Virus record (IMG/VR): IMGVR_UViG_3300033072_000420 | Span: 4,961-68,960 of that record | Source of the DNA: a virus | Lineage: Duplodnaviria; Caudoviricetes | Length of the DNA: 64,000 bases | Reading direction: 5' to 3' (one strand) | Shown here: one piece after another, positions 1 through 64,000 of the stretch | Position numbering within the stretch: the first letter of the stretch is position 1 | How the letters are laid out: each line of letters starts with the position of its first letter | Made by a program: the position numbers and the translations under genes | The notes under the pieces: model-generated | Databases searched by the model: none | The model's input: only the letters and a program-made list of their open reading frames with translations | What the model was told of the DNA's origin: nothing

Positions 1-1
1 G

Positions 2-160
2 TGGGTGCTCTACTGGATCTGCGTCTGGATCCTCTTGTGCCTGTTCTGGGTCATGTTCCGAATCACATACTACCAAGAGCTCCACGCAGAACACCTGTGG
101 TTCTGGCCAGACGATCCGCGTTATAAAGAGCCCTTCACCGACTACCCAACCAAGGAATAG
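2..160 (+). CDS. Partial (5'-truncated) small membrane protein
   Basis: Frame-2 ORF open from the window edge (WVLYWICVWILLCLFWVMFRITYY...PTKE*) with a hydrophobic stretch; stop TAG 158-160; not in the ORF track. Confidence 0.5.
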   Translation, partial: WVLYWICVWILLCLFWVMFRITYYQELHAEHLWFWPDDPRYKEPFTDYPTKE

Positions 161-163
161 CCA

Positions 164-376
164 ATGAGTGTTCACGTCGAAGAAAGAAAGAATCCTAGCA
201 ACGGCCGTATGGAATGGATCATTCGCTACCCAGGCTGGACGCGTGAGGAAGCTCAGCGAGTTGCAGACGCTATCAACGGTGGTGCCGTGCAAGACCACGC
301 GAAGGCCAAGGCGGAGCGATTAGATCGACTCTGGTCTCAGGTCAACGAAAACCCCAACCCCGACCTCTGTGCATAA
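164..376 (+). CDS. Hypothetical protein (70 aa)
   Basis: AAGGA upstream of ATG; tightly packed with neighbours. Confidence 0.72.
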   Translation: MSVHVEERKNPSNGRMEWIIRYPGWTREEAQRVADAINGGAVQDHAKAKAERLDRLWSQVNENPNPDLCA

Positions 377-386
377 GGAGCACTAC

Positions 387-836
387 ATGCCAGCACTCTG
401 CGTTAGTGACGCCATCAAGAAGGCCTACAACGACTACCTGGACGAGTCCATCGACTCGGACGTCACAGGTAAGCCGATCCTCCGCAAGTCCACCTACCCC
501 TACACCCCACTGGGCGAGTACTTCTCGGTCGTGCCCTTCTCCTGCGGCTACAACGCCGGGCGGACTGCCGTCCCATGCCTCATGGGTGCCGGCAACGCTC
601 ACGGCTGGAAGCTGGAAGAGCTGGCTCCTCAGCTGGCTGCTGAGATCTCGGACAAGACCAAGCGCATCGAGCACGACACCCGTATCGTGGCCCAGACAGT
701 CCAGGCCAACAATCGCCAGATCATCATGCATCTCCTAGAGATCGAACGTCTGCAGCGCGCTAGCTACGCGGCGCTGGCTACCTTGGGCCCGGACGAGGGT
801 CCCCTAGGTTCACCGCGTATCGGAGGTGCCGTGTGA
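387..836 (+). CDS. Hypothetical protein
   Basis: AAGGAG at 375-380 then ATG 387 (MPALCV...); 4-nt overlap with next gene. Confidence 0.78.
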   Translation: MPALCVSDAIKKAYNDYLDESIDSDVTGKPILRKSTYPYTPLGEYFSVVPFSCGYNAGRTAVPCLMGAGNAHGWKLEELAPQLAAEISDKTKRIEHDTRIVAQTVQANNRQIIMHLLEIERLQRASYAALATLGPDEGPLGSPRIGGAV

Positions 837-1177
837 ACTACACCGAGGAACAGGTTGCAGCGATGAATGCTGAGCAGATCAGGAGTAAGACTAAGGGGAT
901 CCTGGACGAACTCACTAAGCAGATGGCGTGCGCACCGAGCCCGCATCTAGAGCCGCGACACGTTAACACGTTTCGTTCCATCAACGAGGCGCTTCGCACC
1001 CCCACCGCCCTGGAGATGCTGAAGATTCTCGACGAGTGTGCCTACGGCTCAGAAGCTAGTGACTTCTGCATGCGCGTTATGAATCGCATGCTCTTGCTGA
1101 GCATTGACCTCGAAGGTACGACCTACGATAAGGTCGTCGAATCCGCTACATGGCGAAAGGAGCCACCCTATGCGTAA
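833..1177 (+). CDS. Hypothetical protein (114 aa)
   Basis: GGAGG upstream, GTG start overlapping the previous stop. Confidence 0.72.
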   Translation: MNYTEEQVAAMNAEQIRSKTKGILDELTKQMACAPSPHLEPRHVNTFRSINEALRTPTALEMLKILDECAYGSEASDFCMRVMNRMLLLSIDLEGTTYDKVVESATWRKEPPYA

Positions 1178-1934
1178 TCTTCTGCAGATCCCCTACACCC
1201 CGGACCTCACTGGCGTGACACGCCTTGTTGCCGCAAAAGTGACTGCCGACGGTACTCGATTAACCATTGAACGTATTGAGACTGTTGGTCCAGGCCATGT
1301 GGTTGCAACCGTCAGGGCAATCACGCCAGTTGACCGTATCAAGCTCAAGTTCAAGGTGCCTCCGGTCCGCACGGTCGACATAGTGAGCGTCAGCATTCCA
1401 TGGGATCGACCTGATCCTGATGCCAAGAAGAAGCCGGGTCTCGAGGAGATCATAGTGGTGACTGACCAGCCCTCGCTGCCGGACGAGGTTATGGGCAACG
1501 AGCTCTGTATACCGTACTACCTGCCCCTCACAGCCGGGTTGAGTGAGGAGGCAAGACAGCATCTGCGCGATCTGGCACACAAGGTACTTGTCCACCACTG
1601 GCGCTCTTGTGGGAATCGGGGTCACAATGTTGCGGGTAGGCAGCGAGGGCAGGTCCATTTCCCACTTGAGGTTATGAAGCACCTGACGGTGAACACTATG
1701 GCTTCTGGTGCTATGCACGACCGACTACACGATGTTGGCATCAACTATTTTCGTTCACCACCGGGTGACGTCTGGTCGAGCCCATTCATCTGGAGCACGT
1801 TCGTCTACAAGAACGGCAGTCTGATGAAGCCGTGGATCGGCCCTAGTGGCCCTTGCGACGACTTTGTCGGTGGCCGTAAGCATACCTTAACCAGCTCGCT
1901 TAATGGTCTGGCACTGCTGGGAGCAGAAGTATGA
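1170..1934 (+). CDS. Hypothetical protein
   Basis: AAGGAG at 1157-1162 then ATG 1170 (MRNLLQIP...); in ORF 1104..1934. Confidence 0.78.
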   Translation: MRNLLQIPYTPDLTGVTRLVAAKVTADGTRLTIERIETVGPGHVVATVRAITPVDRIKLKFKVPPVRTVDIVSVSIPWDRPDPDAKKKPGLEEIIVVTDQPSLPDEVMGNELCIPYYLPLTAGLSEEARQHLRDLAHKVLVHHWRSCGNRGHNVAGRQRGQVHFPLEVMKHLTVNTMASGAMHDRLHDVGINYFRSPPGDVWSSPFIWSTFVYKNGSLMKPWIGPSGPCDDFVGGRKHTLTSSLNGLALLGAEV

Positions 1935-2272
1935 GTGCGGCTTCCACCTGCCCGAACTGCGGCCTGCCACGCTTCTGGGGCCCTGCTGGATACGTAGGTG
2001 CCCAGTGTACGTGTGGTCAATTCTCACCTCACGGATCACCCGAACTCACGCCTCCACCTATCTGGGATAAAATCCTTCCTCGTATCGACAGGTACATCAG
2101 GCCAATAGTGCCTGTAGAACCAGATGAGGTTCAGCGTACTGTCGTGACGAAGGCGTGCCTGCATGAGATGCTGAAACAGCGGGGTGTCGTACGCATACCA
2201 GGAAACGTGTTCATGATTGAGGAAGAACAACTTCACGGCTTGTTACGTGAGCTAGGAGTGAACCTTGAGTAA
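1931..2272 (+). CDS. Hypothetical protein with N-terminal CxxC...CxC
   Basis: ATGA overlap with previous gene; CPNC...CTC motif. Confidence 0.68.
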   Translation: MSAASTCPNCGLPRFWGPAGYVGAQCTCGQFSPHGSPELTPPPIWDKILPRIDRYIRPIVPVEPDEVQRTVVTKACLHEMLKQRGVVRIPGNVFMIEEEQLHGLLRELGVNLE

Positions 2273-2498
2273 GAGTCAAAACCTATTGATCAGCCGCGTC
2301 TTCCTGTGCCTGTGGTGGTTCGTTGCTCAGTTCATCCTCGTCTACGCAGGATGGGTGTTGTGGTGCAGCTACGGGGATTTGATTTTGCCCGAAGGCTGGC
2401 ATACCTCGAACTCTCTGAAGCCGTCTCTGGTTGCGACCTACGGGATCACGGTCATCGTCAGGGGATGGGTGGCCTTCTTTAACTGGATGACCGACTAA
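2265..2498 (+). CDS. Small membrane protein (2 predicted TM segments)
   Basis: GGAG upstream of TTG; two hydrophobic stretches. Confidence 0.62.
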   Translation: MSKSQNLLISRVFLCLWWFVAQFILVYAGWVLWCSYGDLILPEGWHTSNSLKPSLVATYGITVIVRGWVAFFNWMTD

Positions 2499-2699
2499 GT
2501 GAACCCGTCGGAGTTCCAGCACTGGTGCAGCGGGAGCAACTCCCTGCCTAACTGCCGATCCTGCGGGTTCTACAAGAATTGGGTAACGACCATTCAGCTA
2601 CCTGAATGGTTGCGCCGACCCATGCGGGATAATTTTATGAAGCGCGTGGAAGGCTGCGCCGAGCAGTCTGGTCGCTATTACACGCCTGTAAGAAAGTGA
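2499..2699 (+). CDS. Hypothetical Cys-containing protein (66 aa)
   Basis: Fills the gap between coupled ORFs; CRSC motif. Confidence 0.5.
   Translation: MNPSEFQHWCSGSNSLPNCRSCGFYKNWVTTIQLPEWLRRPMRDNFMKRVEGCAEQSGRYYTPVRK
2630..2640 (+). promoter_or_regulatory. Imperfect copy of the AATTTTATG(G) motif
   Basis: TAATTTTATGA inside ORF 2499..2699, ~60 nt upstream of the 2696/3118 genes; matches 9 of 10 motif bases. Confidence 0.25.
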
Positions 2700-3121
2700 A
2701 CATGAAACTCACAGATCATACCCCTTCCCTCATTGGTGCTGTCCGCATCAAGGAGGAACCCCCAGCCAACTCCACTTCAGAGCCTGCTCCGAACCTCCAA
2801 CAGGTCTCCCGGACCAAGCTGCGCGGCTGCACACCGGTCCTTGCTGTTACCGACGAAGCCGCGTTCTTCAAGCCCAAGGAACCCACCTTTACGTTCACTG
2901 ATCATGAAGGTGCGTTCCGGCCTCTGCGAGAATTTCTGGCCGAATGGGCGAGCTTCGCTCGACTGTCACCGATCAGTACTGAGTCGTTCCGGGGTGGTGC
3001 TATTATCGAGCCCAACATCCTCGGTTACAACCTGAACGCCGACGGTACAGCCACACCCGACATCGTTTCGTACGACGTCTGCTTCGATTTCAGAGCCCTC
3101 AACGTCGGAGACCAAGAATGA
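2696..3121 (+). CDS. Hypothetical protein (start 2696 GTG or 2702 ATG)
   Basis: Coupled to both neighbours by 4-nt overlaps. Confidence 0.68.
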   Translation: MNMKLTDHTPSLIGAVRIKEEPPANSTSEPAPNLQQVSRTKLRGCTPVLAVTDEAAFFKPKEPTFTFTDHEGAFRPLREFLAEWASFARLSPISTESFRGGAIIEPNILGYNLNADGTATPDIVSYDVCFDFRALNVGDQE

Positions 3122-4632
3122 TCAACAGTTTCAATCCCACACCCTTCGTGCCTTCTATGGAGGGCGTGACCAAGTTCCAAGGCGCTTCCATCGTGACGGA
3201 CCGCCCGGGCCAGATAACCATCACCTTCCCGAAATCCCGTGGCTTCGGCTGGACCGAGATCGTCTCATTCGACGCTGGTAACTGCCGAGTTCACCTCAAT
3301 GGCGATGTCCAGCTCAAGAGCGGCGTGCGCATGAACGAGACCGACTTCTCCAAGGTAGTCGACCCAGACCCAATCGAGCGAGCCAAGAGAAGCATGATCC
3401 GCAGCATGATGCTGGGCGACAGCATTAGCCACGGCGTCTACGAGCGAGCCAGCAAGATCATGTCGGCTATTGAGGCCAACCGGAAACCTGCCAACAATCT
3501 TTGTGCCGAGGTGGTGGCTGAAGTAGAACCCCGCACTCTCAGAGTGCCGACTACAGACGGCGCAGTCGGCATCCGTGTCTTGACCAAGAACGACGTGAAC
3601 GCCTTGAAGGATAGTGTGGTGGCCCGCAAGACGCCTCGCTTCATCCTCAACGCTGACTGCTCGACCTGGCGATTCGTTGCCGGAGCTGTAGGCCACGCGG
3701 CCGGCGCACCTATCAGCATCCCATCGTTCCTGCATGGCGCTGAGACCGTCCACATGAATGGCGTCTTGCTGGAACACGGTCGCGAGTTCGTGATCGACCG
3801 CGCGTCCAACACCATTCATTTCTTCGACGGCCTTCCTCCAGGCACCTTCCTCAAGCTGACCCCCAATGCCCCGGCTTCCTATCGACCAGAACCGGCCGTG
3901 GACGTTGCGAAGCCCCTCCCTTTCCCGCTGGACAGCAACGAGCAGATCCACATCCGAAAGCTGGTCTGTGGCAAAAGCGAGGTGAGGATCGAGTTCGAGT
4001 TCCGGCCGTGCATCGTCAAGGCCGTGCAGACGGCCACGGTCGCAGCACTCGCCAAGTGCCTGATCCCAGCCCATCAACTTATCATACGCGACGACTACGG
4101 CCGTTATGTAGTTACCGTCACGTTCCAGTCTGCTCAGGAAACAGTGAAGTACGTTGCCATGCCGTACCCGCATTCCTGGACTCTCACCAAACCCGCTACG
4201 GGCGCTGTACGTGAAGACGCTGACGGCACTCGCTGGATGTGGGCTGGCGGGTCGTGGAACAAACTGAAAAAGCAGAACACAGAGGCGGTCACGGTTGGCA
4301 CGATGCGCTACGCCTTGGACGGTACGAAGGAAGTGTGGGATGGTTGTGCCTGGACACCGTGCATCGCCAGTCCGGTGGGCCTTGGTCAGGCCGACTTCAC
4401 CTTCAAAACCCCTGAGACCGGCCGCATCTCTTCTGCAGTCACACCTGAGGGTATGACTCAGCTGGTGCGATGCTCGGGCACGACCGTCTCTATGGTACGG
4501 AACGCACTGGTCACTGCTTTCGTCAATGTTCCAGCCGACGCTGCCTTCAACGTGACTACCACTGCAACTGGGTACTCGGTAACGCCTCCGGCTAGTTGGG
4601 ACCTCACCAAGTGCTCGGACTCAAACTTGTAA
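3118..4632 (+). CDS. Hypothetical 504-aa protein, multi-domain appearance
   Basis: Long ORF with ATGA coupling; short DGT..W.G..W repeats near the C-terminus. Confidence 0.82.
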   Translation: MINSFNPTPFVPSMEGVTKFQGASIVTDRPGQITITFPKSRGFGWTEIVSFDAGNCRVHLNGDVQLKSGVRMNETDFSKVVDPDPIERAKRSMIRSMMLGDSISHGVYERASKIMSAIEANRKPANNLCAEVVAEVEPRTLRVPTTDGAVGIRVLTKNDVNALKDSVVARKTPRFILNADCSTWRFVAGAVGHAAGAPISIPSFLHGAETVHMNGVLLEHGREFVIDRASNTIHFFDGLPPGTFLKLTPNAPASYRPEPAVDVAKPLPFPLDSNEQIHIRKLVCGKSEVRIEFEFRPCIVKAVQTATVAALAKCLIPAHQLIIRDDYGRYVVTVTFQSAQETVKYVAMPYPHSWTLTKPATGAVREDADGTRWMWAGGSWNKLKKQNTEAVTVGTMRYALDGTKEVWDGCAWTPCIASPVGLGQADFTFKTPETGRISSAVTPEGMTQLVRCSGTTVSMVRNALVTAFVNVPADAAFNVTTTATGYSVTPPASWDLTKCSDSNL

Positions 4633-5102
4633 GTCGGTTGTTCCATGAGCGTGATCTTTTCGCTGCGCTTACTATAGCAGGCGTATGGGATCGCGCTCCA
4701 AAGGGCCGCGAGTCTTACTACAGGGCTCGCGGCATTGTCGTGTTCGACCGCACACTCAATCAACTCTATGCCACCCGTATGAACGAAATCCTGAAGCTTC
4801 TTACCACTGCCCCTGAATCACAGACGACACCTGAGCTGCGAAAACACATCGCATCGTGGGTCGAAACCGTGAACACTGGTGGCACTGTTGAGGCCAAGGT
4901 CATAGTTCCGGCCATGGATATCCTTGGTGGCTGCACCCGTCAAGTGCGACACCTCATTACAGCCTACTTCCAAGAAGCCTTGAGCCGAGAGCTTAAGACT
5001 GAGGAGAAGGTCCGCGCCGAGGCTGGGCTGCGCACCCGGTCCAGCACTATAGCGCCTTTCAACAAAGTGAGAAACTATGAAGCTCGACCAGATTGTCGCT
5101 AA
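4596..5102 (+). CDS. Hypothetical protein (start uncertain; TTG 4638 possible)
   Basis: Fills the gap between 4632 and 5077; overlaps the next gene. Confidence 0.58.
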   Translation: MGPHQVLGLKLVSRLFHERDLFAALTIAGVWDRAPKGRESYYRARGIVVFDRTLNQLYATRMNEILKLLTTAPESQTTPELRKHIASWVETVNTGGTVEAKVIVPAMDILGGCTRQVRHLITAYFQEALSRELKTEEKVRAEAGLRTRSSTIAPFNKVRNYEARPDCR

Positions 5103-5490
5103 GTCCACCAAGCTGCGAAAGCTCAACGCCCGTCTAGTCAAAGTCGTGGGGTACAAGGCGGGCCGGGATAAGCAGGGATTCGCCGTCGCGGCTGCTAAGA
5201 CCTATACGCCCAAAGAGTACACGCCCCATCTCAAGCTGGTTGAATCCAAGGACCAGAACAGATACGTGTCATCCGTCCGGTTCATAGACCGAAAGCTGAA
5301 CGTCAAGGTATCGTGCAGTTGCCCTGACTTCGCTTTCCGATGGGAAGTGGCCCTGCACGAAGCCGGGGCAGCAGACATCATCTACAGTAACGGCGAGCGC
5401 CCAGATGCCACGAACCCGTCTATGCAGCCCGGATGCTGCAAGCATCTGATAGCACTGCGCGAGTTGATCAAGAAGAAGCATAACGTATGA
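5077..5490 (+). CDS. SWIM zinc-finger protein
   Basis: CxC (SCSCPDF) ... CKH (GCCKHL) SWIM signature. Confidence 0.78.
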   Translation: MKLDQIVAKSTKLRKLNARLVKVVGYKAGRDKQGFAVAAAKTYTPKEYTPHLKLVESKDQNRYVSSVRFIDRKLNVKVSCSCPDFAFRWEVALHEAGAADIIYSNGERPDATNPSMQPGCCKHLIALRELIKKKHNV

Positions 5491-5542
5491 CAGCAACCCC
5501 ACACCAAAGCATCTGCTGGGTGACTTTCAGTAAGGAGGATTG

Positions 5543-6490
5543 ATGGCCTCCCGCACTTATCAGCACTCAACAACCTTCGCGAATCTGAAGGACATCAAGG
5601 AAGAGATCCCAGGGTCTCTCACAACTTACCAGTGGCTGAGCACCCTTGACTACTTCTTGGAATCAGCCATTGACCCCATCGCAACCGCATGGCCTGACTT
5701 CCTCGACAACTACTTCTCCAAGGTGGTTGCGTGGCAGTTCTACAAGCCTGCTGTGAAGTTCTCCCGCAACAGCCGCGAGATGCTACCTCATCTCCTGTTC
5801 AACTCCCTGACAACCGAAGGCGCTACGAAGCGCCGGTGGCAGAAGGAGATGCTTTTGAACCGAGGCCTCCTCTTTGGTCTTGTCGCCATGTTCCTTCGCA
5901 CGACGGAATCCTTCATGGCCTTGCACGACCCTTCTAAGCGACTGACGCCGCAACGGCGTCTGGCCATTCAACAGGCTGAACGTCACACATCCCCATTCCT
6001 CCATTCTTGTATTCTGCAGGTTCGCTACTGGGACGCCAAGGCCCGGTGGTTCAAAGATCTGCTGACCCAGAAGTACATCCGCATGGCGCTCATGAGTGCG
6101 AAGCGGACCTACACGGACGTTGACTACGCCAAGGAACTGGACGACATCGTCCAGACCTTCCTGGTCTACATGTCGAAGGCCATTGACCGCTGTGACAGCC
6201 GCCAGGGCGTGTTAACGACTTTCATACAGACTTGGTTCTACTCGGCTCGCTCAGAGGTGCGACGTCAGGTGGCAACGGATGTCCACACCTCGTACGAAGA
6301 GCTCCTAGAGAACGGGGGCATCCCCGACTCAACCGAACCCGACACAACCTACGAGGCCATCCAGCATCTTGCGGCGACAGCCAAGGGGCTCGACCCAGTC
6401 GGCTCCCTTCGCTATGCCCTGGGAATCCCAGAGTTCCACACCACAGCGGACCGTCAGGCGTTGCTGCGCTTCGCGGTACCGAAACCGTAA
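5543..6490 (+). CDS. Divergent sigma-70-like RNA polymerase sigma factor (likely late)
   Basis: AAGGAGG at 5532-5538; LDDIVQTFLVYMSKAIDRCDSRQGVLTTFIQTWFYSARSEV aligns by eye to sigma-70 region 2 (DLIQEG..GL.KAV.KF....G..FSTYA.WW). Confidence 0.68.
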   Translation: MASRTYQHSTTFANLKDIKEEIPGSLTTYQWLSTLDYFLESAIDPIATAWPDFLDNYFSKVVAWQFYKPAVKFSRNSREMLPHLLFNSLTTEGATKRRWQKEMLLNRGLLFGLVAMFLRTTESFMALHDPSKRLTPQRRLAIQQAERHTSPFLHSCILQVRYWDAKARWFKDLLTQKYIRMALMSAKRTYTDVDYAKELDDIVQTFLVYMSKAIDRCDSRQGVLTTFIQTWFYSARSEVRRQVATDVHTSYEELLENGGIPDSTEPDTTYEAIQHLAATAKGLDPVGSLRYALGIPEFHTTADRQALLRFAVPKP

Positions 6491-6536
6491 ATACCTCCCG
6501 TACTAATCCTCAACCCCAAACCAAAAGGAACTTTCA

Positions 6537-7679
6537 ATGGCTATGGATCTCGACGACGGCAAGGCCGGTGGACGTGGCGACAAGGCACCTCGTGTCTCGG
6601 ACCTCGCCCAGATTTATCGCTTCCCCGATAAAAAATGGGTGACTGCTCGTCTGATGCCCGGTCTCTTCCCTTACGCGGGGTACTGGGTGACCACGAAGAA
6701 ACGCGACGGTGGCAAGGCCACGTTCTTTGTCCCTTGCCCCTCGTTCGACCCAGTCTCTCAAACTCGTGACAGCACGAAGCCCGACCCGTGGCGTGACTTC
6801 GAGATTGCGTGGAAGGCCGCGAACCCCTCCGACGGTGGCAACAGCAAGAAGGGTGGGAAAGCCAAGGGACCTGAGTGCCCGGTACGCTTTGCCCAAGAGT
6901 GGTATATGGACGCGATCATCCGCTCTGAGCAAAAGAAGCTGTCCGGTAGCAAGCTGCCGCGTCCGACACCCGCTGAACGCAAGAGTGGGTTCAAGGATCT
7001 CTCCAGTGACAGCTTGACCCCAGTCTATGGCGTGAAGCTCGGCCGGAGCATCCTCGGCAAGCTCCAAGAACTGAAGGGTCTGAACGTCGTCGAGGGCAAG
7101 TCCGGTGCCAAAGCGTACAACGTGAATGATGCCAAGTACGGCGTGAACATCAAGTTCTTCTACGACAAGGACAAGGCTCCGGCTGACCAGTATCTGCTGC
7201 AGGCAAGCGAAACCCATTCCCCCTTGACCGAAGAAGAGCTCGGCTACCTGCGCCAGGATCTGGCAAGAGCTACAGCCCTCGAGTTCGACGAGAAGGATTT
7301 GGTTGCTGTGCAGGCTGACTTCGAGAGTTGGGCTACGCGCAACGGCTTCCAAGAATTCCTTGGCAAGAAGGGCAAAAAGGGCAAGAAGCAAGCGGACGAC
7401 GACTTCGAGGACGATCTCGAAGACGAAGACGACGAAGACGAGCCCGCACCCAAGAAGGGTAAGAAGTCCCCGGCCAAGAAGGGCAAGAAGCCCGTCGATG
7501 ACGAGGATGACCTCGACGAAGACGACGATGACTTCGAGGACGATGAAGACGAAGAGGATGATGAGCCCACTCGCAAGTCTTCGAAGAAAGCCCCTGTCAA
7601 GAAGGCTCCGGCCAAGAAAGCACCCGCCAAGAAGGGCAAGAAGCCCGTCGATGACGAGGATGATGACGAGGACTACTGA
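6537..7679 (+). CDS. Single-stranded DNA-binding protein, T4 gp32-like, with long acidic/Lys-rich tail
   Basis: Aromatic-rich N-domain, D/E-rich C-tail ending in Tyr, located directly upstream of RecA. Confidence 0.65.
   Translation: MAMDLDDGKAGGRGDKAPRVSDLAQIYRFPDKKWVTARLMPGLFPYAGYWVTTKKRDGGKATFFVPCPSFDPVSQTRDSTKPDPWRDFEIAWKAANPSDGGNSKKGGKAKGPECPVRFAQEWYMDAIIRSEQKKLSGSKLPRPTPAERKSGFKDLSSDSLTPVYGVKLGRSILGKLQELKGLNVVEGKSGAKAYNVNDAKYGVNIKFFYDKDKAPADQYLLQASETHSPLTEEELGYLRQDLARATALEFDEKDLVAVQADFESWATRNGFQEFLGKKGKKGKKQADDDFEDDLEDEDDEDEPAPKKGKKSPAKKGKKPVDDEDDLDEDDDDFEDDEDEEDDEPTRKSSKKAPVKKAPAKKAPAKKGKKPVDDEDDDEDY
7473..7663 (+). repeat. 38-bp exact direct repeat within the SSB tail (7473-7510 and 7626-7663)
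   Basis: GCCAAGAAGGGCAAGAAGCCCGTCGATGACGAGGATGA occurs twice, encoding AKKGKKPVDDEDD. Confidence 0.9.
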
Positions 7680-7702
7680 GCGAAGTCCGACATCTAAAAC
7701 TT

Positions 7703-7736
7703 GAGGAGGGTGGTGGGTGACCACCACTCTCCTTTT
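7703..7736 (+). terminator. Intrinsic terminator between ssb and recA
   Basis: GGAGGGTGGTGG-GTGA-CCACCACTCTCC 12-bp stem (one G-U), GNRA loop, then TTTTCCTTTT. Confidence 0.75.
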
Positions 7737-7753
7737 CCTTTTCCAGGACAAAA

Positions 7754-9235
7754 ATGGCAACAAAGAAAGCACCAGCAAAGAAGGCTACCCCTGCCCGCCG
7801 TGGCGGACGTCGGGTCGAGTCGGAAGCCCAAGAACCGAAAGTCAAGAAAGTCAAGTTTGACAGTGCAGCGGCTTACTCGGAGGTGATCGACGATATCTCG
7901 AAGCGGCAGGGGTTTGAATCCTCTGGCCTCGATGTGGCCCCCGCTATGTCAACAGGCATCCTTGAGGTTGACATGATCATGGGTGGCGGTATCCGTGCGT
8001 CTATGGTTACCGCAGCAGGGAATGAGCAGTGTGCCAAGACAACCCTGGCTCTCGTGGGCATGGCCGCTTCAATCAAGGCGAATATCCCAATCGTCGCATT
8101 TGTTGACTTCGAGGGATCAACCAAGAACTCTAAGCCTTATGTGCAGTCTATCCTGAACACCTGCGGCCTGAACATGACCGTCGATCAGGTCTTCGGTAAG
8201 AAGAACAAGGACGGAACCTGGGCTGTTCGCCCGCGTGTGCGTTATCGTGCTGAGACCATCCTTGAGAACTTTTACGACTGGGTGTCGCAAATCTTGCGTG
8301 ATCTCCCGGACAAGAAGTTTGTTGAGGGCAAATGGTGGCTTGTGTTCGATGACAAGAACAAGAAGCAGAAGGCAATGGCTGGCGAGTTCGTTGACGCCAC
8401 CATGACCCGCAAGTACGGGAACGGTCTGTGGGTGGAAGCCCCTGACGACAAGATCCAGGCCATCATCTTCGTTGACAGCTACACAGCTATGCAACCGAAG
8501 ATCAAGGACGAGGAAGAAATCGGCAACCAGTTGTCGGTCAAGGCGTCCGCGTTCTCCAAGCAACTTGAGCGGGTCAAGGGCCGGATGGCCGAGAAGATGG
8601 TGACCATCTATGGCCTTAATCACCTGCGATCAAACCCCATGGCTATGTTCGGGCCAAAGGAAGACGAGAAGGGTGGTAACGCGCTCAAGCAGTTCTCCGA
8701 TGTGCGTCTGCGTCAGACATCCCGCTCGCTGTCCGCTGCTCCATTCAGCCCCAAGGCCGACAAGAACTTCGACTACAACGAGTCGGAACCCTCCGTCGAA
8801 TTCAAGGGCGGGCTGGACGTGTACCGATACGTCCACGTGAAGGCCATCAAGAACAAGCTGTGGACTCCAGGCCGAACCGGTTTCTTCCGAATCTGGGTCC
8901 GGGATGGAAACGGCCAAGCACGGGGCATTGATCCGGTGTTCGACACCATCAATTACCTGAAGAAGACGGGCCAACTCAAGGGCACCCGGAAAGCCTTCAA
9001 GCTCAACCTCAAAGACCTTGGCCAAAGCAAGAACTCCCTGACCTGGGAAGACTTGAAGCGCTGGGTTCTCGGGGACAAAGAAACCATGACAGCCATCAGC
9101 AAGAAGGCTGGCTACACACCAATGAGCATCCGTCGGTTCTGTTTCAGTCAGATGTCGAAGGGTGTCGGTGAGGAGTTGTATGTCTCGCAAGAAAATTCGC
9201 GATCCAAAGACGATGACGACGGTGGCGAGGACTAA
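7754..9235 (+). CDS. recA: RecA/UvsX-like recombinase
   Basis: MSTGILEVDMIMGGGI, P-loop variant GNEQCAKTT, Walker B IIFVDS, GGNALKQFSDVRL (cf. RecA GGNALKFYASVRL), AIKNKL. Confidence 0.87.
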   Translation: MATKKAPAKKATPARRGGRRVESEAQEPKVKKVKFDSAAAYSEVIDDISKRQGFESSGLDVAPAMSTGILEVDMIMGGGIRASMVTAAGNEQCAKTTLALVGMAASIKANIPIVAFVDFEGSTKNSKPYVQSILNTCGLNMTVDQVFGKKNKDGTWAVRPRVRYRAETILENFYDWVSQILRDLPDKKFVEGKWWLVFDDKNKKQKAMAGEFVDATMTRKYGNGLWVEAPDDKIQAIIFVDSYTAMQPKIKDEEEIGNQLSVKASAFSKQLERVKGRMAEKMVTIYGLNHLRSNPMAMFGPKEDEKGGNALKQFSDVRLRQTSRSLSAAPFSPKADKNFDYNESEPSVEFKGGLDVYRYVHVKAIKNKLWTPGRTGFFRIWVRDGNGQARGIDPVFDTINYLKKTGQLKGTRKAFKLNLKDLGQSKNSLTWEDLKRWVLGDKETMTAISKKAGYTPMSIRRFCFSQMSKGVGEELYVSQENSRSKDDDDGGED

Positions 9236-9263
9236 CCCGCTTGAAGGGAAGGACGAAGCGAGT

Positions 9264-9902
9264 ATGGAGCAGGAGGACTCGCTTCAGCGTTCTCTTGCCC
9301 GTGTGGCATACTCGACCCCCGTCCTGGACCCTCTTTCCGGTCGGGATCGTCGGGAGCGCCGGTCTCGCTTCTTCTTCCGCCTTGAACCAGACATAAAAGC
9401 AGCGGAGGATTACCGTAAGCTGCAAATGTCTGCCAAGAAACTGGAACACATCGACGATGAGATCAGTGCCCGCCTCTCAACCTACAAGGAAGAAGCGGCC
9501 CCTGAGATCAAGGGGAACCTGGAGAAGGTTCGTGAGTTCTTCCTCACGAACGTTGCGCCCCTAACTCTAGCTGCCACTGGCGGCGCTCTTCAGGCTACCG
9601 ACATCGTCCAACGCATGGTTGACAGCGAGGTCGATCCTGGAATGCGGGGTCGCTTCGAGCAGATGGTCAACAGGGCAGCCGTCTATAAGATGGCTTTGTT
9701 TGTCATGGAGTACTTCCAACTTCCCCAGGAGCACCTTCCGGGTGTCATGGGCCTCACCAGTGAAGGCGGTGAGATGAAGTCGCTCCGTTCTATGATCGAG
9801 AAGCTAATTGAAAAACACGAAAACCTTGAAGGGGCGCTACGTAGATCCAGTCGAGGACAAGATTCGCGCTCTGTTCCCAAACCTGATCGAAAAGGTCGAT
9901 GA
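9264..9902 (+). CDS. Hypothetical helical protein directly upstream of terL (start 9264 preferred; ORF open from 9162)
   Basis: GAAGGA upstream of ATG 9264; position makes it a small-terminase candidate, unproven. Confidence 0.72.
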   Translation: MEQEDSLQRSLARVAYSTPVLDPLSGRDRRERRSRFFFRLEPDIKAAEDYRKLQMSAKKLEHIDDEISARLSTYKEEAAPEIKGNLEKVREFFLTNVAPLTLAATGGALQATDIVQRMVDSEVDPGMRGRFEQMVNRAAVYKMALFVMEYFQLPQEHLPGVMGLTSEGGEMKSLRSMIEKLIEKHENLEGALRRSSRGQDSRSVPKPDRKGR

Positions 9903-11940
9903 GTACTCTGCTGAGTTGCCGGAACATGGGGTTCTGGGGAAGGCTCCGCCCCCATCCAACAAGTACAACGACGACTTCGACATTGTCGCGCTGATGAATT
10001 CTGCCCGGGACCCTGATACGGGCCTCATCCGCGACTTGAAGATTGACGACAGCGACTTGCGGCTGGCCTCGTCGTTTTACGACTTCGCCCATACGACGAT
10101 CGGTTCAGACGCCCACCCTCCGTGGGCGGTGCAGATGTGGATCGGGCTGATGTTGTACGGAGAAGTCTGCCCCGTGTGTAGCCGGAAGAACTGGCTTGAC
10201 CTCAACTGGTTCGTGGACAACGTCCCAAAGGATATGCCGTCCGCTGAAATGAAGGGCCCCCTCAAGATCTTGCGTCATGGGGTGTGTCCGAAGTGCAAGA
10301 TGCACAAGCGTGACCTGATTAAGAATCACGGGCTCGTAAACTACATCGAGCTCGTCAACGTTCTTGGTCAGCGTTCGGGTAAGTCCGCGTCTGCTGCGTT
10401 CTATTCGGCGTATCACACTCACTGGTATCTGAAATTCCCAAGGCTTGCCACCTTGACTCCGGCGATGCAAAAGTCAACGGAGCTAACCGGCACGTTCGTG
10501 TCCCTGACGTTCAACAAGGCGTTTAGTCTGCTGTGGACACCATACGTCAACATCATCAACGAGAGCCGCTGGTTCACTGACTACAAGGCGATGCTAACAC
10601 ATCATGGTCAGATGTACGACACAGAGCTTTTCCGCATGAAGGACGAATACATCAAGTTCTATCACAAGGGCTTGCGTATGTATCCGTCTGGACCAAACTC
10701 ACAAACACTTCGCGGTGACACCCGTATCCTCGCCATCATCGACGAGCTTGGCTTGTTCCGGCTCCCGACTGGCAACGACGAGGAAGACGAGAAGAGCGAA
10801 CGCGCCAATGCTGACGAGGCCCACAAGTCCCTCACCAACAGCCTTGCCACGGTTCAATCCGTTCACCAGTCGCTGATTGCCCAAGGCATCAACTGCCCGC
10901 CAGCGCTCATGCTCGGGGTGTCATCTCCGATCTCTATGCGCGACAAGGTGATGCGTGTGTTAGCGGAGTCGCGGACACCAGAAGGAAAGAAGATGATCCT
11001 GGGGGTCAACCTCCCCACATGGAAAGTCAACCCATTCCTGAACCGGGATTCACCCGTTATCGTCAAAGCCTACCTTGCCAACAAGGAGAAGGCTGAGCGT
11101 GACTTCGGAGCCAATCCACCTCGGGTGTCCAGTGTGTTCCTGCGACCTGGGCAGGTGAAGCACGAACTGTTCTGCCTCAAGAACACACACGTTCTGAAAT
11201 ATATGTATGACAAGCCGGAGCTGATCTACGGAACGGTCGCCAAGGTCTACAGCCCGAAGTACCCTTCGGTCTTGTGCCTGGATGCAGGTCACGTGAACAA
11301 CAGCTTCTGTCTCGTTGGTGCCCACTTCGACTTTGAGGATCAGAAGACCAAGGTCACGACTGTGCTTGAGATCATGCCACACGACGACCGCAACGTCGAC
11401 TTCAACTTGCTTTACCAGAACGTGATCCTTCCCGTTGCGAAAGATATCAACGCAGTTGCTATCCTGGCTGATCAGTGGCAATCGCTTGACATCCTAAGCC
11501 GGGCTCGTGCAGACTTGGGTCTCGAACCACGCTCACACCGAGCCTTGTGTGTTGCGAGCCAGTACAGTCCGAAGCGCCGGGACTTCGATTCTGTTGCTTC
11601 CATGCTGGAGAACGGGAGCTATCAGTTCCCCAACTTGTCGAAGACGGACTACGATCACGTCTGCACAGACTACATTGACTTCCGGACCCTGCGGGAGCAG
11701 GCAATCAAGCATCTGTTCTTGCAGATGATGACGGTCAAAGATGTAGGCCCTGCACGTTGCCCTGAGAAAGGTGAGGGTTTCACAGACGACATCTTCCGGG
11801 CGTTTGTGCTGACGTCCAAGATCCACCACGACAAGATCATGGATCGTCTTCGCAAAGCACATGAGGAGAAATGGTTCGCGGGTAAGGGAGCAGGGAACGC
11901 GATGCCGATGCCCGTGTACGTGTCACGCGGTCTCTACTAG
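9808..11940 (+). CDS. terL: Terminase large subunit (start uncertain)
   Basis: Walker A LGQRSGKS, Walker B ILAIIDE, RNase H-like nuclease VLCLDAG ... DDIF; CPVC/CPKC insert. Confidence 0.88.
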   Translation: MKNTKTLKGRYVDPVEDKIRALFPNLIEKVDEYSAELPEHGVLGKAPPPSNKYNDDFDIVALMNSARDPDTGLIRDLKIDDSDLRLASSFYDFAHTTIGSDAHPPWAVQMWIGLMLYGEVCPVCSRKNWLDLNWFVDNVPKDMPSAEMKGPLKILRHGVCPKCKMHKRDLIKNHGLVNYIELVNVLGQRSGKSASAAFYSAYHTHWYLKFPRLATLTPAMQKSTELTGTFVSLTFNKAFSLLWTPYVNIINESRWFTDYKAMLTHHGQMYDTELFRMKDEYIKFYHKGLRMYPSGPNSQTLRGDTRILAIIDELGLFRLPTGNDEEDEKSERANADEAHKSLTNSLATVQSVHQSLIAQGINCPPALMLGVSSPISMRDKVMRVLAESRTPEGKKMILGVNLPTWKVNPFLNRDSPVIVKAYLANKEKAERDFGANPPRVSSVFLRPGQVKHELFCLKNTHVLKYMYDKPELIYGTVAKVYSPKYPSVLCLDAGHVNNSFCLVGAHFDFEDQKTKVTTVLEIMPHDDRNVDFNLLYQNVILPVAKDINAVAILADQWQSLDILSRARADLGLEPRSHRALCVASQYSPKRRDFDSVASMLENGSYQFPNLSKTDYDHVCTDYIDFRTLREQAIKHLFLQMMTVKDVGPARCPEKGEGFTDDIFRAFVLTSKIHHDKIMDRLRKAHEEKWFAGKGAGNAMPMPVYVSRGLY

Positions 11941-11956
11941 GGGCGAACGCGTCGAC

Positions 11957-11993
11957 AATTTTATGGGGAACGGGGGCACCGAAAGGTGCTCCC
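11957..11993 (+). promoter_or_regulatory. Putative late promoter/processing motif AATTTTATGGGGAAC followed by a GAAA-tetraloop hairpin
   Basis: Intergenic; exact 15-mer also on the - strand at 47334-47348; hairpin GGGGGCACC-GAAA-GGTGCTCCC without a U-tract. Confidence 0.5.
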
Positions 11994-12020
11994 TCCCACA
12001 CAAATTCCGTACACAAAACC

Positions 12021-12602
12021 ATGGCTAAGAAGCGCAAACCCAAACCTAGAAAGATCCGCGAGTATCTGATACCTGATCGCCTAACACCGAAACCATCAAA
12101 GCTGATACTTGGCTGTGACCCTGGTTCCAAGAACTTCGGCATAGCTCTTGTGGGCTTGGTGAATGGGAAGCCTCACTGCTATGCAAACGCAGTGTTGAAT
12201 TTCCCAATCGACACTCTGCTTGAGTTCAACCGCGCATCGGACGAGTATCTTGCAGAGATGGATCAGTGGGTGGCAAAGGATCCAGACGCGATTGTGGCTG
12301 AACGCTTCCAAACTCGTGGGAACGGTGGGCCTCTCATTGAGCAAGTCAGTGTGATGATTGGCTTGCTGCAACAGTACGGTCTCCCAATGAAGCTGACCAT
12401 CGCCTCTGCCTGGAAGAATGCAGTGCGCCGTCAGTTCGGGCTTGATCTGCGTGAAGATGTGTACGGTCGAATTTCTGTGGAACCCCATCAGCTGGACGCT
12501 GCCCTAATCGGTGTATACGGGCTTGAGCAGGGAACTGGACTCAAGCTCGATTACGACTTCGAGGCATTTGTCCGCAACGTAGAAAAGACGAGTCTCATAT
12601 GA
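12021..12602 (+). CDS. ruvC: RuvC-like Holliday junction resolvase
   Basis: ILGCDPGSKNFG (D), IVAERFQ (E), HQLDAALIG (D) RNase H-fold catalytic pattern. Confidence 0.78.
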   Translation: MAKKRKPKPRKIREYLIPDRLTPKPSKLILGCDPGSKNFGIALVGLVNGKPHCYANAVLNFPIDTLLEFNRASDEYLAEMDQWVAKDPDAIVAERFQTRGNGGPLIEQVSVMIGLLQQYGLPMKLTIASAWKNAVRRQFGLDLREDVYGRISVEPHQLDAALIGVYGLEQGTGLKLDYDFEAFVRNVEKTSLI

Positions 12603-12862
12603 ACAAGATGCCCCGTGCTTGGATCGTAGCCAGCAACAAACCTAGCAGCCAGCCAACGGCTGAATCTACGGAAACGAAACAAGTCGTTGCCAGAATCGAC
12701 ATGAGCGAAGAGGTTGCAGGTCGTGGCCTGTGCCCCGAGTGCAAGACCCCGATGAAGATCGCCCGTGCCGGTATATCCCGAGCCTGGATCTGCGCAGCAG
12801 ACCGTATCACACTCCCACTCCCAAATGGCTACAAAGAAAACGACCAACAAGAAAGTCGGTGA
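12599..12862 (+). CDS. Small zinc-ribbon-like protein
   Basis: CPEC ... WICAAD; ATGA coupling. Confidence 0.62.
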   Translation: MNKMPRAWIVASNKPSSQPTAESTETKQVVARIDMSEEVAGRGLCPECKTPMKIARAGISRAWICAADRITLPLPNGYKENDQQESR

Positions 12863-13739
12863 CTCGAATGTGCGCCAGCCACGTTCCGACTTGGATGATG
12901 AGGCCATACTGCGCCGCAAAGCCCAGGCTGAGAAGCGCGGCAAGAAACCCAAGCGCACTGGATTTGACGACGAAGACATTCTCCCGCCACGTGATCGTCG
13001 TAAGGCAGCAACTGCTCCGTCAGCGCGCCGTGCTGCCAAGGCGAAGGTCAATCAAAGTGAACTCGTGATTCAGGACGTCAAGGTTCGTCGTGTCGCGAAG
13101 GATGTTCCTGTTCGCAAAAAGTCTGACGTCTCAGTTGTAACCGAACGCATGCTGAAGGAGAAGCCGGTCAAGGCAAACCTACCAGCTCGCGTTGAGCGGC
13201 GTGAAGTAGTGCCGGATCTACCTGACCGCCCACGTAAGCGCATCAGCAAGAACGATCGTCATGAAATGACGTCGATCATAGCGGATGACGCCGAGCAGAT
13301 GCTGCAGCTTCTTGAAGAGGGCAGCAACGAAACGGCGATGTCCCTGATACAGAAGCGATTGCTGCAAAGCTTGATCGACGCAGTTGCGCACGCTGAGAAC
13401 AACGTGCGCACGTCGAAGGGCTCTAAGGGTGTGTACCAGCTCAACAGCCTGATCACGTCGATCCGTGAACTGTTGATAGACCAGCAAGCTGCACGCGACA
13501 AGGGCATGGTTGGTCAGGTCATCGTGGAACAGATCATACGCCCTAACTTCCTGGACATCGGCATGGAGTTCGTGCAAGACTCGGAAGTGCTGAAGACAAA
13601 AATACGTGGGATGATGTCGCATGAGACGTACAAGAAGGTCGAAGACCTACAGAACCAGTTCACGCAGAAGTTCGCGGAGTCGCTCCAGTCCCGCTATCGA
13701 ACAATCCAAGAGTCCATCATCAAGCACCTCCAGAGCTGA
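12825..13739 (+). CDS. Hypothetical protein, basic disordered N-half and helical C-half
   Basis: MATKKTTNKK start at 12825 within ORF 12765..13739; lies between resolvase and portal. Confidence 0.78.
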   Translation: MATKKTTNKKVGDSNVRQPRSDLDDEAILRRKAQAEKRGKKPKRTGFDDEDILPPRDRRKAATAPSARRAAKAKVNQSELVIQDVKVRRVAKDVPVRKKSDVSVVTERMLKEKPVKANLPARVERREVVPDLPDRPRKRISKNDRHEMTSIIADDAEQMLQLLEEGSNETAMSLIQKRLLQSLIDAVAHAENNVRTSKGSKGVYQLNSLITSIRELLIDQQAARDKGMVGQVIVEQIIRPNFLDIGMEFVQDSEVLKTKIRGMMSHETYKKVEDLQNQFTQKFAESLQSRYRTIQESIIKHLQS

Positions 13740-14190
13740 GATCGCCGACAACATCAAGAAGGCGGTCGGCAGGTACTACTATAAGAAGCACCGTGCTGTC
13801 TACTTCGAGCTTGGTCTCAACAGAAGTGGGCGGTTACGTGCTGATGTGTTCGCCCTGGCTATGAACGGCTACACTGTGATCGTCGAGGTCAAGAGCTCAG
13901 TGGCTGACTTCCGGGCCGACAAGAAGATGGCAGGGTACGAAGAGTTTTGCAATCAGTTCTACTTGGCAACTACTGCGAAGGTTTACGCCAAGGTCAAGGA
14001 CGACATACTTCCTGGTATGGGGGCATTCATCATGTCCGAAGATGGGCGAACTATTATGAAGGTGAAGGCTGCGAAGCGCTTCGAGCTAGATCCTGAGGTT
14101 GTTCTAAATCTGGCCATCCGGTGTGCGTTTAGGGACAGTGACACCAGTACCCGAAAGAACAAGAATGCCAAATCACAATTCACCGCATAG
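13621..14190 (+). CDS. mmcB: MmcB-like PD-(D/E)XK nuclease (start uncertain)
   Basis: RADVFAL...IVEVKSSVADFRADKKM..YEEFCNQFYLA matches the MmcB family pattern. Confidence 0.7.
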   Translation: MRRTRRSKTYRTSSRRSSRSRSSPAIEQSKSPSSSTSRAEIADNIKKAVGRYYYKKHRAVYFELGLNRSGRLRADVFALAMNGYTVIVEVKSSVADFRADKKMAGYEEFCNQFYLATTAKVYAKVKDDILPGMGAFIMSEDGRTIMKVKAAKRFELDPEVVLNLAIRCAFRDSDTSTRKNKNAKSQFTA

Positions 14191-14281
14191 GTTCTTCACT
14201 GTCGAAGAGGTGAAGGAACGTGCTAGTCAAGAGATGGCCCGCACTGGGCTTTCTGCCGAAGAACTTCTCAGGAGATCCGCC

Positions 14282-14488
14282 ATGTCGATCAAGCTTGAAG
14301 CCAAGTCTCGTCTGCTGTCAGCCCCGATTGAAGGGCCCATCGAAAAAGGTGCGTTCCATCGCTGGTTGGGGAAATCGGAAGATTCGCCAATCACGGAAGC
14401 GGATATCAAGAAGGGGTTGGCCTCGAAAGATCCGCACGTCAGGAAGATGGCCAACTTCGCGAAGAATGCCCGCAAGTGGAAGCACTGA
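14282..14488 (+). CDS. Small basic protein with N-terminal KLEAKSRLLS motif
   Basis: AGGAG at 14270-14274, 7 nt before ATG 14282 (ORF open from 14123). Confidence 0.68.
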   Translation: MSIKLEAKSRLLSAPIEGPIEKGAFHRWLGKSEDSPITEADIKKGLASKDPHVRKMANFAKNARKWKH

Positions 14489-14518
14489 GGTTCCGTTAAC
14501 AGGTGATCGGAGGTTGTC

Positions 14519-14683
14519 ATGCATCAGACCAAGACTACCCGCAAGGATGTTGACCGTGGGCTGGTCGAGCAGTGGTTCCTTGAACAGGAACAAGACGCAC
14601 AGCAGCAGGCCGAAGAAGACTTGCAACCCATCACATACGAAAGAGATTCGCAATGTTCACAAAGAACAAGGTCACTTACATAA
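14519..14683 (+). CDS. Small 54-aa acidic/Gln-rich ORF (not in the ORF track)
   Basis: GGAGG at 14509-14513, ATG 14519, MHQTKTTRKDVDRGLVEQWF...RSLT*, TAA 14681-14683; fills the gap before the portal. Confidence 0.5.
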   Translation: MHQTKTTRKDVDRGLVEQWFLEQEQDAQQQAEEDLQPITYERDSQCSQRTRSLT

Positions 14684-16440
14684 AAGGCAGCACCTTCAAG
14701 ACGGATCGTGAGTCCGCTACCCCTATCACCGCGGCGACAGGGAATCTATCGAGCGCGTCGATGCTTGGAGTCTCCGCCTACTCTTCAAGCACGTACAACT
14801 ACTGGCTCTCTGGTCTGCTCCCTGCTACACCAGACTTGCCGGACATGCAGTCGCTGGCGTTCTTCTACCGCGACCAATATATGTACGACAACGTCGCTGG
14901 CAGCGTTGTCGACATCATGTCCGTCTTCCCGTTCTCGGACTTCGAGCTTCGAGGTCTTGAAGAGAAACAGCTTGACGTGTTCGAGACTGCGGTCGAGCGT
15001 CTGAATCTGCGAGACCTGTTCCCGCAGCTGAGTATCGCTCACCTTGTAGACGGGTACTTCTGCGGCTCTATGGTGTACGACCCGGCCGCTAAGAACTTCA
15101 TGGACATCCTGATCCATGACGCGTTGCAGTGCAACGTCATCCCATCACCGTTCAACAACATTGACCCAACGGTCAAGGTCACGGTCTCAGGCCCAACGCG
15201 CCAGTTCTTGGAGAACACTTCCGAGTACGCCAAGAAGTACATCAGCACGATGCCCGCTGGATTCATCGAGCTGTTGAAGGAAGGGGCGTTCACACTGGAT
15301 CCCCTGACTACGCTGTTCGTTGGGCGTCGTGGGCTGACCGACCGGGCTTACCAGTCTTTCCTGCATCGCACACTCCCCATGTACCTGATCGAGAAGACCA
15401 TGTATAGGGGGACCTTGGTTGAGGCAACTCGACGCCAGCGCGCCATGTCCCACGTTACTGCAGGTGACGACGTGTGGACTCCCACGTCTGAAGAGCTGCG
15501 CATCTTGGTTGATCAGTTCCAGAACGCTGAACGCGATCCGATTGGTGGGTGGATCAGTACTCGCAACAGCGTGCAGGTCCAGGATCTACGCCCAGGTGGC
15601 GATTTCTGGAAGTGGACAGACATGAGCGACATTCTGACTCCGTACAAGTTGCGGGCTCTGGGTGTGTCAGAAGCTCTGTTGTCCGGTGACGCTAGCTATG
15701 CTGCCGCTGAATCCAGCTACTCAACGTTCCTGGAGTCAGTCAATGCTTATCGTACCCACCTGACGAACAACGTCTTCTATCGGAAGCTCTTCCCCATCAT
15801 CGCGGTGGCGAATCGTCTCTACAAGGACGGTGGTGCGCACAAGGACATCAACCCCATCGACTTCCTGTTCAATCAGGGCAACCGGAACAAGTTGCTGCAG
15901 CCTCAACTGCACTGGCACAAGGACCTGACTGGGCGCGCTGAAGACAACATGATGGATCTGTTGGAGAAGCTTTCTGAGCATCAGATCCCGGTTCCCTTGA
16001 AGATGTGGCTGGCAGCGGCTGGCATCGACAAGGACACGCTTGTCCGTGACCACAACGAAGATGCGGAGCTGCGGAAAGCCCTCGGCATCGCAGACGTTTC
16101 CCAATCCTCTGGTGGGCAGGGTGGTGACGAGACTGGCGGCGGTGAACTCGATGATGACGGGGACGATAGTGGTGAAAGCCCACAGGTCACCAGTGCCTCG
16201 GTGTCTAGTCCGTTCGCACCACGTCGTCGCAGTATCCTGAGCCGTGAATTCCATGGGGACATCGGTCTTTCCAAGACTGGCAAGCCGCGTTACTTGGCGA
16301 AGACACAGGCCCAAATTCGGGATGACAACTGGAAGATCGCCAAGATGGCTGCGGCCATGGAGGATCCCAACACACGGGCACATCTGCGTAAGCAGAACAT
16401 CATCAAAACCGGCAGTGCAACCATCAAGGGGCTTGTATGA
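14653..16440 (+). CDS. Portal protein (putative)
   Basis: 595 aa, downstream of terL; portal-like YMYDNVAGSVVD N-region and LRALGVSEALLSG wing region; acidic C-terminal linker. Confidence 0.68.
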   Translation: MFTKNKVTYIKGSTFKTDRESATPITAATGNLSSASMLGVSAYSSSTYNYWLSGLLPATPDLPDMQSLAFFYRDQYMYDNVAGSVVDIMSVFPFSDFELRGLEEKQLDVFETAVERLNLRDLFPQLSIAHLVDGYFCGSMVYDPAAKNFMDILIHDALQCNVIPSPFNNIDPTVKVTVSGPTRQFLENTSEYAKKYISTMPAGFIELLKEGAFTLDPLTTLFVGRRGLTDRAYQSFLHRTLPMYLIEKTMYRGTLVEATRRQRAMSHVTAGDDVWTPTSEELRILVDQFQNAERDPIGGWISTRNSVQVQDLRPGGDFWKWTDMSDILTPYKLRALGVSEALLSGDASYAAAESSYSTFLESVNAYRTHLTNNVFYRKLFPIIAVANRLYKDGGAHKDINPIDFLFNQGNRNKLLQPQLHWHKDLTGRAEDNMMDLLEKLSEHQIPVPLKMWLAAAGIDKDTLVRDHNEDAELRKALGIADVSQSSGGQGGDETGGGELDDDGDDSGESPQVTSASVSSPFAPRRRSILSREFHGDIGLSKTGKPRYLAKTQAQIRDDNWKIAKMAAAMEDPNTRAHLRKQNIIKTGSATIKGLV

Positions 16441-16676
16441 AACTGAATGCCAAAACCCGCCTGCTCGCAACTGAAGACCCAGTCATCGAGCAGAAGAAGC
16501 AACAGATCGAGAACCTGAAGCGGAGCATGCCGTCGCGGCAAAACCGCATGCAGGTTTCTCCGCATCAGAAGCTGAACACACAGAAGCAGATCAATCAGGT
16601 CAAAGACCAGATCCTTGACCGCCGGGCCGAAAATGAGGCCAAGAAGAACCGAGAAGGTAACAAGACGGGGGAATGA
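16437..16676 (+). CDS. Small basic coiled-coil protein with N-terminal KLNAKTRLLA motif
   Basis: ATGA coupling to the portal gene. Confidence 0.72.
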   Translation: MKLNAKTRLLATEDPVIEQKKQQIENLKRSMPSRQNRMQVSPHQKLNTQKQINQVKDQILDRRAENEAKKNREGNKTGE

Positions 16677-16677
16677 C

Positions 16678-16923
16678 ATGTATAGCTTTCTGCTTGAATC
16701 CCGAATCAAGGGAGAAGACGAGTACTCGTTTTTTACCTACAAGAAGGGCCCGCCCATCACTGTTGATTTCCGTGGTCAACCACGCGAGATCAAGAAGGGT
16801 ACACGCTTCGGGGTGCGCCCTTCCAGCAATGGCAAGTTCGTGCGATTGGTTTTCCCCGGCGAGCTCACCAAGGTGATAACCGTCCCTATGGAGACTGCAC
16901 AGAAACTCGCCAAGGGAGTCTGA
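16678..16923 (+). CDS. Hypothetical (probable virion) protein
   Basis: ATG 16678 immediately after the previous stop (MYSFLLESRI...). Confidence 0.7.
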   Translation: MYSFLLESRIKGEDEYSFFTYKKGPPITVDFRGQPREIKKGTRFGVRPSSNGKFVRLVFPGELTKVITVPMETAQKLAKGV

Positions 16924-16924
16924 T

Positions 16925-17386
16925 ATGGCAGATCCTGATGTGAAGACTGTGCTGCCCCCGCGCAGCAACATCGTGGGCCTCTATTATGAGGCCTACAACC
17001 CCGATGTGCAGATACAGATTCTACGGGATCTTATTGCGCTGTCGGCTGAATTCGGCCCTGACTTCTCGGTCAATGATCGAGGGGGAATGGTTCCCAAGGA
17101 AATGCTTGAGGATCTCCATCTGAGGACCGACAATTCACCCCCGGACCTTGCTATACGTTACAAGGTGGGGGACACGTGGCCGAAGGTGCCAACCGGCATC
17201 GAGATTGTGGACCGCAATCTAACCCCCGATGTTTCACGCATAGTGCTTGAACAGGATGCTGGCGACCCCAACTACCTGAAGCCTCAGGGACGTGAGGGTG
17301 CCAACTTGACCGAGCGCTACCTCAACCGAACCTACCCACGCGGCAAGGGAATCGTAGACCCCATTGTCATGCTTCTCTGGACTTGA
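16925..17386 (+). CDS. Hypothetical (probable virion) protein
   Basis: Packed ORF in the structural block. Confidence 0.75.
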   Translation: MADPDVKTVLPPRSNIVGLYYEAYNPDVQIQILRDLIALSAEFGPDFSVNDRGGMVPKEMLEDLHLRTDNSPPDLAIRYKVGDTWPKVPTGIEIVDRNLTPDVSRIVLEQDAGDPNYLKPQGREGANLTERYLNRTYPRGKGIVDPIVMLLWT

Positions 17387-17466
17387 CAGTCCTCTAATCC
17401 AGGTGGTTGGCCGACCATCGCGGTTCAAAACGTCGGCCGTCCCTCTGGCACAACTCACGCTGCCAT

Positions 17467-18309
17467 ATGATCTCCGTATCTGACATTCTAGGCAACGCCG
17501 CGTCCGAAGTAAAAGGCGGACTCGGTTCGGCCTTAAACCAAGCCACCAGCGGTGACATCGCTGGTGCTGTAACAACAATAGTGGACACTGCATCCGGGCT
17601 CGGCGCGGGGTTGTCCAATCAATCCGGTGCTGGCTATGGGGACGACTTCGCGGGTATGCAGGCCCGCGAGGACGCCATGCAGTCGTGGTGCTGGTACGCG
17701 ATCATGCCGCTGATTGTCAATCAGAACACGGTTGCAGTCGCAAGCATGAATCCCACCGCTTCGTTACCGTGGTACTACGTTGAAGACGCTCAGCTGCCCC
17801 AACGCCAGATTGAGAGCAAGACCGTGGATCGCAATGGTCACTCTGTCAGCTACGCGGAGTCTTATCGTGTCGATGGGTTGAGCCTCACCCTCTTCATGGA
17901 CAACGCGAACAAGGCCCACAACTACCTGAAGGCATGGCAAGCACTTATAGTCGGCAACACCGACCCAACCAAGCAGAACAACCAGGGTATCTGGGGATTC
18001 CCAGCTCAGTACAAGAAGGACATCACGATCGTGGTGACCTCAGTCACTAAGAAGAAGCTGTTGAGCTTCAAGTACACAGGCTGCTACCCAACGAACTTGG
18101 ATCAGCTGCAGCTTGACTCAGGGCAATCCAACCGGCTGAAACAGCAGGTCAGCTTCAACTGTGACGACGTCGGGGTCACTGTGATGAACTTGAATGGGCC
18201 GCTGCAGAATCTGATTTCGACAGCAACCGGCTACGGATTGACCGCACTGAACGGCATGTCCACTCAAGTCATCGCGGGCGCCCTGAGCGCAGCAGGTAGC
18301 ATTTTCTAA
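17467..18309 (+). CDS. Tail tube/tube-initiator-like protein (T4 gp19/gp54 fold)
   Basis: LSLTLFMD...YLKAWQ...YKKDITI...YTGCYPT.L..L.LD tube-family pattern; ATG 17467. Confidence 0.62.
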   Translation: MISVSDILGNAASEVKGGLGSALNQATSGDIAGAVTTIVDTASGLGAGLSNQSGAGYGDDFAGMQAREDAMQSWCWYAIMPLIVNQNTVAVASMNPTASLPWYYVEDAQLPQRQIESKTVDRNGHSVSYAESYRVDGLSLTLFMDNANKAHNYLKAWQALIVGNTDPTKQNNQGIWGFPAQYKKDITIVVTSVTKKKLLSFKYTGCYPTNLDQLQLDSGQSNRLKQQVSFNCDDVGVTVMNLNGPLQNLISTATGYGLTALNGMSTQVIAGALSAAGSIF

Positions 18310-18324
18310 CAACAAGGAAACATC

Positions 18325-19395
18325 ATGTCTGAAACCCACACATTCGGCTTCCCGACGGAGGCCCAAGACAAGATCGGTGAAGCGCTTCGTGCGCAGCTCA
18401 ACGGCCAAGAGCTCGATGCTCGCGGGAATCCTGTGCTGCGTTCAGTTCGGCCTGAGCGTCAGCCTAAGATGCGCATGACCTCTTCTACAGTGGAAGGGAG
18501 CTTCGTTCAACCGGCGCCTGTGTCCAATGTCCAGCCGATGGGAGCACGGACTGCACCACTGGAAGCTGATCGAGTTGTCGTCGAGTTGCCACCCAGCACC
18601 CCCATCACGTCACCTGATGGCATCAGCATCGACCTGCCTTCCAAGTTCTTCTACTACCCGTTCAAGGATCTCTACATCAAGCCACTCCGGGTGCCCCAGC
18701 TTTCAAAGCTGGCAAAAGCTGATGAGACAGGCAGTCTGCAGACTCAGGTAGAGGCTATCAGTTCAGTTCTCTTCACCTCAACCGGTGAGACGGACATCGG
18801 GTTCAAGCTCACCACTGCAGACTACAACGCCGTTCTGTATTGGCTACGGCTCACGTCGTATTCTAAGCCGACTATGCGTGTCAAGTCTCTCTGCAAGAAC
18901 CCCGAACACCACAAGCAGGTCAAGGCCGGGCTGAAGGCACGTGACACCTTGCTCATCGAGACGGTCTACACGAAGTCTGACCTGAAGTACGACTACCTCG
19001 ATCAGGCCCCAGACCCTGCCGTTTACCAGATCACCTTGGATGTTAAGGGGTCGAAGGAAGTGGTTACGCTCCGCCCCGAGACGATGGCTGAGACCATTCA
19101 GTTCCTGGACCACCCTAAGTGGGCGGATGAAGAGTTTGCCTATATGTCGAAGATCGCGGCCACCCTAGGGAATGTTGAGGTGCTGACTGGCACCCGCTGG
19201 ACCTGGGACCAGCGCATCCAACTTGTGGAGCAGATCTTGACGCCAGATCAGGCGGTCCTGTGTACTCAATTCGCGGAAATCATGGACAGCTATGGCGTTC
19301 GTGAGAAGATCAGCGTTCATTGCAAGGAGTGTGGGTACAAGGGTGACGACGTTGTCACCTGCGACCCACAGACATTTCTTGCCCCGAGTTTCTGA
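18325..19395 (+). CDS. Tail/baseplate assembly chaperone (T4 gp26-like, gpG-equivalent)
   Basis: IDLPS, YLRLTSY-type core, C-terminal CKECG zinc motif; upstream of the tape-measure-like gene. Confidence 0.62.
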   Translation: MSETHTFGFPTEAQDKIGEALRAQLNGQELDARGNPVLRSVRPERQPKMRMTSSTVEGSFVQPAPVSNVQPMGARTAPLEADRVVVELPPSTPITSPDGISIDLPSKFFYYPFKDLYIKPLRVPQLSKLAKADETGSLQTQVEAISSVLFTSTGETDIGFKLTTADYNAVLYWLRLTSYSKPTMRVKSLCKNPEHHKQVKAGLKARDTLLIETVYTKSDLKYDYLDQAPDPAVYQITLDVKGSKEVVTLRPETMAETIQFLDHPKWADEEFAYMSKIAATLGNVEVLTGTRWTWDQRIQLVEQILTPDQAVLCTQFAEIMDSYGVREKISVHCKECGYKGDDVVTCDPQTFLAPSF

Positions 19396-19558
19396 GGAAG
19401 ACATCCTTCAGAGACAGACGGCCATAGCGCAAGAGTTCCACATATACGATGAGGACATGCCAACCTCGCGCTTATTCTTCATGAGTGACAAGGTGTCTCA
19501 CATATGGAAGACTAAGGCGAAGGCCATAGAGGAAGGCAAAATCTACGTCGGTGGATAG
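19292..19558 (+). CDS. Chaperone C-terminal (gpT/gp51-like) ORF, probably reached by frameshift near 19375-19386
   Basis: +1 frame relative to 18325..19395; SEEDILQRQTAIAQEFHIYDEDMP resembles gpE'/gp51-type modules; no good independent start. Confidence 0.55.
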   Translation: MAFVRRSAFIARSVGTRVTTLSPATHRHFLPRVSEEDILQRQTAIAQEFHIYDEDMPTSRLFFMSDKVSHIWKTKAKAIEEGKIYVGG

Positions 19559-19575
19559 CAATCTAGGAAGCACCC

Positions 19576-21138
19576 ATGGCAAAGAAGTATTCAGCTGACG
19601 AGGCGGCTAAGAAGGCTGCCAAGCAGTATGCCTCAGTAACGGTTGAGGATATCGACTTCCGGGATCTCAAGGAAGAAGACAAGAAGAAACTGGCCCGTGA
19701 GAAGGTCAGACAAAACACTGCGGTCAAGAAAATGGGTGGCACCATCGTCAAGAACGAACAGGTGAAAACCCGCGCGCTTGAGAAAGCGTCAGCTGACTAC
19801 GATCGCCGGGCACGCGAGGTTGAAGCCGCACTCAATCGTACCCCCATCACCCTTGACGAGGATGAGTGGACTCTTGACGGTGCTGTAGACGCATTTGAAG
19901 ACGCAGTGTACGGCGGTGAGGTTGACGAAGCTCGGGCCCTAGACACCCTGATACAGAGCCTTCTGTCTTCGTCACCTAACACTAGGGATACCCGTGCAGC
20001 TCGGGGCCGCTACCTTGCGGTCCGTAAGCGGTATATCGACATGTACGTGTCGGATCGAGTCAAGAGGGGGGTAAAGCGATTCGGCGCCCTGGTCGGTAAG
20101 GCCAGCGACATGACGATAGGTGCCGCTGGTCGTGCTCTGGCCCCTGTAGGACGTGGGATAGGCCGGGTGGCTGGCGTCGGTGGCGCTATGATGCAGCGGA
20201 TCCAACAGTCTGCTCCATATCAGGTCGGCGGATATTTCGCTCGTCGCATTTCAGATACCGCAGGACTAGCAGCTCAGCTGGGTCGAGCTACGGGTGCCAA
20301 GGCACACGACGTCTACAAGTGGCTTGGCGAGCAGGTCAAGAGCATGAAGTACAGCCTGATGTCGTTCCTCCATCGGGCACGCAGCGCAGCTTCAGGGGCC
20401 GGGCGGGGTGCGGAGAGCCTGCTCGGTATGGGGGTCATCATGTCCCAGTTGCTTGCCCCACTGTTGTCCGGTATAGACAAGGCGCTTACTGAGAAATTCG
20501 GTGAGCACTACATCAGGGACTTCATCGACAGCGCGATTACGACAGTGAAGGATGCCATTGTCGGAAAGCTCAAGGATCTTGGGGAAGGCGTTTGGGAATG
20601 GGTCAAGGAGAAGGCTGATGCCATATGGTCTGACATCAAGCGCCGATTCGGACCTGAGCCTGTGGTCACCAAGGAAGAGGTTAAGAGCAGCATCGAGAAG
20701 GCCCGGGTTGAACTGCAAAAGACCAACCCTAAGAAGATGGGTGCCCAAGAAGCTTTGCGTCAGCGTGACGTGGATGCTTACTTGCGTGTCCTTGCTGATC
20801 CGAAGGAAGATGCGGCTACGAAGGAAAGTGCTAGACAAGCTATTCAGGGGCACATCGACGCTGGGGTCAAGCTCAACACCAACACGGTTAGTCAGCTGAA
20901 GAAGTACAACTTCGATACGAGCAAGCTCACCGTTAATCAGCCAGCCCCAACCGCCTCGCAAGCTCCAATGGAGGCAGCGCCTCCAGCTGCCAAGAAGCCA
21001 GTCCCCACCTCAAGTTCTGCAGGTCCAGTTTCGGACGCAAGCGGCAACACGACTGGAGGCGGGCTCACTGCAAGTAACATACCCAATCACGCTGGACCGG
21101 AAGGTCTGCTGATTGTTAACGCCGGTGTACAGATGTAA
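19576..21138 (+). CDS. Tape-measure/hub-like helical protein
   Basis: 520 aa, Ala/Gly/Lys-rich helical, W-spaced repeats (EGVWEWVKEKADAIW), follows the chaperone pair. Confidence 0.5.
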   Translation: MAKKYSADEAAKKAAKQYASVTVEDIDFRDLKEEDKKKLAREKVRQNTAVKKMGGTIVKNEQVKTRALEKASADYDRRAREVEAALNRTPITLDEDEWTLDGAVDAFEDAVYGGEVDEARALDTLIQSLLSSSPNTRDTRAARGRYLAVRKRYIDMYVSDRVKRGVKRFGALVGKASDMTIGAAGRALAPVGRGIGRVAGVGGAMMQRIQQSAPYQVGGYFARRISDTAGLAAQLGRATGAKAHDVYKWLGEQVKSMKYSLMSFLHRARSAASGAGRGAESLLGMGVIMSQLLAPLLSGIDKALTEKFGEHYIRDFIDSAITTVKDAIVGKLKDLGEGVWEWVKEKADAIWSDIKRRFGPEPVVTKEEVKSSIEKARVELQKTNPKKMGAQEALRQRDVDAYLRVLADPKEDAATKESARQAIQGHIDAGVKLNTNTVSQLKKYNFDTSKLTVNQPAPTASQAPMEAAPPAAKKPVPTSSSAGPVSDASGNTTGGGLTASNIPNHAGPEGLLIVNAGVQM

Positions 21139-22742
21139 TGAACATAACGAGCGCAGCTCGCTGGGTTACTACGGCGGGCGAATTTACCGAAGCTTCTGCA
21201 ATAACGAGTGGGCTGGGTTTCATCCTAGCCCGTGGTCAGGTTGAAGAGGTTGTCGAAGGCCGTCCCAAACAACTGAAGCCTCGAGACCTCCGTGTCTTCA
21301 AGGGGTTTGCCAGCAAGCTGCGTCACCTCACGGCCGATCTCATGAGGAACGGCAAGGCTAAGTTCGAGCCTGATGCTGCTGAGTCGTTTTCCCTGAAGGA
21401 GATGGCTGGCATGCTCTTCGCAGCTGTCCCAGTTGTCGCCGGAGGCTTGGCAACCATAGCAGGCACGCTGGGAACCATCTTAATGGGTGGGCTCCGCATC
21501 CTGTTTTCACGCGTGACAACGATCCTTGTCGATGCCACGTTCATGGTGTTGTCACGTGTCATACGTATTCCCTATCTGTTTCCTGCTCTCCTGGTAGGTG
21601 GTGCACTAGCGGGTGGATATCTGTATTGGAAGTACCGGAAGCCCGGTAGTCTCACCGTTGACTTCGACCGTATGTGGCATGACTTCATGGGTGAAGAAAA
21701 GACTCCGGGGACTAGCACTGCACCCGCTACCTACCCGAAAGGGCAGATGCTTGAGGTTCCACATGCTGGAGAAGTTGCTATCCCAGCAGGTGCTTCCAAA
21801 GGGCTGCAGATAAACAATCCGGGGAACATAGAGTACCGCGGACAGACTGGAGCCTACAAACGAGAAGGGTCTCGGTTCGCGGGATTCACGAGTCAAGCCG
21901 AGGGCCTCTACCAGATTGGGCGTCAACTTGAGTTGTACGACAGCCGTGGGATCAACACCGTTCGGCTGATCGCCAGCAAGTATGCACCCGCCCATGAGAA
22001 CGACACCAAGAGCTACATACGAGACGTGAGTGGATGGCTTGGAGTTGATCCTGATGAGAAGCTACCTATGGACGACCCGGCATTCGTAGCTCGCTTCATA
22101 GCAGCGATTGTCCGTCGAGAAAGTGGGCGAGCCCCGTATACCGACGCTCAGTACGCGGAGGCTGCAGTTCGCGCTGTCAATTTCAGGCGTCGTGGCTACT
22201 CGGATGAGGCAACTGCAGCGAACTCAACGGACCCGGCCCCACGGTCAGGCACAACCACGCTCACGATGCCAACAACCGGCACACTGACTTCACCATACGG
22301 AGAACGGGTCCACCCGAAGGATCGTGTCCTCCGCATGCACCACGGCATAGACATTGCCGCTCCTGCGGGTACCGATATCTACGCGGCTACTGGTGGCAAG
22401 ATCGTTCGCGCTGGTGTCAATGGGGGCTACGGGAACTTCATCGAGTTGAGCGATGGAACTATCATCACACGATATGGTCACTTGAAGTCCATAGGGGTGC
22501 GGACTGGGGACACTGTTGCTCAAGGCCAAGTCATCGGAAAGATGGGTAGCACTGGCATTAGCACTGGGCCTCACCTGCACTTTGAAGTTCAGCCAGTGAG
22601 TGCTAGTGCGCCGGTTGACCCAGCGACCTACCTGGAGTTGGGAAAGCTGGCCGTGAAGGGCACGAGTCCGGGAACTGCGTACACTGGCACTGACTTCGAT
22701 TACATCAACAAGGGTGGCACCATCATGAGGGTCAAGAAATGA
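21138..22742 (+). CDS. Tail-associated peptidoglycan hydrolase: TM region + lysozyme-like domain + M23 peptidase
   Basis: Hydrophobic 95-165; NNPGNI...YAP..ENDT lysozyme-like motif; M23 HxxxD (HHGID) and HxH (PHLHFEV). Confidence 0.82.
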   Translation: MNITSAARWVTTAGEFTEASAITSGLGFILARGQVEEVVEGRPKQLKPRDLRVFKGFASKLRHLTADLMRNGKAKFEPDAAESFSLKEMAGMLFAAVPVVAGGLATIAGTLGTILMGGLRILFSRVTTILVDATFMVLSRVIRIPYLFPALLVGGALAGGYLYWKYRKPGSLTVDFDRMWHDFMGEEKTPGTSTAPATYPKGQMLEVPHAGEVAIPAGASKGLQINNPGNIEYRGQTGAYKREGSRFAGFTSQAEGLYQIGRQLELYDSRGINTVRLIASKYAPAHENDTKSYIRDVSGWLGVDPDEKLPMDDPAFVARFIAAIVRRESGRAPYTDAQYAEAAVRAVNFRRRGYSDEATAANSTDPAPRSGTTTLTMPTTGTLTSPYGERVHPKDRVLRMHHGIDIAAPAGTDIYAATGGKIVRAGVNGGYGNFIELSDGTIITRYGHLKSIGVRTGDTVAQGQVIGKMGSTGISTGPHLHFEVQPVSASAPVDPATYLELGKLAVKGTSPGTAYTGTDFDYINKGGTIMRVKK

Positions 22743-23644
22743 GCCTATCCGACTTTTGGACAAACACGAAGAACTCGCTGGCAGGTTCTGTTGGCAGTTC
22801 ACTTGACGCGAAGTCCTCGTACATAGCGGGATCCGTTTCGACAGATCCATACCTACAGAATCGCAAATACACGGTTGTCATTAGCCAGAACCTGGAGAAG
22901 GAAACTCTGGTTGTTGTGGGGGCCGTACCGAAAGATTTCCAGTTCGATCAGCGTTCCAAGTGGTCCTCCCCTTGGGGTGCAGGCATACTGGGTTCCGGTA
23001 TGGCGGGTGACCTGCTTGCCCTCACGACAGGTAACCGACTGGTCGCGCAGTCTATGAGCCTGAAGGTTTGGCAAGGCACTGCCGATGATACTTCATTCAC
23101 CGTGGACTTCGACCTAATAGCCTATTCGAGTACTGACAACGACGTCATGCAGCCTCTGCGCAGTCTCATGCGTATGGTTGTGCCGTCAATCGATACCAAC
23201 GGATTCTTGAAGTCCCCAGGTGCAATCCTGGATAGTGCAGCCATGGAAGAGATCGGTCAGAAGCTGGTGTCTTTCGCATCAGCCACGACTGGGGCTGTGG
23301 CGAAGTCTGCAACCAACATGCTGAACGGTGATACTGGCATTGTGACCGGCGTCCAGCAAGTCGGTAGCAGCACAGCCAAGGCCCTTGGGGACTCCAAGTT
23401 GACGCGCAAGGAGTTCCTCGAGAAGTACATGAAGAACATCATCCAGGTTGACGTCGGCGACTGGTTCACATTGAAGAACGTGGCCATCACGGACGTTAGC
23501 TACACGTTCCACGCACAGCAGCCTGGACCTAGGGGTGGATTGATGAGTGCAAGTGTTCGGGTCACATTCGAACCCATGTTCACCATCACTGCTGAAGACA
23601 TTGAGAAGCTCATCAGCAGCCGACCAGTTGGGAGCGGACAATGA
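22739..23644 (+). CDS. Baseplate/tube-initiator protein (T4 gp48/gp54-like)
   Basis: FTVDFDLIAY, VAITDVSYTF, ASVRVTFE pattern; position in the baseplate block. Confidence 0.55.
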   Translation: MSLSDFWTNTKNSLAGSVGSSLDAKSSYIAGSVSTDPYLQNRKYTVVISQNLEKETLVVVGAVPKDFQFDQRSKWSSPWGAGILGSGMAGDLLALTTGNRLVAQSMSLKVWQGTADDTSFTVDFDLIAYSSTDNDVMQPLRSLMRMVVPSIDTNGFLKSPGAILDSAAMEEIGQKLVSFASATTGAVAKSATNMLNGDTGIVTGVQQVGSSTAKALGDSKLTRKEFLEKYMKNIIQVDVGDWFTLKNVAITDVSYTFHAQQPGPRGGLMSASVRVTFEPMFTITAEDIEKLISSRPVGSGQ

Positions 23645-23976
23645 AAAAGTACAGTGACGTCACACCGACGATTCAGCTCCTGGATGGGAGCTACGATCTC
23701 GATCACCTCTCTAGCAGCTACACGAACATACGCTTCGGGGTGTCGGTCACGCGGCTGTTCACCATTAACTCGAAGTACGCTGCGAACCTCCCCGGCCTAG
23801 CGTATGACGTCTACGGGAACATGGAGTACTGGAGAGGCATCCTGGCCTTCAACGGTCTACAGGATCCGATCTCAGACATCCAAGTTGGCACCGTGATAGG
23901 GCTCCCTGACGATGCGGAGCTCCAGGCTTACCTTGCAGCCACCAACCAGAACATCTCCGTCACCCTGGTCATCTAA
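23641..23976 (+). CDS. LysM-like baseplate wedge protein (gp53/tail X-like)
   Basis: LAYDVYGNMEYWRGILAFNGLQDPISDIQVGTVIGLP. Confidence 0.75.
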   Translation: MKKYSDVTPTIQLLDGSYDLDHLSSSYTNIRFGVSVTRLFTINSKYAANLPGLAYDVYGNMEYWRGILAFNGLQDPISDIQVGTVIGLPDDAELQAYLAATNQNISVTLVI

Positions 23977-23978
23977 CC

Positions 23979-25076
23979 ATGTACAAGATAAACGATCAAG
24001 TAGAGGCGGGCATCTACCTGGATGACAAGGAGTTTGTGGTCACGGCCGGGAACTTCGTTCAGTCGATCCACATGGCAGCACACGCCATCTATTCGGTGCC
24101 CGTCATAACCGTCAATCTGATTGACGTTGTAGGGATCATCCCTCAACTGAAGCTGAACGACGGTAGTGTGTTGAGGTTCTCGGTGAAGGCCAGCAGCCTT
24201 AACATAGACCGCACATTCCGTGTGTACTCTTGGCCGCGCCAGCCAGCAGGTAACGGGTTCGCCTACGCTATCACCGGATATCTGGATGCACCGAAGTTCT
24301 TTATTGGTACGACCAGTAAGACCATCCGTGGTTCTTCCTCGGAGGCCCTGAAATCCATAGCCTCCTCGTGTGGGCTGGACTACTCCAAGGACAACACCGC
24401 AACTGCGGACACCATGGTATGGACACCGGGGAACAGCACTTACGCCGAGTTCGCAAAGGAGATCAGTCGGTACGGGTACGTTGACCAGAACTCCTACATG
24501 GGTTTTGGTATCGACTCGCTTGGTACGATGAGGTACCGGAATCTGGCTGCACTACCCGCACCGAAGTACTCAGTGTCTCAGGTGGCTTCAGGTAGCGACA
24601 TGCTTCAGCTGATGGACTTCAAGGCCATCGCCTCCTCTGGCATGAACAACATGCTGACCGGGTATTCACACACGCGGGTCGTCCAGTCAGCTGACACACA
24701 GCAGCAATACGATCAGCTCAGCCAAGTCAGTGTCGACACTGGAGTCTCGACTCCTCTGTTGAACACTGGAGTGCGATCGGCTATTGAGAGAGGTGGGGTT
24801 AGCTTCTCACCCATCGACTTCGGTAACGTGCACGCCAACTACGAGCAGGCTCGGTATCAGAACGTTCGTATCTCACGTCTCAACAATCTGAGTGCCGAGT
24901 TCGTGTTTGGGTATGTGACCAACTTCGAGATGTTCGATACCTTCACGTATGTCAGCCCTCAGCAGCAAGGGCAGACCGGCTACGATGGGAAATACATCGT
25001 CACTGGAAAGGTTGTCTACGTGGCTGGGACGGCCTACTACGAAAAGCTGACTGCAGTAAGAATGGGGTTCTCCTGA
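23979..25076 (+). CDS. Baseplate hub protein (gp27/gpD-like)
   Basis: Between the LysM protein and spike; C-terminal YDGKYIVTGKV motif. Confidence 0.62.
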   Translation: MYKINDQVEAGIYLDDKEFVVTAGNFVQSIHMAAHAIYSVPVITVNLIDVVGIIPQLKLNDGSVLRFSVKASSLNIDRTFRVYSWPRQPAGNGFAYAITGYLDAPKFFIGTTSKTIRGSSSEALKSIASSCGLDYSKDNTATADTMVWTPGNSTYAEFAKEISRYGYVDQNSYMGFGIDSLGTMRYRNLAALPAPKYSVSQVASGSDMLQLMDFKAIASSGMNNMLTGYSHTRVVQSADTQQQYDQLSQVSVDTGVSTPLLNTGVRSAIERGGVSFSPIDFGNVHANYEQARYQNVRISRLNNLSAEFVFGYVTNFEMFDTFTYVSPQQQGQTGYDGKYIVTGKVVYVAGTAYYEKLTAVRMGFS

Positions 25077-25663
25077 TGTTCGATACTCTTAATGATGCCC
25101 TGAAGCTCACAGGGGAAAACCTTGAAGGCAAGTACATAGAGGCAGTGGTCACAGACAACAAGGATCCCCTGAACAAGAGCCGCATCCAAGTCGTGGTGCC
25201 TAATCTCTTCTCAGAAGAGGACGAGCGCCCATGGATCGGGCCCTTCAAGTGGTCACCGTTCGGCTTTGGCCCTTCGTGGGGATTCTATGGATCTCCTGCG
25301 GTCGGTTCAACCGTGATAATTTTATTCCAATCTGGCAACCGTCAATACCCGGTTTACATTGCTGGACTCCACAAAGTTGCGAACAGCAACTTCCCTTCCG
25401 GGACCTCGTGGGGGTTCCAGGACCCTGCTGGGAACATCGTTAAGTTCGACCTCGAAACAAAGGCCGCAGAGATTGTCTTCGCGGCAGGGGCTTCGATAAC
25501 AGTTGGTACTGACGGCTTCATGACCTTTAAGGCCAAGGGGTTCAAGTTCCTGGGAGACACGGATACTGAAGGTAGCCTGACCAACAACGGAGTGAACGTC
25601 GGATCCACGCATACCCACGGTGGTGTCGCGGCTGGCGGCTCACATACTTCTACACCAGATTAA
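25076..25663 (+). CDS. Baseplate central spike (gp5/gpV-like)
   Basis: OB-fold AVVTDNKDPLNKSRIQV ... PAVGSTVIILFQSGN; C-terminal HxH (STHTHGG) metal tip. Confidence 0.85.
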   Translation: MFDTLNDALKLTGENLEGKYIEAVVTDNKDPLNKSRIQVVVPNLFSEEDERPWIGPFKWSPFGFGPSWGFYGSPAVGSTVIILFQSGNRQYPVYIAGLHKVANSNFPSGTSWGFQDPAGNIVKFDLETKAAEIVFAAGASITVGTDGFMTFKAKGFKFLGDTDTEGSLTNNGVNVGSTHTHGGVAAGGSHTSTPD

Positions 25664-25665
25664 CC

Positions 25666-26082
25666 ATGGCAAAACCCACTAACGCACAGTTGTCTCTGCG
25701 GAACGCAAAGGTCGTTGACGTGAACCCCCAGTACACGATCGACAACCTACCTGATAGGTTGGCTGATGATCTGGCAGTCTTGAATTGCCAGCTCTACAAC
25801 CTCCTGCACTGCGCTCCCGGTCAACGGAGTCGGATCTTCGAGCCAACGTTTGGTAGTCTGTGGCTCAGTTTCATCCACGAGCCGCTGCTCGACATCACCG
25901 CCAAGAAGATGGAGATCTTCATGGTTCAGGCGATTGAGAAGTACATCCCAGATATCAAGCTGGACCTGTCCAACACGGCAATCGTAGCAGACACATCCAT
26001 ACCAGGATACATGGTTCGGCTGGCGTTCGCTACTCCTTACGCCGGGCGCATTCAGCTTGCCACCTTTGACATGAGCGTCTAA
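25666..26082 (+). CDS. Baseplate wedge gp25-like protein
   Basis: PGQRSRIFEPTFGS signature. Confidence 0.78.
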   Translation: MAKPTNAQLSLRNAKVVDVNPQYTIDNLPDRLADDLAVLNCQLYNLLHCAPGQRSRIFEPTFGSLWLSFIHEPLLDITAKKMEIFMVQAIEKYIPDIKLDLSNTAIVADTSIPGYMVRLAFATPYAGRIQLATFDMSV

Positions 26083-26084
26083 AC

Positions 26085-28349
26085 ATGACCATCGCCTTTT
26101 CATCTCAAATCCTGGAAGCGGCAACACTGGACACCGCGTATTCCTATCAGCTTTCAGTGAGCGGTGGGATTGCCCCCTATACGTTCGCACTCATCAGCGG
26201 TATCCTGCCCACCGGGTTGACCATGAACAGCTCGGGCCTGATCAGTGGAACCCCCACTCAGCTTGGTGCCTACACATTCATCGTCGAAGCTTCAGACTCC
26301 ACTTCCCCGACTGCCGCAACGGGTGTACAGACTTACACGATGACTGTGGTGGACATCATCAACCTGTCGTCGTTGTCTGTGGACCAGGTTCAGTTCGTCA
26401 CGCAATTCCAGAATGCTTTGGCTGGAACGAACACTTGGTCAACCGGCATCACGAGCTCTACCAGCCAGACGCTGATTGACCTGATCAGTGCAATTGGGAC
26501 CTTCATCACCGGTCGTCTGGTGCGGGTCAAGGAAGATGCATTCTCGAAGACTGCACAGTCGGACTCGGCCATATACGCGATTACCGACATGCTGGGTATC
26601 CGCTTGTCACGTAAGAGCCCTGCTCAGGTGACGGCCACCTTAGCCAACTCCAGCACCTCAACAGTCCTCATCCCGGCCTACACGCAAATGAGCGCTGGCG
26701 GGTACAAGTGGTTCAACCCGACGGCCATCACGCTTCCTCCGTCTTCTGTTCCAGTGACTGTGGTTCTCAAAGAGGGAACTGTCGTCACCTACTCAATCAA
26801 TGGGTTGGGAACAAACCATCAGGCATGGGTTTCCAATGAGTCGGGGTTTGAAGTCTCTGACCAAGACGTTCAGGTGACCCTGAACGGGGCCGTGCTCTAC
26901 AAAGCATTTGGGTTGTTGTGGAACTACCCGAACACGTCAACTCAGGGTAACGCTTTCGCTGACCGCACGACGCCCGATGGCCGACTGATGTTGCAGTTCG
27001 GTGCAGGCAGCTACGGGGCGGTTCCTGGCGTGAACGACGTTGTGGTCATCACGTATGCCACCACATCAGGGAGCGTCCTCAATACCCTGACCATGGCTGG
27101 AGCTAGTGTGTCCATCAGTTCTATGACGGGGGTTACTGGCGTAATCGTCAGTGATCCTTCTGGTGGAGCTGACCAGAAGACTTCAGTGGCCTACAAGAAT
27201 TTCAGCTCCGGGACATTTGGGACCTTCAGCAGTGCTGTCACGCCTTCGCAGTACAACTACATCGCCAACTCATATCCGTCAGTTGTCGATGCAGTTACGC
27301 AGCCGCAGCGGACTATCAACCCGTCTTCGTCCGCCTGGATGAACGTGACCCGAGTGAGTGCCCTCAGCCAAACACCGTGGACACAGCAGCAGATTACCGC
27401 CTACCTGGAGTTCCTCAACGCGCAAACCATGTATTCCACCCAGTTCCTCTGGCAAGAGCCTCAGGCTGTGTATCAGAACGTGGTGCTCTCCGTCTACTTC
27501 TTCAACAGTGTCGGGGATCTGAACACTGGGAAGGCAAACGTCACCAAGGCGATCACGAAGTTGTTCGCACCGCGCCCTGGTCTGCTGCGTACGGACTTCT
27601 TCCCGTCAGACCTCGATCAGGTCGCCAAGAATTCGTGCCCTGGTCAGATTAGCTATGTGACGGTTGACGCCCCTACCACTCCGATGATAGTGAGCACGCC
27701 TTCGAGCCCTCACGTCACGTATTCAATCGTACCTAGCGGTGGAAGCCTTCAGCCTAGCGTGTACTCGTACGCGGTGAGCGCAAACGCTCCGGCACCGAAC
27801 ACGAACTTCAAGGGACTGTTGGACGCGCGATACGCACCGTTCATACCGGTCGCCACGGCTGCAGGTCAGTACTGGATCGTTTCCTACACAGGGACCGTCA
27901 TTGACTCAACAACGAACCTGACGTACAACGTGACCGTCGGAGACCAACTGCTTGCCCTCGGGGCTGGTTCGGGTTACTCCAACTTCACGATATATCCGCA
28001 GTCATCTTCGTCGGCAGTTGACGTCGGGGTGCCAAGCAACTGGACTTTCCCACAAGTTACTGTTGGGAATAGCGTGATTACTTTGGACTGGTCCGCCGAT
28101 CAGACTACGAACGCCATCCAATACTTCGTGTGGGGCCGCACCGGCGACAACATCGGGATTCTAACTGCACTTGACGGAGCCACAACCCGGTTCATCGACG
28201 ATGGGACAGCCACCTACGCGCAGATCCCTATCACAGCAGTCTCGACTGTCCCCGTCCGCTACAATGCACTGCAGAGCTTGACCGTCAACGTGTTCTACGC
28301 CAACCGTCAGCAGAATGTGGTGTTCCCGGTGCGCGACACCCTGAACTGA
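26085..28349 (+). CDS. Baseplate wedge gp6/J-like protein with N-terminal Ig-like (He_PIG-type) domain
   Basis: YSYQLSVSGG.APYTF...LPTGL...GLISGTPT..GAYTF Ig repeat; LGIRLSRKSPA, QFG.G.YG, SGGADQ baseplate J motifs. Confidence 0.75.
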   Translation: MTIAFSSQILEAATLDTAYSYQLSVSGGIAPYTFALISGILPTGLTMNSSGLISGTPTQLGAYTFIVEASDSTSPTAATGVQTYTMTVVDIINLSSLSVDQVQFVTQFQNALAGTNTWSTGITSSTSQTLIDLISAIGTFITGRLVRVKEDAFSKTAQSDSAIYAITDMLGIRLSRKSPAQVTATLANSSTSTVLIPAYTQMSAGGYKWFNPTAITLPPSSVPVTVVLKEGTVVTYSINGLGTNHQAWVSNESGFEVSDQDVQVTLNGAVLYKAFGLLWNYPNTSTQGNAFADRTTPDGRLMLQFGAGSYGAVPGVNDVVVITYATTSGSVLNTLTMAGASVSISSMTGVTGVIVSDPSGGADQKTSVAYKNFSSGTFGTFSSAVTPSQYNYIANSYPSVVDAVTQPQRTINPSSSAWMNVTRVSALSQTPWTQQQITAYLEFLNAQTMYSTQFLWQEPQAVYQNVVLSVYFFNSVGDLNTGKANVTKAITKLFAPRPGLLRTDFFPSDLDQVAKNSCPGQISYVTVDAPTTPMIVSTPSSPHVTYSIVPSGGSLQPSVYSYAVSANAPAPNTNFKGLLDARYAPFIPVATAAGQYWIVSYTGTVIDSTTNLTYNVTVGDQLLALGAGSGYSNFTIYPQSSSSAVDVGVPSNWTFPQVTVGNSVITLDWSADQTTNAIQYFVWGRTGDNIGILTALDGATTRFIDDGTATYAQIPITAVSTVPVRYNALQSLTVNVFYANRQQNVVFPVRDTLN

Positions 28350-28361
28350 GGAGCATAACGC

Positions 28362-29351
28362 ATGACACAGATGTTCAACTACACCGTGGACATGCCCTAC
28401 CTGTCCCCGAAGCAGAACACCGACAACTTCTACAAGCTGCCACGGAGTGTTCTGCTCCCGCCGTATCTTGCAAGCAATCAGTACTTCGTTGACTTCCTGA
28501 ACCAGATCGACTTCGTGTTTGATCCAACCATCGAGCAGCCGCTCTATGCCCTGTCAAAGATCCGCAATATGTGGGTCTTCAACAAGGAGTCGATGGCGAA
28601 GGTAAACAACGCTCAGATGATTGACTTCAGTGAGTGGGGTGGGCCTGATCAGGGGACGGTGGCGAATCAAGTCACGATGCTGGGCCTTGACCTGTCAACG
28701 GCTGAGATCGTTGACGACAACAGCTATCGGGCTCTGTCAAGGTTCATAGGGCAATACTGGTACGACAAGGGGAAACAGAGCGCCATCGACTTCATGAACT
28801 TCTGCCTTGGGACCAACTTGAAGCTTACGCCCCTATGGACCCAGGACTACAAAACGTTCGTACCGAAGTCGAGTATCCCGGCCGGTGCCACATACATCGG
28901 GGACGCGGGAAGACCAAACATTTCCCAATTCTACCCTGTCTACCGCCACAGCACTGTCGGCGGCTGGATTGACGGCAGTGTGAAGAATTCTGTCGGGAAA
29001 CCGTTACGGCATTTGGCTACCCCAAACGTCCCGGTTGATAATCCTTGGTGGCCTACGACCCACGTGTCCATCAAAGTCACCTACCCGTCTGTACTGCAAG
29101 CAGAGTCAATCGGGAATTTCTTCTACGAGATCGCCAACGAGAACCTCGTCCTGCACGAGATATCGACCGAGGCCGACACCAACGTAGGCACAATTTTACT
29201 CGGCGCGGGTGGCAACAACAATTCGGCAGTCGGGGTAAGATCCGCCTACTACCCGCTCATGTACCATAGCCGAGTAGGCGGAATCCTCGGCGGCGGCATC
29301 ACAGGTGGTGTCGGCCAACCTCTTCAACAAGCAACCACATCAAGCATGTAA
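28362..29351 (+). CDS. Baseplate wedge gp7/gpI-like protein
   Basis: Follows J-like gene; LPRSVLLPPYL, WYDKG, WWPTTHV. Confidence 0.55.
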   Translation: MTQMFNYTVDMPYLSPKQNTDNFYKLPRSVLLPPYLASNQYFVDFLNQIDFVFDPTIEQPLYALSKIRNMWVFNKESMAKVNNAQMIDFSEWGGPDQGTVANQVTMLGLDLSTAEIVDDNSYRALSRFIGQYWYDKGKQSAIDFMNFCLGTNLKLTPLWTQDYKTFVPKSSIPAGATYIGDAGRPNISQFYPVYRHSTVGGWIDGSVKNSVGKPLRHLATPNVPVDNPWWPTTHVSIKVTYPSVLQAESIGNFFYEIANENLVLHEISTEADTNVGTILLGAGGNNNSAVGVRSAYYPLMYHSRVGGILGGGITGGVGQPLQQATTSSM

Positions 29352-29360
29352 GGACATCCA

Positions 29361-29864
29361 ATGGCTTCATTCGATCTTGTCTCGTTCATTCCTGGCATCG
29401 GGAACACCAAGACTTTCAGTCCTGGTGTTAACACACCGGCCGCTTACGCGGGCCCTCACACCGGTATGACCGATGGTACATCAGTGGCAACTGCGTCAAG
29501 CAACATGGCTGAGGTCTACAACCGGATCCTCTTGGACTTGACTGCCACTGTAGCATCCAGCGGTCTGACCCCTGACCCGACAAACTGGGCTCAGCTCCCT
29601 ATCGCCGTGCAGATGATTGCCACTACCCAGGCTCAATTCGTGGTTGGGAACGCCATGGCTGGCATCCTGACTCTTAAGAGCAGCAACGTCTTTACTCAAG
29701 CGAACCTGAGTGGAACCTCCATCACTCTGCCCTCGACCGGAACTTGGGAGGGGATCTGGATCGCCCTCTCGAACTCAAGCGGTTCTGTGTTCACAGCTGC
29801 TGGCGGCACAGTTATCACCGCTGGCTCCTCCCCCTTCCACCTCTTTGCCGTACGGATTGCCTAA
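29361..29864 (+). CDS. Short tail-fibre-like protein
   Basis: G.TDG...N..L.L...V..SGLTPD..N.AQL..A fibre N-terminal pattern; ends LFAVRIA. Confidence 0.55.
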   Translation: MASFDLVSFIPGIGNTKTFSPGVNTPAAYAGPHTGMTDGTSVATASSNMAEVYNRILLDLTATVASSGLTPDPTNWAQLPIAVQMIATTQAQFVVGNAMAGILTLKSSNVFTQANLSGTSITLPSTGTWEGIWIALSNSSGSVFTAAGGTVITAGSSPFHLFAVRIA

Positions 29865-30274
29865 TGCCCACCATCAAAACAGCTTCCAACCTGCGTTGGA
29901 ATTCCGACAAGACCGCAATTGTTTGTGACCTGACTTGGGAGGAGGACGGCAACGACCTCTTCGGAGGTAAGGTGCTGCCGTGCACGGTTGACAAGACTTA
30001 CGGCGACCAATTCACACGGCTGACCTCTGGTGAATTCGGGCCGGTAGCCTCTGCCAAGGAAGAGGTCCTGGTGGTCAGTGAAGAGACTTTGGAAAGCCGT
30101 CTTGACACTATCGCTCGTGACTGGGGCTTCCGCTCGTTCGTAGAGGCCACTACTTACACGCTTTCCAAGTTGGACATCCCGCAGAAGCGCAAGGCCGTCA
30201 CCCTGATTGAATTCCGTGACAAGATTCTTGCCGGTGAAGCCGGTCTGCAAGATAAGCCGGAGGAGGTCGCATGA
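29864..30274 (+). CDS. Tail fibre assembly chaperone-like protein
   Basis: TAATG coupling (MPTIKTASNL...); YGDQFTRLTSGEFGPV motif. Confidence 0.6.
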   Translation: MPTIKTASNLRWNSDKTAIVCDLTWEEDGNDLFGGKVLPCTVDKTYGDQFTRLTSGEFGPVASAKEEVLVVSEETLESRLDTIARDWGFRSFVEATTYTLSKLDIPQKRKAVTLIEFRDKILAGEAGLQDKPEEVA

Positions 30275-32160
30275 GCACAACCGTGCCTACCCTGCAGCTG
30301 ACGACCGCTGGTGTCGCCAATGCTGCCTCAGCCCAAGCAACAGGGATCTTGATAGACCTCACGACATTCACCATCGGTAGTGGGTATGGTTACGCTCCGA
30401 GTCCAACTGCCACGGGCTTGCAGGGGACCGTCCTCTATACGGGGTCAATCAAGAGTGCAGTAAAGCAGCCCGACGGCAGCATGATGGTCATGTGTACCAT
30501 CCCAGCCAATGCCGGACCGTTCCAGTTCGGCGAGTGCGCGGTCTACACGAGCGGCGGAACATTGTTCGGCATTGCGACCCTACCGACCCTGGAGAACAAG
30601 TACAGTGCACTGAGTGGGAACTCGGCGTCTACCTTCACATTCGGTATCCTGCTGAATCTCGGTACTGCCACGTCTACAATCATCAACGTCAGTGCTGGAG
30701 CCACTCCGTCCACTTTCCAGTACGTGAACTCGTGGTCGCTCGTTGCTCCGCAGTCGCCGTCAACACCGACTCCGATCTATCAAGCGATCGTGTCACAGGC
30801 TGACAACAAGGGGGACTACACAACTCTGATCATGAAGGCGGATGGCAGCTGGACTATTCAGTCCAACTACTTTGCTCTCGGTAATGGTTACACCCTAGTC
30901 GGTGCAGCCGTGGATGGAACATACGCGACGATCTCAACGGAGACGTGGTCCGCCATGACTGCGTCGTTCCCCAACCTGACAGTCGATAACGCTGGCAACT
31001 TCTCGTTCGTGTTCCGATCTGCCGCTGGTCGCTACCGTCAGGCTACGGTTTACGCTGCAATGCTTACCTACACAACCGGGGTACGCTATGTGCAGCTGAA
31101 TTTCGACGTGCCATTCAATCCGGGGGATCTGGCTGCAGGTCAGGCATTCCAGTTGTTCACGAATGCCGTGAACTTCTCCAGTGCTAGCACCGGCGTGACT
31201 GGTACGAATGTGACGGTCGCTCAGATGAACAGCACACTCTCCAGCTATCAGTTCACCCTGGCGAACTTCTCAGGAACCATCACCCCGATCTCTGTTGTCG
31301 GTGGCGTACCGTCTTCGTTCACCACACCTCTTGTCTACTACCCGGCAACGTCAACCACCTATACCTGGGATGGCAGTCAGTACACGGACAAGATCGATGC
31401 AACCCGCATCATCGGTACGATCACGAACTCACAGATCGGCTCGCTCGCGGCTTCCAAGATAACTGGAACTCTGGTTTCGTCGCAGATAGCATCTGTTGGT
31501 GCCTCCCAGATCACCGGTCAGTTGGGCCCCTCGCAGATCTCTAGTGTGGCAGCCACACAGATCACAGGGCAGCTCAACTCGACACAGATCGCGTCGCTCG
31601 CTACTAGCCAGCTGACTGGGCAGATCACTACGTCGCAGATTTCGCTCAACGCGGTGTCCCAGCAGCGTAGCGTCGTAATGACGAACTTGCCCTTGTTCAC
31701 CAGTACCGCCCTGAACTCGTACTCAGGCACGCTGGACCCTGGTGGGGCACTGACCCTCAACACGTATAGGGGTATAGCCGAGACCAAGATCAACGGACGC
31801 ATTGAGATCAGCACATCGGCCAGCATCACCCCGGACTTCTACACGGTGAACTACACTGTGTCTGCGTACCATGAGTTGTCGAATGGTAGTACCTGGACTC
31901 AAATCGACGCCGACCCGACTGTTTTCGAGTGGAAGGACTCGCGGGTTGTGTATTGCAAGCCATCAAGCACTGTTGCCCTGCCGTTCAGTATCGTGGTACC
32001 AGACAACCTCCCTAGTGTTGGTGTCTCAGCAGCTTTGGCTATCAAGCCGATCCTCACCATCAACGTTGACGGCGCACCCGCAGTTTCTGGGGGGACGTCT
32101 TTGTGGATGGGAAGTGCCGTTGTCAACGGTAACGTGTCAGTCACTCAACTATCTGTTTAA
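30271..32160 (+). CDS. Tail fibre/collar protein (phage tail-collar fibre N-domain)
   Basis: LTTAG...GPFQFGECAVYT..G.LFGIA N-domain; internal 17-aa repeats. Confidence 0.7.
   Translation: MSTTVPTLQLTTAGVANAASAQATGILIDLTTFTIGSGYGYAPSPTATGLQGTVLYTGSIKSAVKQPDGSMMVMCTIPANAGPFQFGECAVYTSGGTLFGIATLPTLENKYSALSGNSASTFTFGILLNLGTATSTIINVSAGATPSTFQYVNSWSLVAPQSPSTPTPIYQAIVSQADNKGDYTTLIMKADGSWTIQSNYFALGNGYTLVGAAVDGTYATISTETWSAMTASFPNLTVDNAGNFSFVFRSAAGRYRQATVYAAMLTYTTGVRYVQLNFDVPFNPGDLAAGQAFQLFTNAVNFSSASTGVTGTNVTVAQMNSTLSSYQFTLANFSGTITPISVVGGVPSSFTTPLVYYPATSTTYTWDGSQYTDKIDATRIIGTITNSQIGSLAASKITGTLVSSQIASVGASQITGQLGPSQISSVAATQITGQLNSTQIASLATSQLTGQITTSQISLNAVSQQRSVVMTNLPLFTSTALNSYSGTLDPGGALTLNTYRGIAETKINGRIEISTSASITPDFYTVNYTVSAYHELSNGSTWTQIDADPTVFEWKDSRVVYCKPSSTVALPFSIVVPDNLPSVGVSAALAIKPILTINVDGAPAVSGGTSLWMGSAVVNGNVSVTQLSV
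31417..31644 (+). repeat. 4.5 x 17-aa (51-nt) tandem protein repeat
   Basis: TITNSQIGSLAASKITG/TLVSSQIASVGASQITG/QLGPSQISSVAATQITG/QLNSTQIASLATSQLTG/QITTSQI. Confidence 0.85.
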
Positions 32161-32162
32161 CC

Positions 32163-32366
32163 ATGGACGCAGCAGACATCACCGCACAGCATGACTTCAC
32201 GGAGGAGGCGCTGAAGCGCCACCTCACGACCAAGCAGGCAGAGGTCACGCGAGGCTTTTGCCTCAACTGCAATGCACAACTCCCGGACAAGCTCCTCTAT
32301 TGCGACAAGGACTGCCGGGAGGATCATGAAACACAGCAGCGCATCAGCATGCGTACCCGGAGATAA
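32163..32366 (+). CDS. TraR/DksA-like C4 zinc-finger protein
   Basis: N-terminal DxxD (MDAADITA), CLNC-x10-CDKDC. Confidence 0.62.
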   Translation: MDAADITAQHDFTEEALKRHLTTKQAEVTRGFCLNCNAQLPDKLLYCDKDCREDHETQQRISMRTRR

Positions 32367-32368
32367 GA

Positions 32369-32767
32369 ATGAGCAGCAACAACTTTGTGGTGACAGTCAG
32401 TGACACCACCAACGTGGCCACCAGCGTCTCGGTGGACGCAACGTTCTGGGTTGGTCAAAACCTGATTCGACGTGCCGCTGTGAAGACAGCTAACGTCTGG
32501 GTTGGGACGGACACTGAAGTTCGAGATCTGACCGTTGCAGCAGGAACCACCAACATTCCGACCCAGAAGACGGTCAACTTCCAAAGCCCTACAGGGGTCG
32601 TGGCCGTCGTGACATCAAGTGCCATCAGCGCCACGGTTACCGTAAATAACGTGGCAAGCGTGCTGCCCATCCAGAGCCTGATGGTTCTCGACAGCGGAGT
32701 CACGTCAATTCTGTTCAGCAACACAACGAATGTGCCTGTGCAGATCCAAATCGTAAGCATCCTTTGA
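32369..32767 (+). CDS. Hypothetical beta-rich (probable virion) protein
   Basis: Thr/Val-rich, coupled. Confidence 0.72.
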   Translation: MSSNNFVVTVSDTTNVATSVSVDATFWVGQNLIRRAAVKTANVWVGTDTEVRDLTVAAGTTNIPTQKTVNFQSPTGVVAVVTSSAISATVTVNNVASVLPIQSLMVLDSGVTSILFSNTTNVPVQIQIVSIL

Positions 32768-32779
32768 AGGTGAAGAGCC

Positions 32780-33067
32780 GTGAACATACTGGGGGTAAGA
32801 ATCTCTATTCCGGAACTTGGGCCGTACGAGACCCAGGAAGTCACGATGTGCATTGCGAAGCATCTTGAGCGTTATCAAGTGCCGAGCGGTGCCACCACAG
32901 TATCTCTCACGGCTGAGATGGCAGCATTCGTTAGCCAGTTCATAACCACCCCACACCACGTCGAGTTCGTCAATATTACAGATGGTGATCCCGACACTTT
33001 TGAAAACACACCTGAGCTGCTCCTATGCGTGAGAAGTCTAAACCCCACACCACTGAAGCTTCAGTGA
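32780..33067 (+). CDS. Hypothetical protein
   Basis: GAAGAG upstream of GTG; GTGA coupling to the next gene. Confidence 0.62.
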   Translation: MNILGVRISIPELGPYETQEVTMCIAKHLERYQVPSGATTVSLTAEMAAFVSQFITTPHHVEFVNITDGDPDTFENTPELLLCVRSLNPTPLKLQ

Positions 33068-33885
33068 AAGACGTCGCGTTCATCGCAGACTCATCGTGGT
33101 ACCTCCACCGAATCTTCCACACTACTAAATACAAGGCCCGTGATCCTGGGCTGAACACGGCCCGACGACTCATCAGCATGGTTTGCAAGGATGCACTGGC
33201 GTGTAAGGCCAATCATCTGCTCTTCGCCTTCGATGGGAATGAGGTGTTCCGACATGAGCTCGCGGACTTCTACAAGGCAAACCGTGATCGTAAGGGCCCG
33301 TCTCCGTACGACCACCTGGATCAGGTCATGGGGATTCTAGTGGAAGCTGGCCTGCCTATTGATTACCGAAGTGCCTACGAAGCTGACGACATCATGTGCA
33401 GCGCGGCGACCAACTTCCCGGGTAAGGTCTTTCTAGGCACCAAGGACAAGGACGCCATTCAGTACATGAACAAGCGTATATTCATGTACGACGGATCTGC
33501 CAAGCCTGAGCCCAAGATCACAAACTACAAGGAAGCGACTGAGCGGTTCGGTGTGCCCACCGAACTTGCGGTCGATTATCAGATGCTTGTCGGGGATGGG
33601 GTTGACAACATTCCGTCCTTCATGGGGCCCAAGACCGCGCAGAATGGGTTGCTATTGCACGGAAGCTTCAAGGCTTGGTGGAAGGCCGACAATAAACTGC
33701 GCAAGAAACTTGATGCAGACGCACTGAGGCTGAACCGCAAGCTAGTTCGGCTCGTTGCTAACCTGGATGCTATGCCACGTAAGATGGAAAAGCTAGATCT
33801 CACTGAGCTGGCTTGGTTGCCGGATGTGTACCGCGAGTACCGAGCGTTCGTACATCCACGAACACGATCGCTGTTCGGCAAATGA
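33064..33885 (+). CDS. 5'-3' exonuclease / RNase H (PolA N-terminal/T4 RNase H family)
   Basis: FDG, FRHEL..FYKANR, YEADDIM, TKDKDAIQ, LVGDGVDNIP..MGPKTA (H3TH) motifs; GTG 33064. Confidence 0.9.
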   Translation: MKDVAFIADSSWYLHRIFHTTKYKARDPGLNTARRLISMVCKDALACKANHLLFAFDGNEVFRHELADFYKANRDRKGPSPYDHLDQVMGILVEAGLPIDYRSAYEADDIMCSAATNFPGKVFLGTKDKDAIQYMNKRIFMYDGSAKPEPKITNYKEATERFGVPTELAVDYQMLVGDGVDNIPSFMGPKTAQNGLLLHGSFKAWWKADNKLRKKLDADALRLNRKLVRLVANLDAMPRKMEKLDLTELAWLPDVYREYRAFVHPRTRSLFGK

Positions 33886-33919
33886 AAAAGGACACGCATT
33901 TCTGCGTGTCCTTTTTCAT
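33882..33919. terminator. Bidirectional intrinsic terminator at the convergence of the two arms
   Basis: Perfect 17-bp inverted repeat ATGAAAAAGGACACGCA-TTTC-TGCGTGTCCTTTTTCAT with a U-tract on each strand. Confidence 0.9.
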
Positions 33920-34046
33920 TTGTTATGTGCGTACGATTCAGGTTCTTACAGAGGCACCCACTTATGGCGCTGAGAAGTGATAAAGTTCTAGCTGAGTCTG
34001 ATTTCCTGATGCGCCTTACCCAACCCCATGGGATTGCGAGGTGTTT

Positions 34047-35360
34047 TCAGGAATAGCGTTTACGCAACCACGGACGCCGGATATTGACCGTGGCGGAGCC
34101 TGCAGCATCAAACGCCAAATTCATGTACCAGCCCCATTGATTGACAGTTGTGAAAGCCGGAAGCGTGAATTTCGGAGAACGAAGAACGTTGGTATACGCA
34201 GTCGTTGGGCCTGGTCCATTAGAGGTCGAGCAATACATATCTCCCGGCTGATAGTTGACGCCGTCAAGCTGCAGCAACTCCCGCACTGCTGGTGGGCAGA
34301 AATGACTTGACCCTGCAGCGACCGTGTACTCAACACCGCATTGATGGATGTCGCCTGCAACAGGAGCGCCATAGTTACTCCCGTTGCCCGGGGGGTTCAA
34401 ATAGAAGAACACTTGCGCCGTGCCTGCGGCGCTTGCCGTCAGCGATAGTACAAGGTCATTGCCGTAAGTGCCTGCTACAGTTGAGGCCACCACCGCCACG
34501 TTAGCCGATCCATCAACTTCCCAGTTCGCAGGAACAGTTCCTGTAGTGTTGGTGCCCTTGGTGCCACCCGTAGCAGTCAAGAAAAATGGGTTGACTAGTA
34601 GATTGGTGCCGCCGTTTGCGCCCACATCCCAGGCCGCCTGCAATTGCTGGCCAAAGGCCGGAACCAGGGGACTCATGAACGATGCGAAGTCCACGCCAAG
34701 GTTGTAAGCACCTAGAGCAAGGGTGTGAGTTCCATCCGACGAATATCCGGTCTTGAACGCAGGAACGGTCTGTGTCGAGTCAAGCAAGACTGACGGCGCG
34801 TCGTAATACAGTACCCCAGGCACCACCTCCGCCAGCTCACGACAGAGCTGGTTGTACTGCATGACGTAGCCGAGCTTCGTACCAGTCATTCCGACCTGAC
34901 CCATTTCGCCCATCAGGATCACGGTCATGCCCGCAACGGCGGCCTGGATAGCAGCAGCGCGGATGCCAATGCTTGCCGTGGGCATGCCCACACCAGTCCA
35001 AATCTGTTGCGCGGTGCAGCCGTACGCAATGTCATTGACACAGCCCCAGATGACCAAAAACTTTGCCCTGGATGCGATTGCTGCAGCAAGATACTGCAAA
35101 TATTGATCCGAGCGATAACCGCTGACGCCGCCGTCATAGATCACGTTGATACGCTGGCCCAACTGTGCAGCAGCATGTGTCATAAAGTGGACACTGTTTT
35201 TCCAGACGCCCGGGTCGCCCACGGAAGCAGGAACATCAATATGAAACTGCGCCATTCGACTGTCACCAATCAGCGCAATAGCATTTTGATATTTCGCCAT
35301 CCCCGCATGCTGCACAGCATGTTGAGTCAAATCGAATGGTGCTGGAATTATTGGTAACAC
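34047..35360 (-). CDS. SGNH/GDSL esterase with MLP-QHA leader and C-terminal CBM-like domain
   Basis: IGDS, GVSG, GCVND, DGTH blocks; AGAGGAG then GTG. Confidence 0.8.
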   Translation of the reverse strand: MLPIIPAPFDLTQHAVQHAGMAKYQNAIALIGDSRMAQFHIDVPASVGDPGVWKNSVHFMTHAAAQLGQRINVIYDGGVSGYRSDQYLQYLAAAIASRAKFLVIWGCVNDIAYGCTAQQIWTGVGMPTASIGIRAAAIQAAVAGMTVILMGEMGQVGMTGTKLGYVMQYNQLCRELAEVVPGVLYYDAPSVLLDSTQTVPAFKTGYSSDGTHTLALGAYNLGVDFASFMSPLVPAFGQQLQAAWDVGANGGTNLLVNPFFLTATGGTKGTNTTGTVPANWEVDGSANVAVVASTVAGTYGNDLVLSLTASAAGTAQVFFYLNPPGNGSNYGAPVAGDIHQCGVEYTVAAGSSHFCPPAVRELLQLDGVNYQPGDMYCSTSNGPGPTTAYTNVLRSPKFTLPAFTTVNQWGWYMNLAFDAAGSATVNIRRPWLRKRYS

Positions 35361-35390
35361 GGCTTCTCCTCTAGGGAATTTGAACTGATT

Positions 35391-35591
35391 TCACTCGGTG
35401 TCTCGCAGACGGGCCTTGGCCTGCAGGACACTAGCATGGGCCATCTTCTTGAAGATCTCGGTGATGTACCCGTAGTTGTCGGCCTTACCCGCCTTTCGGG
35501 CAGCTTCCTTGGCAGCTTCCCACTTCTTCTCAAGGGCGGGAACAGACCCCTTACCTTCCTTGCTCAGCTTCTTTATGAACGGGACGGGCAT
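35391..35591 (-). CDS. Small basic protein ending in an LQAKARL motif
   Basis: GAAGGA upstream of ATG 35591 (MPVPFIKK...). Confidence 0.72.
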   Translation of the reverse strand: MPVPFIKKLSKEGKGSVPALEKKWEAAKEAARKAGKADNYGYITEIFKKMAHASVLQAKARLRDTE

Positions 35592-35613
35592 GTGAGTTCC
35601 TTCGTTGCGTGCA

Positions 35614-36258
35614 TCACGCGATAGCTTCCCACGCACTGGAGACAGTGCTGGTCAAGGCGATAGTTTCCTTCAGACCAAGCGTTCCGCCGTTGACGGCCTT
35701 CCGCAGAGCGGTCGCATCTTTCCAACGGTCACCAACTCGTGTCTTCCAATACCAGACGCATGCCTCCACAGCTTCATATCCAGGCTTCCGAAGGAGTTCT
35801 GGGTGTTCGAGGTAGGGTAGCTCGGTCCATTTAGCAGCGGCCGTCACATTGTCACGTCCCGTGATTTGGAAAGGCCCCGAACCCCGGAATGCCCACCCAT
35901 CCCAAGGCTCCGTGTTTCCGAGGTATTTCTTCCCCCAAGCACCCCCATACACAATGTTGGCTATACCCTGTGGGTTTGCCTTCTGTGTGGGAGTCTTCCC
36001 GTACTGCGCAGCCTGAGCCGGTGTGATCCGACCCTTGAAGACTTCGAGCAGACGCTGTGGAGTGTAGTTCTCAAGGTCCTCCTCAAGTCGAGTCAGGTAG
36101 CTCGACTCCCACAGAACTTGGCCCAGAAACGCGAACGTCTCTTCTTTCCCCATAACAGAGTCGCTGATGACTGCGCTGAAAGCTGCCGCCCACTGCTGAG
36201 CCTGCACAATCCCGACACCGCTCTTGACCAGCAGTACGTCCCATTGGTTGGTGTTCAT
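35614..36258 (-). CDS. Endolysin, glycoside hydrolase family 19
   Basis: FLGQVLWES..LT.LEE, DGWAFRGSGPFQITGRDN, AVNGGTLG. Confidence 0.9.
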   Translation of the reverse strand: MNTNQWDVLLVKSGVGIVQAQQWAAAFSAVISDSVMGKEETFAFLGQVLWESSYLTRLEEDLENYTPQRLLEVFKGRITPAQAAQYGKTPTQKANPQGIANIVYGGAWGKKYLGNTEPWDGWAFRGSGPFQITGRDNVTAAAKWTELPYLEHPELLRKPGYEAVEACVWYWKTRVGDRWKDATALRKAVNGGTLGLKETIALTSTVSSAWEAIA

Positions 36259-36266
36259 GGAGTCTC

Positions 36267-36902
36267 CTACGGATTGCCCGCACCAGAAGGTGCGTCTTGT
36301 TTCTGGTCACCAGCAGCCTGATCGTGCTGCGCATTCAGGTCTGCGATACACTGATTGAGCAGTGCCGTTCTGGTGTCTGCCGTCGAGGCTATTTCGACAA
36401 GAGCTGCCGCAACTGAGTGAGGTAGCCTGCATCGTACGGTTGCCGGAGCTCCTGTGGCACTGCCGCCGGAGCGGGACAGGGTGTAGAGATCACCTTTACC
36501 GACGGAGTCTTGTCCTCCGGTACAGTCGGTAGCGTCGATCCACAACCCACCGTCAGGGCTGAGATCATCAACGAGAACGAGAGTGCGATTCTTTTCATCT
36601 TGGAGTTCCTTTATCTTTGCATCGTAGACCTTGGTGGCAGCATCGAACTTTCTTTGCTGCTCAACCTGTTTCTTCTGCGCTTGTGTAACGGCCGTTTCGA
36701 GCTTGGTCGCCGCTTCTGCGTTTAGAGCTGCCTTCTCCAAAGCCCAGTCAGCACGCTCTTTAGCGAACTGGGCTTTGTCCGCATCCCACTTCTGCGTAGT
36801 GCGCTCGACGCCGACTCTGTAACCACCGTAGCCAGCACATCCCAGAACGGCCGCGACGAGGAAGAGTTTGATGTACAAGAGATAAGGTTCCAGGATGTTC
36901 AT
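36267..36902 (-). CDS. Rz: Inner-membrane spanin (Rz-like)
   Basis: N-terminal TM, long Ala/Lys/Gln coiled coil, Cys-containing C-terminus, embedded lipoprotein gene. Confidence 0.82.
   Translation of the reverse strand: MNILEPYLLYIKLFLVAAVLGCAGYGGYRVGVERTTQKWDADKAQFAKERADWALEKAALNAEAATKLETAVTQAQKKQVEQQRKFDAATKVYDAKIKELQDEKNRTLVLVDDLSPDGGLWIDATDCTGGQDSVGKGDLYTLSRSGGSATGAPATVRCRLPHSVAAALVEIASTADTRTALLNQCIADLNAQHDQAAGDQKQDAPSGAGNP
36389..36598 (-). CDS. Rz1: Outer-membrane spanin lipoprotein (Rz1-like), embedded in Rz
   Basis: AGGA RBS, MKRIALSFSLMISALTVG|C lipobox, Pro-rich mature part, alternate frame inside Rz. Confidence 0.8.
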   Translation of the reverse strand: MKRIALSFSLMISALTVGCGSTLPTVPEDKTPSVKVISTPCPAPAAVPQELRQPYDAGYLTQLRQLLSK

Positions 36903-36919
36903 GATGTGGGCTTCTTTCT

Positions 36920-37318
36920 TTAAGCGCCGTTGCTGGTCGGCGACATTTCGTTCTTGTTCTGTGTGGTCTGTTCGGGCTTGAGATCGGTGGCCCGGCGCGA
37001 GTAGATCTTGTTGGTCGCATTCTTATGGCCATCATCCGGCCAGAACTGGCCGAGATGGAGATCGTAGTCGAATCCATACCTTGCGGTCGTGTCAACAAGA
37101 TAGATCAACGCAAAGACTGCTGTAACGACGAAGAACTCGAAACTTCGGTCCAAGTTGTTCTGTAGGGCGGCCATGGCCGCCCCAACTGAAGATCCGACAC
37201 CGAATGCGAGCTCTAGGCCGATCGTGAGTGGTGCCCCTTTCGGGGTGAAGTTCGCGAGGCACAGCAGGTGAACAGCGCAAGCACCGCCAAGTATGAACAA
37301 GAAAATGTTTGCGATCAT
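36920..37318 (-). CDS. Membrane protein (holin/antiholin candidate, ~3 TM)
   Basis: Three hydrophobic segments, charged C-tail, within the lysis cassette. Confidence 0.6.
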   Translation of the reverse strand: MIANIFLFILGGACAVHLLCLANFTPKGAPLTIGLELAFGVGSSVGAAMAALQNNLDRSFEFFVVTAVFALIYLVDTTARYGFDYDLHLGQFWPDDGHKNATNKIYSRRATDLKPEQTTQNKNEMSPTSNGA

Positions 37319-37764
37319 TTCGTATCTCCGGGGCCCTTGGTTGAGCTACCTGAGCCCATCAGTTTACTTCCTGCCTGCATCAGTGTGGAAATCGCAGGCA
37401 GAACCCACGGCCAGGAGGCCGAAAGCAGAAAAGCCAGTGGATATGGACTGTCGACAGACACACCCAACTTTGCAGCCAGGATGTGTGTTCCGTCCGGAGA
37501 CACAATGCCTGCCAGAAGCACGCTGATGACTCCGTTCGTGATCGCGTCAAGTCGTGAAGTAGCTTCCTTCTTCACGTAGACGATGGCTGCACCGACGCCA
37601 CCCATTGCCCAGACCCAAGGATCTGTTCCGATGAGTTGCGCCCAGTACGAGCCGACGAGTGTTGTAGAAACTGCCGCGACTTGCGCAGCATTCACAAAGC
37701 TGGCCTTCGAGAAGGCCAGGAATGCGAGAGGTTTGGATATACCCATGGTAGCCCTTGAGATCAT
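37315..37764 (-). CDS. Putative holin
   Basis: GGGGAG RBS before ATG 37764 (MISRATMG..., second Met at codon 7); several hydrophobic segments; first gene of the lysis cassette. Confidence 0.6.
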   Translation of the reverse strand: MISRATMGISKPLAFLAFSKASFVNAAQVAAVSTTLVGSYWAQLIGTDPWVWAMGGVGAAIVYVKKEATSRLDAITNGVISVLLAGIVSPDGTHILAAKLGVSVDSPYPLAFLLSASWPWVLPAISTLMQAGSKLMGSGSSTKGPGDTK

Positions 37765-37791
37765 GCTTACTCCCCATAGCAATTGAGTTTG

Positions 37792-37804
37792 CCATAAAAT
37801 TAAC
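37792..37804 (-). promoter_or_regulatory. Putative late promoter motif GTTAATTTTATGG upstream of the lysis cassette
   Basis: Intergenic; exact 13-mer shared with 47339-47351. Confidence 0.5.
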
Positions 37805-37822
37805 GGGCAACCACGGCACTGG

Positions 37823-38725
37823 CTATTGAAAGCTATCAGTGAAGAACGGATCGTCCTCGTCGTAGTCGTCCGGCAGTTCAACGTCTTCTGCACGGCACTT
37901 GTCTAGCAGGGCGTTGACTATTCTGCAAACATGCGGACGCGAACCCCCTTCAAGTGCGTTGGGTGAATCCGGGTTGTACTCGACGATATCCATTGAGTCA
38001 ACATACGGCAGGACTTCTATGCAGTCCAGGACTTGCTCGACAGTCAACCCTGACCACTCAGGCGTATTAACGTTCGGTACCAGACTTGGATCAAGGCAGT
38101 CCACATCGAAGCTGACGTGTATGTGCGTGTCTGGATGAAGTCGACGCACGAAGTCCACCAACTCGCCTATCTTCCCATCGTGCACGTCGCTGGCTCTCAC
38201 CACAGTGATGTCTTGGCGCAGTATGAAGCTGGCTTCTGCCTGATCAACTGACCGCACTCCGACCTGGATGACTTGGTACGGCTGAATGTTGTAGGGGAGC
38301 TTGGAAGGTCCGTGCCCCAGAAGCCAAGCCAGTGGAATCCCATGCATGTTTCCAGTCGGCGATGACTCTGGAGTGTTAGCGTCCGAATGAGCATCAAACC
38401 AAATCACCGCCAGCTTCTTCCGCCGTCCAGCCACCGCACTGATTGACCCAGCCGCCACCGAGTGATCTCCTGCAAAGACCACGGGCACAGTCCCCATGAG
38501 CAGGCTGTGATTCACTGCCTGATAAACCAGATCAACCCAGACGGAGACTGCTTGGTAGTTGTGAAGCCCACACCAGTCTTGACTGGTTGACTGCGGCCCA
38601 GTCAGTGTCTTCACAAGCGGAGCACGCTCATGGAGCTCATGCGCCAGCACGTACGGACCTAGCTCCGCTCCGCGAAAAGGAGCGCCCAGTGAGGTTGGGA
38701 CAACGATGAACTCAAAGGGTTTCAT
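37823..38725 (-). CDS. rocF: Arginase (ureohydrolase family)
   Basis: AGDHS, DAHSD, NTPESSPTGNMHG, RSVDQAE, SFDVDCLDP, VEYNP: all Mn ligands and arginase-type substrate residues present. Confidence 0.9.
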   Translation of the reverse strand: MKPFEFIVVPTSLGAPFRGAELGPYVLAHELHERAPLVKTLTGPQSTSQDWCGLHNYQAVSVWVDLVYQAVNHSLLMGTVPVVFAGDHSVAAGSISAVAGRRKKLAVIWFDAHSDANTPESSPTGNMHGIPLAWLLGHGPSKLPYNIQPYQVIQVGVRSVDQAEASFILRQDITVVRASDVHDGKIGELVDFVRRLHPDTHIHVSFDVDCLDPSLVPNVNTPEWSGLTVEQVLDCIEVLPYVDSMDIVEYNPDSPNALEGGSRPHVCRIVNALLDKCRAEDVELPDDYDEDDPFFTDSFQ

Positions 38726-38734
38726 GTTCTTACC

Positions 38735-39955
38735 TTAAATCAAACGACGTGCCTGCAGTTCATTGATCAACACGGAGAGCACACAGTAGAGAGGGCGAAC
38801 CATGTTCTCCAGATTACCGGCGTTATACGTGCTGCCAATGAAACCGGATATGAAGTTGACTGCGCAGATTGCGTCCCAGTCAAGTGTGACGTTGTCCGCG
38901 AAAGTCTTGGCGTTTGTGCCTCCGTAGTTGTAGATGTTGTAAGACGTAGACCAAGTCGTTCCCAGAAACTTCGATGCACCTCTCAACATCGCGAAGTTGT
39001 TGATGTACAGATAGTTGCTGGTCGTGGTTGTGCCACTGAAGATGGTGTTTCCTGTGAAGGTCTTGTTGCCACCTACCGACTGATTAGTCGACAGGTCCAC
39101 ATACGAACCGGACGTGGAAGAGCCAAGCCACGAGGGACTCTCAGTTGCTGGAGCCTCAACGAAAGGTTTCCAGACGATGCTCACGTTGGAGAAGGTGAGC
39201 GACCATGCAGGTGCCGAACCGTTTGCAAACACATGACCAGCGTACAGACCAGAAGTCTCTCGGCTGATGTAGTTCGTAGGATCGTACACGTCTCCAGTGT
39301 CGCGCTCCAGTTCGTAGGTCGTTAGGCCATACGTCGTGGTCAGTCGCCACAGACGATACCGAATGTAGTATTTGCTGTTTGGTGCTACAGTAGAGGTGAT
39401 GCAGGCTCGGTACGTTACACCGTCGACGAGGGGCTTGGACGTATAACCGTCAGATGTTGGGGGCAGGTAGTTGCCGGTCGCGAAACCGTTGAACCAACTC
39501 TCGATCTGAGTAGTCGGGTAGTGAGTGGCACCGCCGGACGTGTTGCCGTTCACGTTACCGAAGATCATCCCTTGACCGTACACCGCAGTCGTCATGACCG
39601 ATGTGTCGGCTCTGGTAACCACAGCCATGTGACCATTAGGGTTGTTGGCGAAGTACCCACTGCTCACGAGGTCGAACCATGTCTCCATGATCCCAGTACC
39701 TACGTTGAATCCACCTGTCGGGTACGCCCCAGTCGCGGCCATCGTCACACGGGGAGTCGAGTTGTTGAGGACGAACGTCCCCGTGATGTTGGTGACCACT
39801 GGGGCAGTCGTGGTACTGGTGGCCGACAGAGTGGTTCCACTCAGTGAAAGACCTGACCCGATGTTTAGGGGTGTGAACGATCCGCCCCCAGATGCGTACA
39901 CGACACCATTTACGGAGGTCGGTAGCGTGGAGAAATTGCGAACGACTGAAGACAT
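38735..39955 (-). CDS. Fibre/adhesin-like protein, paralog group II
   Basis: Shared N-terminus with 40329 and 41543 genes; C-terminal domain shared with 41543 gene. Confidence 0.7.
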   Translation of the reverse strand: MSSVVRNFSTLPTSVNGVVYASGGGSFTPLNIGSGLSLSGTTLSATSTTTAPVVTNITGTFVLNNSTPRVTMAATGAYPTGGFNVGTGIMETWFDLVSSGYFANNPNGHMAVVTRADTSVMTTAVYGQGMIFGNVNGNTSGGATHYPTTQIESWFNGFATGNYLPPTSDGYTSKPLVDGVTYRACITSTVAPNSKYYIRYRLWRLTTTYGLTTYELERDTGDVYDPTNYISRETSGLYAGHVFANGSAPAWSLTFSNVSIVWKPFVEAPATESPSWLGSSTSGSYVDLSTNQSVGGNKTFTGNTIFSGTTTTSNYLYINNFAMLRGASKFLGTTWSTSYNIYNYGGTNAKTFADNVTLDWDAICAVNFISGFIGSTYNAGNLENMVRPLYCVLSVLINELQARRLI

Positions 39956-39957
39956 CT

Positions 39958-40329
39958 TTATCCTTCTACCAAGATCACATCCACGAGGGGCATGAGTTCA
40001 GAGGGGCGCAGCGAAGCGTCCGCAGTGAAGAGTTCCTCGAACGTGAATTTAGGGATCACTGTGTTGAGCTCAGCTTCCTGAAGCTGCTTGATGACCTCGG
40101 TGCACTCGTCCTTTGCCGATTCGGTGTCGAACACGAACTGGTTGGAATTCTGCTCCAGCCGACCGAAACGCTGGCATGCGGCCATGCGCATTTCTTCGTA
40201 GGTATCGAGCTCGTCCTTGAGACGTTTGAACATGACTGCCAGCTTGTAGCCTGCGAGTGGCTTGACTTGCGGGCTGTTCATCAGGATCTGCAGAGCGGGG
40301 AGGGATGGGAGGAGGTCTTTGATTTTCAT
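39958..40329 (-). CDS. Small fibre-associated chaperone-like protein
   Basis: Coupled between two fibre genes; helical, acidic C-half. Confidence 0.6.
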   Translation of the reverse strand: MKIKDLLPSLPALQILMNSPQVKPLAGYKLAVMFKRLKDELDTYEEMRMAACQRFGRLEQNSNQFVFDTESAKDECTEVIKQLQEAELNTVIPKFTFEELFTADASLRPSELMPLVDVILVEG

Positions 40330-41495
40330 TATAGAGCGATCAGATAGTTGCGAACACCGTCGTTGTACAGAGTCACTTGGCGAAGGGTGCCCCCAAGCTT
40401 CATGTACAGAGGATTGGTTGCGTCCGAGGTGACTGTGATACCGAGATTGCCACCAGCAAACAGGTTGATCTGTGCACTGGATCCGTTGATTAGGGAAGAT
40501 CCCCAGGTGATGGCACGCCCACTGCTGAAGTTGATGTTCCCGTTCTTGTCGATGGCCATCAGGGTGGACAGGCTACCGGACATTAGGTTGAGGAAGTTGT
40601 TGACTAGGCCGTTGTTGATGGCGCTGAGTCCATCATAGAAAGCTCCAGTACCGTCGCCACTGGTGATCGAGACCCCGGCTGTTCCGTATCCACCAAAGCA
40701 ATCCACGTGAACCCCATACTTCGAGGTCGGGGTGTTGTAGTTCGGCTGGTTGCTTCCACCGTAGTTATAGAGCTCGAATTCGGCAACACAGCATATACCA
40801 TCCTGCACTGACCCAGTGTTCCCTGAACCATCGAAGGTGACACCTCCGTGGTAGGCCCACATACGAGCCTGAGTGTTGCCGTTCCCAACGTGGGCCCAGG
40901 CTTCAACCGCAACGGAGTCGCGGAGGATTGAAGTCCCCGTAGACGGGTCGTTGCAGATGATGTCGAAGTACCCAGCCATCTTCTCGTAACTCGCCGGCGA
41001 TGCAGTAGCGTTGACCGTTGCACCCACAAACAGAGTCGCTTGGTTGGCAGATCCTGCTGTGCTGTTACCCGCCAGCGTCAACGTCTTGTTGATGTTGAAC
41101 CCGCTCACACCGGCAGGTGACATGCTGCCATCGGCTGCCGTCGTGTTGTCGGTTATGAAGAAGTTCGCGCTGTTCGAGATAGTGAACGTGTTGATACCGG
41201 TCCAGGTGTTGTTGGCGGTCAGCAGATTGGAAGAAGATCCAGTAGCTGACAGGATACCCCCTGAAAAGGTGAGCCCTGAACCGACCGTCACATTTGAGAA
41301 ACCCCCGAGGCCGTTGCCAGCCAGGATGGATGTACCCGAAGTCCCGCCAGTTCCTGTCACCGACAGGGTGTTACCTAGGAGCGACAGGCCACTTCCTATC
41401 ACGACTGTACCGAAGGCCCCGTTCCCCGTGCTGATCGGTATGCCCGTTACTTTGTTTGGTAGCGTGAACGCTACTCCGCTGACCACTGATGTCAT
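40329..41495 (-). CDS. Fibre/adhesin-like protein, paralog group II
   Basis: GNG.GGF.NVTVGSGL.FSGG.L module twice; beta-helix-like body. Confidence 0.72.
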   Translation of the reverse strand: MTSVVSGVAFTLPNKVTGIPISTGNGAFGTVVIGSGLSLLGNTLSVTGTGGTSGTSILAGNGLGGFSNVTVGSGLTFSGGILSATGSSSNLLTANNTWTGINTFTISNSANFFITDNTTAADGSMSPAGVSGFNINKTLTLAGNSTAGSANQATLFVGATVNATASPASYEKMAGYFDIICNDPSTGTSILRDSVAVEAWAHVGNGNTQARMWAYHGGVTFDGSGNTGSVQDGICCVAEFELYNYGGSNQPNYNTPTSKYGVHVDCFGGYGTAGVSITSGDGTGAFYDGLSAINNGLVNNFLNLMSGSLSTLMAIDKNGNINFSSGRAITWGSSLINGSSAQINLFAGGNLGITVTSDATNPLYMKLGGTLRQVTLYNDGVRNYLIAL

Positions 41496-41542
41496 GCTGT
41501 TTCCTTATCGTTCGTTGCCTAGGCCACCCAAGACAAATTCAC

Positions 41543-43015
41543 TCAGTAGATTCCTCGTGCGAGCAATAGGGCTTGCATCTCCGAGACCACACAGTAGAGA
41601 GGCCTGAGTACGTTCTCGATGTTGGTAGCGCTGTAGGAACCTCCAAGGAAACCTGAAATGAAGTTGACTTGGCAGATGTTGTCCCAGGCCAGGGTCGTGT
41701 TATCGGTGAATGCTTTTGCGTTACCCCCACCCCATCCGTAGATGTTGCCGAAGGTTCCACTTGGAGTCCCTATGACTGTGCTGCTCAAAGTAGTCGCCAG
41801 CCCTGAGAACGTTTTGACCCCGCTTATAGACTGGTTGCTCGTCAGATCCACGTAGCTTCCGCCACCACCTGAAGAGTTCATCTGGACATCGAGGCCCGAG
41901 TAGAGGTTGATGTACCCACGTCGGGTGCCACCGTTCCAGAACTCGATGTAACCAGCGGACTGGTTCCACTTTGTCACGATCTGCGCGGTGGCTTCCCAGC
42001 CCAGTCCTTGCGCCGCACCTAGCTGGATGGCGTTACCTGTGAAAGTGCCACCCGTCGTGTCGATGCCTGTCGTGTTGGATCCAGTGAACTTGATACCAAC
42101 GGTTCCTGAGTTATTCACAACAATCCCAGCGTTAGTACCGCTGTTCAGCACCAAGCCGTTACGGAACCATCCACTTGAAGCGTTACCGTTCATGGAACCT
42201 ACACGGATACCAGCGTAGGCTTCACCGCCGCTGATGCCCGGGCCAAGATTGCGAATGGCCTGTGCGTTGCCGACGACGATGTCTATACCGATACGCGATT
42301 GGACAGTGTCGGTCCCATTACACCAGACGTCGACCTCGAAGCCGACAGAACCTCCGTCACCAGAGACCGCGTTGGCATTGGTGAGATCGCACAGCTCAGC
42401 GACTGCTGCCCAGGCGGCACCATTGGCATGTTTGTTCTGCTGCAGATAGCCGGCGACATTCTCGCTCCCGGTACTACGCGGGTTGTACGAGTGCATGCGG
42501 GAAATGAATCCCCAGTCGTACGTCGTGTTTGTTGACTGAGTTGTGACATCCAGCCACAGAGCAGCACTGATGCCACTACCACTAGAACCGAAGGTATTGT
42601 TCTTGGTGATGTGAACACAACTAGATTCCCCCGAGGCGGAGGACATGCTGTAAGAGAGGTTGGCGGGTATCGAGGAAGTCAGCGCTGTCGTGACGTCTAC
42701 CTGAAGCAAGCTCACGGCGCCAGTTCGTCCGTTAAACGAGCTGACCCCCGAAGCCCCAGAAGACGAGAGCACGCCCCCGGAAAAACTTAGGCCCGATCCT
42801 ATGGTGACGTTAGCGAATCCACCAGATCCGTTACCAGCCAGGATGGAAGTCCCTGTTGTGGAACCACTGCCACCCGTAGAAGTGAGAGTGGTTCCCGTCA
42901 AGGTCAATCCGCTACCGATAGTCAGATTCCCAAACTTGCCGTTCCCGATGCTTACAGGGATACCCGTGACCGCTGAGGGGGTTGCTGAGAACCCCCGTAC
43001 GATTGAGTCTGCCAT
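41543..43015 (-). CDS. Fibre/adhesin-like protein, paralog group II
   Basis: Same N-terminal modules; GVSSFNGRTGAV linker; C-domain shared with 38735 gene. Confidence 0.72.
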   Translation of the reverse strand: MADSIVRGFSATPSAVTGIPVSIGNGKFGNLTIGSGLTLTGTTLTSTGGSGSTTGTSILAGNGSGGFANVTIGSGLSFSGGVLSSSGASGVSSFNGRTGAVSLLQVDVTTALTSSIPANLSYSMSSASGESSCVHITKNNTFGSSGSGISAALWLDVTTQSTNTTYDWGFISRMHSYNPRSTGSENVAGYLQQNKHANGAAWAAVAELCDLTNANAVSGDGGSVGFEVDVWCNGTDTVQSRIGIDIVVGNAQAIRNLGPGISGGEAYAGIRVGSMNGNASSGWFRNGLVLNSGTNAGIVVNNSGTVGIKFTGSNTTGIDTTGGTFTGNAIQLGAAQGLGWEATAQIVTKWNQSAGYIEFWNGGTRRGYINLYSGLDVQMNSSGGGGSYVDLTSNQSISGVKTFSGLATTLSSTVIGTPSGTFGNIYGWGGGNAKAFTDNTTLAWDNICQVNFISGFLGGSYSATNIENVLRPLYCVVSEMQALLLARGIY

Positions 43016-43221
43016 TATTCCCCCTTCTTCGCAGGTTGCTTAGCCATCTCGATCAGCTGCTGACGCTGAGCAGTCAGCTGGGATTCCAGGGCGTCTATGA
43101 TTTGCACAACCTCGTCGAACGGAAGTCGGCCGAGGGCTCCCCGGATAGTGGGGAGCCACGCGGCCTTGACCTGCAGCTGGAAGAGATGTTCTGGGTGGAC
43201 TGTTATGTTCTCTTGTGCCAT
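43015..43221 (-). CDS. Small fibre-associated helical protein
   Basis: GAAGGA RBS, ATG 43221 (MAQENIT...); LGRLPFDEV..II..L..Q motif. Confidence 0.65.
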   Translation of the reverse strand: MAQENITVHPEHLFQLQVKAAWLPTIRGALGRLPFDEVVQIIDALESQLTAQRQQLIEMAKQPAKKGE

Positions 43222-43247
43222 TGCTTTCCTTCTTTCGCTGCGTCGGC

Positions 43248-46200
43248 TTAGTAGCCCTCGGAGAACCACCAGACGGTGGTCGTGTTGCCGCTAGCGTTGT
43301 AGAGTGCAACTCCGGTAAGCGACGGGGAGATCGCTACCGAAACTGCGTTCGTGGCGGTTGGTGTGATGCCAGCCGATATCACGGAAGTCGTGTACGACTT
43401 CGGGAAGGTAATGATCACGTTCCCGCCCGCGTTCACAGTTGCCGAACCGCTATACCGGATGCGACCGTCGTGGTAGCGAATCTGGTTGTAGTTCGTGTTG
43501 ACTGCGAAAGCTGACCGTTGGCCCAGAGGTGCGTGAGTTGCGCTCCACCAGCAAGTGGATCCAGTTCCGATGGTGGGTTCCCCAGATCCGTTATCCAGAT
43601 CGTATGAGAGGAAGTTGTTGTTCACTGCAGGATAAGCGTCAGCTTCAGTCCCGCGAGAGTACAGACCACCGTTACCAAGAGCCATCTGCAGGAACAGGTT
43701 TGTCCGGCATGTGTAGTTCACATTGGAAGAACCACACAGGATCATGCCGTAGGCTGTAGACCCAGGCATCCGGAACAGACGCATCCCGTAGAAGAGGTTC
43801 GTGTCGATGTCGTACAGAACCACCGCCGGATTGTAGTAGTTACCAGACACCTCATGGATTCGGTTCATGGAGAAATTACCGTGAACCAAGCCTGAACCAG
43901 CGTTACCGTCGCAGATCAGGAATGCCCCCGTTGAGGAAGTTGTCTGGTAGCCGTTAATCCAGATGTCGTTCTCCTGGCAATCGCTGTACTCGGCGACAGT
44001 GTTGCTGCAACCGAAGTAGACGATAGTTGTGGAGAAGTTGGAACCTGCCAACTTGTAGAACGACTCCGAGCATGAATAGATCGAGAGACCTGTTCCCGCC
44101 ATGTTGGTGCCCTGCCCCTGCAGGTACACCTCTTGGAAGTTACAGCCTCGCAGGGTGGAGGTACCCGACGGATTGATCATGAACATGGTTCCGCCTGCAG
44201 CACCACCCCATTTGACAATGGTTGGTGCGCGTCGGGCGCTTGTGTCATGTTCACCACCCCGGCTCACACCAAGGATGCTAACCCCAATCGTTTGGATCAA
44301 GATGGTGCTAGAGATCACTGTGGTTCCAGACGGGAATCGCAAGATCCCCCCGTTCTGGGTACCGAGCCAGTTGATAGCTGCCTGGATAGCTGTAGTGTCG
44401 TCGGTTGTACCGTCGAACTTCGCGCCGAACACCTTCGCCGAGATCTCACCCTGGAATGCATCGTAGCACCAGCGTCCTCCGTCGCTTGCGACGATGATGG
44501 TGCCCCCGTTGTCAGCCGACGAGGTGTCACTTGCCACGTACACGTAGACCCCACCACCGCCATCACCTGCAGCATAGTAACCAGCGACAACGGCGGAAGA
44601 ATAGGTTGAGCGGGAAACTGAGCGCAGGGCAGAGATCGAGCTCACAGTAGCCAACGAGCCAGAACCACCGCCACCACCTGACGGAGTCGACCACCCGAAA
44701 CTGGAGCCATTCCAGCCCAGGTAGGTCCCCGATGTTGTCGGTGCGGTGATGTAGCCAGTCGTGCCGGTCGCGGTTTGATACACGACCGTGTTGGTGTTGC
44801 CCCCAGAAAGAGAAACAGCCGATGCGATGACTGTGGTACTGGTGTTGGTGGAGAACGCAACGATTTCAACCACGTCGTTGAGGTTCGTGCTGGTCGCCAG
44901 AACAATCGAGCTTCCACTGGTTGCAGTGTAGTCCGATGCTGGAATCAAGAACCCGTTGACGAACACCTGAACGTAGCCAACTGTGTAAGACGCGATGAAC
45001 GTAGTCTGACCAGCAGTGGCTGTGTAGGTAGAACGGATATAGGTAGCAGTCGATCCACCACCGCCGCCACTGGCACTCAGGGTTCCGCCTGAGTAGGTGA
45101 GGCCGGAGCCGATGGTCACGGCTGAGAAGCCACCAGCACCGTTACCGGCAAGCAGGGTGCTTCCTGATGTAGGGGGTGCGTAGTCAGTTCCAGAAGTAGC
45201 GGCCACCAGTGCACCACCCGAACCCTTCAGGATACCTGAAGCAGTCGTGGAAAGTGTAATCGCCGGGGTCGTCGTAGCGTTGATTACCGAACCGGCGAAT
45301 CCGTTAGCCGAAGAGACCGACACCGAGGTTACGGAGCCGGAACCAGAGCCACCAGTGGACGAGAGGGTGCCACCAGAGAAGCTGAGCCCGCTTCCAACAG
45401 TGACGTTTACGAAACCACCCGAACCGTTGTTTGCCAGCAGTTGAGAAGAAGTCCCCGAAGGTGCAGCAGCATAATCAGTTCCAGCTGTGGCTGCAACAAA
45501 GCCCGTCCCGTTGGCCTTGACCATACCTGACAACGAAGTGCCGATACGGAGGGTCGGAGTTGTCGAGGCAGTAGTCACAGTGCCGGTCAGGCCGTTTGCA
45601 TTGGTGAACGCAAACGAAGTGACGGTGCCACTGCCTGAGCTTGGGACATAGCCGAGCGCATTCGTAACGTCCAGGCTAGTGAGCACCACAGTGCCAGAAC
45701 GTGAGTTGAACGAGGAGACTCCAGAGCCACCGGCATTTCCCCACACGGGTGTGAAGCCGGGACCAGCAGAAGTCAGCACCTGACCTGCAGTTCCTGCAGA
45801 ACCATTCAGGAGCAGAGGAGCTGACCCGGTGCTCAAGTTGAGGGAGCCAGCCACGCTCAGGCTGGTCAACGTCCCGACTGACGTGATTGCGGGTTGCGCA
45901 GCGGCTGTCACTGAAGCGGCAGTACCAGTTGTGTTCTGGTTCAGAATTGGGATGTCCATCGCTTGGATGTAGGACATCGTCACGTTGGTGCCGTTTCCTC
46001 GCAGGTACTGACTCATGGTCACTGCACCTGCCAAGCTGTTCATCGATGCCTGAAGAGTGGTTTGCCCAGTTCCGCCGTTGGCGACAGGCAGGACACCCAC
46101 GACACCAGAGCTCAGAGGCAGTGCAGTCGCGTTGGTCAGAACCAAGGCAGAAGGGGTTCCTAGGTTTGGAGTCACCAGGGTCGGCGAGTTCGCGTGAACA

Positions 46201-47258
46201 GTCGACCCAGTTCCGGTCGCAGTCGTTGTGCCAGTTCCGCCCTGTGCAATTGACAAGGGAGTCGTCAAACCTGCCAACGAAGTGATGTCACTGTTAGCAC
46301 CGGATGCGGCTGCACCAAGATTTGACGCCGTGAGAACGACAGTACCTGTTTGTCCGTTCACCGACAACACAGATGCAGTGAGGTTGGCTGCAATACGAGA
46401 CCACACTGAGTTACCGAAGATAGCAACGTCGCCGACACTCCAGGAGCTGATACCATTCAGGTTCGTCGTACCTGCAACCGACACCACGTAATACTGACCT
46501 GTAGAGCCGGTCGAGCTCACCAGAGTCGGAGTGTTTGTTGAAGCGTTCCACGTACCGAGATACGACAAAGCTCCAACGATGGACGCCGGAAGCTGCGACG
46601 TGGGAACTTGCCCCGAAGAGTTCAGGGTTGCCACCCCGTTGGCCGTTCCGAGAGCCGACGGCGAAACGTAGTCAGTTCCGGCTACGGCTGCCGTGAACGC
46701 AGAACCACCGTTACCCTTGACCAATCCAGTCAAGGTGCTGGCACCAGTGCCGCCTGACGAAACCGGCAGGACACCGGCAACACCAGTCGTCAGCGGGAGG
46801 CCTGTCGCGTTGGTCAGCACGGCGGAGGCCGGTGTACCGAGGTTCGGTGCAGTCAGGGTCGCACCGTTTGCAAGCACGAGCGCACCAGTGCCTGTCGTGC
46901 TGTTGATCGTTGATCCCCCGACCACCAGATTAGTGGCGTTGACGGTAGTACCGGTCACAGAGGTTGCGGTCAAAGAGGTGAACGCACCGGTCGTCGGTGA
47001 TGTGTTACCGATCTGAGTACCGTTGATCGTACCGCCGGTGATGTGAACGGAGGCAGCGTTGAATGAACCAGCAGTTGCGGCAACGGAAGCCAACAACTGA
47101 ACAACGCCCGAGGCGTCCTTGAAATAGAGCTTGCCGTCAGCGGCGTTCAGCGCCATTTCGACGCCGGATGAGTTTGTAGACAGATTTGCAGCAGACGGAA
47201 CCGCACCAGCGGTCAAGCTGCCGTACATCTGGATTGTTTCGTACCCTGAAGCGGCCAT
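43248..47258 (-). CDS. Long tail fibre/tailspike with C-terminal pectate-lyase-3-like beta-helix (putative depolymerase)
   Basis: Mtd_N-like GVEMALNAADGKLYFKD N-domain; LPV..GGTG repeats; GYYAAGDGGGG..DNGG..GRW; FGAKFDGTTDDTTAIQAAI. Confidence 0.82.
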   Translation of the reverse strand: MAASGYETIQMYGSLTAGAVPSAANLSTNSSGVEMALNAADGKLYFKDASGVVQLLASVAATAGSFNAASVHITGGTINGTQIGNTSPTTGAFTSLTATSVTGTTVNATNLVVGGSTINSTTGTGALVLANGATLTAPNLGTPASAVLTNATGLPLTTGVAGVLPVSSGGTGASTLTGLVKGNGGSAFTAAVAGTDYVSPSALGTANGVATLNSSGQVPTSQLPASIVGALSYLGTWNASTNTPTLVSSTGSTGQYYVVSVAGTTNLNGISSWSVGDVAIFGNSVWSRIAANLTASVLSVNGQTGTVVLTASNLGAAASGANSDITSLAGLTTPLSIAQGGTGTTTATGTGSTVHANSPTLVTPNLGTPSALVLTNATALPLSSGVVGVLPVANGGTGQTTLQASMNSLAGAVTMSQYLRGNGTNVTMSYIQAMDIPILNQNTTGTAASVTAAAQPAITSVGTLTSLSVAGSLNLSTGSAPLLLNGSAGTAGQVLTSAGPGFTPVWGNAGGSGVSSFNSRSGTVVLTSLDVTNALGYVPSSGSGTVTSFAFTNANGLTGTVTTASTTPTLRIGTSLSGMVKANGTGFVAATAGTDYAAAPSGTSSQLLANNGSGGFVNVTVGSGLSFSGGTLSSTGGSGSGSVTSVSVSSANGFAGSVINATTTPAITLSTTASGILKGSGGALVAATSGTDYAPPTSGSTLLAGNGAGGFSAVTIGSGLTYSGGTLSASGGGGGSTATYIRSTYTATAGQTTFIASYTVGYVQVFVNGFLIPASDYTATSGSSIVLATSTNLNDVVEIVAFSTNTSTTVIASAVSLSGGNTNTVVYQTATGTTGYITAPTTSGTYLGWNGSSFGWSTPSGGGGGSGSLATVSSISALRSVSRSTYSSAVVAGYYAAGDGGGGVYVYVASDTSSADNGGTIIVASDGGRWCYDAFQGEISAKVFGAKFDGTTDDTTAIQAAINWLGTQNGGILRFPSGTTVISSTILIQTIGVSILGVSRGGEHDTSARRAPTIVKWGGAAGGTMFMINPSGTSTLRGCNFQEVYLQGQGTNMAGTGLSIYSCSESFYKLAGSNFSTTIVYFGCSNTVAEYSDCQENDIWINGYQTTSSTGAFLICDGNAGSGLVHGNFSMNRIHEVSGNYYNPAVVLYDIDTNLFYGMRLFRMPGSTAYGMILCGSSNVNYTCRTNLFLQMALGNGGLYSRGTEADAYPAVNNNFLSYDLDNGSGEPTIGTGSTCWWSATHAPLGQRSAFAVNTNYNQIRYHDGRIRYSGSATVNAGGNVIITFPKSYTTSVISAGITPTATNAVSVAISPSLTGVALYNASGNTTTVWWFSEGY

Positions 47259-47333
47259 GAGATGTCCTTTGTTTATGTGAGCATGACTGTGGAGTCATCT
47301 GGGACACAGGATTGCGTGCATGTCAACCCTGTA

Positions 47334-47351
47334 GTTCCCCATAAAATTAAC
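47334..47351 (-). promoter_or_regulatory. Putative late promoter motif GTTAATTTTATGGGGAAC upstream of the 1336-aa fibre
   Basis: Overlaps the stop of 47347 gene; followed on the - strand by ACAGGGTTG/CAATCCTGT and ATGACT/AGTCAT hairpins. Confidence 0.5.
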
Positions 47352-47691
47352 AGTGGTCCTTAGTTGGATCGAACGGATTCAGTGCATTCGTACACACCCA
47401 AGTTGCTATCTGGAATCTCCATCCGTAGCCCTTGCCTCTGTAGCGGATCAATCGATCACTCACTGTCCACTCTTTTGGCAAGTCGAAGAACAGCAGAGTG
47501 GCAAGTGTGATCTGCGTTAGAAAGTCCACAGTGATCATAATCACAAGGACAGGAGACGCACCTATAAGAACCCACTTGTTGGCGACGCTACGATTGTGCC
47601 AGAGGTTGACCGCCGCTAGGTACAGCGTGTAGAACACCAGCAAGAATGTCCACAACCCGAAGACAACGGATAGAAGATGGAAGGCTGTCAT
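47347..47691 (-). CDS. Small membrane protein typical of fibre-gene neighbourhoods
   Basis: Two TM segments, ends LNPFDPTKDHC. Confidence 0.7.
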   Translation of the reverse strand: MTAFHLLSVVFGLWTFLLVFYTLYLAAVNLWHNRSVANKWVLIGASPVLVIMITVDFLTQITLATLLFFDLPKEWTVSDRLIRYRGKGYGWRFQIATWVCTNALNPFDPTKDHC

Positions 47692-47712
47692 TGGTGTACT
47701 CCCCTGATAGAC

Positions 47713-48252
47713 TTAGGCAGCCACGGGCCACGAGAATGATGGCATCTGCGCCAGGAACTGTGAAACCGTGGGAAGGCTTTGAGTTCCAGCCTCAACAGCC
47801 GCCAGAATCTTGTAGGCCAGCGCGTTGCAGTTGTCCATCCAGACTGCGAAGGCTTGGCCTTCCGCCTGGAAGGGGCCTGCATAGCCTGCACGCAACGCAC
47901 ACGTGATTCGGTTGTCGTAGTTCTTTTCCTTTGCACGGAGATCGAACATGGAATCCAGGGCGGCAGTGTACTGAGCAATCAGTGCCGCTTTACCAGCCGC
48001 GATTTCATCGGCTGAGAGCTGATAGACCTCCCAGGTTTGAGTCCACTGAGTGCCAACCAGAGAGTATCCGGTGGAGCGCACGCCCTGTGTGAGTGGGTCG
48101 TAGGAAGGAGCCGACGTTTGAGTAACAGGGTCGAACCCAACTTCGTCGAGCACAGCATCTGTGATGATTTCAGGGAGGCTGATGTCGGGGCGGGCGGATC
48201 GAATGTCCGAAAAGGTGACGCAGAGGTTTCCAGTTGTGCGATCGCGATACAT
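47713..48252 (-). CDS. Tail fibre assembly chaperone-like protein
   Basis: P.YDPLTQ...WTQTWEV N-half and YDNRITCA.RAGY.GPFQAEG.AF..WMD C-half. Confidence 0.65.
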   Translation of the reverse strand: MYRDRTTGNLCVTFSDIRSARPDISLPEIITDAVLDEVGFDPVTQTSAPSYDPLTQGVRSTGYSLVGTQWTQTWEVYQLSADEIAAGKAALIAQYTAALDSMFDLRAKEKNYDNRITCALRAGYAGPFQAEGQAFAVWMDNCNALAYKILAAVEAGTQSLPTVSQFLAQMPSFSWPVAA

Positions 48253-48254
48253 GA

Positions 48255-49109
48255 TTAGACGTTTCCTGTATTGGTTGATGGGTAAGCTCTTCCGGGTCCC
48301 CAGATAATGCGGATGCCCCCGTTGTCGTTTGTGTTGGCGTCACCTATGTGGAGATTCAGTACTTCTCCTGGAGTGACAGGTACGTTGTTGACGTAGCAGA
48401 GGCCACCACCCTGACCACCGTTCTTTGTTGATGATGTGTACTGCCAGTAGACTCCACCCTGACCGCCCCCGTAAAGGGGGTCTCCGCCCCCGACAGTGCC
48501 GCCGACAGAACCACCAGATCCACCGCCACCACCAGACTGACCACCTGAAGGTCCCGCGACGGTGGCATTGCTGCCTGCATATCCGTTGGTTCCCTGCCCC
48601 AGGAGACCGACACCACCGCCATCGGGTGAGTACATGAAGTTGGAATCGGCGGGACCAGCCCAAGCTGCTCCACCGCCTCCACCTCCGCCACCACCCGATC
48701 CGGCGGTCGCGGCAGTGCCATTGAACGCTCCGCCGTTTCCTCCGTTCCCAGCATATCCTGCTGCACCACCCCCACCCCCGGCGGCGTAAGTCGCTCCGGT
48801 GTTAGCCCCTGGTGTCCCTCCAGTGAAGGCCACGTATCCGGTATAGCCCGCAAAGTTTCCGTTCTGCGCACGGCATATCACTGTCGTGCCGTCGGAGCGA
48901 GTGACCGTCGACGCGCCTTGGCCCGAGCTTGAGTTGTACGTGAGATCCGACAGACGACCGGGCTGAACACAAACGACGCATATACTGGTGACACCTGCTG
49001 GAACAGTCCACGTTCCGTCGAATACGTTCCCGTTCGTGTAATAACCAAACACGTACTGCCCCTGTACGACGCTTGGGGCAGCACACATGATGAGACCCAA
49101 CGTGCTCAT
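48255..49109 (-). CDS. Glycine-rich adhesin/fibre-tip protein (gp38-like architecture)
   Basis: ATGA coupling (MSTLGLIMCAA...), WTVPAGVTSICVVCV, multiple poly-Gly tracts, IRIIWG C-motif. Confidence 0.68.
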   Translation of the reverse strand: MSTLGLIMCAAPSVVQGQYVFGYYTNGNVFDGTWTVPAGVTSICVVCVQPGRLSDLTYNSSSGQGASTVTRSDGTTVICRAQNGNFAGYTGYVAFTGGTPGANTGATYAAGGGGGAAGYAGNGGNGGAFNGTAATAGSGGGGGGGGGAAWAGPADSNFMYSPDGGGVGLLGQGTNGYAGSNATVAGPSGGQSGGGGGSGGSVGGTVGGGDPLYGGGQGGVYWQYTSSTKNGGQGGGLCYVNNVPVTPGEVLNLHIGDANTNDNGGIRIIWGPGRAYPSTNTGNV

Positions 49110-50050
49110 GCCATGGCCTTTCCAAGGACAACTCCGTTCCAGGTTGTTCCACCATCGTGTGTGAAGAACCCAAGCACGTCGCGACCAGATGCTGTAAGGG
49201 TGGGGGCTGTTCCACCTGCCCATTTCACACCGGACCACCAAGTGATAGTTGCTGATCCTCCGTTGGTGAGATCCAACAGGAAGAGGCCGACGGTCAGTGC
49301 AGCTGGGACGTTGCTGATGGTTAGCGTAGTGGCACCGCTGATGGTCTTGCTGAAAACATTCCCTGTCGACAGGTCAATGTTGTTGGCAGCCATCGTGACC
49401 TTGGTTTCACGCAAGGCGACAGTCGTCAGTGTCTTGTTGGTGAGTGTTTCAGTACCTGATGGTGTTATGAAGTCGGTCCCAGCTGTCGCTGCAACTAGGG
49501 ATCCGGATGAGCCCTTCAAGACACCCGCCGGAACCGACTGCAACATGGAGGCCATTGTAGCGGCCTGAAGAGTCGTGTACCAAGAGGATGTGCTAGAACC
49601 GAAGAGCTCAATATATCCGTTGACCGGCAGGACTACCGGAGTGTTGACGGCCAGTCCATCAAACGAATGCCCAGATGCTGGGTACACATTCAATGCGTTG
49701 GCCCCACGATTGATCACAACCGCGTACTTCCCACCGGCTGCATTCGGCAGGACGACACCAGATCCCGCGGCGACAGTCGTTACGACCGCGATGTCCGTCG
49801 TTATGGCAGTCGCGGTTCCTTGGGTTGTGCCAGCAGCTGACACCGTGTTGTTGCTCGACCCCAGAAGTCCCGGAGCGGAAACCCCTGGTTGGAGGCTTGT
49901 GATATCAGTGTTGGCTCCGGAAGCCGCCGCTGAAAGAGCGGTTCTTGCGGCGGAAGCGCTGGTGGCTCCAGTGCCTCCGTATGCTATCCCCAAGGTCCCA
50001 CTTGAACTTGCGCCCTGGCCCAGTAGAGTTGCGTTTCGAGCTTGAGTCAT
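49106..50050 (-). CDS. Short fibre protein
   Basis: IAYGGTGAT, AASGANTDITSL modules; C-domain VKWAGGTAPTLTASGRDVLGF. Confidence 0.75.
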   Translation of the reverse strand: MTQARNATLLGQGASSSGTLGIAYGGTGATSASAARTALSAAASGANTDITSLQPGVSAPGLLGSSNNTVSAAGTTQGTATAITTDIAVVTTVAAGSGVVLPNAAGGKYAVVINRGANALNVYPASGHSFDGLAVNTPVVLPVNGYIELFGSSTSSWYTTLQAATMASMLQSVPAGVLKGSSGSLVAATAGTDFITPSGTETLTNKTLTTVALRETKVTMAANNIDLSTGNVFSKTISGATTLTISNVPAALTVGLFLLDLTNGGSATITWWSGVKWAGGTAPTLTASGRDVLGFFTHDGGTTWNGVVLGKAMA

Positions 50051-50076
50051 TTGAATCTCTCTATTGAAATGTGTGA

Positions 50077-50097
50077 AGAAGGGGCATGGCCCCTTCT
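50077..50097 (-). terminator. Hairpin after the 1976-aa fibre gene (weak terminator/processing site)
   Basis: AGAAGGGGC-ATG-GCCCCTTCT perfect 9-bp stem; weak U-tract. Confidence 0.45.
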
Positions 50098-50098
50098 A

Positions 50099-53000
50099 TC
50101 ACTTGTACTGAGACTGAGATGCGAGAACCGTGTAGGTTGCACTGGCTGTCTTGATGATGGTCAAGTTGTAGACGTCGATTCCGCTCGCGTTACCGGCCGT
50201 CGGCGCAGTGCCACCCAGCCACTTCGGGGTCACAGCACTACCGTCAATCTGGTAAGCAGACTGATAGTAAGCAGTGGCCCCCTGAGTAGCCATGATTGCG
50301 ACTGTGACCGAATCCCCGATGCTCATCGCAGTGTTCAGGGAGGTCCCAGAAGAGAATGCAATGTTGATCGTCCAGTTGTTGGCCGCGTTGGTCGTGAAGT
50401 ACTGAACCGCACCATTGTTGACGTACACTGTCTGGGTTGCCGACGGTGCTGCCGCAATGATGTTGGTCAGTTCCTTCGCGTTCTTCAGGGCGATAGCGAA
50501 GGTCGAAGTGCTGCCACTAAAGGTCTGGGTGTCAGTCCATGTGTTCTGGGCCGAAACCGAGACTGCGCTACCCCAGGACGGGACCGCGCCAGCACCATTC
50601 GACATCAGGAACTGACCCGCCGTTCCGGTGAGACCCGAGGCCCCCAGCCCCAGTGCACCAGCACCGTCTATCTTCATCACCTGACCCACAGCGGTGTTGA
50701 ATACTATGGCCCCCTTAGTTCCTGATCCTGAGGTCGCGGCGGTTATCTGCACGTTACCAGCGGCACCTGAGCCTGAGGCGATACCGCTAGATAAGTTGAG
50801 CGTTCCTCCGTTGCCAGAGCCAGAAGCGTTGCCCGCACTGAGGGAGACATTGCCTGCATTGCTAGTGCCCGCCCCGTTGCCACCGTAAAGGGTGACGTTA
50901 CCACCAGCCACGTTCGTACCCGTGTTGTTGTACCCGGCACTTATGGAGACATCGCCACCAGCAGTCGAGGACGAACCGTTCAGGGTCATGATTGGTGCAT
51001 AGACCGTAGCAGAAGCTCCGGAATAGATGTTGACACTGCCACCAGATGTGACAGTGTTGCCCGTTCCACCTGTGATCGTGACCGTACCTGCAGCACCAGT
51101 TGACGAACCGTTGGAAGCACCCGCGTTGATGTTGATGCTACCACCAGCGCCTGTCGTACTCCCACCGGACGCTGCAGTGATGTTTATGGTGCCACCTTGA
51201 CCAGCACTGTCACCCTGACCTGAAGATATGTTGACGCCACCTCCGTTTGCCCCAGAACCAGACCCGGCTGCACCACCGCTGAAAGTTACTGCACCACCCG
51301 ATGAAGAGGAACCTCCATTAACGGATAGCGAGGCCCCTCCGTTGAGTACTCCCCCGGTTGTTGTACCAGACCCACTGAACAGCTGGATGCTCGACCCGAC
51401 TCCGGTAGCTGTCGTTCCATCCGTGACCGCGTTGGTCCCCTGGATGGTAACCAGCGAGCCAGAAGCGACAGTCCCACTCGAGTTCAGGGCTGCGAGTCCA
51501 GGCTGCAACAGGATACCGCCTCGGCGGCGAGCCTGCGCAACAGTCGCGAAAGCAGTCCATGCCGAGGTAGCGCCACCACCAAGGATAGCGACGTACCCGT
51601 TGCCTCCCGTGTTGCTGGCCGCACCCGTGCCTGTACCCGACTTGAGCTGCAAGGCGTATCCAGTACCACCCGCGTTATCCGGAGTAGTTACAGTGCCCCC
51701 AGACGTGTTGGCGTTGACATTGAATGCGTAGGGCAACGTGAGAGTCGAACCGACACCACTGAAGCTGAAGGTGTTGGAAGGACCAGCAGCTCCAGCGTTA
51801 GGGGACAGATAGAAGGTGCCGCTCTGTTGGATCTGCGGAGCCGATGTCGAGTACGTGCCACTGAAGGTGAGAGACGAGCCGTCGGTCGTGATGCCCGACG
51901 TGAAGCCAGTCGTACCCGGGGCTGTCTGGTAGAGGATCTGACCAGTGGTGCCCCCAGAAACTGCACTCGCAACTCCGATCGCAAGGGTGCTATAGGCGAA
52001 GAACTCGACCAGATCACCAGCCGAAGCTGCAGTCGTGAGCACCACAGTCGCACCGTCCGTTGCCGTGTAGTCAGCAGGGGCCAGCAACCCTGAGTTGACA
52101 AACACCTGGAGATAGCCAACCGTGTACGAGACGTTGAACGAAGACACGGTCGTGGCCACTGTGACAGTGGTTCGCGTGTACGACACTGTTGATCCCGTGG
52201 TCGACTGCCAACTCACGTTCGTGCCATCCGTTGACAAGAACTTCCCAGCGTTGCCTGTCTGTGTAGGAAGGACCGCGTTAGCAGCCCCAGCTTGAGTGGT
52301 TGCACCCGTACCTCCGCTGGCGAGCGGGAGAGTACCAGTCACGCCAGTAGTCAACGGAAGACCAGTGGCATTCGTCAGGGTGACTGCAGACGGAGTTCCC
52401 AGGTTAGGAGTCACCAGCGAAGGAGACGTGGCGCGCACAACGGAACCTGAGCCCGTCGATGTCGTCACGCCAGTACCACCAGAGGCCACTGGCAAAGTGC
52501 CAGTAGTCAGTGTAGTAGCGGAGGTCGCATAAAGGGCACCACCCGAAGTGAATCCAGTCAAGCCAGTTCCACCGTATGCAGTGTCGATGGTCGTGGCGTT
52601 CCACGTTCCGGAGGTGTATGCCCCGTTCCCATTGATGGCTGCAGTTATGGCCCCACTACCGTTCATGATAGCGAGAACCAGATCGGTGTCTGCCGCCGAT
52701 CCCCGCTGCATCATCAAACCACCCAAGGTCGAGTTCGTGACGATCTGAGGAACGACTGAGTTGTTGTACGCTGACTGCAGGGTAGCTGTTGATATGCCGG
52801 CGGAAGCCCCGATTGATTCACCGAATTTTGATACGGCCAGGAATCGGGCGTTGTTCGTGTCGTTCAGCGACGTGCAACCCTTGGTGACACACAGAATCCC
52901 GATCAGCACTGCGTTCTGTACCAAGTTGGGGAACACTGTGAATGCTTCACCCGCAGCGCCTCCGATCGCGGCTGCCAGATTCTGGTAGATTGCTTGGCCG

Positions 53001-56000
53001 TACTGAACTGCGAACGCACCGTTGAGGCCAACGTAGATCCGCTGGCATGTGGCTTGGTTCGTTGACCCACTGATGGCCGTGATCGTACCAGCGACATCGT
53101 AGTTCAGGGGATCGATGTTCGTGTAGAGCGTTGCGTTGCCGCCAGTCTGAGTGCGATACAGGAACGACACCGGATTCAGCGCAGCCAGGGGGACTTGGCT
53201 GGGGCTGTATGTACTGGACGTGAAGTTGAGGCCGAAGCTCGACAGATAACCCGCCGTCGTGTTGAACGTGAGGTTCGCCCCGTTGGCGTAGGTTGAGATC
53301 CCGCTGTTGATGATGCGGATCGGTTGCAGGAATTCTCGGACCTGAGCCAGTGACGAGTAAGCCACATCGGGCATCGGGCTCAGTACGGTGATGACCGTCT
53401 TGTTGGCGTGAGCGACAAACCCCAAGAAGATCATCTGACGACGCTGCTGAGGCGTCGGGAACGTGTTCAGGTACTGAAGAGTTCCGGTGTTATCGAGGAG
53501 AACGTAAGTCTGTGTGGCTGTAGTCAAAAACGCGGGCGTGATGTTTGTCGCGCCAGCGAAGTTCACTTGGGTTATGGTGGGTGAAGCCGGGTTCGTTTCG
53601 TTGTTGACGATGATCCCGGTAGTTGCACCCACGTTGAAGGTTGTGCCGCCGACAGTTCCGGTTATGGCCGCACCAGTCAACACGCCGGTTGACAATGCGT
53701 TGGTGGCATACGAAGAGGCAGAAGCCGGAGCGTAGTCGACCCCAGACACGGCTGCTGTGAATGCAGATGTGCCGTTCCCCTTCACCAATCCGGTGATCGT
53801 AGTGGCTCCAGTCCCACCGTGAGCAACGTCGACTGTCGATCCGTTCCAGGTACCGGACGTGATGGTTCCGACAGTGGTGAGGCTAGAACTCACAACGTTT
53901 GCTGCAAGTGTAGTGCCCGTCAGTGTACCAGCGGCGGCTGTCACTGTCCCGGAGCCACCCAGCGCGATCGCGGTTCCATTGACAGTCACCGAGCTGTTAG
54001 TGAGTGCGCTGTTAGGGATGTTGCTGAATGTGTTGGAGCCACCGCTGATGGCTTTGTTCGTCAGGGTCTGAGCTGATGAAATGTCAGCTGCCTGAACACC
54101 ATTGAGCTTGATGACCCCAGTCCCCTTGGTGCTGAGATTCAGGTCGACATTGGTGTCGCCACCAGCAGACGAAATCGTCGGGCCATTGAGTGTGGCGGAA
54201 TTGGTGAAGGTCAGCCAGTTGACAGCAGAAGCGGTGCTACTGAAGACGGTGACTGCTTTGGCACTAGCGTCGTTGATCTGGCCGATCTGCGGTGTAGTGA
54301 TTACCGGACTTGTAGCCAGCACCACACTACCAGACCCTGTTGTGGCAGCCGCGCTGATGGCGGTTCCGTTACCCTGAAGGATGCCCGAGACCGTGGTCGA
54401 CAGAGTGATGGCCGGTGTTGAGCTAGCAGTCGCAACAGTTCCAGCGAAGCCATTAGCAGACACTACGCTGACAGTAGTGACTGTGCCGCCTGAACCCGTA
54501 GCAGTCAGAGTGCCACCCGTGAAGCTCAATCCAGAGCCGACTGTCACGTTTGAGAAACCACCGGAGCCATTTCCGTAAAGGATGGACGAACCCGAAGTTG
54601 CCGGGGCGTAATCAGTCCCGGCCACTGCAGCCGTCATCGCGGCCGTACCGTTACCTTTCACCAACCCGGTGAGTGTCGTTGCTCCGGTTCCGCCATTGGC
54701 GACAGCCACCACCCCTGTGACGTTCGCTGCAGTTCCAGTCGTGTTCTGGTTCAAGGTAGGAACGTCGCCGACCTGGATGGCCGACATCGTCACGTTGGTT
54801 CCGTTACCGCGAAGGAACGAGCCCGCGGTCACAGCACCTGCGAGCGCGTTGATAGCGCCCTGTTGAGTCGTAGCACCAGTCCCGCCGTTGGCAATCGGCA
54901 AGGCCGATCCCGAGTACGAGATAGCGATAGTGCCTGAAGAAGTGACCGGGGAGTTCGACACCGACAGGAACGCGGGGACCGAAACACCGACGCTCGTGAC
55001 TCCATTCACAGGGGCGGGCGACCATGTCGGGGTGGCTCCGGGACCTGCGGAAGTCAGGATTTGACCGGCAGTTCCGACCGAACCATTCAGGGAAATGGTT
55101 GTGGTGGCACCCAGACTCAAGGATGTGCTGACAGTCGGGCTGCTGAGGGTGAGGCCCGAGATAGTCGTTGCAGTGGCGCCGAGGGCTACACTGGTCGTAC
55201 CAAGCGTTACCGAGCTGTTCGTAAGACCAGAATTGGGGATCGTGGAGACAGCAGTGACAGCTGATGTACCGTTTCCTACCAGGAAACCGCTCAATGTGGT
55301 GGCACCTGTCCCACCGTTAGCGACGGCGACAACGCCAGTCACGTTGGCAGCAGTGCCTGTCGTGTTCTGGTTAAGAGTGGGGACGTCACTGGCCTGGATC
55401 GCTGACATCGTCACGTTGGTGCCGTTACCACGTAGGAAAGTTCCGGCTGTTACTGCACCAGCGAGCGAATTGATCGCAGCCTGGAGACTGGTCTGCCCCG
55501 TACCACCGCTGGTGACCGGAAGAGCAGTTCCAGACAACGAAAGTGTCAGTGTGCCGGTCGTAGTGATGGGAGAGTTTGTCACTGTCAGGAACGCGGGTGC
55601 CGACAATCCGACGTAGGACACAGTTCCAGTTCCACCACCGCCCCCGGAGACAGTCGTCCAGGAGGGGGCAACTCCAGGTCCACCTGAGGTCAGCACCTGA
55701 CCAGCTGTCCCAACGGAACCGTTCAGGGTTATGGGTGCGGTGCCAGAAAGCGTCAGGGCAGAGAAAGTGCCCGGAGCCGGTGTGGTGGCTCCGATCGTAA
55801 CTCCGTTGATGGATCCTCCGGTCAGAGCCACGTTGGTCGGGTTTGCCATCTCCTTGTTGGCCAAGAGTGTGACGTTCCCGCCCGGGTCCTTGAAGTACAT
55901 CTTCCCGTCAGCAGCATTGACTGCGACTTCCACACCGTTGGCGCTTGTGGTCAGATTCGTTGCTGCGGGGATCGCACTGGCTGTCGTGCTTCCGTACAGG

Positions 56001-56029
56001 AGGATCGAGGAGTATTTTGGAGCGGACAT
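50099..56029 (-). CDS. Very long tail fibre (1976 aa)
   Basis: Mtd_N-like N-domain paralogous to 43248 gene; many GGTG/GNGT modules; Gly-rich beta-helix-like region; C-domain PKWLGGTAPTAGNASGIDVY. Confidence 0.85.
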   Translation of the reverse strand: MSAPKYSSILLYGSTTASAIPAATNLTTSANGVEVAVNAADGKMYFKDPGGNVTLLANKEMANPTNVALTGGSINGVTIGATTPAPGTFSALTLSGTAPITLNGSVGTAGQVLTSGGPGVAPSWTTVSGGGGGTGTVSYVGLSAPAFLTVTNSPITTTGTLTLSLSGTALPVTSGGTGQTSLQAAINSLAGAVTAGTFLRGNGTNVTMSAIQASDVPTLNQNTTGTAANVTGVVAVANGGTGATTLSGFLVGNGTSAVTAVSTIPNSGLTNSSVTLGTTSVALGATATTISGLTLSSPTVSTSLSLGATTTISLNGSVGTAGQILTSAGPGATPTWSPAPVNGVTSVGVSVPAFLSVSNSPVTSSGTIAISYSGSALPIANGGTGATTQQGAINALAGAVTAGSFLRGNGTNVTMSAIQVGDVPTLNQNTTGTAANVTGVVAVANGGTGATTLTGLVKGNGTAAMTAAVAGTDYAPATSGSSILYGNGSGGFSNVTVGSGLSFTGGTLTATGSGGTVTTVSVVSANGFAGTVATASSTPAITLSTTVSGILQGNGTAISAAATTGSGSVVLATSPVITTPQIGQINDASAKAVTVFSSTASAVNWLTFTNSATLNGPTISSAGGDTNVDLNLSTKGTGVIKLNGVQAADISSAQTLTNKAISGGSNTFSNIPNSALTNSSVTVNGTAIALGGSGTVTAAAGTLTGTTLAANVVSSSLTTVGTITSGTWNGSTVDVAHGGTGATTITGLVKGNGTSAFTAAVSGVDYAPASASSYATNALSTGVLTGAAITGTVGGTTFNVGATTGIIVNNETNPASPTITQVNFAGATNITPAFLTTATQTYVLLDNTGTLQYLNTFPTPQQRRQMIFLGFVAHANKTVITVLSPMPDVAYSSLAQVREFLQPIRIINSGISTYANGANLTFNTTAGYLSSFGLNFTSSTYSPSQVPLAALNPVSFLYRTQTGGNATLYTNIDPLNYDVAGTITAISGSTNQATCQRIYVGLNGAFAVQYGQAIYQNLAAAIGGAAGEAFTVFPNLVQNAVLIGILCVTKGCTSLNDTNNARFLAVSKFGESIGASAGISTATLQSAYNNSVVPQIVTNSTLGGLMMQRGSAADTDLVLAIMNGSGAITAAINGNGAYTSGTWNATTIDTAYGGTGLTGFTSGGALYATSATTLTTGTLPVASGGTGVTTSTGSGSVVRATSPSLVTPNLGTPSAVTLTNATGLPLTTGVTGTLPLASGGTGATTQAGAANAVLPTQTGNAGKFLSTDGTNVSWQSTTGSTVSYTRTTVTVATTVSSFNVSYTVGYLQVFVNSGLLAPADYTATDGATVVLTTAASAGDLVEFFAYSTLAIGVASAVSGGTTGQILYQTAPGTTGFTSGITTDGSSLTFSGTYSTSAPQIQQSGTFYLSPNAGAAGPSNTFSFSGVGSTLTLPYAFNVNANTSGGTVTTPDNAGGTGYALQLKSGTGTGAASNTGGNGYVAILGGGATSAWTAFATVAQARRRGGILLQPGLAALNSSGTVASGSLVTIQGTNAVTDGTTATGVGSSIQLFSGSGTTTGGVLNGGASLSVNGGSSSSGGAVTFSGGAAGSGSGANGGGVNISSGQGDSAGQGGTINITAASGGSTTGAGGSININAGASNGSSTGAAGTVTITGGTGNTVTSGGSVNIYSGASATVYAPIMTLNGSSSTAGGDVSISAGYNNTGTNVAGGNVTLYGGNGAGTSNAGNVSLSAGNASGSGNGGTLNLSSGIASGSGAAGNVQITAATSGSGTKGAIVFNTAVGQVMKIDGAGALGLGASGLTGTAGQFLMSNGAGAVPSWGSAVSVSAQNTWTDTQTFSGSTSTFAIALKNAKELTNIIAAAPSATQTVYVNNGAVQYFTTNAANNWTINIAFSSGTSLNTAMSIGDSVTVAIMATQGATAYYQSAYQIDGSAVTPKWLGGTAPTAGNASGIDVYNLTIIKTASATYTVLASQSQYK

Positions 56030-56041
56030 TGAAATTTCCTA

Positions 56042-57178
56042 TTAGAAAGACCCACCATGAATGCCGTTGGTTATGGCACCCGTTGAAGGGTTGACCGTTA
56101 TGCCAGTGCTGAAGCCCAGTCCTTGATATCCACTAGAGGATGCGCCTAGCGCAACAAAGAAGTCCGCGTCGGTGGTCGTCAGCACACTGTTCACGTTCGT
56201 AGCGTTGGTAACTGCAATGCTACCGATGACTGCAGCCACCTGAGCGCCTGTGGCTGCAGTGAACGCTGTCGTCCCATTCCCGTAGGCCAAACCACTCAGC
56301 GTCGTAGCCCCGGTGCCACCGCTACTAACAGGCAGGGCAGTACCTGACAGTGATATGGCGATTGTGCCCGACGAAGTGACAGGAGAGTTTGCCACTGACA
56401 GGAATGAAGGGACAGATACCCCGACGCTAGTCACAGTTCCACCGCTGCCCGAAGTGACTGTTGTCCACGTCGGGGCAGCACCCGGCCCTCCGGAAGTCAG
56501 CACTTGACCGACTGTACCAGAGCTTCCACTGAGCGTCAGAGCCGTCGTAAAATTAGCACTGGCAAGCGTGAGTCCGGCGATGGTCGTCTTGGTGTCGCCA
56601 AGAGAGACTGATGTTGAACCCAACGTGAACGCGCTGTACTGCAGACCCGCATTGGGGATGTTGCTGGTCGTCAACGCGATTCCACCAGCGGTGTTGACGA
56701 CCGTGATGCCACCACCCCCAGAGATGGTGCCGAGGGTGAATCCAGTGCCGTTCCCTATGAGCAGCTGTCCGTCTGTTGGGATTGTTATAGATCCCGTACC
56801 CCCAGAGGACACCGGCAGTGCAGTGCCCGAGAGTGTGACGTTCAGCACACCCGCGCTTGTAATCGGGCTGTTGGCGACAGACAGGAAAGACGGAACTGTC
56901 ATTCCGACCGAGGTAACGCTCCCAGTCCCAGTGACCGAAGTCCACGATGGTGGGAGTCCGGGGCCAGCCGAAGTCAAGACTTGACCAGCGGTCCCGACTG
57001 AAGGCGAGCTGCCTGATGACAGAGGGCCCTGTATTTGAGTGGTTCCTGAAAGCGTACCCTGATTGAGAGTCTTTCCAGTCAGCGTTGGGATGTACGTGAG
57101 GGGTACGAGGGCCGTCGAATCGAGTGGGGCAACCCCGTTAGGGATACCCACATCCGAGGCGGCTACGATTCTGGTCAT
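56042..57178 (-). CDS. Fibre-like protein built from the same modules
   Basis: GTAGQVLTSAGPG..P.W, SVG.SVPSFLSVANSP.TSSG, LPVSSGGTG. Confidence 0.75.
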   Translation of the reverse strand: MTRIVAASDVGIPNGVAPLDSTALVPLTYIPTLTGKTLNQGTLSGTTQIQGPLSSGSSPSVGTAGQVLTSAGPGLPPSWTSVTGTGSVTSVGMTVPSFLSVANSPITSAGVLNVTLSGTALPVSSGGTGSITIPTDGQLLIGNGTGFTLGTISGGGGITVVNTAGGIALTTSNIPNAGLQYSAFTLGSTSVSLGDTKTTIAGLTLASANFTTALTLSGSSGTVGQVLTSGGPGAAPTWTTVTSGSGGTVTSVGVSVPSFLSVANSPVTSSGTIAISLSGTALPVSSGGTGATTLSGLAYGNGTTAFTAATGAQVAAVIGSIAVTNATNVNSVLTTTDADFFVALGASSSGYQGLGFSTGITVNPSTGAITNGIHGGSF

Positions 57179-57193
57179 AGTCTATCCTTCTGT

Positions 57194-58528
57194 TCAAGCC
57201 CGAGCAGGCGCCGAAACGTCACCGAGCCGCATGATCAATCCGTTGGGAACTTGGTTTGCGAGTATGGCAGCAGATCCAGCAGCCATCGGCTCTTGGCTCA
57301 GATCTGAGTAGAACACAAGGGATGCAGGCGGCACGTCACCAGCGTAGAGCTTGCGAATCAGGTGGTCGCCCAGCGGCACCTTCCAGACCGCCATCTCAGA
57401 GAATTGGAAGCCTACAGGGATTTGAGCTACACCATCAGTACGACCTGCAAGCCCAAAATTATTGAGGTACTCTATTGGAACTCCCCCAGCCAAGTTCTCG
57501 ACGTTCACACCATCAATCCACATTGAATACGCGTCAGCAGCCTGATTGTATCGTAACACTAGTTCACGCATCACTCCGTCGGTACTGATGATGGAGTTTT
57601 GGGCTCCAGCCCCACCACCAACGGCTAAATTGTAGACATCCGTGGGATTCCTAACCCGTGTGATGCTGGACGGTCTTTGGAATGACAGGAACGCCGCACC
57701 TTTCAACGTATTGTCCCCCACAGTACCTATGCACTTGAATTTAGCACGCAGCGTGATTGAGCCAAAGTTTCCACACACTCCCATATTCAGGGGTGAGAAG
57801 GCGTTGCCAGTTATAGGAGCGATGTTGCTGTACTTCCACGCACCGAGACCAGTACGGACCCGGGGCTTCCGCATGGAGCCGTAGGTGAAGATCCCCAGAT
57901 CGATGGCGTCAAAGAAGTGCTGGTAGCCCGCATCGTTGGGATGCAGGCCGTCACTGCTCCATGTAGTACCTGCTATGAATCCACCAGATCCGTTGTCGAA
58001 CTCGGACATGTGATCGATGCGATGGTAACCCAGTTGGTCAAGTGCCTGATTTAGAGCAAGCGCTCCCTGGTACTGAGCAGCCGAGTACCCATTCCACATA
58101 TAGGCACCACGCAGGATCGGAACTGCGTTGATGCGCTCGCAGAAGCTGATCAGCTTGAGGTTTGCCTGATATATGGAGGTCCAGTCACATCCATCGTTGA
58201 CCGGATGATTGCAGAGTATCACGTGAGTTGGGCGATGAGGTGCGACATCGGTCCAGAATCGGTTGGCCGAAGCAACGAAGCCGGTGCCGCTGATACTACG
58301 GTTGATGACCTTCCAGCCTGCACCCAAGGCCGTTGCGAGTCGACCAGCCCAGCTTGTCGAGGGGGATGCCCATCCATTTGCGGCCGAGGGGTCGCCAGAG
58401 TACGTGGACGCCCCAGACCCTGCTCCGTTGCTGGAGCCAAGAATCACGACCGTTCCAGTCGAGGCCATCTGCGCATGTTGTTGAAGGTGTTGGTCTGTGG
58501 AGAACGGTGGCGTAACTATTGGAAGCAT
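57194..58528 (-). CDS. SGNH esterase + ConA/LamG-like domain with MLP-QHA leader
   Basis: ILGSS, SISG, PVND, DGLHP blocks. Confidence 0.8.
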   Translation of the reverse strand: MLPIVTPPFSTDQHLQQHAQMASTGTVVILGSSNGAGSGASTYSGDPSAANGWASPSTSWAGRLATALGAGWKVINRSISGTGFVASANRFWTDVAPHRPTHVILCNHPVNDGCDWTSIYQANLKLISFCERINAVPILRGAYMWNGYSAAQYQGALALNQALDQLGYHRIDHMSEFDNGSGGFIAGTTWSSDGLHPNDAGYQHFFDAIDLGIFTYGSMRKPRVRTGLGAWKYSNIAPITGNAFSPLNMGVCGNFGSITLRAKFKCIGTVGDNTLKGAAFLSFQRPSSITRVRNPTDVYNLAVGGGAGAQNSIISTDGVMRELVLRYNQAADAYSMWIDGVNVENLAGGVPIEYLNNFGLAGRTDGVAQIPVGFQFSEMAVWKVPLGDHLIRKLYAGDVPPASLVFYSDLSQEPMAAGSAAILANQVPNGLIMRLGDVSAPARA

Positions 58529-58570
58529 AGAATCCTCTGTGTAAAGGTATGTAGGTTACGAGTAGGGCGG

Positions 58571-59698
58571 TTAGCCGAGTGGTGTGAAGCTCATAGTGAT
58601 TGGTTTGTTTCCAGCCACCGTGAACGTATCCCCTGCTGCCGTTGACTGTGCCCAAAGCTCGCACGTAACCGCTTGAGCAGATGCACAATTCTGTACGAAT
58701 TCCAATGTGGCAAAGCCGGAAAACCCCCCGGTCGGTGCAGTCAACAAGAAGAAGTACGGCTGACTCAGAGTTGTGCCATCAGTTGTTTTGAACTTGGGGG
58801 CAAAGATGATTGAGTGTCCCCCGATCACGTTCACCCAGGCCGTCAGTCTACACAGAACATTGCCGTTGCGCGGCCCGACGTTTACAGGGCAGACGGCAGT
58901 TGAGTCCACAAGTGCAGCTGACGTTCCAATAGTAGAACTCGTTATAGATAACAGGCTGACAGCAGTCGGCTTAGTAGGGATGTCCATAGCCGCGAACAAG
59001 GCGGCCGGTGCCTGACTCGCGAACACTTCCTCAGAAGATGCCCATGTGCGGCCAATGCTCACGATGTCATCTGTAGAGCCGTTGAGTTGATAGAATTCAA
59101 ACCCCGGCCACGTACCTGCTATTGAACCGATGGCGGCGTTCGAAATGGTTTGCACAGAGCCATCAGGCAAGCGCAGGAATGCTCGGGAGTTCGATATGTC
59201 GAGGGCGACTTCTGCGGTGTAGACGACGCCGACGGAGAGTGGTGTTTTGAAAGCCCCGGCGGCATAATTTGTGACAGGACCATCCTGTACCAGAATAGTG
59301 TCCGCCGACCAGCCCCACCTATTGATTGTGAAGTGCATGCCAGTCGGTGGGACATGCGCCGGACCCGCGATGTTAGCAGACCAAGGAGTTATGTTGATGG
59401 CACCGTTCAACCCACCAGAGCCTGCTGTAAAAGAAAACTCCGCACCCATTCGGGTAACCGGACCCGGTAACTGCCACGCGCTGTACCAGGCCCTTTGACC
59501 TGTCCCCGCGCTTGAAGACAAAAAGTTCCCGGATGCGACGACAGGCGCTCCGTTGCTACGGAAATATAGAGGGATACCCGCGAATGTTTTTGTAGGAGCA
59601 ACACCTCCGGACGGCTTGACATAGTCAAAACGCCCCATGCTGGCATGCTGAGCAGCATGCTGCACCACGTCAAAAGGAGCTTGAATAGTTGGGAGCAT
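58571..59698 (-). CDS. Lectin-like beta-sandwich protein with MLP-QHA leader
   Basis: Leader MLPTIQAPFDVVQHAAQHASMG; beta-rich; no SGNH blocks. Confidence 0.7.
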   Translation of the reverse strand: MLPTIQAPFDVVQHAAQHASMGRFDYVKPSGGVAPTKTFAGIPLYFRSNGAPVVASGNFLSSSAGTGQRAWYSAWQLPGPVTRMGAEFSFTAGSGGLNGAINITPWSANIAGPAHVPPTGMHFTINRWGWSADTILVQDGPVTNYAAGAFKTPLSVGVVYTAEVALDISNSRAFLRLPDGSVQTISNAAIGSIAGTWPGFEFYQLNGSTDDIVSIGRTWASSEEVFASQAPAALFAAMDIPTKPTAVSLLSITSSTIGTSAALVDSTAVCPVNVGPRNGNVLCRLTAWVNVIGGHSIIFAPKFKTTDGTTLSQPYFFLLTAPTGGFSGFATLEFVQNCASAQAVTCELWAQSTAAGDTFTVAGNKPITMSFTPLG

Positions 59699-59713
59699 GT
59701 ATATTCCTTTAAA

Positions 59714-60160
59714 TCACACGACCACGAAGGTTCCGATCAAGTTGCCTTGCATATCCTCAAGGGTCATCGTGTTGCTAGGGGGTCCGGAGAATGGGGTGAC
59801 AACAACCCAGACCGCGCTAGGATTGGTGTCGATGGGGGTGCCGTCAGGCATCTTGAATCCCGAACGGAAGACCGTAGCGTTCGCGGCCACAGTCTGTGCT
59901 GTCTGGTTCTCGAGAACGATCTTCACATTCCCGAGCGGTAGATAGCTACAGACGTTTTCGTAACTCAGGGCAGGCTTCCAGAAACCGTCGGTGTCCCGGT
60001 AGTACATACCGGGTTCTTGGGCACCTCGTGGGCGTGTCAGCACACAGAGGTTGACATTGAACGGAACCTGCAGGAAGTCAGAGACCCAAGGAATGTCCGA
60101 ACGTGTGCAGTTGGTGCCGTAACAGAGCTGGGCCTGTATATAGAAATTTGGATTTGTCAT
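59714..60160 (-). CDS. Hypothetical (probable virion) protein
   Basis: Packed ORF between OMP and leader-bearing gene. Confidence 0.72.
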   Translation of the reverse strand: MTNPNFYIQAQLCYGTNCTRSDIPWVSDFLQVPFNVNLCVLTRPRGAQEPGMYYRDTDGFWKPALSYENVCSYLPLGNVKIVLENQTAQTVAANATVFRSGFKMPDGTPIDTNPSAVWVVVTPFSGPPSNTMTLEDMQGNLIGTFVVV

Positions 60161-60178
60161 TTCTTGGATCTCGGGTTG

Positions 60179-60835
60179 TCAGAAGCGCCAGGTCAGCATG
60201 AGGACGTCCGTGTACTTTTGGATTCCTGTGTACTGCATGCGGAGTCCCTTGTTGAAGTAGCGCTGAATTGAAAGATCGAAGTCTTTGAACCGGACGAGAC
60301 CGCCCACAACCGCACCAGGACGCAGACCGTTGTTCGAGTCAATGTCGAAGTTTTGAGGCTGGGCCGTTGGTGATGCTTTCCACCCAGTAACAGAAACACG
60401 GGAGATCGGTTTGAAGACGAACACTCCGCCGAACACCCCGAACTGAACTGGGCCATTAGTGTGCCATTCTGCGGTAGCCTCAATGCCGTTCGTGCTCCCG
60501 GACCAGACGTATCGAGCAAGGTTGCAGCCAGTCGGCACGCAAGTCTGGGTGACAGGACTGTAGTCTTCGTCACGATCTGCGGCAATGGCGTTGCTGTGGT
60601 TGACCCCGAGGTTCACATACGCTACGTGCCAGTTCCAACTATCGTTGATCTTGTCGGTGACCCCGAGCTTCCAGGTAGCGTGCTTCAGGTCCAAGGTGTG
60701 CTCGAACCCTTCCTGATACCAAGTGCCGTTTCCCATGGTCGTGGTGTAGCCACTTCCGATGCCGACCTCCCACTGCCAAGCGAAGCACAGCATCGGCGTC
60801 AAAAGAAACAAAATTGAAGCAATGATTTTTTTCAT
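60179..60835 (-). CDS. Outer-membrane beta-barrel protein with signal peptide
   Basis: MKKIIASILFLLTPMLCFA| signal; amphipathic strands; C-terminal LMLTWRF beta-signal. Confidence 0.72.
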   Translation of the reverse strand: MKKIIASILFLLTPMLCFAWQWEVGIGSGYTTTMGNGTWYQEGFEHTLDLKHATWKLGVTDKINDSWNWHVAYVNLGVNHSNAIAADRDEDYSPVTQTCVPTGCNLARYVWSGSTNGIEATAEWHTNGPVQFGVFGGVFVFKPISRVSVTGWKASPTAQPQNFDIDSNNGLRPGAVVGGLVRFKDFDLSIQRYFNKGLRMQYTGIQKYTDVLMLTWRF

Positions 60836-60846
60836 TTTATTTACTT

Positions 60847-61473
60847 TCAGTACCAGCCGGCCTGATAGCCGCTTGGTGGAGTATATGAAAAAGCAGACGC
60901 GCCGAAGTTTGCAGTTACTTGCTGAGGATTATTTTGAGAACCAATCATAGGATAGTAAGTAACTCCAGATGTCAAAGTAGATGATGGGGATGTATATGCA
61001 AGAGAATTGTTTACGTAATATGCAACGATTCCTGCATTCAGATCAACCGCAACACCTACCAAGCCACCAGAAAGATAGTAAGGTGAGGCATTTACGTATC
61101 CTCCATTGTGATAAACACGACCCTGGCCCTGTCCATTGATTAGGTTTGTAAATCCCACACCACTCCCAGAGCCTGGGAATGGGTATGTCAGAGGTTCTGA
61201 AGATGAACCGACTCCAACAACAATATCCGGGTTATTGGTGCTCTGAACAGTTGTCATGGAAAGTTCAAAATAATATTTTCCAGTTGATTTTCCAATATTT
61301 GCACGAACATATGAAGCTGCTGTCGATGATGTCGAAAGAGTCAAATTCCCATTGCTGAGATTGATACTAGAACTCTTATCAGATGGATTCCAAGTGGCAT
61401 AAGAAATTGGTTTTTTCACAAAAAGACCAAAACCTCGGCCAGAGGCTGCCCCGAAAGTAGATAGTAGTGGCAT
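60847..61473 (-). CDS. SPRY/ConA-like adhesin, low GC
   Basis: TWNPSDKSS.I.LSNGNLT, KSTGKYYFE, GVAVDL..G, YPMIG, NFG..AF SPRY pattern; N-terminal MPLLSTFGAASGRGFG. Confidence 0.78.
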   Translation of the reverse strand: MPLLSTFGAASGRGFGLFVKKPISYATWNPSDKSSSINLSNGNLTLSTSSTAASYVRANIGKSTGKYYFELSMTTVQSTNNPDIVVGVGSSSEPLTYPFPGSGSGVGFTNLINGQGQGRVYHNGGYVNASPYYLSGGLVGVAVDLNAGIVAYYVNNSLAYTSPSSTLTSGVTYYPMIGSQNNPQQVTANFGASAFSYTPPSGYQAGWY

Positions 61474-61505
61474 TCTTTAACTCGGTTGTGCATGGATTGT
61501 GGAAT

Positions 61506-61537
61506 GAAGCGGCTCCCGTTGATTGGGAGCCGGCTTT
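61506..61537 (-). terminator. Hairpin after the 786-aa gene (possible terminator)
   Basis: CGGCTCCC-7nt-GGGAGCCG stem, extendable past a bulge; weak U-tract on the - strand. Confidence 0.45.
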
Positions 61538-63898
61538 TCACCTATCGTTTATGATGATGGCACCACCGACGTGCAAGGCATGACCGTTGGCTTGAGAGCC
61601 GCTAGCATTTGCCTGAGCACATCTCACGTAGTGCATCGAGCCCGGCCCGAACAAACTACCCCGGGTGTAGATGTGATAGTTCCCACTGACATCCAGAGCT
61701 AGAGTTCGATCTCGGTCGCTGTAGAAGTCGGTGAGCTTGGTACCCGGATTACCCGACAGAATCCATGCCACTCGACGGCCTGTGCAGAAGACCCCAGCCC
61801 AATCGTTCAGCGTGTCAGTAGGACGACCCAACAGATTCGATCGGCTGGCTTCAGCCGGGAGCCAGCTCCCGTTGTAGGTCAGCTGCTGATACGGCACGAG
61901 ATCATAGTCAAAGGTCAGGGCAACCAAGGCAGCGATCTTCAGAGTACCGCTAGTGACCATGAGTTCGTAGTTGTCTCGACCATCCGGGGCTGCCGAAGGC
62001 GTCGCAAACTCCGTGGGGGTGTAGATCGGCACAAACCACTCATTAGCAAAGGGTGGCACGCTAATGTTGATGGTCTTCTGAACTGATCCGTTGAGCGAAA
62101 CCGTGAAGGTACATGCGCCGTCAGAGACATCGCGATAGTGGATCAGGGCAAACCCAACTGGGCAGACTCCGGAAAGCTGAGCTCGTTGACCCGTTGTCAA
62201 GGTCAGAAGATCCTCACTAGCACCTACCAGACTGGACCAGCGCCGTGCGAAGGATGCTGATCCCCAAGGGTGTGCACCCAATGTACCCTTGTTAGGGGAG
62301 TTGTTGAGTGTGCAGAACTCCAGTTTCGGGAGTATGACAAAGGCGTCTGCCGGGGTCTTGACATCTGTCACAACCCGGATAGGGGGCATAGGTTTGGCCT
62401 CTGCGGGGCGATTCGGAATCGCGTTGAAGGCTGTCGGAGGAGTGACTTCTATAACCGAGACGTTCGTGATTGTGAAGTTCGCAGCGGCTCCTTGGGACCA
62501 GGCCAGGATTTGATAGCTGGACCCACCGCTTGCAGTGAACTGAACTGTCTGCGTTCCCGGAGTCGATATGTTCAAGGTCTGCGACGCGCCATCCCAGGAA
62601 TACCCTTTGGTCACACCTATCTGGAATTGACCCGATGCAACCGCAGTGACATTAAGGGACAGGGTAACTATCGACCCGGCTGTGAAGGCACCCATCTCGT
62701 AGATAGTCCCGAGTCCGGCAGCGCTGGCTACGACGTTGAGCGCGCCCCCAATGTTTGAGATAGTCCCGCCAGCGTAGCTAGCCCAACCGGCAGTTCCGGC
62801 CGTGGAGAACGAACCGTTGCTGACGCGTTGAACCCCTGACCCGAGTGGGTTGACGCCAACACTGAAGACTGAGCGCACAGCCCGAGCCCATGCTTCGTGG
62901 CCGTTAGCCGGGAGAAGACTGGAAGGGCCAGAAGGGGTTCCGCTCGCTTGGTGGATCGCATCTGCGTAGATCCCGACACCACCCGCGCGGAGATAAGCCT
63001 CAAACACGTATGCTGCAGTATCGGCCAACTCAACTCCGTAGAGGTCAGCGACTCGCATCACCTCAGGGCCGTCAACGTAGAGGCTAGCGCCAGACATGGT
63101 TGAGTAATCTGTGCTAGGTCCCTGCGGGTTGTCGGTCACCATAATGACTTCGACTCCAGCTTGACGCAGCTTCCGAGCCAAAGGTTCAATGGTTTCGAGT
63201 CGGTAGTCACCGCCGTTGGCCAGACACCCGATGACGACAAGATCGACACCATCGAAGAGCGTTGACCTTCCGTAAGGCGGAGACACCAACGTAGAGAGGC
63301 CACCAGCGGCCGAGGGCGCACCAGACTGAGCGTAACCAGATGCCGTGTGATACGACGACAACCCAAGCTGAGCCAACTGATATTGATTGGGTGACGCACC
63401 GACACCCGTGTACTTGGTGGTGATCGTGGTCGGAACCTTGTATTTGTCAACAGTACCGGAGCCGAACACCATCCCAGGCCAATCAGTAGATGCGCCACCA
63501 GATTGCGTGAGCGACGAACCCATGATCACCACACTGATCGATTGACCGGCCAGGACCTTGGCCATCGTACGGGGGATGCGGCAGGCGGGCACGACTGGTG
63601 TGATCTGCTTCAAGTCAGTGATGGTGCTGGATGTGCACACAGCACGAGCCACCGGAACCCAGCCACGATGACCGAGGCGGGGCAGGCAACGCAGAACGTT
63701 GCTGAACAGCTCGACACCGACATACCAAGTACCGGCGGCGGGCATGATGATAGAGCCGCCCGAGAAATTCAGGCCGCCCACAGAGAATGGCGAAACGGTG
63801 ACGGTCTTCCCGGATGCGCTGCAGATCGACATCCCGAGAGATGCGTGATGCTGCGCGTGTTGATCTACCGAGAACGACGGCGTTATTGTAGGTAGCAT
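61538..63898 (-). CDS. SGNH esterase + CBM-like domains with MLP-QHA leader
   Basis: IMGSS, CLANGG, ADAIH blocks; RVSNGSF...GW CBM4/9-like segment; GAGAGGA RBS. Confidence 0.8.
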   Translation of the reverse strand: MLPTITPSFSVDQHAQHHASLGMSICSASGKTVTVSPFSVGGLNFSGGSIIMPAAGTWYVGVELFSNVLRCLPRLGHRGWVPVARAVCTSSTITDLKQITPVVPACRIPRTMAKVLAGQSISVVIMGSSLTQSGGASTDWPGMVFGSGTVDKYKVPTTITTKYTGVGASPNQYQLAQLGLSSYHTASGYAQSGAPSAAGGLSTLVSPPYGRSTLFDGVDLVVIGCLANGGDYRLETIEPLARKLRQAGVEVIMVTDNPQGPSTDYSTMSGASLYVDGPEVMRVADLYGVELADTAAYVFEAYLRAGGVGIYADAIHQASGTPSGPSSLLPANGHEAWARAVRSVFSVGVNPLGSGVQRVSNGSFSTAGTAGWASYAGGTISNIGGALNVVASAAGLGTIYEMGAFTAGSIVTLSLNVTAVASGQFQIGVTKGYSWDGASQTLNISTPGTQTVQFTASGGSSYQILAWSQGAAANFTITNVSVIEVTPPTAFNAIPNRPAEAKPMPPIRVVTDVKTPADAFVILPKLEFCTLNNSPNKGTLGAHPWGSASFARRWSSLVGASEDLLTLTTGQRAQLSGVCPVGFALIHYRDVSDGACTFTVSLNGSVQKTINISVPPFANEWFVPIYTPTEFATPSAAPDGRDNYELMVTSGTLKIAALVALTFDYDLVPYQQLTYNGSWLPAEASRSNLLGRPTDTLNDWAGVFCTGRRVAWILSGNPGTKLTDFYSDRDRTLALDVSGNYHIYTRGSLFGPGSMHYVRCAQANASGSQANGHALHVGGAIIINDR

Positions 63899-63931
63899 AT
63901 TTCCTCTCGAATCTTGTTGGGTCTTAACCCT

Positions 63932-64000
63932 TTAGCTGACGATAGCGTGCCATGGATCACCTGGATTGAATCCTGATATGGAGATCCACTTGTAGGGCAG
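63932..64000 (-). CDS. 3' end of a gene entering from beyond the window
   Basis: LPYKWISISGFNPGDPWHAIVS* open to the window edge. Confidence 0.45.
   Translation of the reverse strand: MPYKWISISGFNPGDPWHAIVS

Follow-up and report, generated by a model that had tools for sequence, protein, structure and literature searches.

A 22-residue peptide at the start of three SGNH esterases and a lectin-like protein of an uncultured jumbo myovirus, a probable docking tag

Four minus-strand genes of an uncultured phage, encoding proteins of 437, 444, 375 and 786 amino acids, open with a common MLPxxxxxFxxxQHxxxHA peptide and continue into quite different bodies. What does a leader of only 22 residues do for four such proteins? 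An earlier note, made from the sequence alone, had proposed a minimal docking tag that loads polysaccharide-modifying enzymes onto a common site on the virion. The window analysed here, a stretch of 64,000 nucleotides, is part of a phiRSL1/BcepSauron-like jumbo myovirus and represents about 29% of the genome.

The tag and its conservation

The four copies of the tag are:
35295..35360, minus strand: tag copy 1, GTG start of the 437-aa gene, MLPIIPAPFDLTQHAVQHAGMA, profile score 56.8 bits
58463..58528, minus strand: tag copy 2, ATG start of the 444-aa gene, MLPIVTPPFSTDQHLQQHAQMA
59633..59698, minus strand: tag copy 3, ATG start of the 375-aa gene, MLPTIQAPFDVVQHAAQHASMG, profile score 60.5 bits
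63833..63898, minus strand: tag copy 4, ATG start of the 786-aa gene, MLPTITPSFSVDQHAQHHASLG, profile score 58.7 bits

The location of the peptides agrees with the earlier note, and so does their invariance at M1, L2, P3, F9, Q13, H14, H18 and A19 in all four. Each copy begins at the first start codon of its ORF, and a GGAG/GAGG/AGGA-type ribosome-binding site lies 6-9 nt 5' of the start in every case. A tag profile of 24 positions, run against the whole 68,960-bp contig, returned the same four sites at 57-60 bits (E 1.7e-17 to 2.4e-16) and no fifth copy, the next match having an E-value of 0.1. An identical set was recovered by a regular-expression scan in six frames.

Selection had been attributed to the peptide, with codons left free to vary, and the nucleotide comparison bears this out. 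Between pairs of copies, different codons are used at 5 of 12 to 12 of 13 identical residues, DNA identity is 52-68%, and the longest common nucleotide run is at most 11 bases. The differing codons and short common runs indicate that conservation acts on the peptide and is not a product of recent gene conversion. They also bear on the idea of a recombination linker, in which a similar module boundary would be maintained to let homologous recombination swap cassettes. Such a linker would suit the mosaic nature of tail-fibre genes and the movement of the cargoes between phages, but the exact runs are too short and the identity too low for homologous recombination, and under DNA-level selection one would expect the reverse of the synonymous divergence found. 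This explanation is largely refuted by the comparison and has to be considered extremely improbable.

Similarity ends as abruptly as had been described: past residue 22, no BLASTP match better than E 0.09 was found for any pair among the four bodies. AlphaFold models of the 375-aa and 786-aa proteins have a folded body that begins at residue 23, and the stretch with pLDDT values under 50 is precisely 1-22, so that in these two models the tag is a unit separate from the folded body. At low confidence, the 786-aa model places a helix over residues 13-20. The tag lies outside every Pfam domain match in the tagged proteins. By inspection it lacks Sec, Tat and lipoprotein features (no basic residue, no Cys, no RR, hydrophobic runs of at most about 5), consistent with the earlier view that it is not a Sec signal. 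Glu is absent from all four copies.

Cargo proteins

The proteins that carry the tag are:
34047..35360, minus strand: 437-aa SGNH esterase with a beta-rich C-terminal tail (PF13472, E 8.6e-11, 43.1 bits)
57194..58528, minus strand: 444-aa SGNH esterase (PF13472, E 1.2e-10, 42.7 bits)
58571..59698, minus strand: 375-aa lectin-like protein with two beta-sandwiches (AlphaFold model of the body, residues 23-375, and Foldseek)
61538..63898, minus strand: 786-aa multidomain protein (AlphaFold, pTM 0.80, Foldseek and conserved catalytic residues)

Three of the cargoes are SGNH esterases, two by Pfam and the 786-aa protein by fold and invariant catalytic residues. The 437-aa and 444-aa proteins both score above the curated cut-off for PF13472 (32.9 bits), and GDS/GSS and DGTH/DGLH motifs, which correspond to the block I Ser and the block V D-x-x-H, are visible in both. 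Residues 16-435 of the 437-aa protein match phrog_6102 (‘lipase’), while homologues of the 444-aa protein carry a LamG-type PF13385 domain at the C-terminus and varied N-termini. The 786-aa protein has no match in Pfam. Its model contains a beta domain (23-100), an SGNH alpha/beta domain (about 110-345), a CBM-like sandwich (about 370-490) and a C-terminal beta region (about 518-786). For the model, Foldseek returned the CEX acetyl-mannan esterase 6hfz and the phage tail fibres 9lna, 9d84 and 9d81; S129, N228, D313 and H316 are invariant over 31 homologues.

No catalytic motif was recognised in the 375-aa protein. The predicted structure has a legume-lectin/ConA-like carbohydrate-binding fold, and sugar binding is putative. 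Foldseek matched it to many legume lectins with a probability of 1.00 (TM about 0.5, normalised to the lectin), as well as to the receptor-binding domain of TM4 phage gp23 (9n6a) and to CBM2 of the phage J-1 Dit (5ly8). Its homologues are 45-54% identical and have N-termini unlike the tag. The assignment of the cargoes as three SGNH esterases and one lectin-like protein was therefore upheld by Pfam, folds and catalytic residues. Their description as unrelated is correct in that the sequences cannot be aligned, but three of the four have the SGNH fold in common. None of the four was found in cultured phages by tblastn against 50,697 phage records.

Genome setting and cargo homologues

Three of the four tagged genes lie among fibre genes. 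The 437-aa gene is, as noted before, some 22 kb from the others; it closes the same leftward late block, with the endolysin and spanin genes upstream of it. This block is fibre-rich and contains two more sets of proteins with a common N-terminus and divergent bodies, a 1976/1336-aa pair and a 490/388/406-aa trio. Such sets are the usual signature of an apparatus with multiple receptor-binding proteins (RBPs). Candidate docking scaffolds, and the gene directly upstream of the 375-aa gene, are:
43248..47258, minus strand: 1336-aa fibre or spike, residues 870-1060 a pectin-lyase-like beta-helix, candidate scaffold
50099..56029, minus strand: 1976-aa fibre, N-terminus and repeated modules in common with the 1336-aa fibre, candidate scaffold
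56042..57178, minus strand: 378-aa fibre-like protein, next gene downstream of the 444-aa gene, two internal repeats, candidate scaffold
59714..60160, minus strand: 148-aa protein with no assigned function, directly upstream of the 375-aa tagged gene

The 1336-aa protein matches tail fibre and EPS depolymerase families in PHROG and the PDB entries 7chu, 6tgf, 7z47 and 8vbx. PHROG, Pfam and PDB sequence searches gave nothing for the 378-aa protein. Pfam, PHROGs and PDB sequence searches detected no T4gp10-like or other branching domain in the 1336-, 1976-, 378- and 148-aa proteins. The repeats of the 378-aa protein hold VPSFLSV, which weakly resembles TPSFSV of tag copy 4.

In other phages the cargo gene occupies the tail-fibre slot, past the tail genes and ahead of the lysis genes. 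In a complete 40.7-kb provirus, the gene for a homologue of the 786-aa protein is preceded by the tape measure and distal tail genes and followed by the endolysin gene, and in a related prophage an 87%-identical homologue of the 444-aa protein is found in the identical slot between tail and lysis genes. In place of the tag, cargo homologues have DUF2793, DUF7941, collagen-like or fibre-repeat modules, or peptides of only 10-20 aa. These other N-terminal modules, together with the tail-fibre slot, make an attachment role the best reading of the tag. The cargoes have clearly moved between phages, the 87%-identical enzyme residing in a temperate siphovirus-like prophage.

The same neighbourhood could be taken to mean that the cargoes are soluble, non-virion enzymes, freed at lysis or working inside the infected cell (e.g., in receptor destruction on debris or in envelope/EPS modification), with a tag that binds a common chaperone, regulator or envelope target. 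The position of the 437-aa gene after the lysis genes would fit, as would the cargo genes of relatives that adjoin the lysis cassette. An outer-membrane-barrel-like gene is also found among the tagged genes, and a 40%-identical homologue of it in a lysis cassette. However, lysis genes commonly come after tail-fibre genes, homologous cargoes are fused with recognisable fibre-type modules, and the tag has neither the charged n-region nor the hydrophobic core or Cys of a signal peptide. We regard soluble enzymes as quite unlikely.

A capsid-targeting sequence (CTS) or propeptide, by which the proteins would be loaded into the head and then cut by the prohead protease, is very unlikely. Jumbo phages package many proteins, and T4 IPI-III and Alt provide a precedent for a short common N-terminal leader on unrelated proteins of one phage. 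The T4 CTS ends in a Glu-containing protease site and sends proteins into the head; the tag, having no Glu, offers no cleavage motif of the LxE/IxE or S/A/G-x-E type. Moreover, carbohydrate esterases and a lectin with CBM-like domains have their substrates outside the cell, and the tagged genes lie among fibre and lysis genes, not head genes, with homologues in tail-fibre slots. Unlike in T4, cargoes and neighbourhood thus point to the tail.

Two-part anatomy of the tag

A profile search of the tag, which the earlier note had recommended, covered 1.84 billion protein representatives; it found the full tag on no other protein. One part of the tag is more widespread. Sequence comparison suggests that it is composed of a lineage-specific plug, residues 1-12 (M-L-P-x5-F-x3), and an H-x3-H joint, residues 13-22 (Q-H-x3-H-A-x-[ML]-[AG]). 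Across lineages the first half varies and the joint remains, its most widely conserved element being the His i,i+4 pair, kept as H-x3-H or H-x3-E. The joint is found before the same cargoes in other phages, including relatives with longer N-termini, where it comes after a domain of about 35 aa. This domain is fused within the same protein in some relatives (L030, P0007), and in others (L013, 98 aa; L017, 146 aa) it begins an independent small protein whose gene lies immediately upstream. Such a fused-versus-split pattern is indicative of physical contact between adaptor and cargo. The adaptor domain has no homologue anywhere in the contig; the 148-aa gene occupies the slot of the adaptor proteins, with no similarity to them found. 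On a further metagenomic phage contig, L004, three adjacent cargo genes have another N-terminal peptide in common, and one of these cargoes is 53% identical to the 375-aa protein.

The conserved joint invites another explanation, that the tag is only an oligomerisation or metal-binding neck. Its H-x3-H helix would hold the enzymes together as trimers, perhaps with a metal ion at the centre, and would play no part in docking; the proteins could then be free or attached otherwise. That the joint is the part kept across lineages is in its favour, as are the low-confidence helix at residues 13-20 and the AHADHVHP that stands in place of the joint in one relative (P0081) and recalls the HxH metal sites of phage fibres. 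A neck alone does not account for M-L-P and F9, which all four proteins keep unchanged at their very N-terminus, or for a first half that varies between lineages beside a constant joint. As a sole function it seems unlikely, although a neck role and a docking role are compatible with each other.

A proposed docking peptide for secondary receptor-binding enzymes

We suggest, with a probability of roughly 0.6, that the tag is a short, flexible N-terminal docking peptide for secondary receptor-binding enzymes on the phage tail. The 22 residues would attach three enzymes of the SGNH O-acetyl-esterase type and a lectin-like binder to the tail-fibre or baseplate apparatus, where they might act as secondary receptor-binding or receptor-modifying modules against surface polysaccharides. 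Residues 1-12 would be the plug, for which a structural protein of the phage would offer the binding site. With Leu at residue 2, the initiator Met should be retained. Residues 13-22 would form a short joint, probably helical, with two His on one face, that may bind a metal or an adaptor within an oligomer. We infer the docking itself, as well as the partner, the oligomeric state, metal binding and the substrate of the enzymes. The proposal of the earlier note is supported in part, with attachment as the best reading, but not as to a tag acting as a single unit, its second half being a joint common to relatives with longer N-termini.

An argument against docking comes from known branched systems, where a secondary RBP usually has a peptide and a site to itself. 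One tag on four proteins would require either four equivalent sites or competition among the four for a single one. Also against docking are the negative searches for a branching domain and for the adaptor of relatives, the failure to find any of the cargoes in a cultured phage, the placement of one tagged gene beyond the lysis genes and 22 kb away, and the fact that the sequence lacks about 70% of the genome. A more elaborate scheme, which we hold to be improbable, would turn this into a two-part adaptor code consisting of an H-x3-H metal collar of several lineages and a swappable 12-residue plug. The four enzymes with the same plug would then either be placed at recurrent equivalent positions on the modular giant fibres or compete for a single site. 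Competition would yield virions with different enzyme sets, i.e. host-range bet-hedging, and the fused or split adaptor of relatives would be the ancestral form of the docking system.

Comparison with known systems

The docking principle is not new: experiments have demonstrated it for KP32, K11 and KP34, and it has also been described in K1-5/SP6. The KP32 RBP2 (gp38) has a conserved 29-aa peptide that is needed for function on the virion and can carry a foreign endosialidase (PMC13352976); it has been verified both by deleting it and by joining it to a foreign enzyme (PMC6872550, PMC13352976). In the K1-5/K1E/SP6 tailspikes (adaptor gp37) and KP34 gp57 (MALxxLV), the docking peptides described have 7 and 11 residues (PMC6872550). 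The earlier statement that anchors are typically much larger is thus out of date, given peptides of 7, 11 and 29 residues (PMC6872550, PMC13352976). Tail fibres of the SGNH type are common and show esterase activity (PMC13123978).

As in KP32, KP34 and K1-5/SP6, a short N-terminus separable from the folded enzyme is followed by an abruptly unrelated body, encoded in a fibre/spike cluster, and the peptide is restricted to one group of phages, with horizontal exchange of the bodies. By inspection the tag does not match MALxxLV, the one published sequence compared; the class is defined by role and not by sequence. In contrast to those podoviruses, the phage here is a phiRSL1-group jumbo myovirus, with one peptide type on four proteins per genome instead of one peptide per site, SGNH esterases and a lectin instead of beta-helix depolymerases, a two-part anatomy with a conserved H-x3-H joint, and no T4gp10-like partner found.

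Like gp63.1 of E. coli phage G7C, an O-antigen deacetylase tailspike mounted on gp66 as a secondary RBP (cited in PMC6872550 and PMC13123978), three cargoes are SGNH esterases, for which N-terminal mounting on the virion is proposed here. The G7C protein attaches through a folded, positively charged N-terminal region (PMC6872550), whereas the tag has 22 residues and is disordered in models; tblastn of the cargoes against the 50,697 phage records gave no G7C-like match. CBA120/Vi01-like and PhiK64-1/PhiKp24-type jumbo phages carry many different receptor-binding enzymes on one myovirus baseplate, each with an N-terminal assembly region, an arrangement that is proposed here too. Their spikes have folded N-terminal assembly domains of about 100-335 residues, different for each spike (PMC8825819, PMC7506556), in contrast to the single repeated peptide of 22 residues.

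Significance

If the tag is a docking peptide, it would be a new sequence form of an already known kind, used four times per genome. An uncultured phiRSL1-like jumbo myovirus would then join the podoviruses of Klebsiella and E. coli, for which the conserved-peptide principle has experimental proof, with a single peptide serving four different cargoes within one genome. The H-x3-H joint, found in several lineages beside a fused or split adaptor, provides a concrete lead on the contact between peptide and partner. The list of receptor-modifying phage proteins gains three esterase families and one lectin family, none of them found in cultured phages by the search of the 50,697 phage records. As a docking tag, the peptide, 22 residues long and disordered when alone, would also be a very small portable handle by which esterases or lectins could be placed on virions.

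The four tagged proteins and their cargoes

The window covers bases 4961-68960 of an IMG/VR contig, ~29% complete by CheckV estimate, the full genome being roughly 230 kb. The contig encodes a large terminase 44-53% identical to those of phiRSL1 (Ralstonia), BcepSauron, BcepSaruman and BCSR5 (Burkholderia) and Motura (Achromobacter), which are jumbo myoviruses of 221-264 kb. The terminase gene lies on the plus strand, together with genes for a portal, a lysozyme/peptidase tail protein, a baseplate wedge protein and a collar-fibre protein. Baseplate proteins are encoded at 26085-29351. The tagged genes belong to a late block on the minus strand, listed here in order of transcription.

Genes of the late block, in transcription order
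No. 1: 61538-63898, minus, 786-aa tagged protein; tag at first start codon
No. 2: 60847-61473, minus, 208-aa SPRY-domain protein (PF00622, E 4.9e-07; phrog_10080), directly downstream of the 786-aa gene
No. 3: 60179-60835, minus, 218-aa protein with signal peptide and outer-membrane-barrel-like sequence
No. 4: minus, 148-aa protein
No. 5: 58571-59698, minus, 375-aa tagged protein; tag at first start codon
No. 6: 57194-58528, minus, 444-aa tagged protein; tag at first start codon
No. 7: minus, 378-aa fibre-like protein
No. 8: 50099-56029, minus, 1976-aa fibre
Nos. 9-12: minus, 314-, 328-, 179- and 114-aa proteins
No. 13: 43248-47258, minus, 1336-aa fibre with pectin-lyase-type helix
Nos. 14-17: minus, 490-, 388-, 123- and 406-aa proteins; the 490/388/406-aa trio within 38735-43015
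No. 18: 37823-38725, minus, 300-aa protein of the arginase family (PF00491, E 1.1e-49), flanked by the last fibre-like gene and the lysis genes
Nos. 19-21: minus, putative holin (without family match), Rz-like spanin, endolysin
No. 22 (last): 34047-35360, minus, 437-aa tagged protein; GTG start

Each of the four tagged genes is a long ORF that opens with the tag at its first start codon and has a plausible ribosome-binding site there. Eight positions do not vary among the copies (M1, L2, P3, F9, Q13, H14, H18 and A19). Across the whole 68,960-bp contig, a 24-position tag profile identified four sites only (E ~1e-16 to 1e-17) and no other site below E 0.1, and a six-frame pattern scan returned the same four. 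The copies are 52-68% identical in nucleotide sequence, their longest common run is 11 bases, and identical residues are encoded by differing codons in 5/12 to 12/13 instances, depending on the pair of copies compared. Past residue 22, no pairwise alignment among the four proteins was better than E 0.09. Based on the four-site profile result, the codon differences and this abrupt end of similarity, the observation of the earlier note stands: the four N-termini share a peptide, far beyond chance. The codon data contradict the idea that the tag is a recombination linker, the probability of which is close to negligible. Scans for promoters and terminators near these genes gave nothing above shuffled expectation.

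Two of the tagged proteins, of 437 and 444 aa, exceed the curated cut-off of PF13472 (SGNH/GDSL). No Pfam family matches the 786-aa protein; its AlphaFold model (pTM 0.80) comprises a beta domain, an alpha/beta domain at ~110-345 and beta-sandwiches, and resembles the two-domain acetyl-mannan esterase CEX and solved phage tail fibres in Foldseek searches. Residues S129, N228, D313 and H316 of this protein are invariant in 31 homologues. The 375-aa protein is modelled as two beta-sandwiches, the first of which is similar (Foldseek) to legume lectins, the receptor-binding domain of mycobacteriophage TM4 gp23 and a carbohydrate-binding module from a phage Dit protein. In the 375-aa and 786-aa models residues 1-22 are the only long N-terminal stretch of low confidence, which matches the tag exactly. 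The proposed set of three SGNH esterases and one lectin-like protein is thus confirmed by two PF13472 matches, by fold and invariant residues for the 786-aa protein, and by Foldseek for the 375-aa protein. Their description as unrelated is correct at the level of sequence but not of fold, as three of the four share one fold.

Distribution and composite structure of the tag

The exact degenerate DNA pattern of the tag had a single match in IMG/VR, a chance occurrence containing stop codons. The profile search that the earlier note had put forward for listing other cargoes recovered the phage's own proteins from 1.84 billion representative proteins, and no further cargo; the one additional match, P0046, is a repetitive junk ORF. 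There was no match to the profile in phiRSL1. As far as databases show, the full tag is private to this phage. Against 50,697 cultured-phage records, megablast of 24 kb found no match, and tblastn of three cargoes found only two weak matches to Arthrobacter esterases; the cargoes themselves are absent from these records. The 375-aa protein has no relatives in IMG/VR, and the 786-aa family was found at only three loci each in a genome scan and a metagenome scan.

Cargo homologues are common in metagenomes and prophages. Their bodies are conserved from the residue just after the tag position, and the N-termini ahead of that residue vary widely: stretches of 10-20 residues, DUF2793 or DUF7941, collagen-like or fibre-repeat sequences, a recurring joint of the form '...AQKAAFQxSVSGY', or variants of the second half of the tag (residues 13-22, the H-x3-H joint). 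The last include GHALEHAGMA in P0015, a protein 87% identical to the 444-aa protein, AHALEHAGMG (P0045), AHALEHAAMG (P0007), WHSKQHSVMG (P0049), SEHADEHASLG (the protein of provirus L030) and, following DUF7941, AHADHVHPANQG (P0081). The closest relative of the whole tag is P0088 (MGGLVSPYTPQQHANDHQGLGM; contig from Logan SRR31712301), which can be aligned gap-free with the 786-aa protein's tag: Y replaces F9, and QHA, the second His and LGM are in register. An SGNH gene lies just upstream of P0088. Starts resembling the first half (residues 1-12, the plug) occur without the second half in P0016 (MASIITPPYD) and P0100 (MPMFTPSIDPSE). Since second-half variants are found in relatives and first-half-like starts occur alone, the tag is, on these sequence comparisons, a composite of a lineage-specific plug and a more widely distributed H-x3-H joint.

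The fibre-type N-termini of the homologues also bear on whether the cargoes are soluble lysis-associated enzymes whose tag binds a shared partner. Such a role would suit the 437-aa gene, which follows that of the endolysin, but it agrees neither with the tag's lack of any export signal nor with these N-termini, so that this explanation seems quite improbable.

Probable attachment of related proteins

L030 is a complete 40.7-kb provirus in which the tape measure gene is followed by four distal-tail genes, the 786-aa homologue, and then endolysin and integrase. P0015 occupies the same slot of a related prophage, seen on five independent contigs. In siphoviruses, this slot after the distal tail genes and before the endolysin encodes the receptor-binding protein. 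The 218-aa barrel-like protein encoded between the tagged genes has no Pfam or PHROG family match; a 40%-identical homologue is present at L012 2130-2801, in the holin-endolysin cassette of the P0015 prophage.

The L030 protein and P0007 start with a ~35-residue domain (ME.GDKTI..RDA.T.KRLKLM.DGT.AEVV), after which come the H-x3-H joint and the cargo. At loci L013 and L017 the same domain forms the N-terminus of a separate protein (98 aa and 146 aa, respectively). The gene for this protein directly precedes that of a cargo with a short N-terminus of its own, which terminates in the H-x3-H joint.

Occurrences of the ~35-residue domain (..[IV]RD..T.K.LK...DG[TS]..EVV)
L013, 3648-3944
L017, 5723-6163
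L030, 9911-10060
P0007, residues 1-45

That domain and cargo are fused in some genomes and encoded by neighbouring genes in others suggests that adaptor and cargo are in physical contact. The adaptor domain matches no Pfam family. Neither its profile, run against the contig, nor a shuffled-score comparison with all late proteins detected a homologue, and the MPDGT common to the domain and the 148-aa protein is not significant.

On the ENA metagenome contig L004 (129-4229), three adjacent genes have another common N-terminal peptide, MGAQNIVLT[AS]AQKAAGATEL.GIDSSGNIKDTPARVAAF, of which ~43 residues are common to two genes and ~14 are shared with the third. They encode a 53%-identical homologue of the 375-aa protein, a weak SGNH match and a protein that is SGNH-like by motif only. 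Thus the architecture of several cargoes with one peptide recurs with a different peptide. Repeated use of one tag is not general, because in three larger viral genomes with the 786-aa family the N-terminus is single-copy.

Two side observations concern other N-terminal sequences. The end of the L004 peptide (...AAFxASVSGY) recurs as the joint before many 786-aa homologues. At L023 (8660-9960) and L033 (2182-3480), an identical ~80-nt stretch stands ahead of both of two neighbouring genes; it reads MVV[AT]GLQ[GR]ARAGLCA[VI]R in frame, but is more likely to be a repeated regulatory element of the DNA than a peptide.

A probable docking role for the tag

With a probability of roughly 0.6, the tag serves for docking: it would become ordered once bound to a site in the fibre or baseplate complex, and would hold the esterases and the lectin at the virion periphery. 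Methionine aminopeptidase does not remove the initiator Met ahead of Leu; because residue 2 of the tag is Leu, the Met is expected to be retained, and the invariant M-L-P would be the free end recognised by the dock. A capsid-targeting propeptide is very doubtful, as the tag has no Glu-type cleavage motif and neither the cargoes nor the gene neighbourhood suit the head. AlphaFold predicts, at low confidence, a helix for the H-x3-H segment; its two His would then lie on the same face, where an oligomer could use them to bind a metal or to contact an adaptor. A pure oligomerisation or metal neck would account for this joint but leave the invariant extreme N-terminus unexplained, and we consider it unlikely.

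Docking by short conserved N-terminal peptides has been described for secondary receptor-binding proteins (RBPs), which attach to a branching domain through 7 and 11 residues in K1-5/K1E/SP6, and likewise in KP34 (MALxxLV) and KP32 (PMC6872550). Deletion of the 29-residue peptide of KP32 RBP2 abolishes RBP2-dependent infection, and its fusion to the K1F endosialidase enables the phage to infect E. coli K1 (PMC13352976). Anchors of this class are therefore not typically much larger, contrary to the earlier note. The free M-L-P end can be compared with the contacts modelled for Leu2, Asp3, Phe5 and Asn6 of KP32 gp38 (PMC13352976). As such peptides have been described and verified, the principle is not new, and the present tag, which by analogy would work like them, is a variation on it. 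It differs in its own peptide sequence and in its phiRSL1-like jumbo myovirus host genome, in the use of one peptide on four bodies (esterases and a lectin), and in its two-part anatomy with an H-x3-H joint; a T4gp10-like partner was not recognised among the candidate scaffolds. Prophages often encode SGNH tail fibres, which are active acetyl-esterases; G7C gp63.1 is the classic esterase spike (PMC13123978).

Judged by sequence and by these parallels, docking is the best-supported interpretation. During adsorption, the esterases and lectin at the virion edge would bind surface polysaccharide and remove its O-acetyl groups. A single tag on four proteins means either that equivalent sites are repeated or that the proteins compete for one; the 378-, 1336- and 1976-aa proteins are built from repeated modules, which would fit the former. 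The 148-aa and 378-aa proteins gave no lead in PDB or Atlas. TPSFSV in the tag of the 786-aa protein resembles the VPSFLSV repeats of the 378-aa protein, a likeness too short to weigh.

Further anchor classes

When the N-terminal 45 residues of every ORF were compared by script, two more sets emerged that share an N-terminus and have divergent bodies. The 1336-aa and 1976-aa fibres have the common N-terminus MSAPKYSSILLYGSTTASAIPAATNL... and repeated internal modules, which recur in the 378-aa and 314-aa proteins and in fibres of L018, a 220-kb metagenome contig. The 490/388/406-aa trio shares ~45 N-terminal residues (M..S[IV]V..F...P..V.G[IV]P.S.GNG.FG...IGSGL.L.G.TL) ahead of largely divergent bodies, and represents a second anchor class in the same phage.

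Counting the tag, the phage thus has three or more kinds of anchor joined to variable bodies, as would be expected of a multivalent receptor-binding apparatus.
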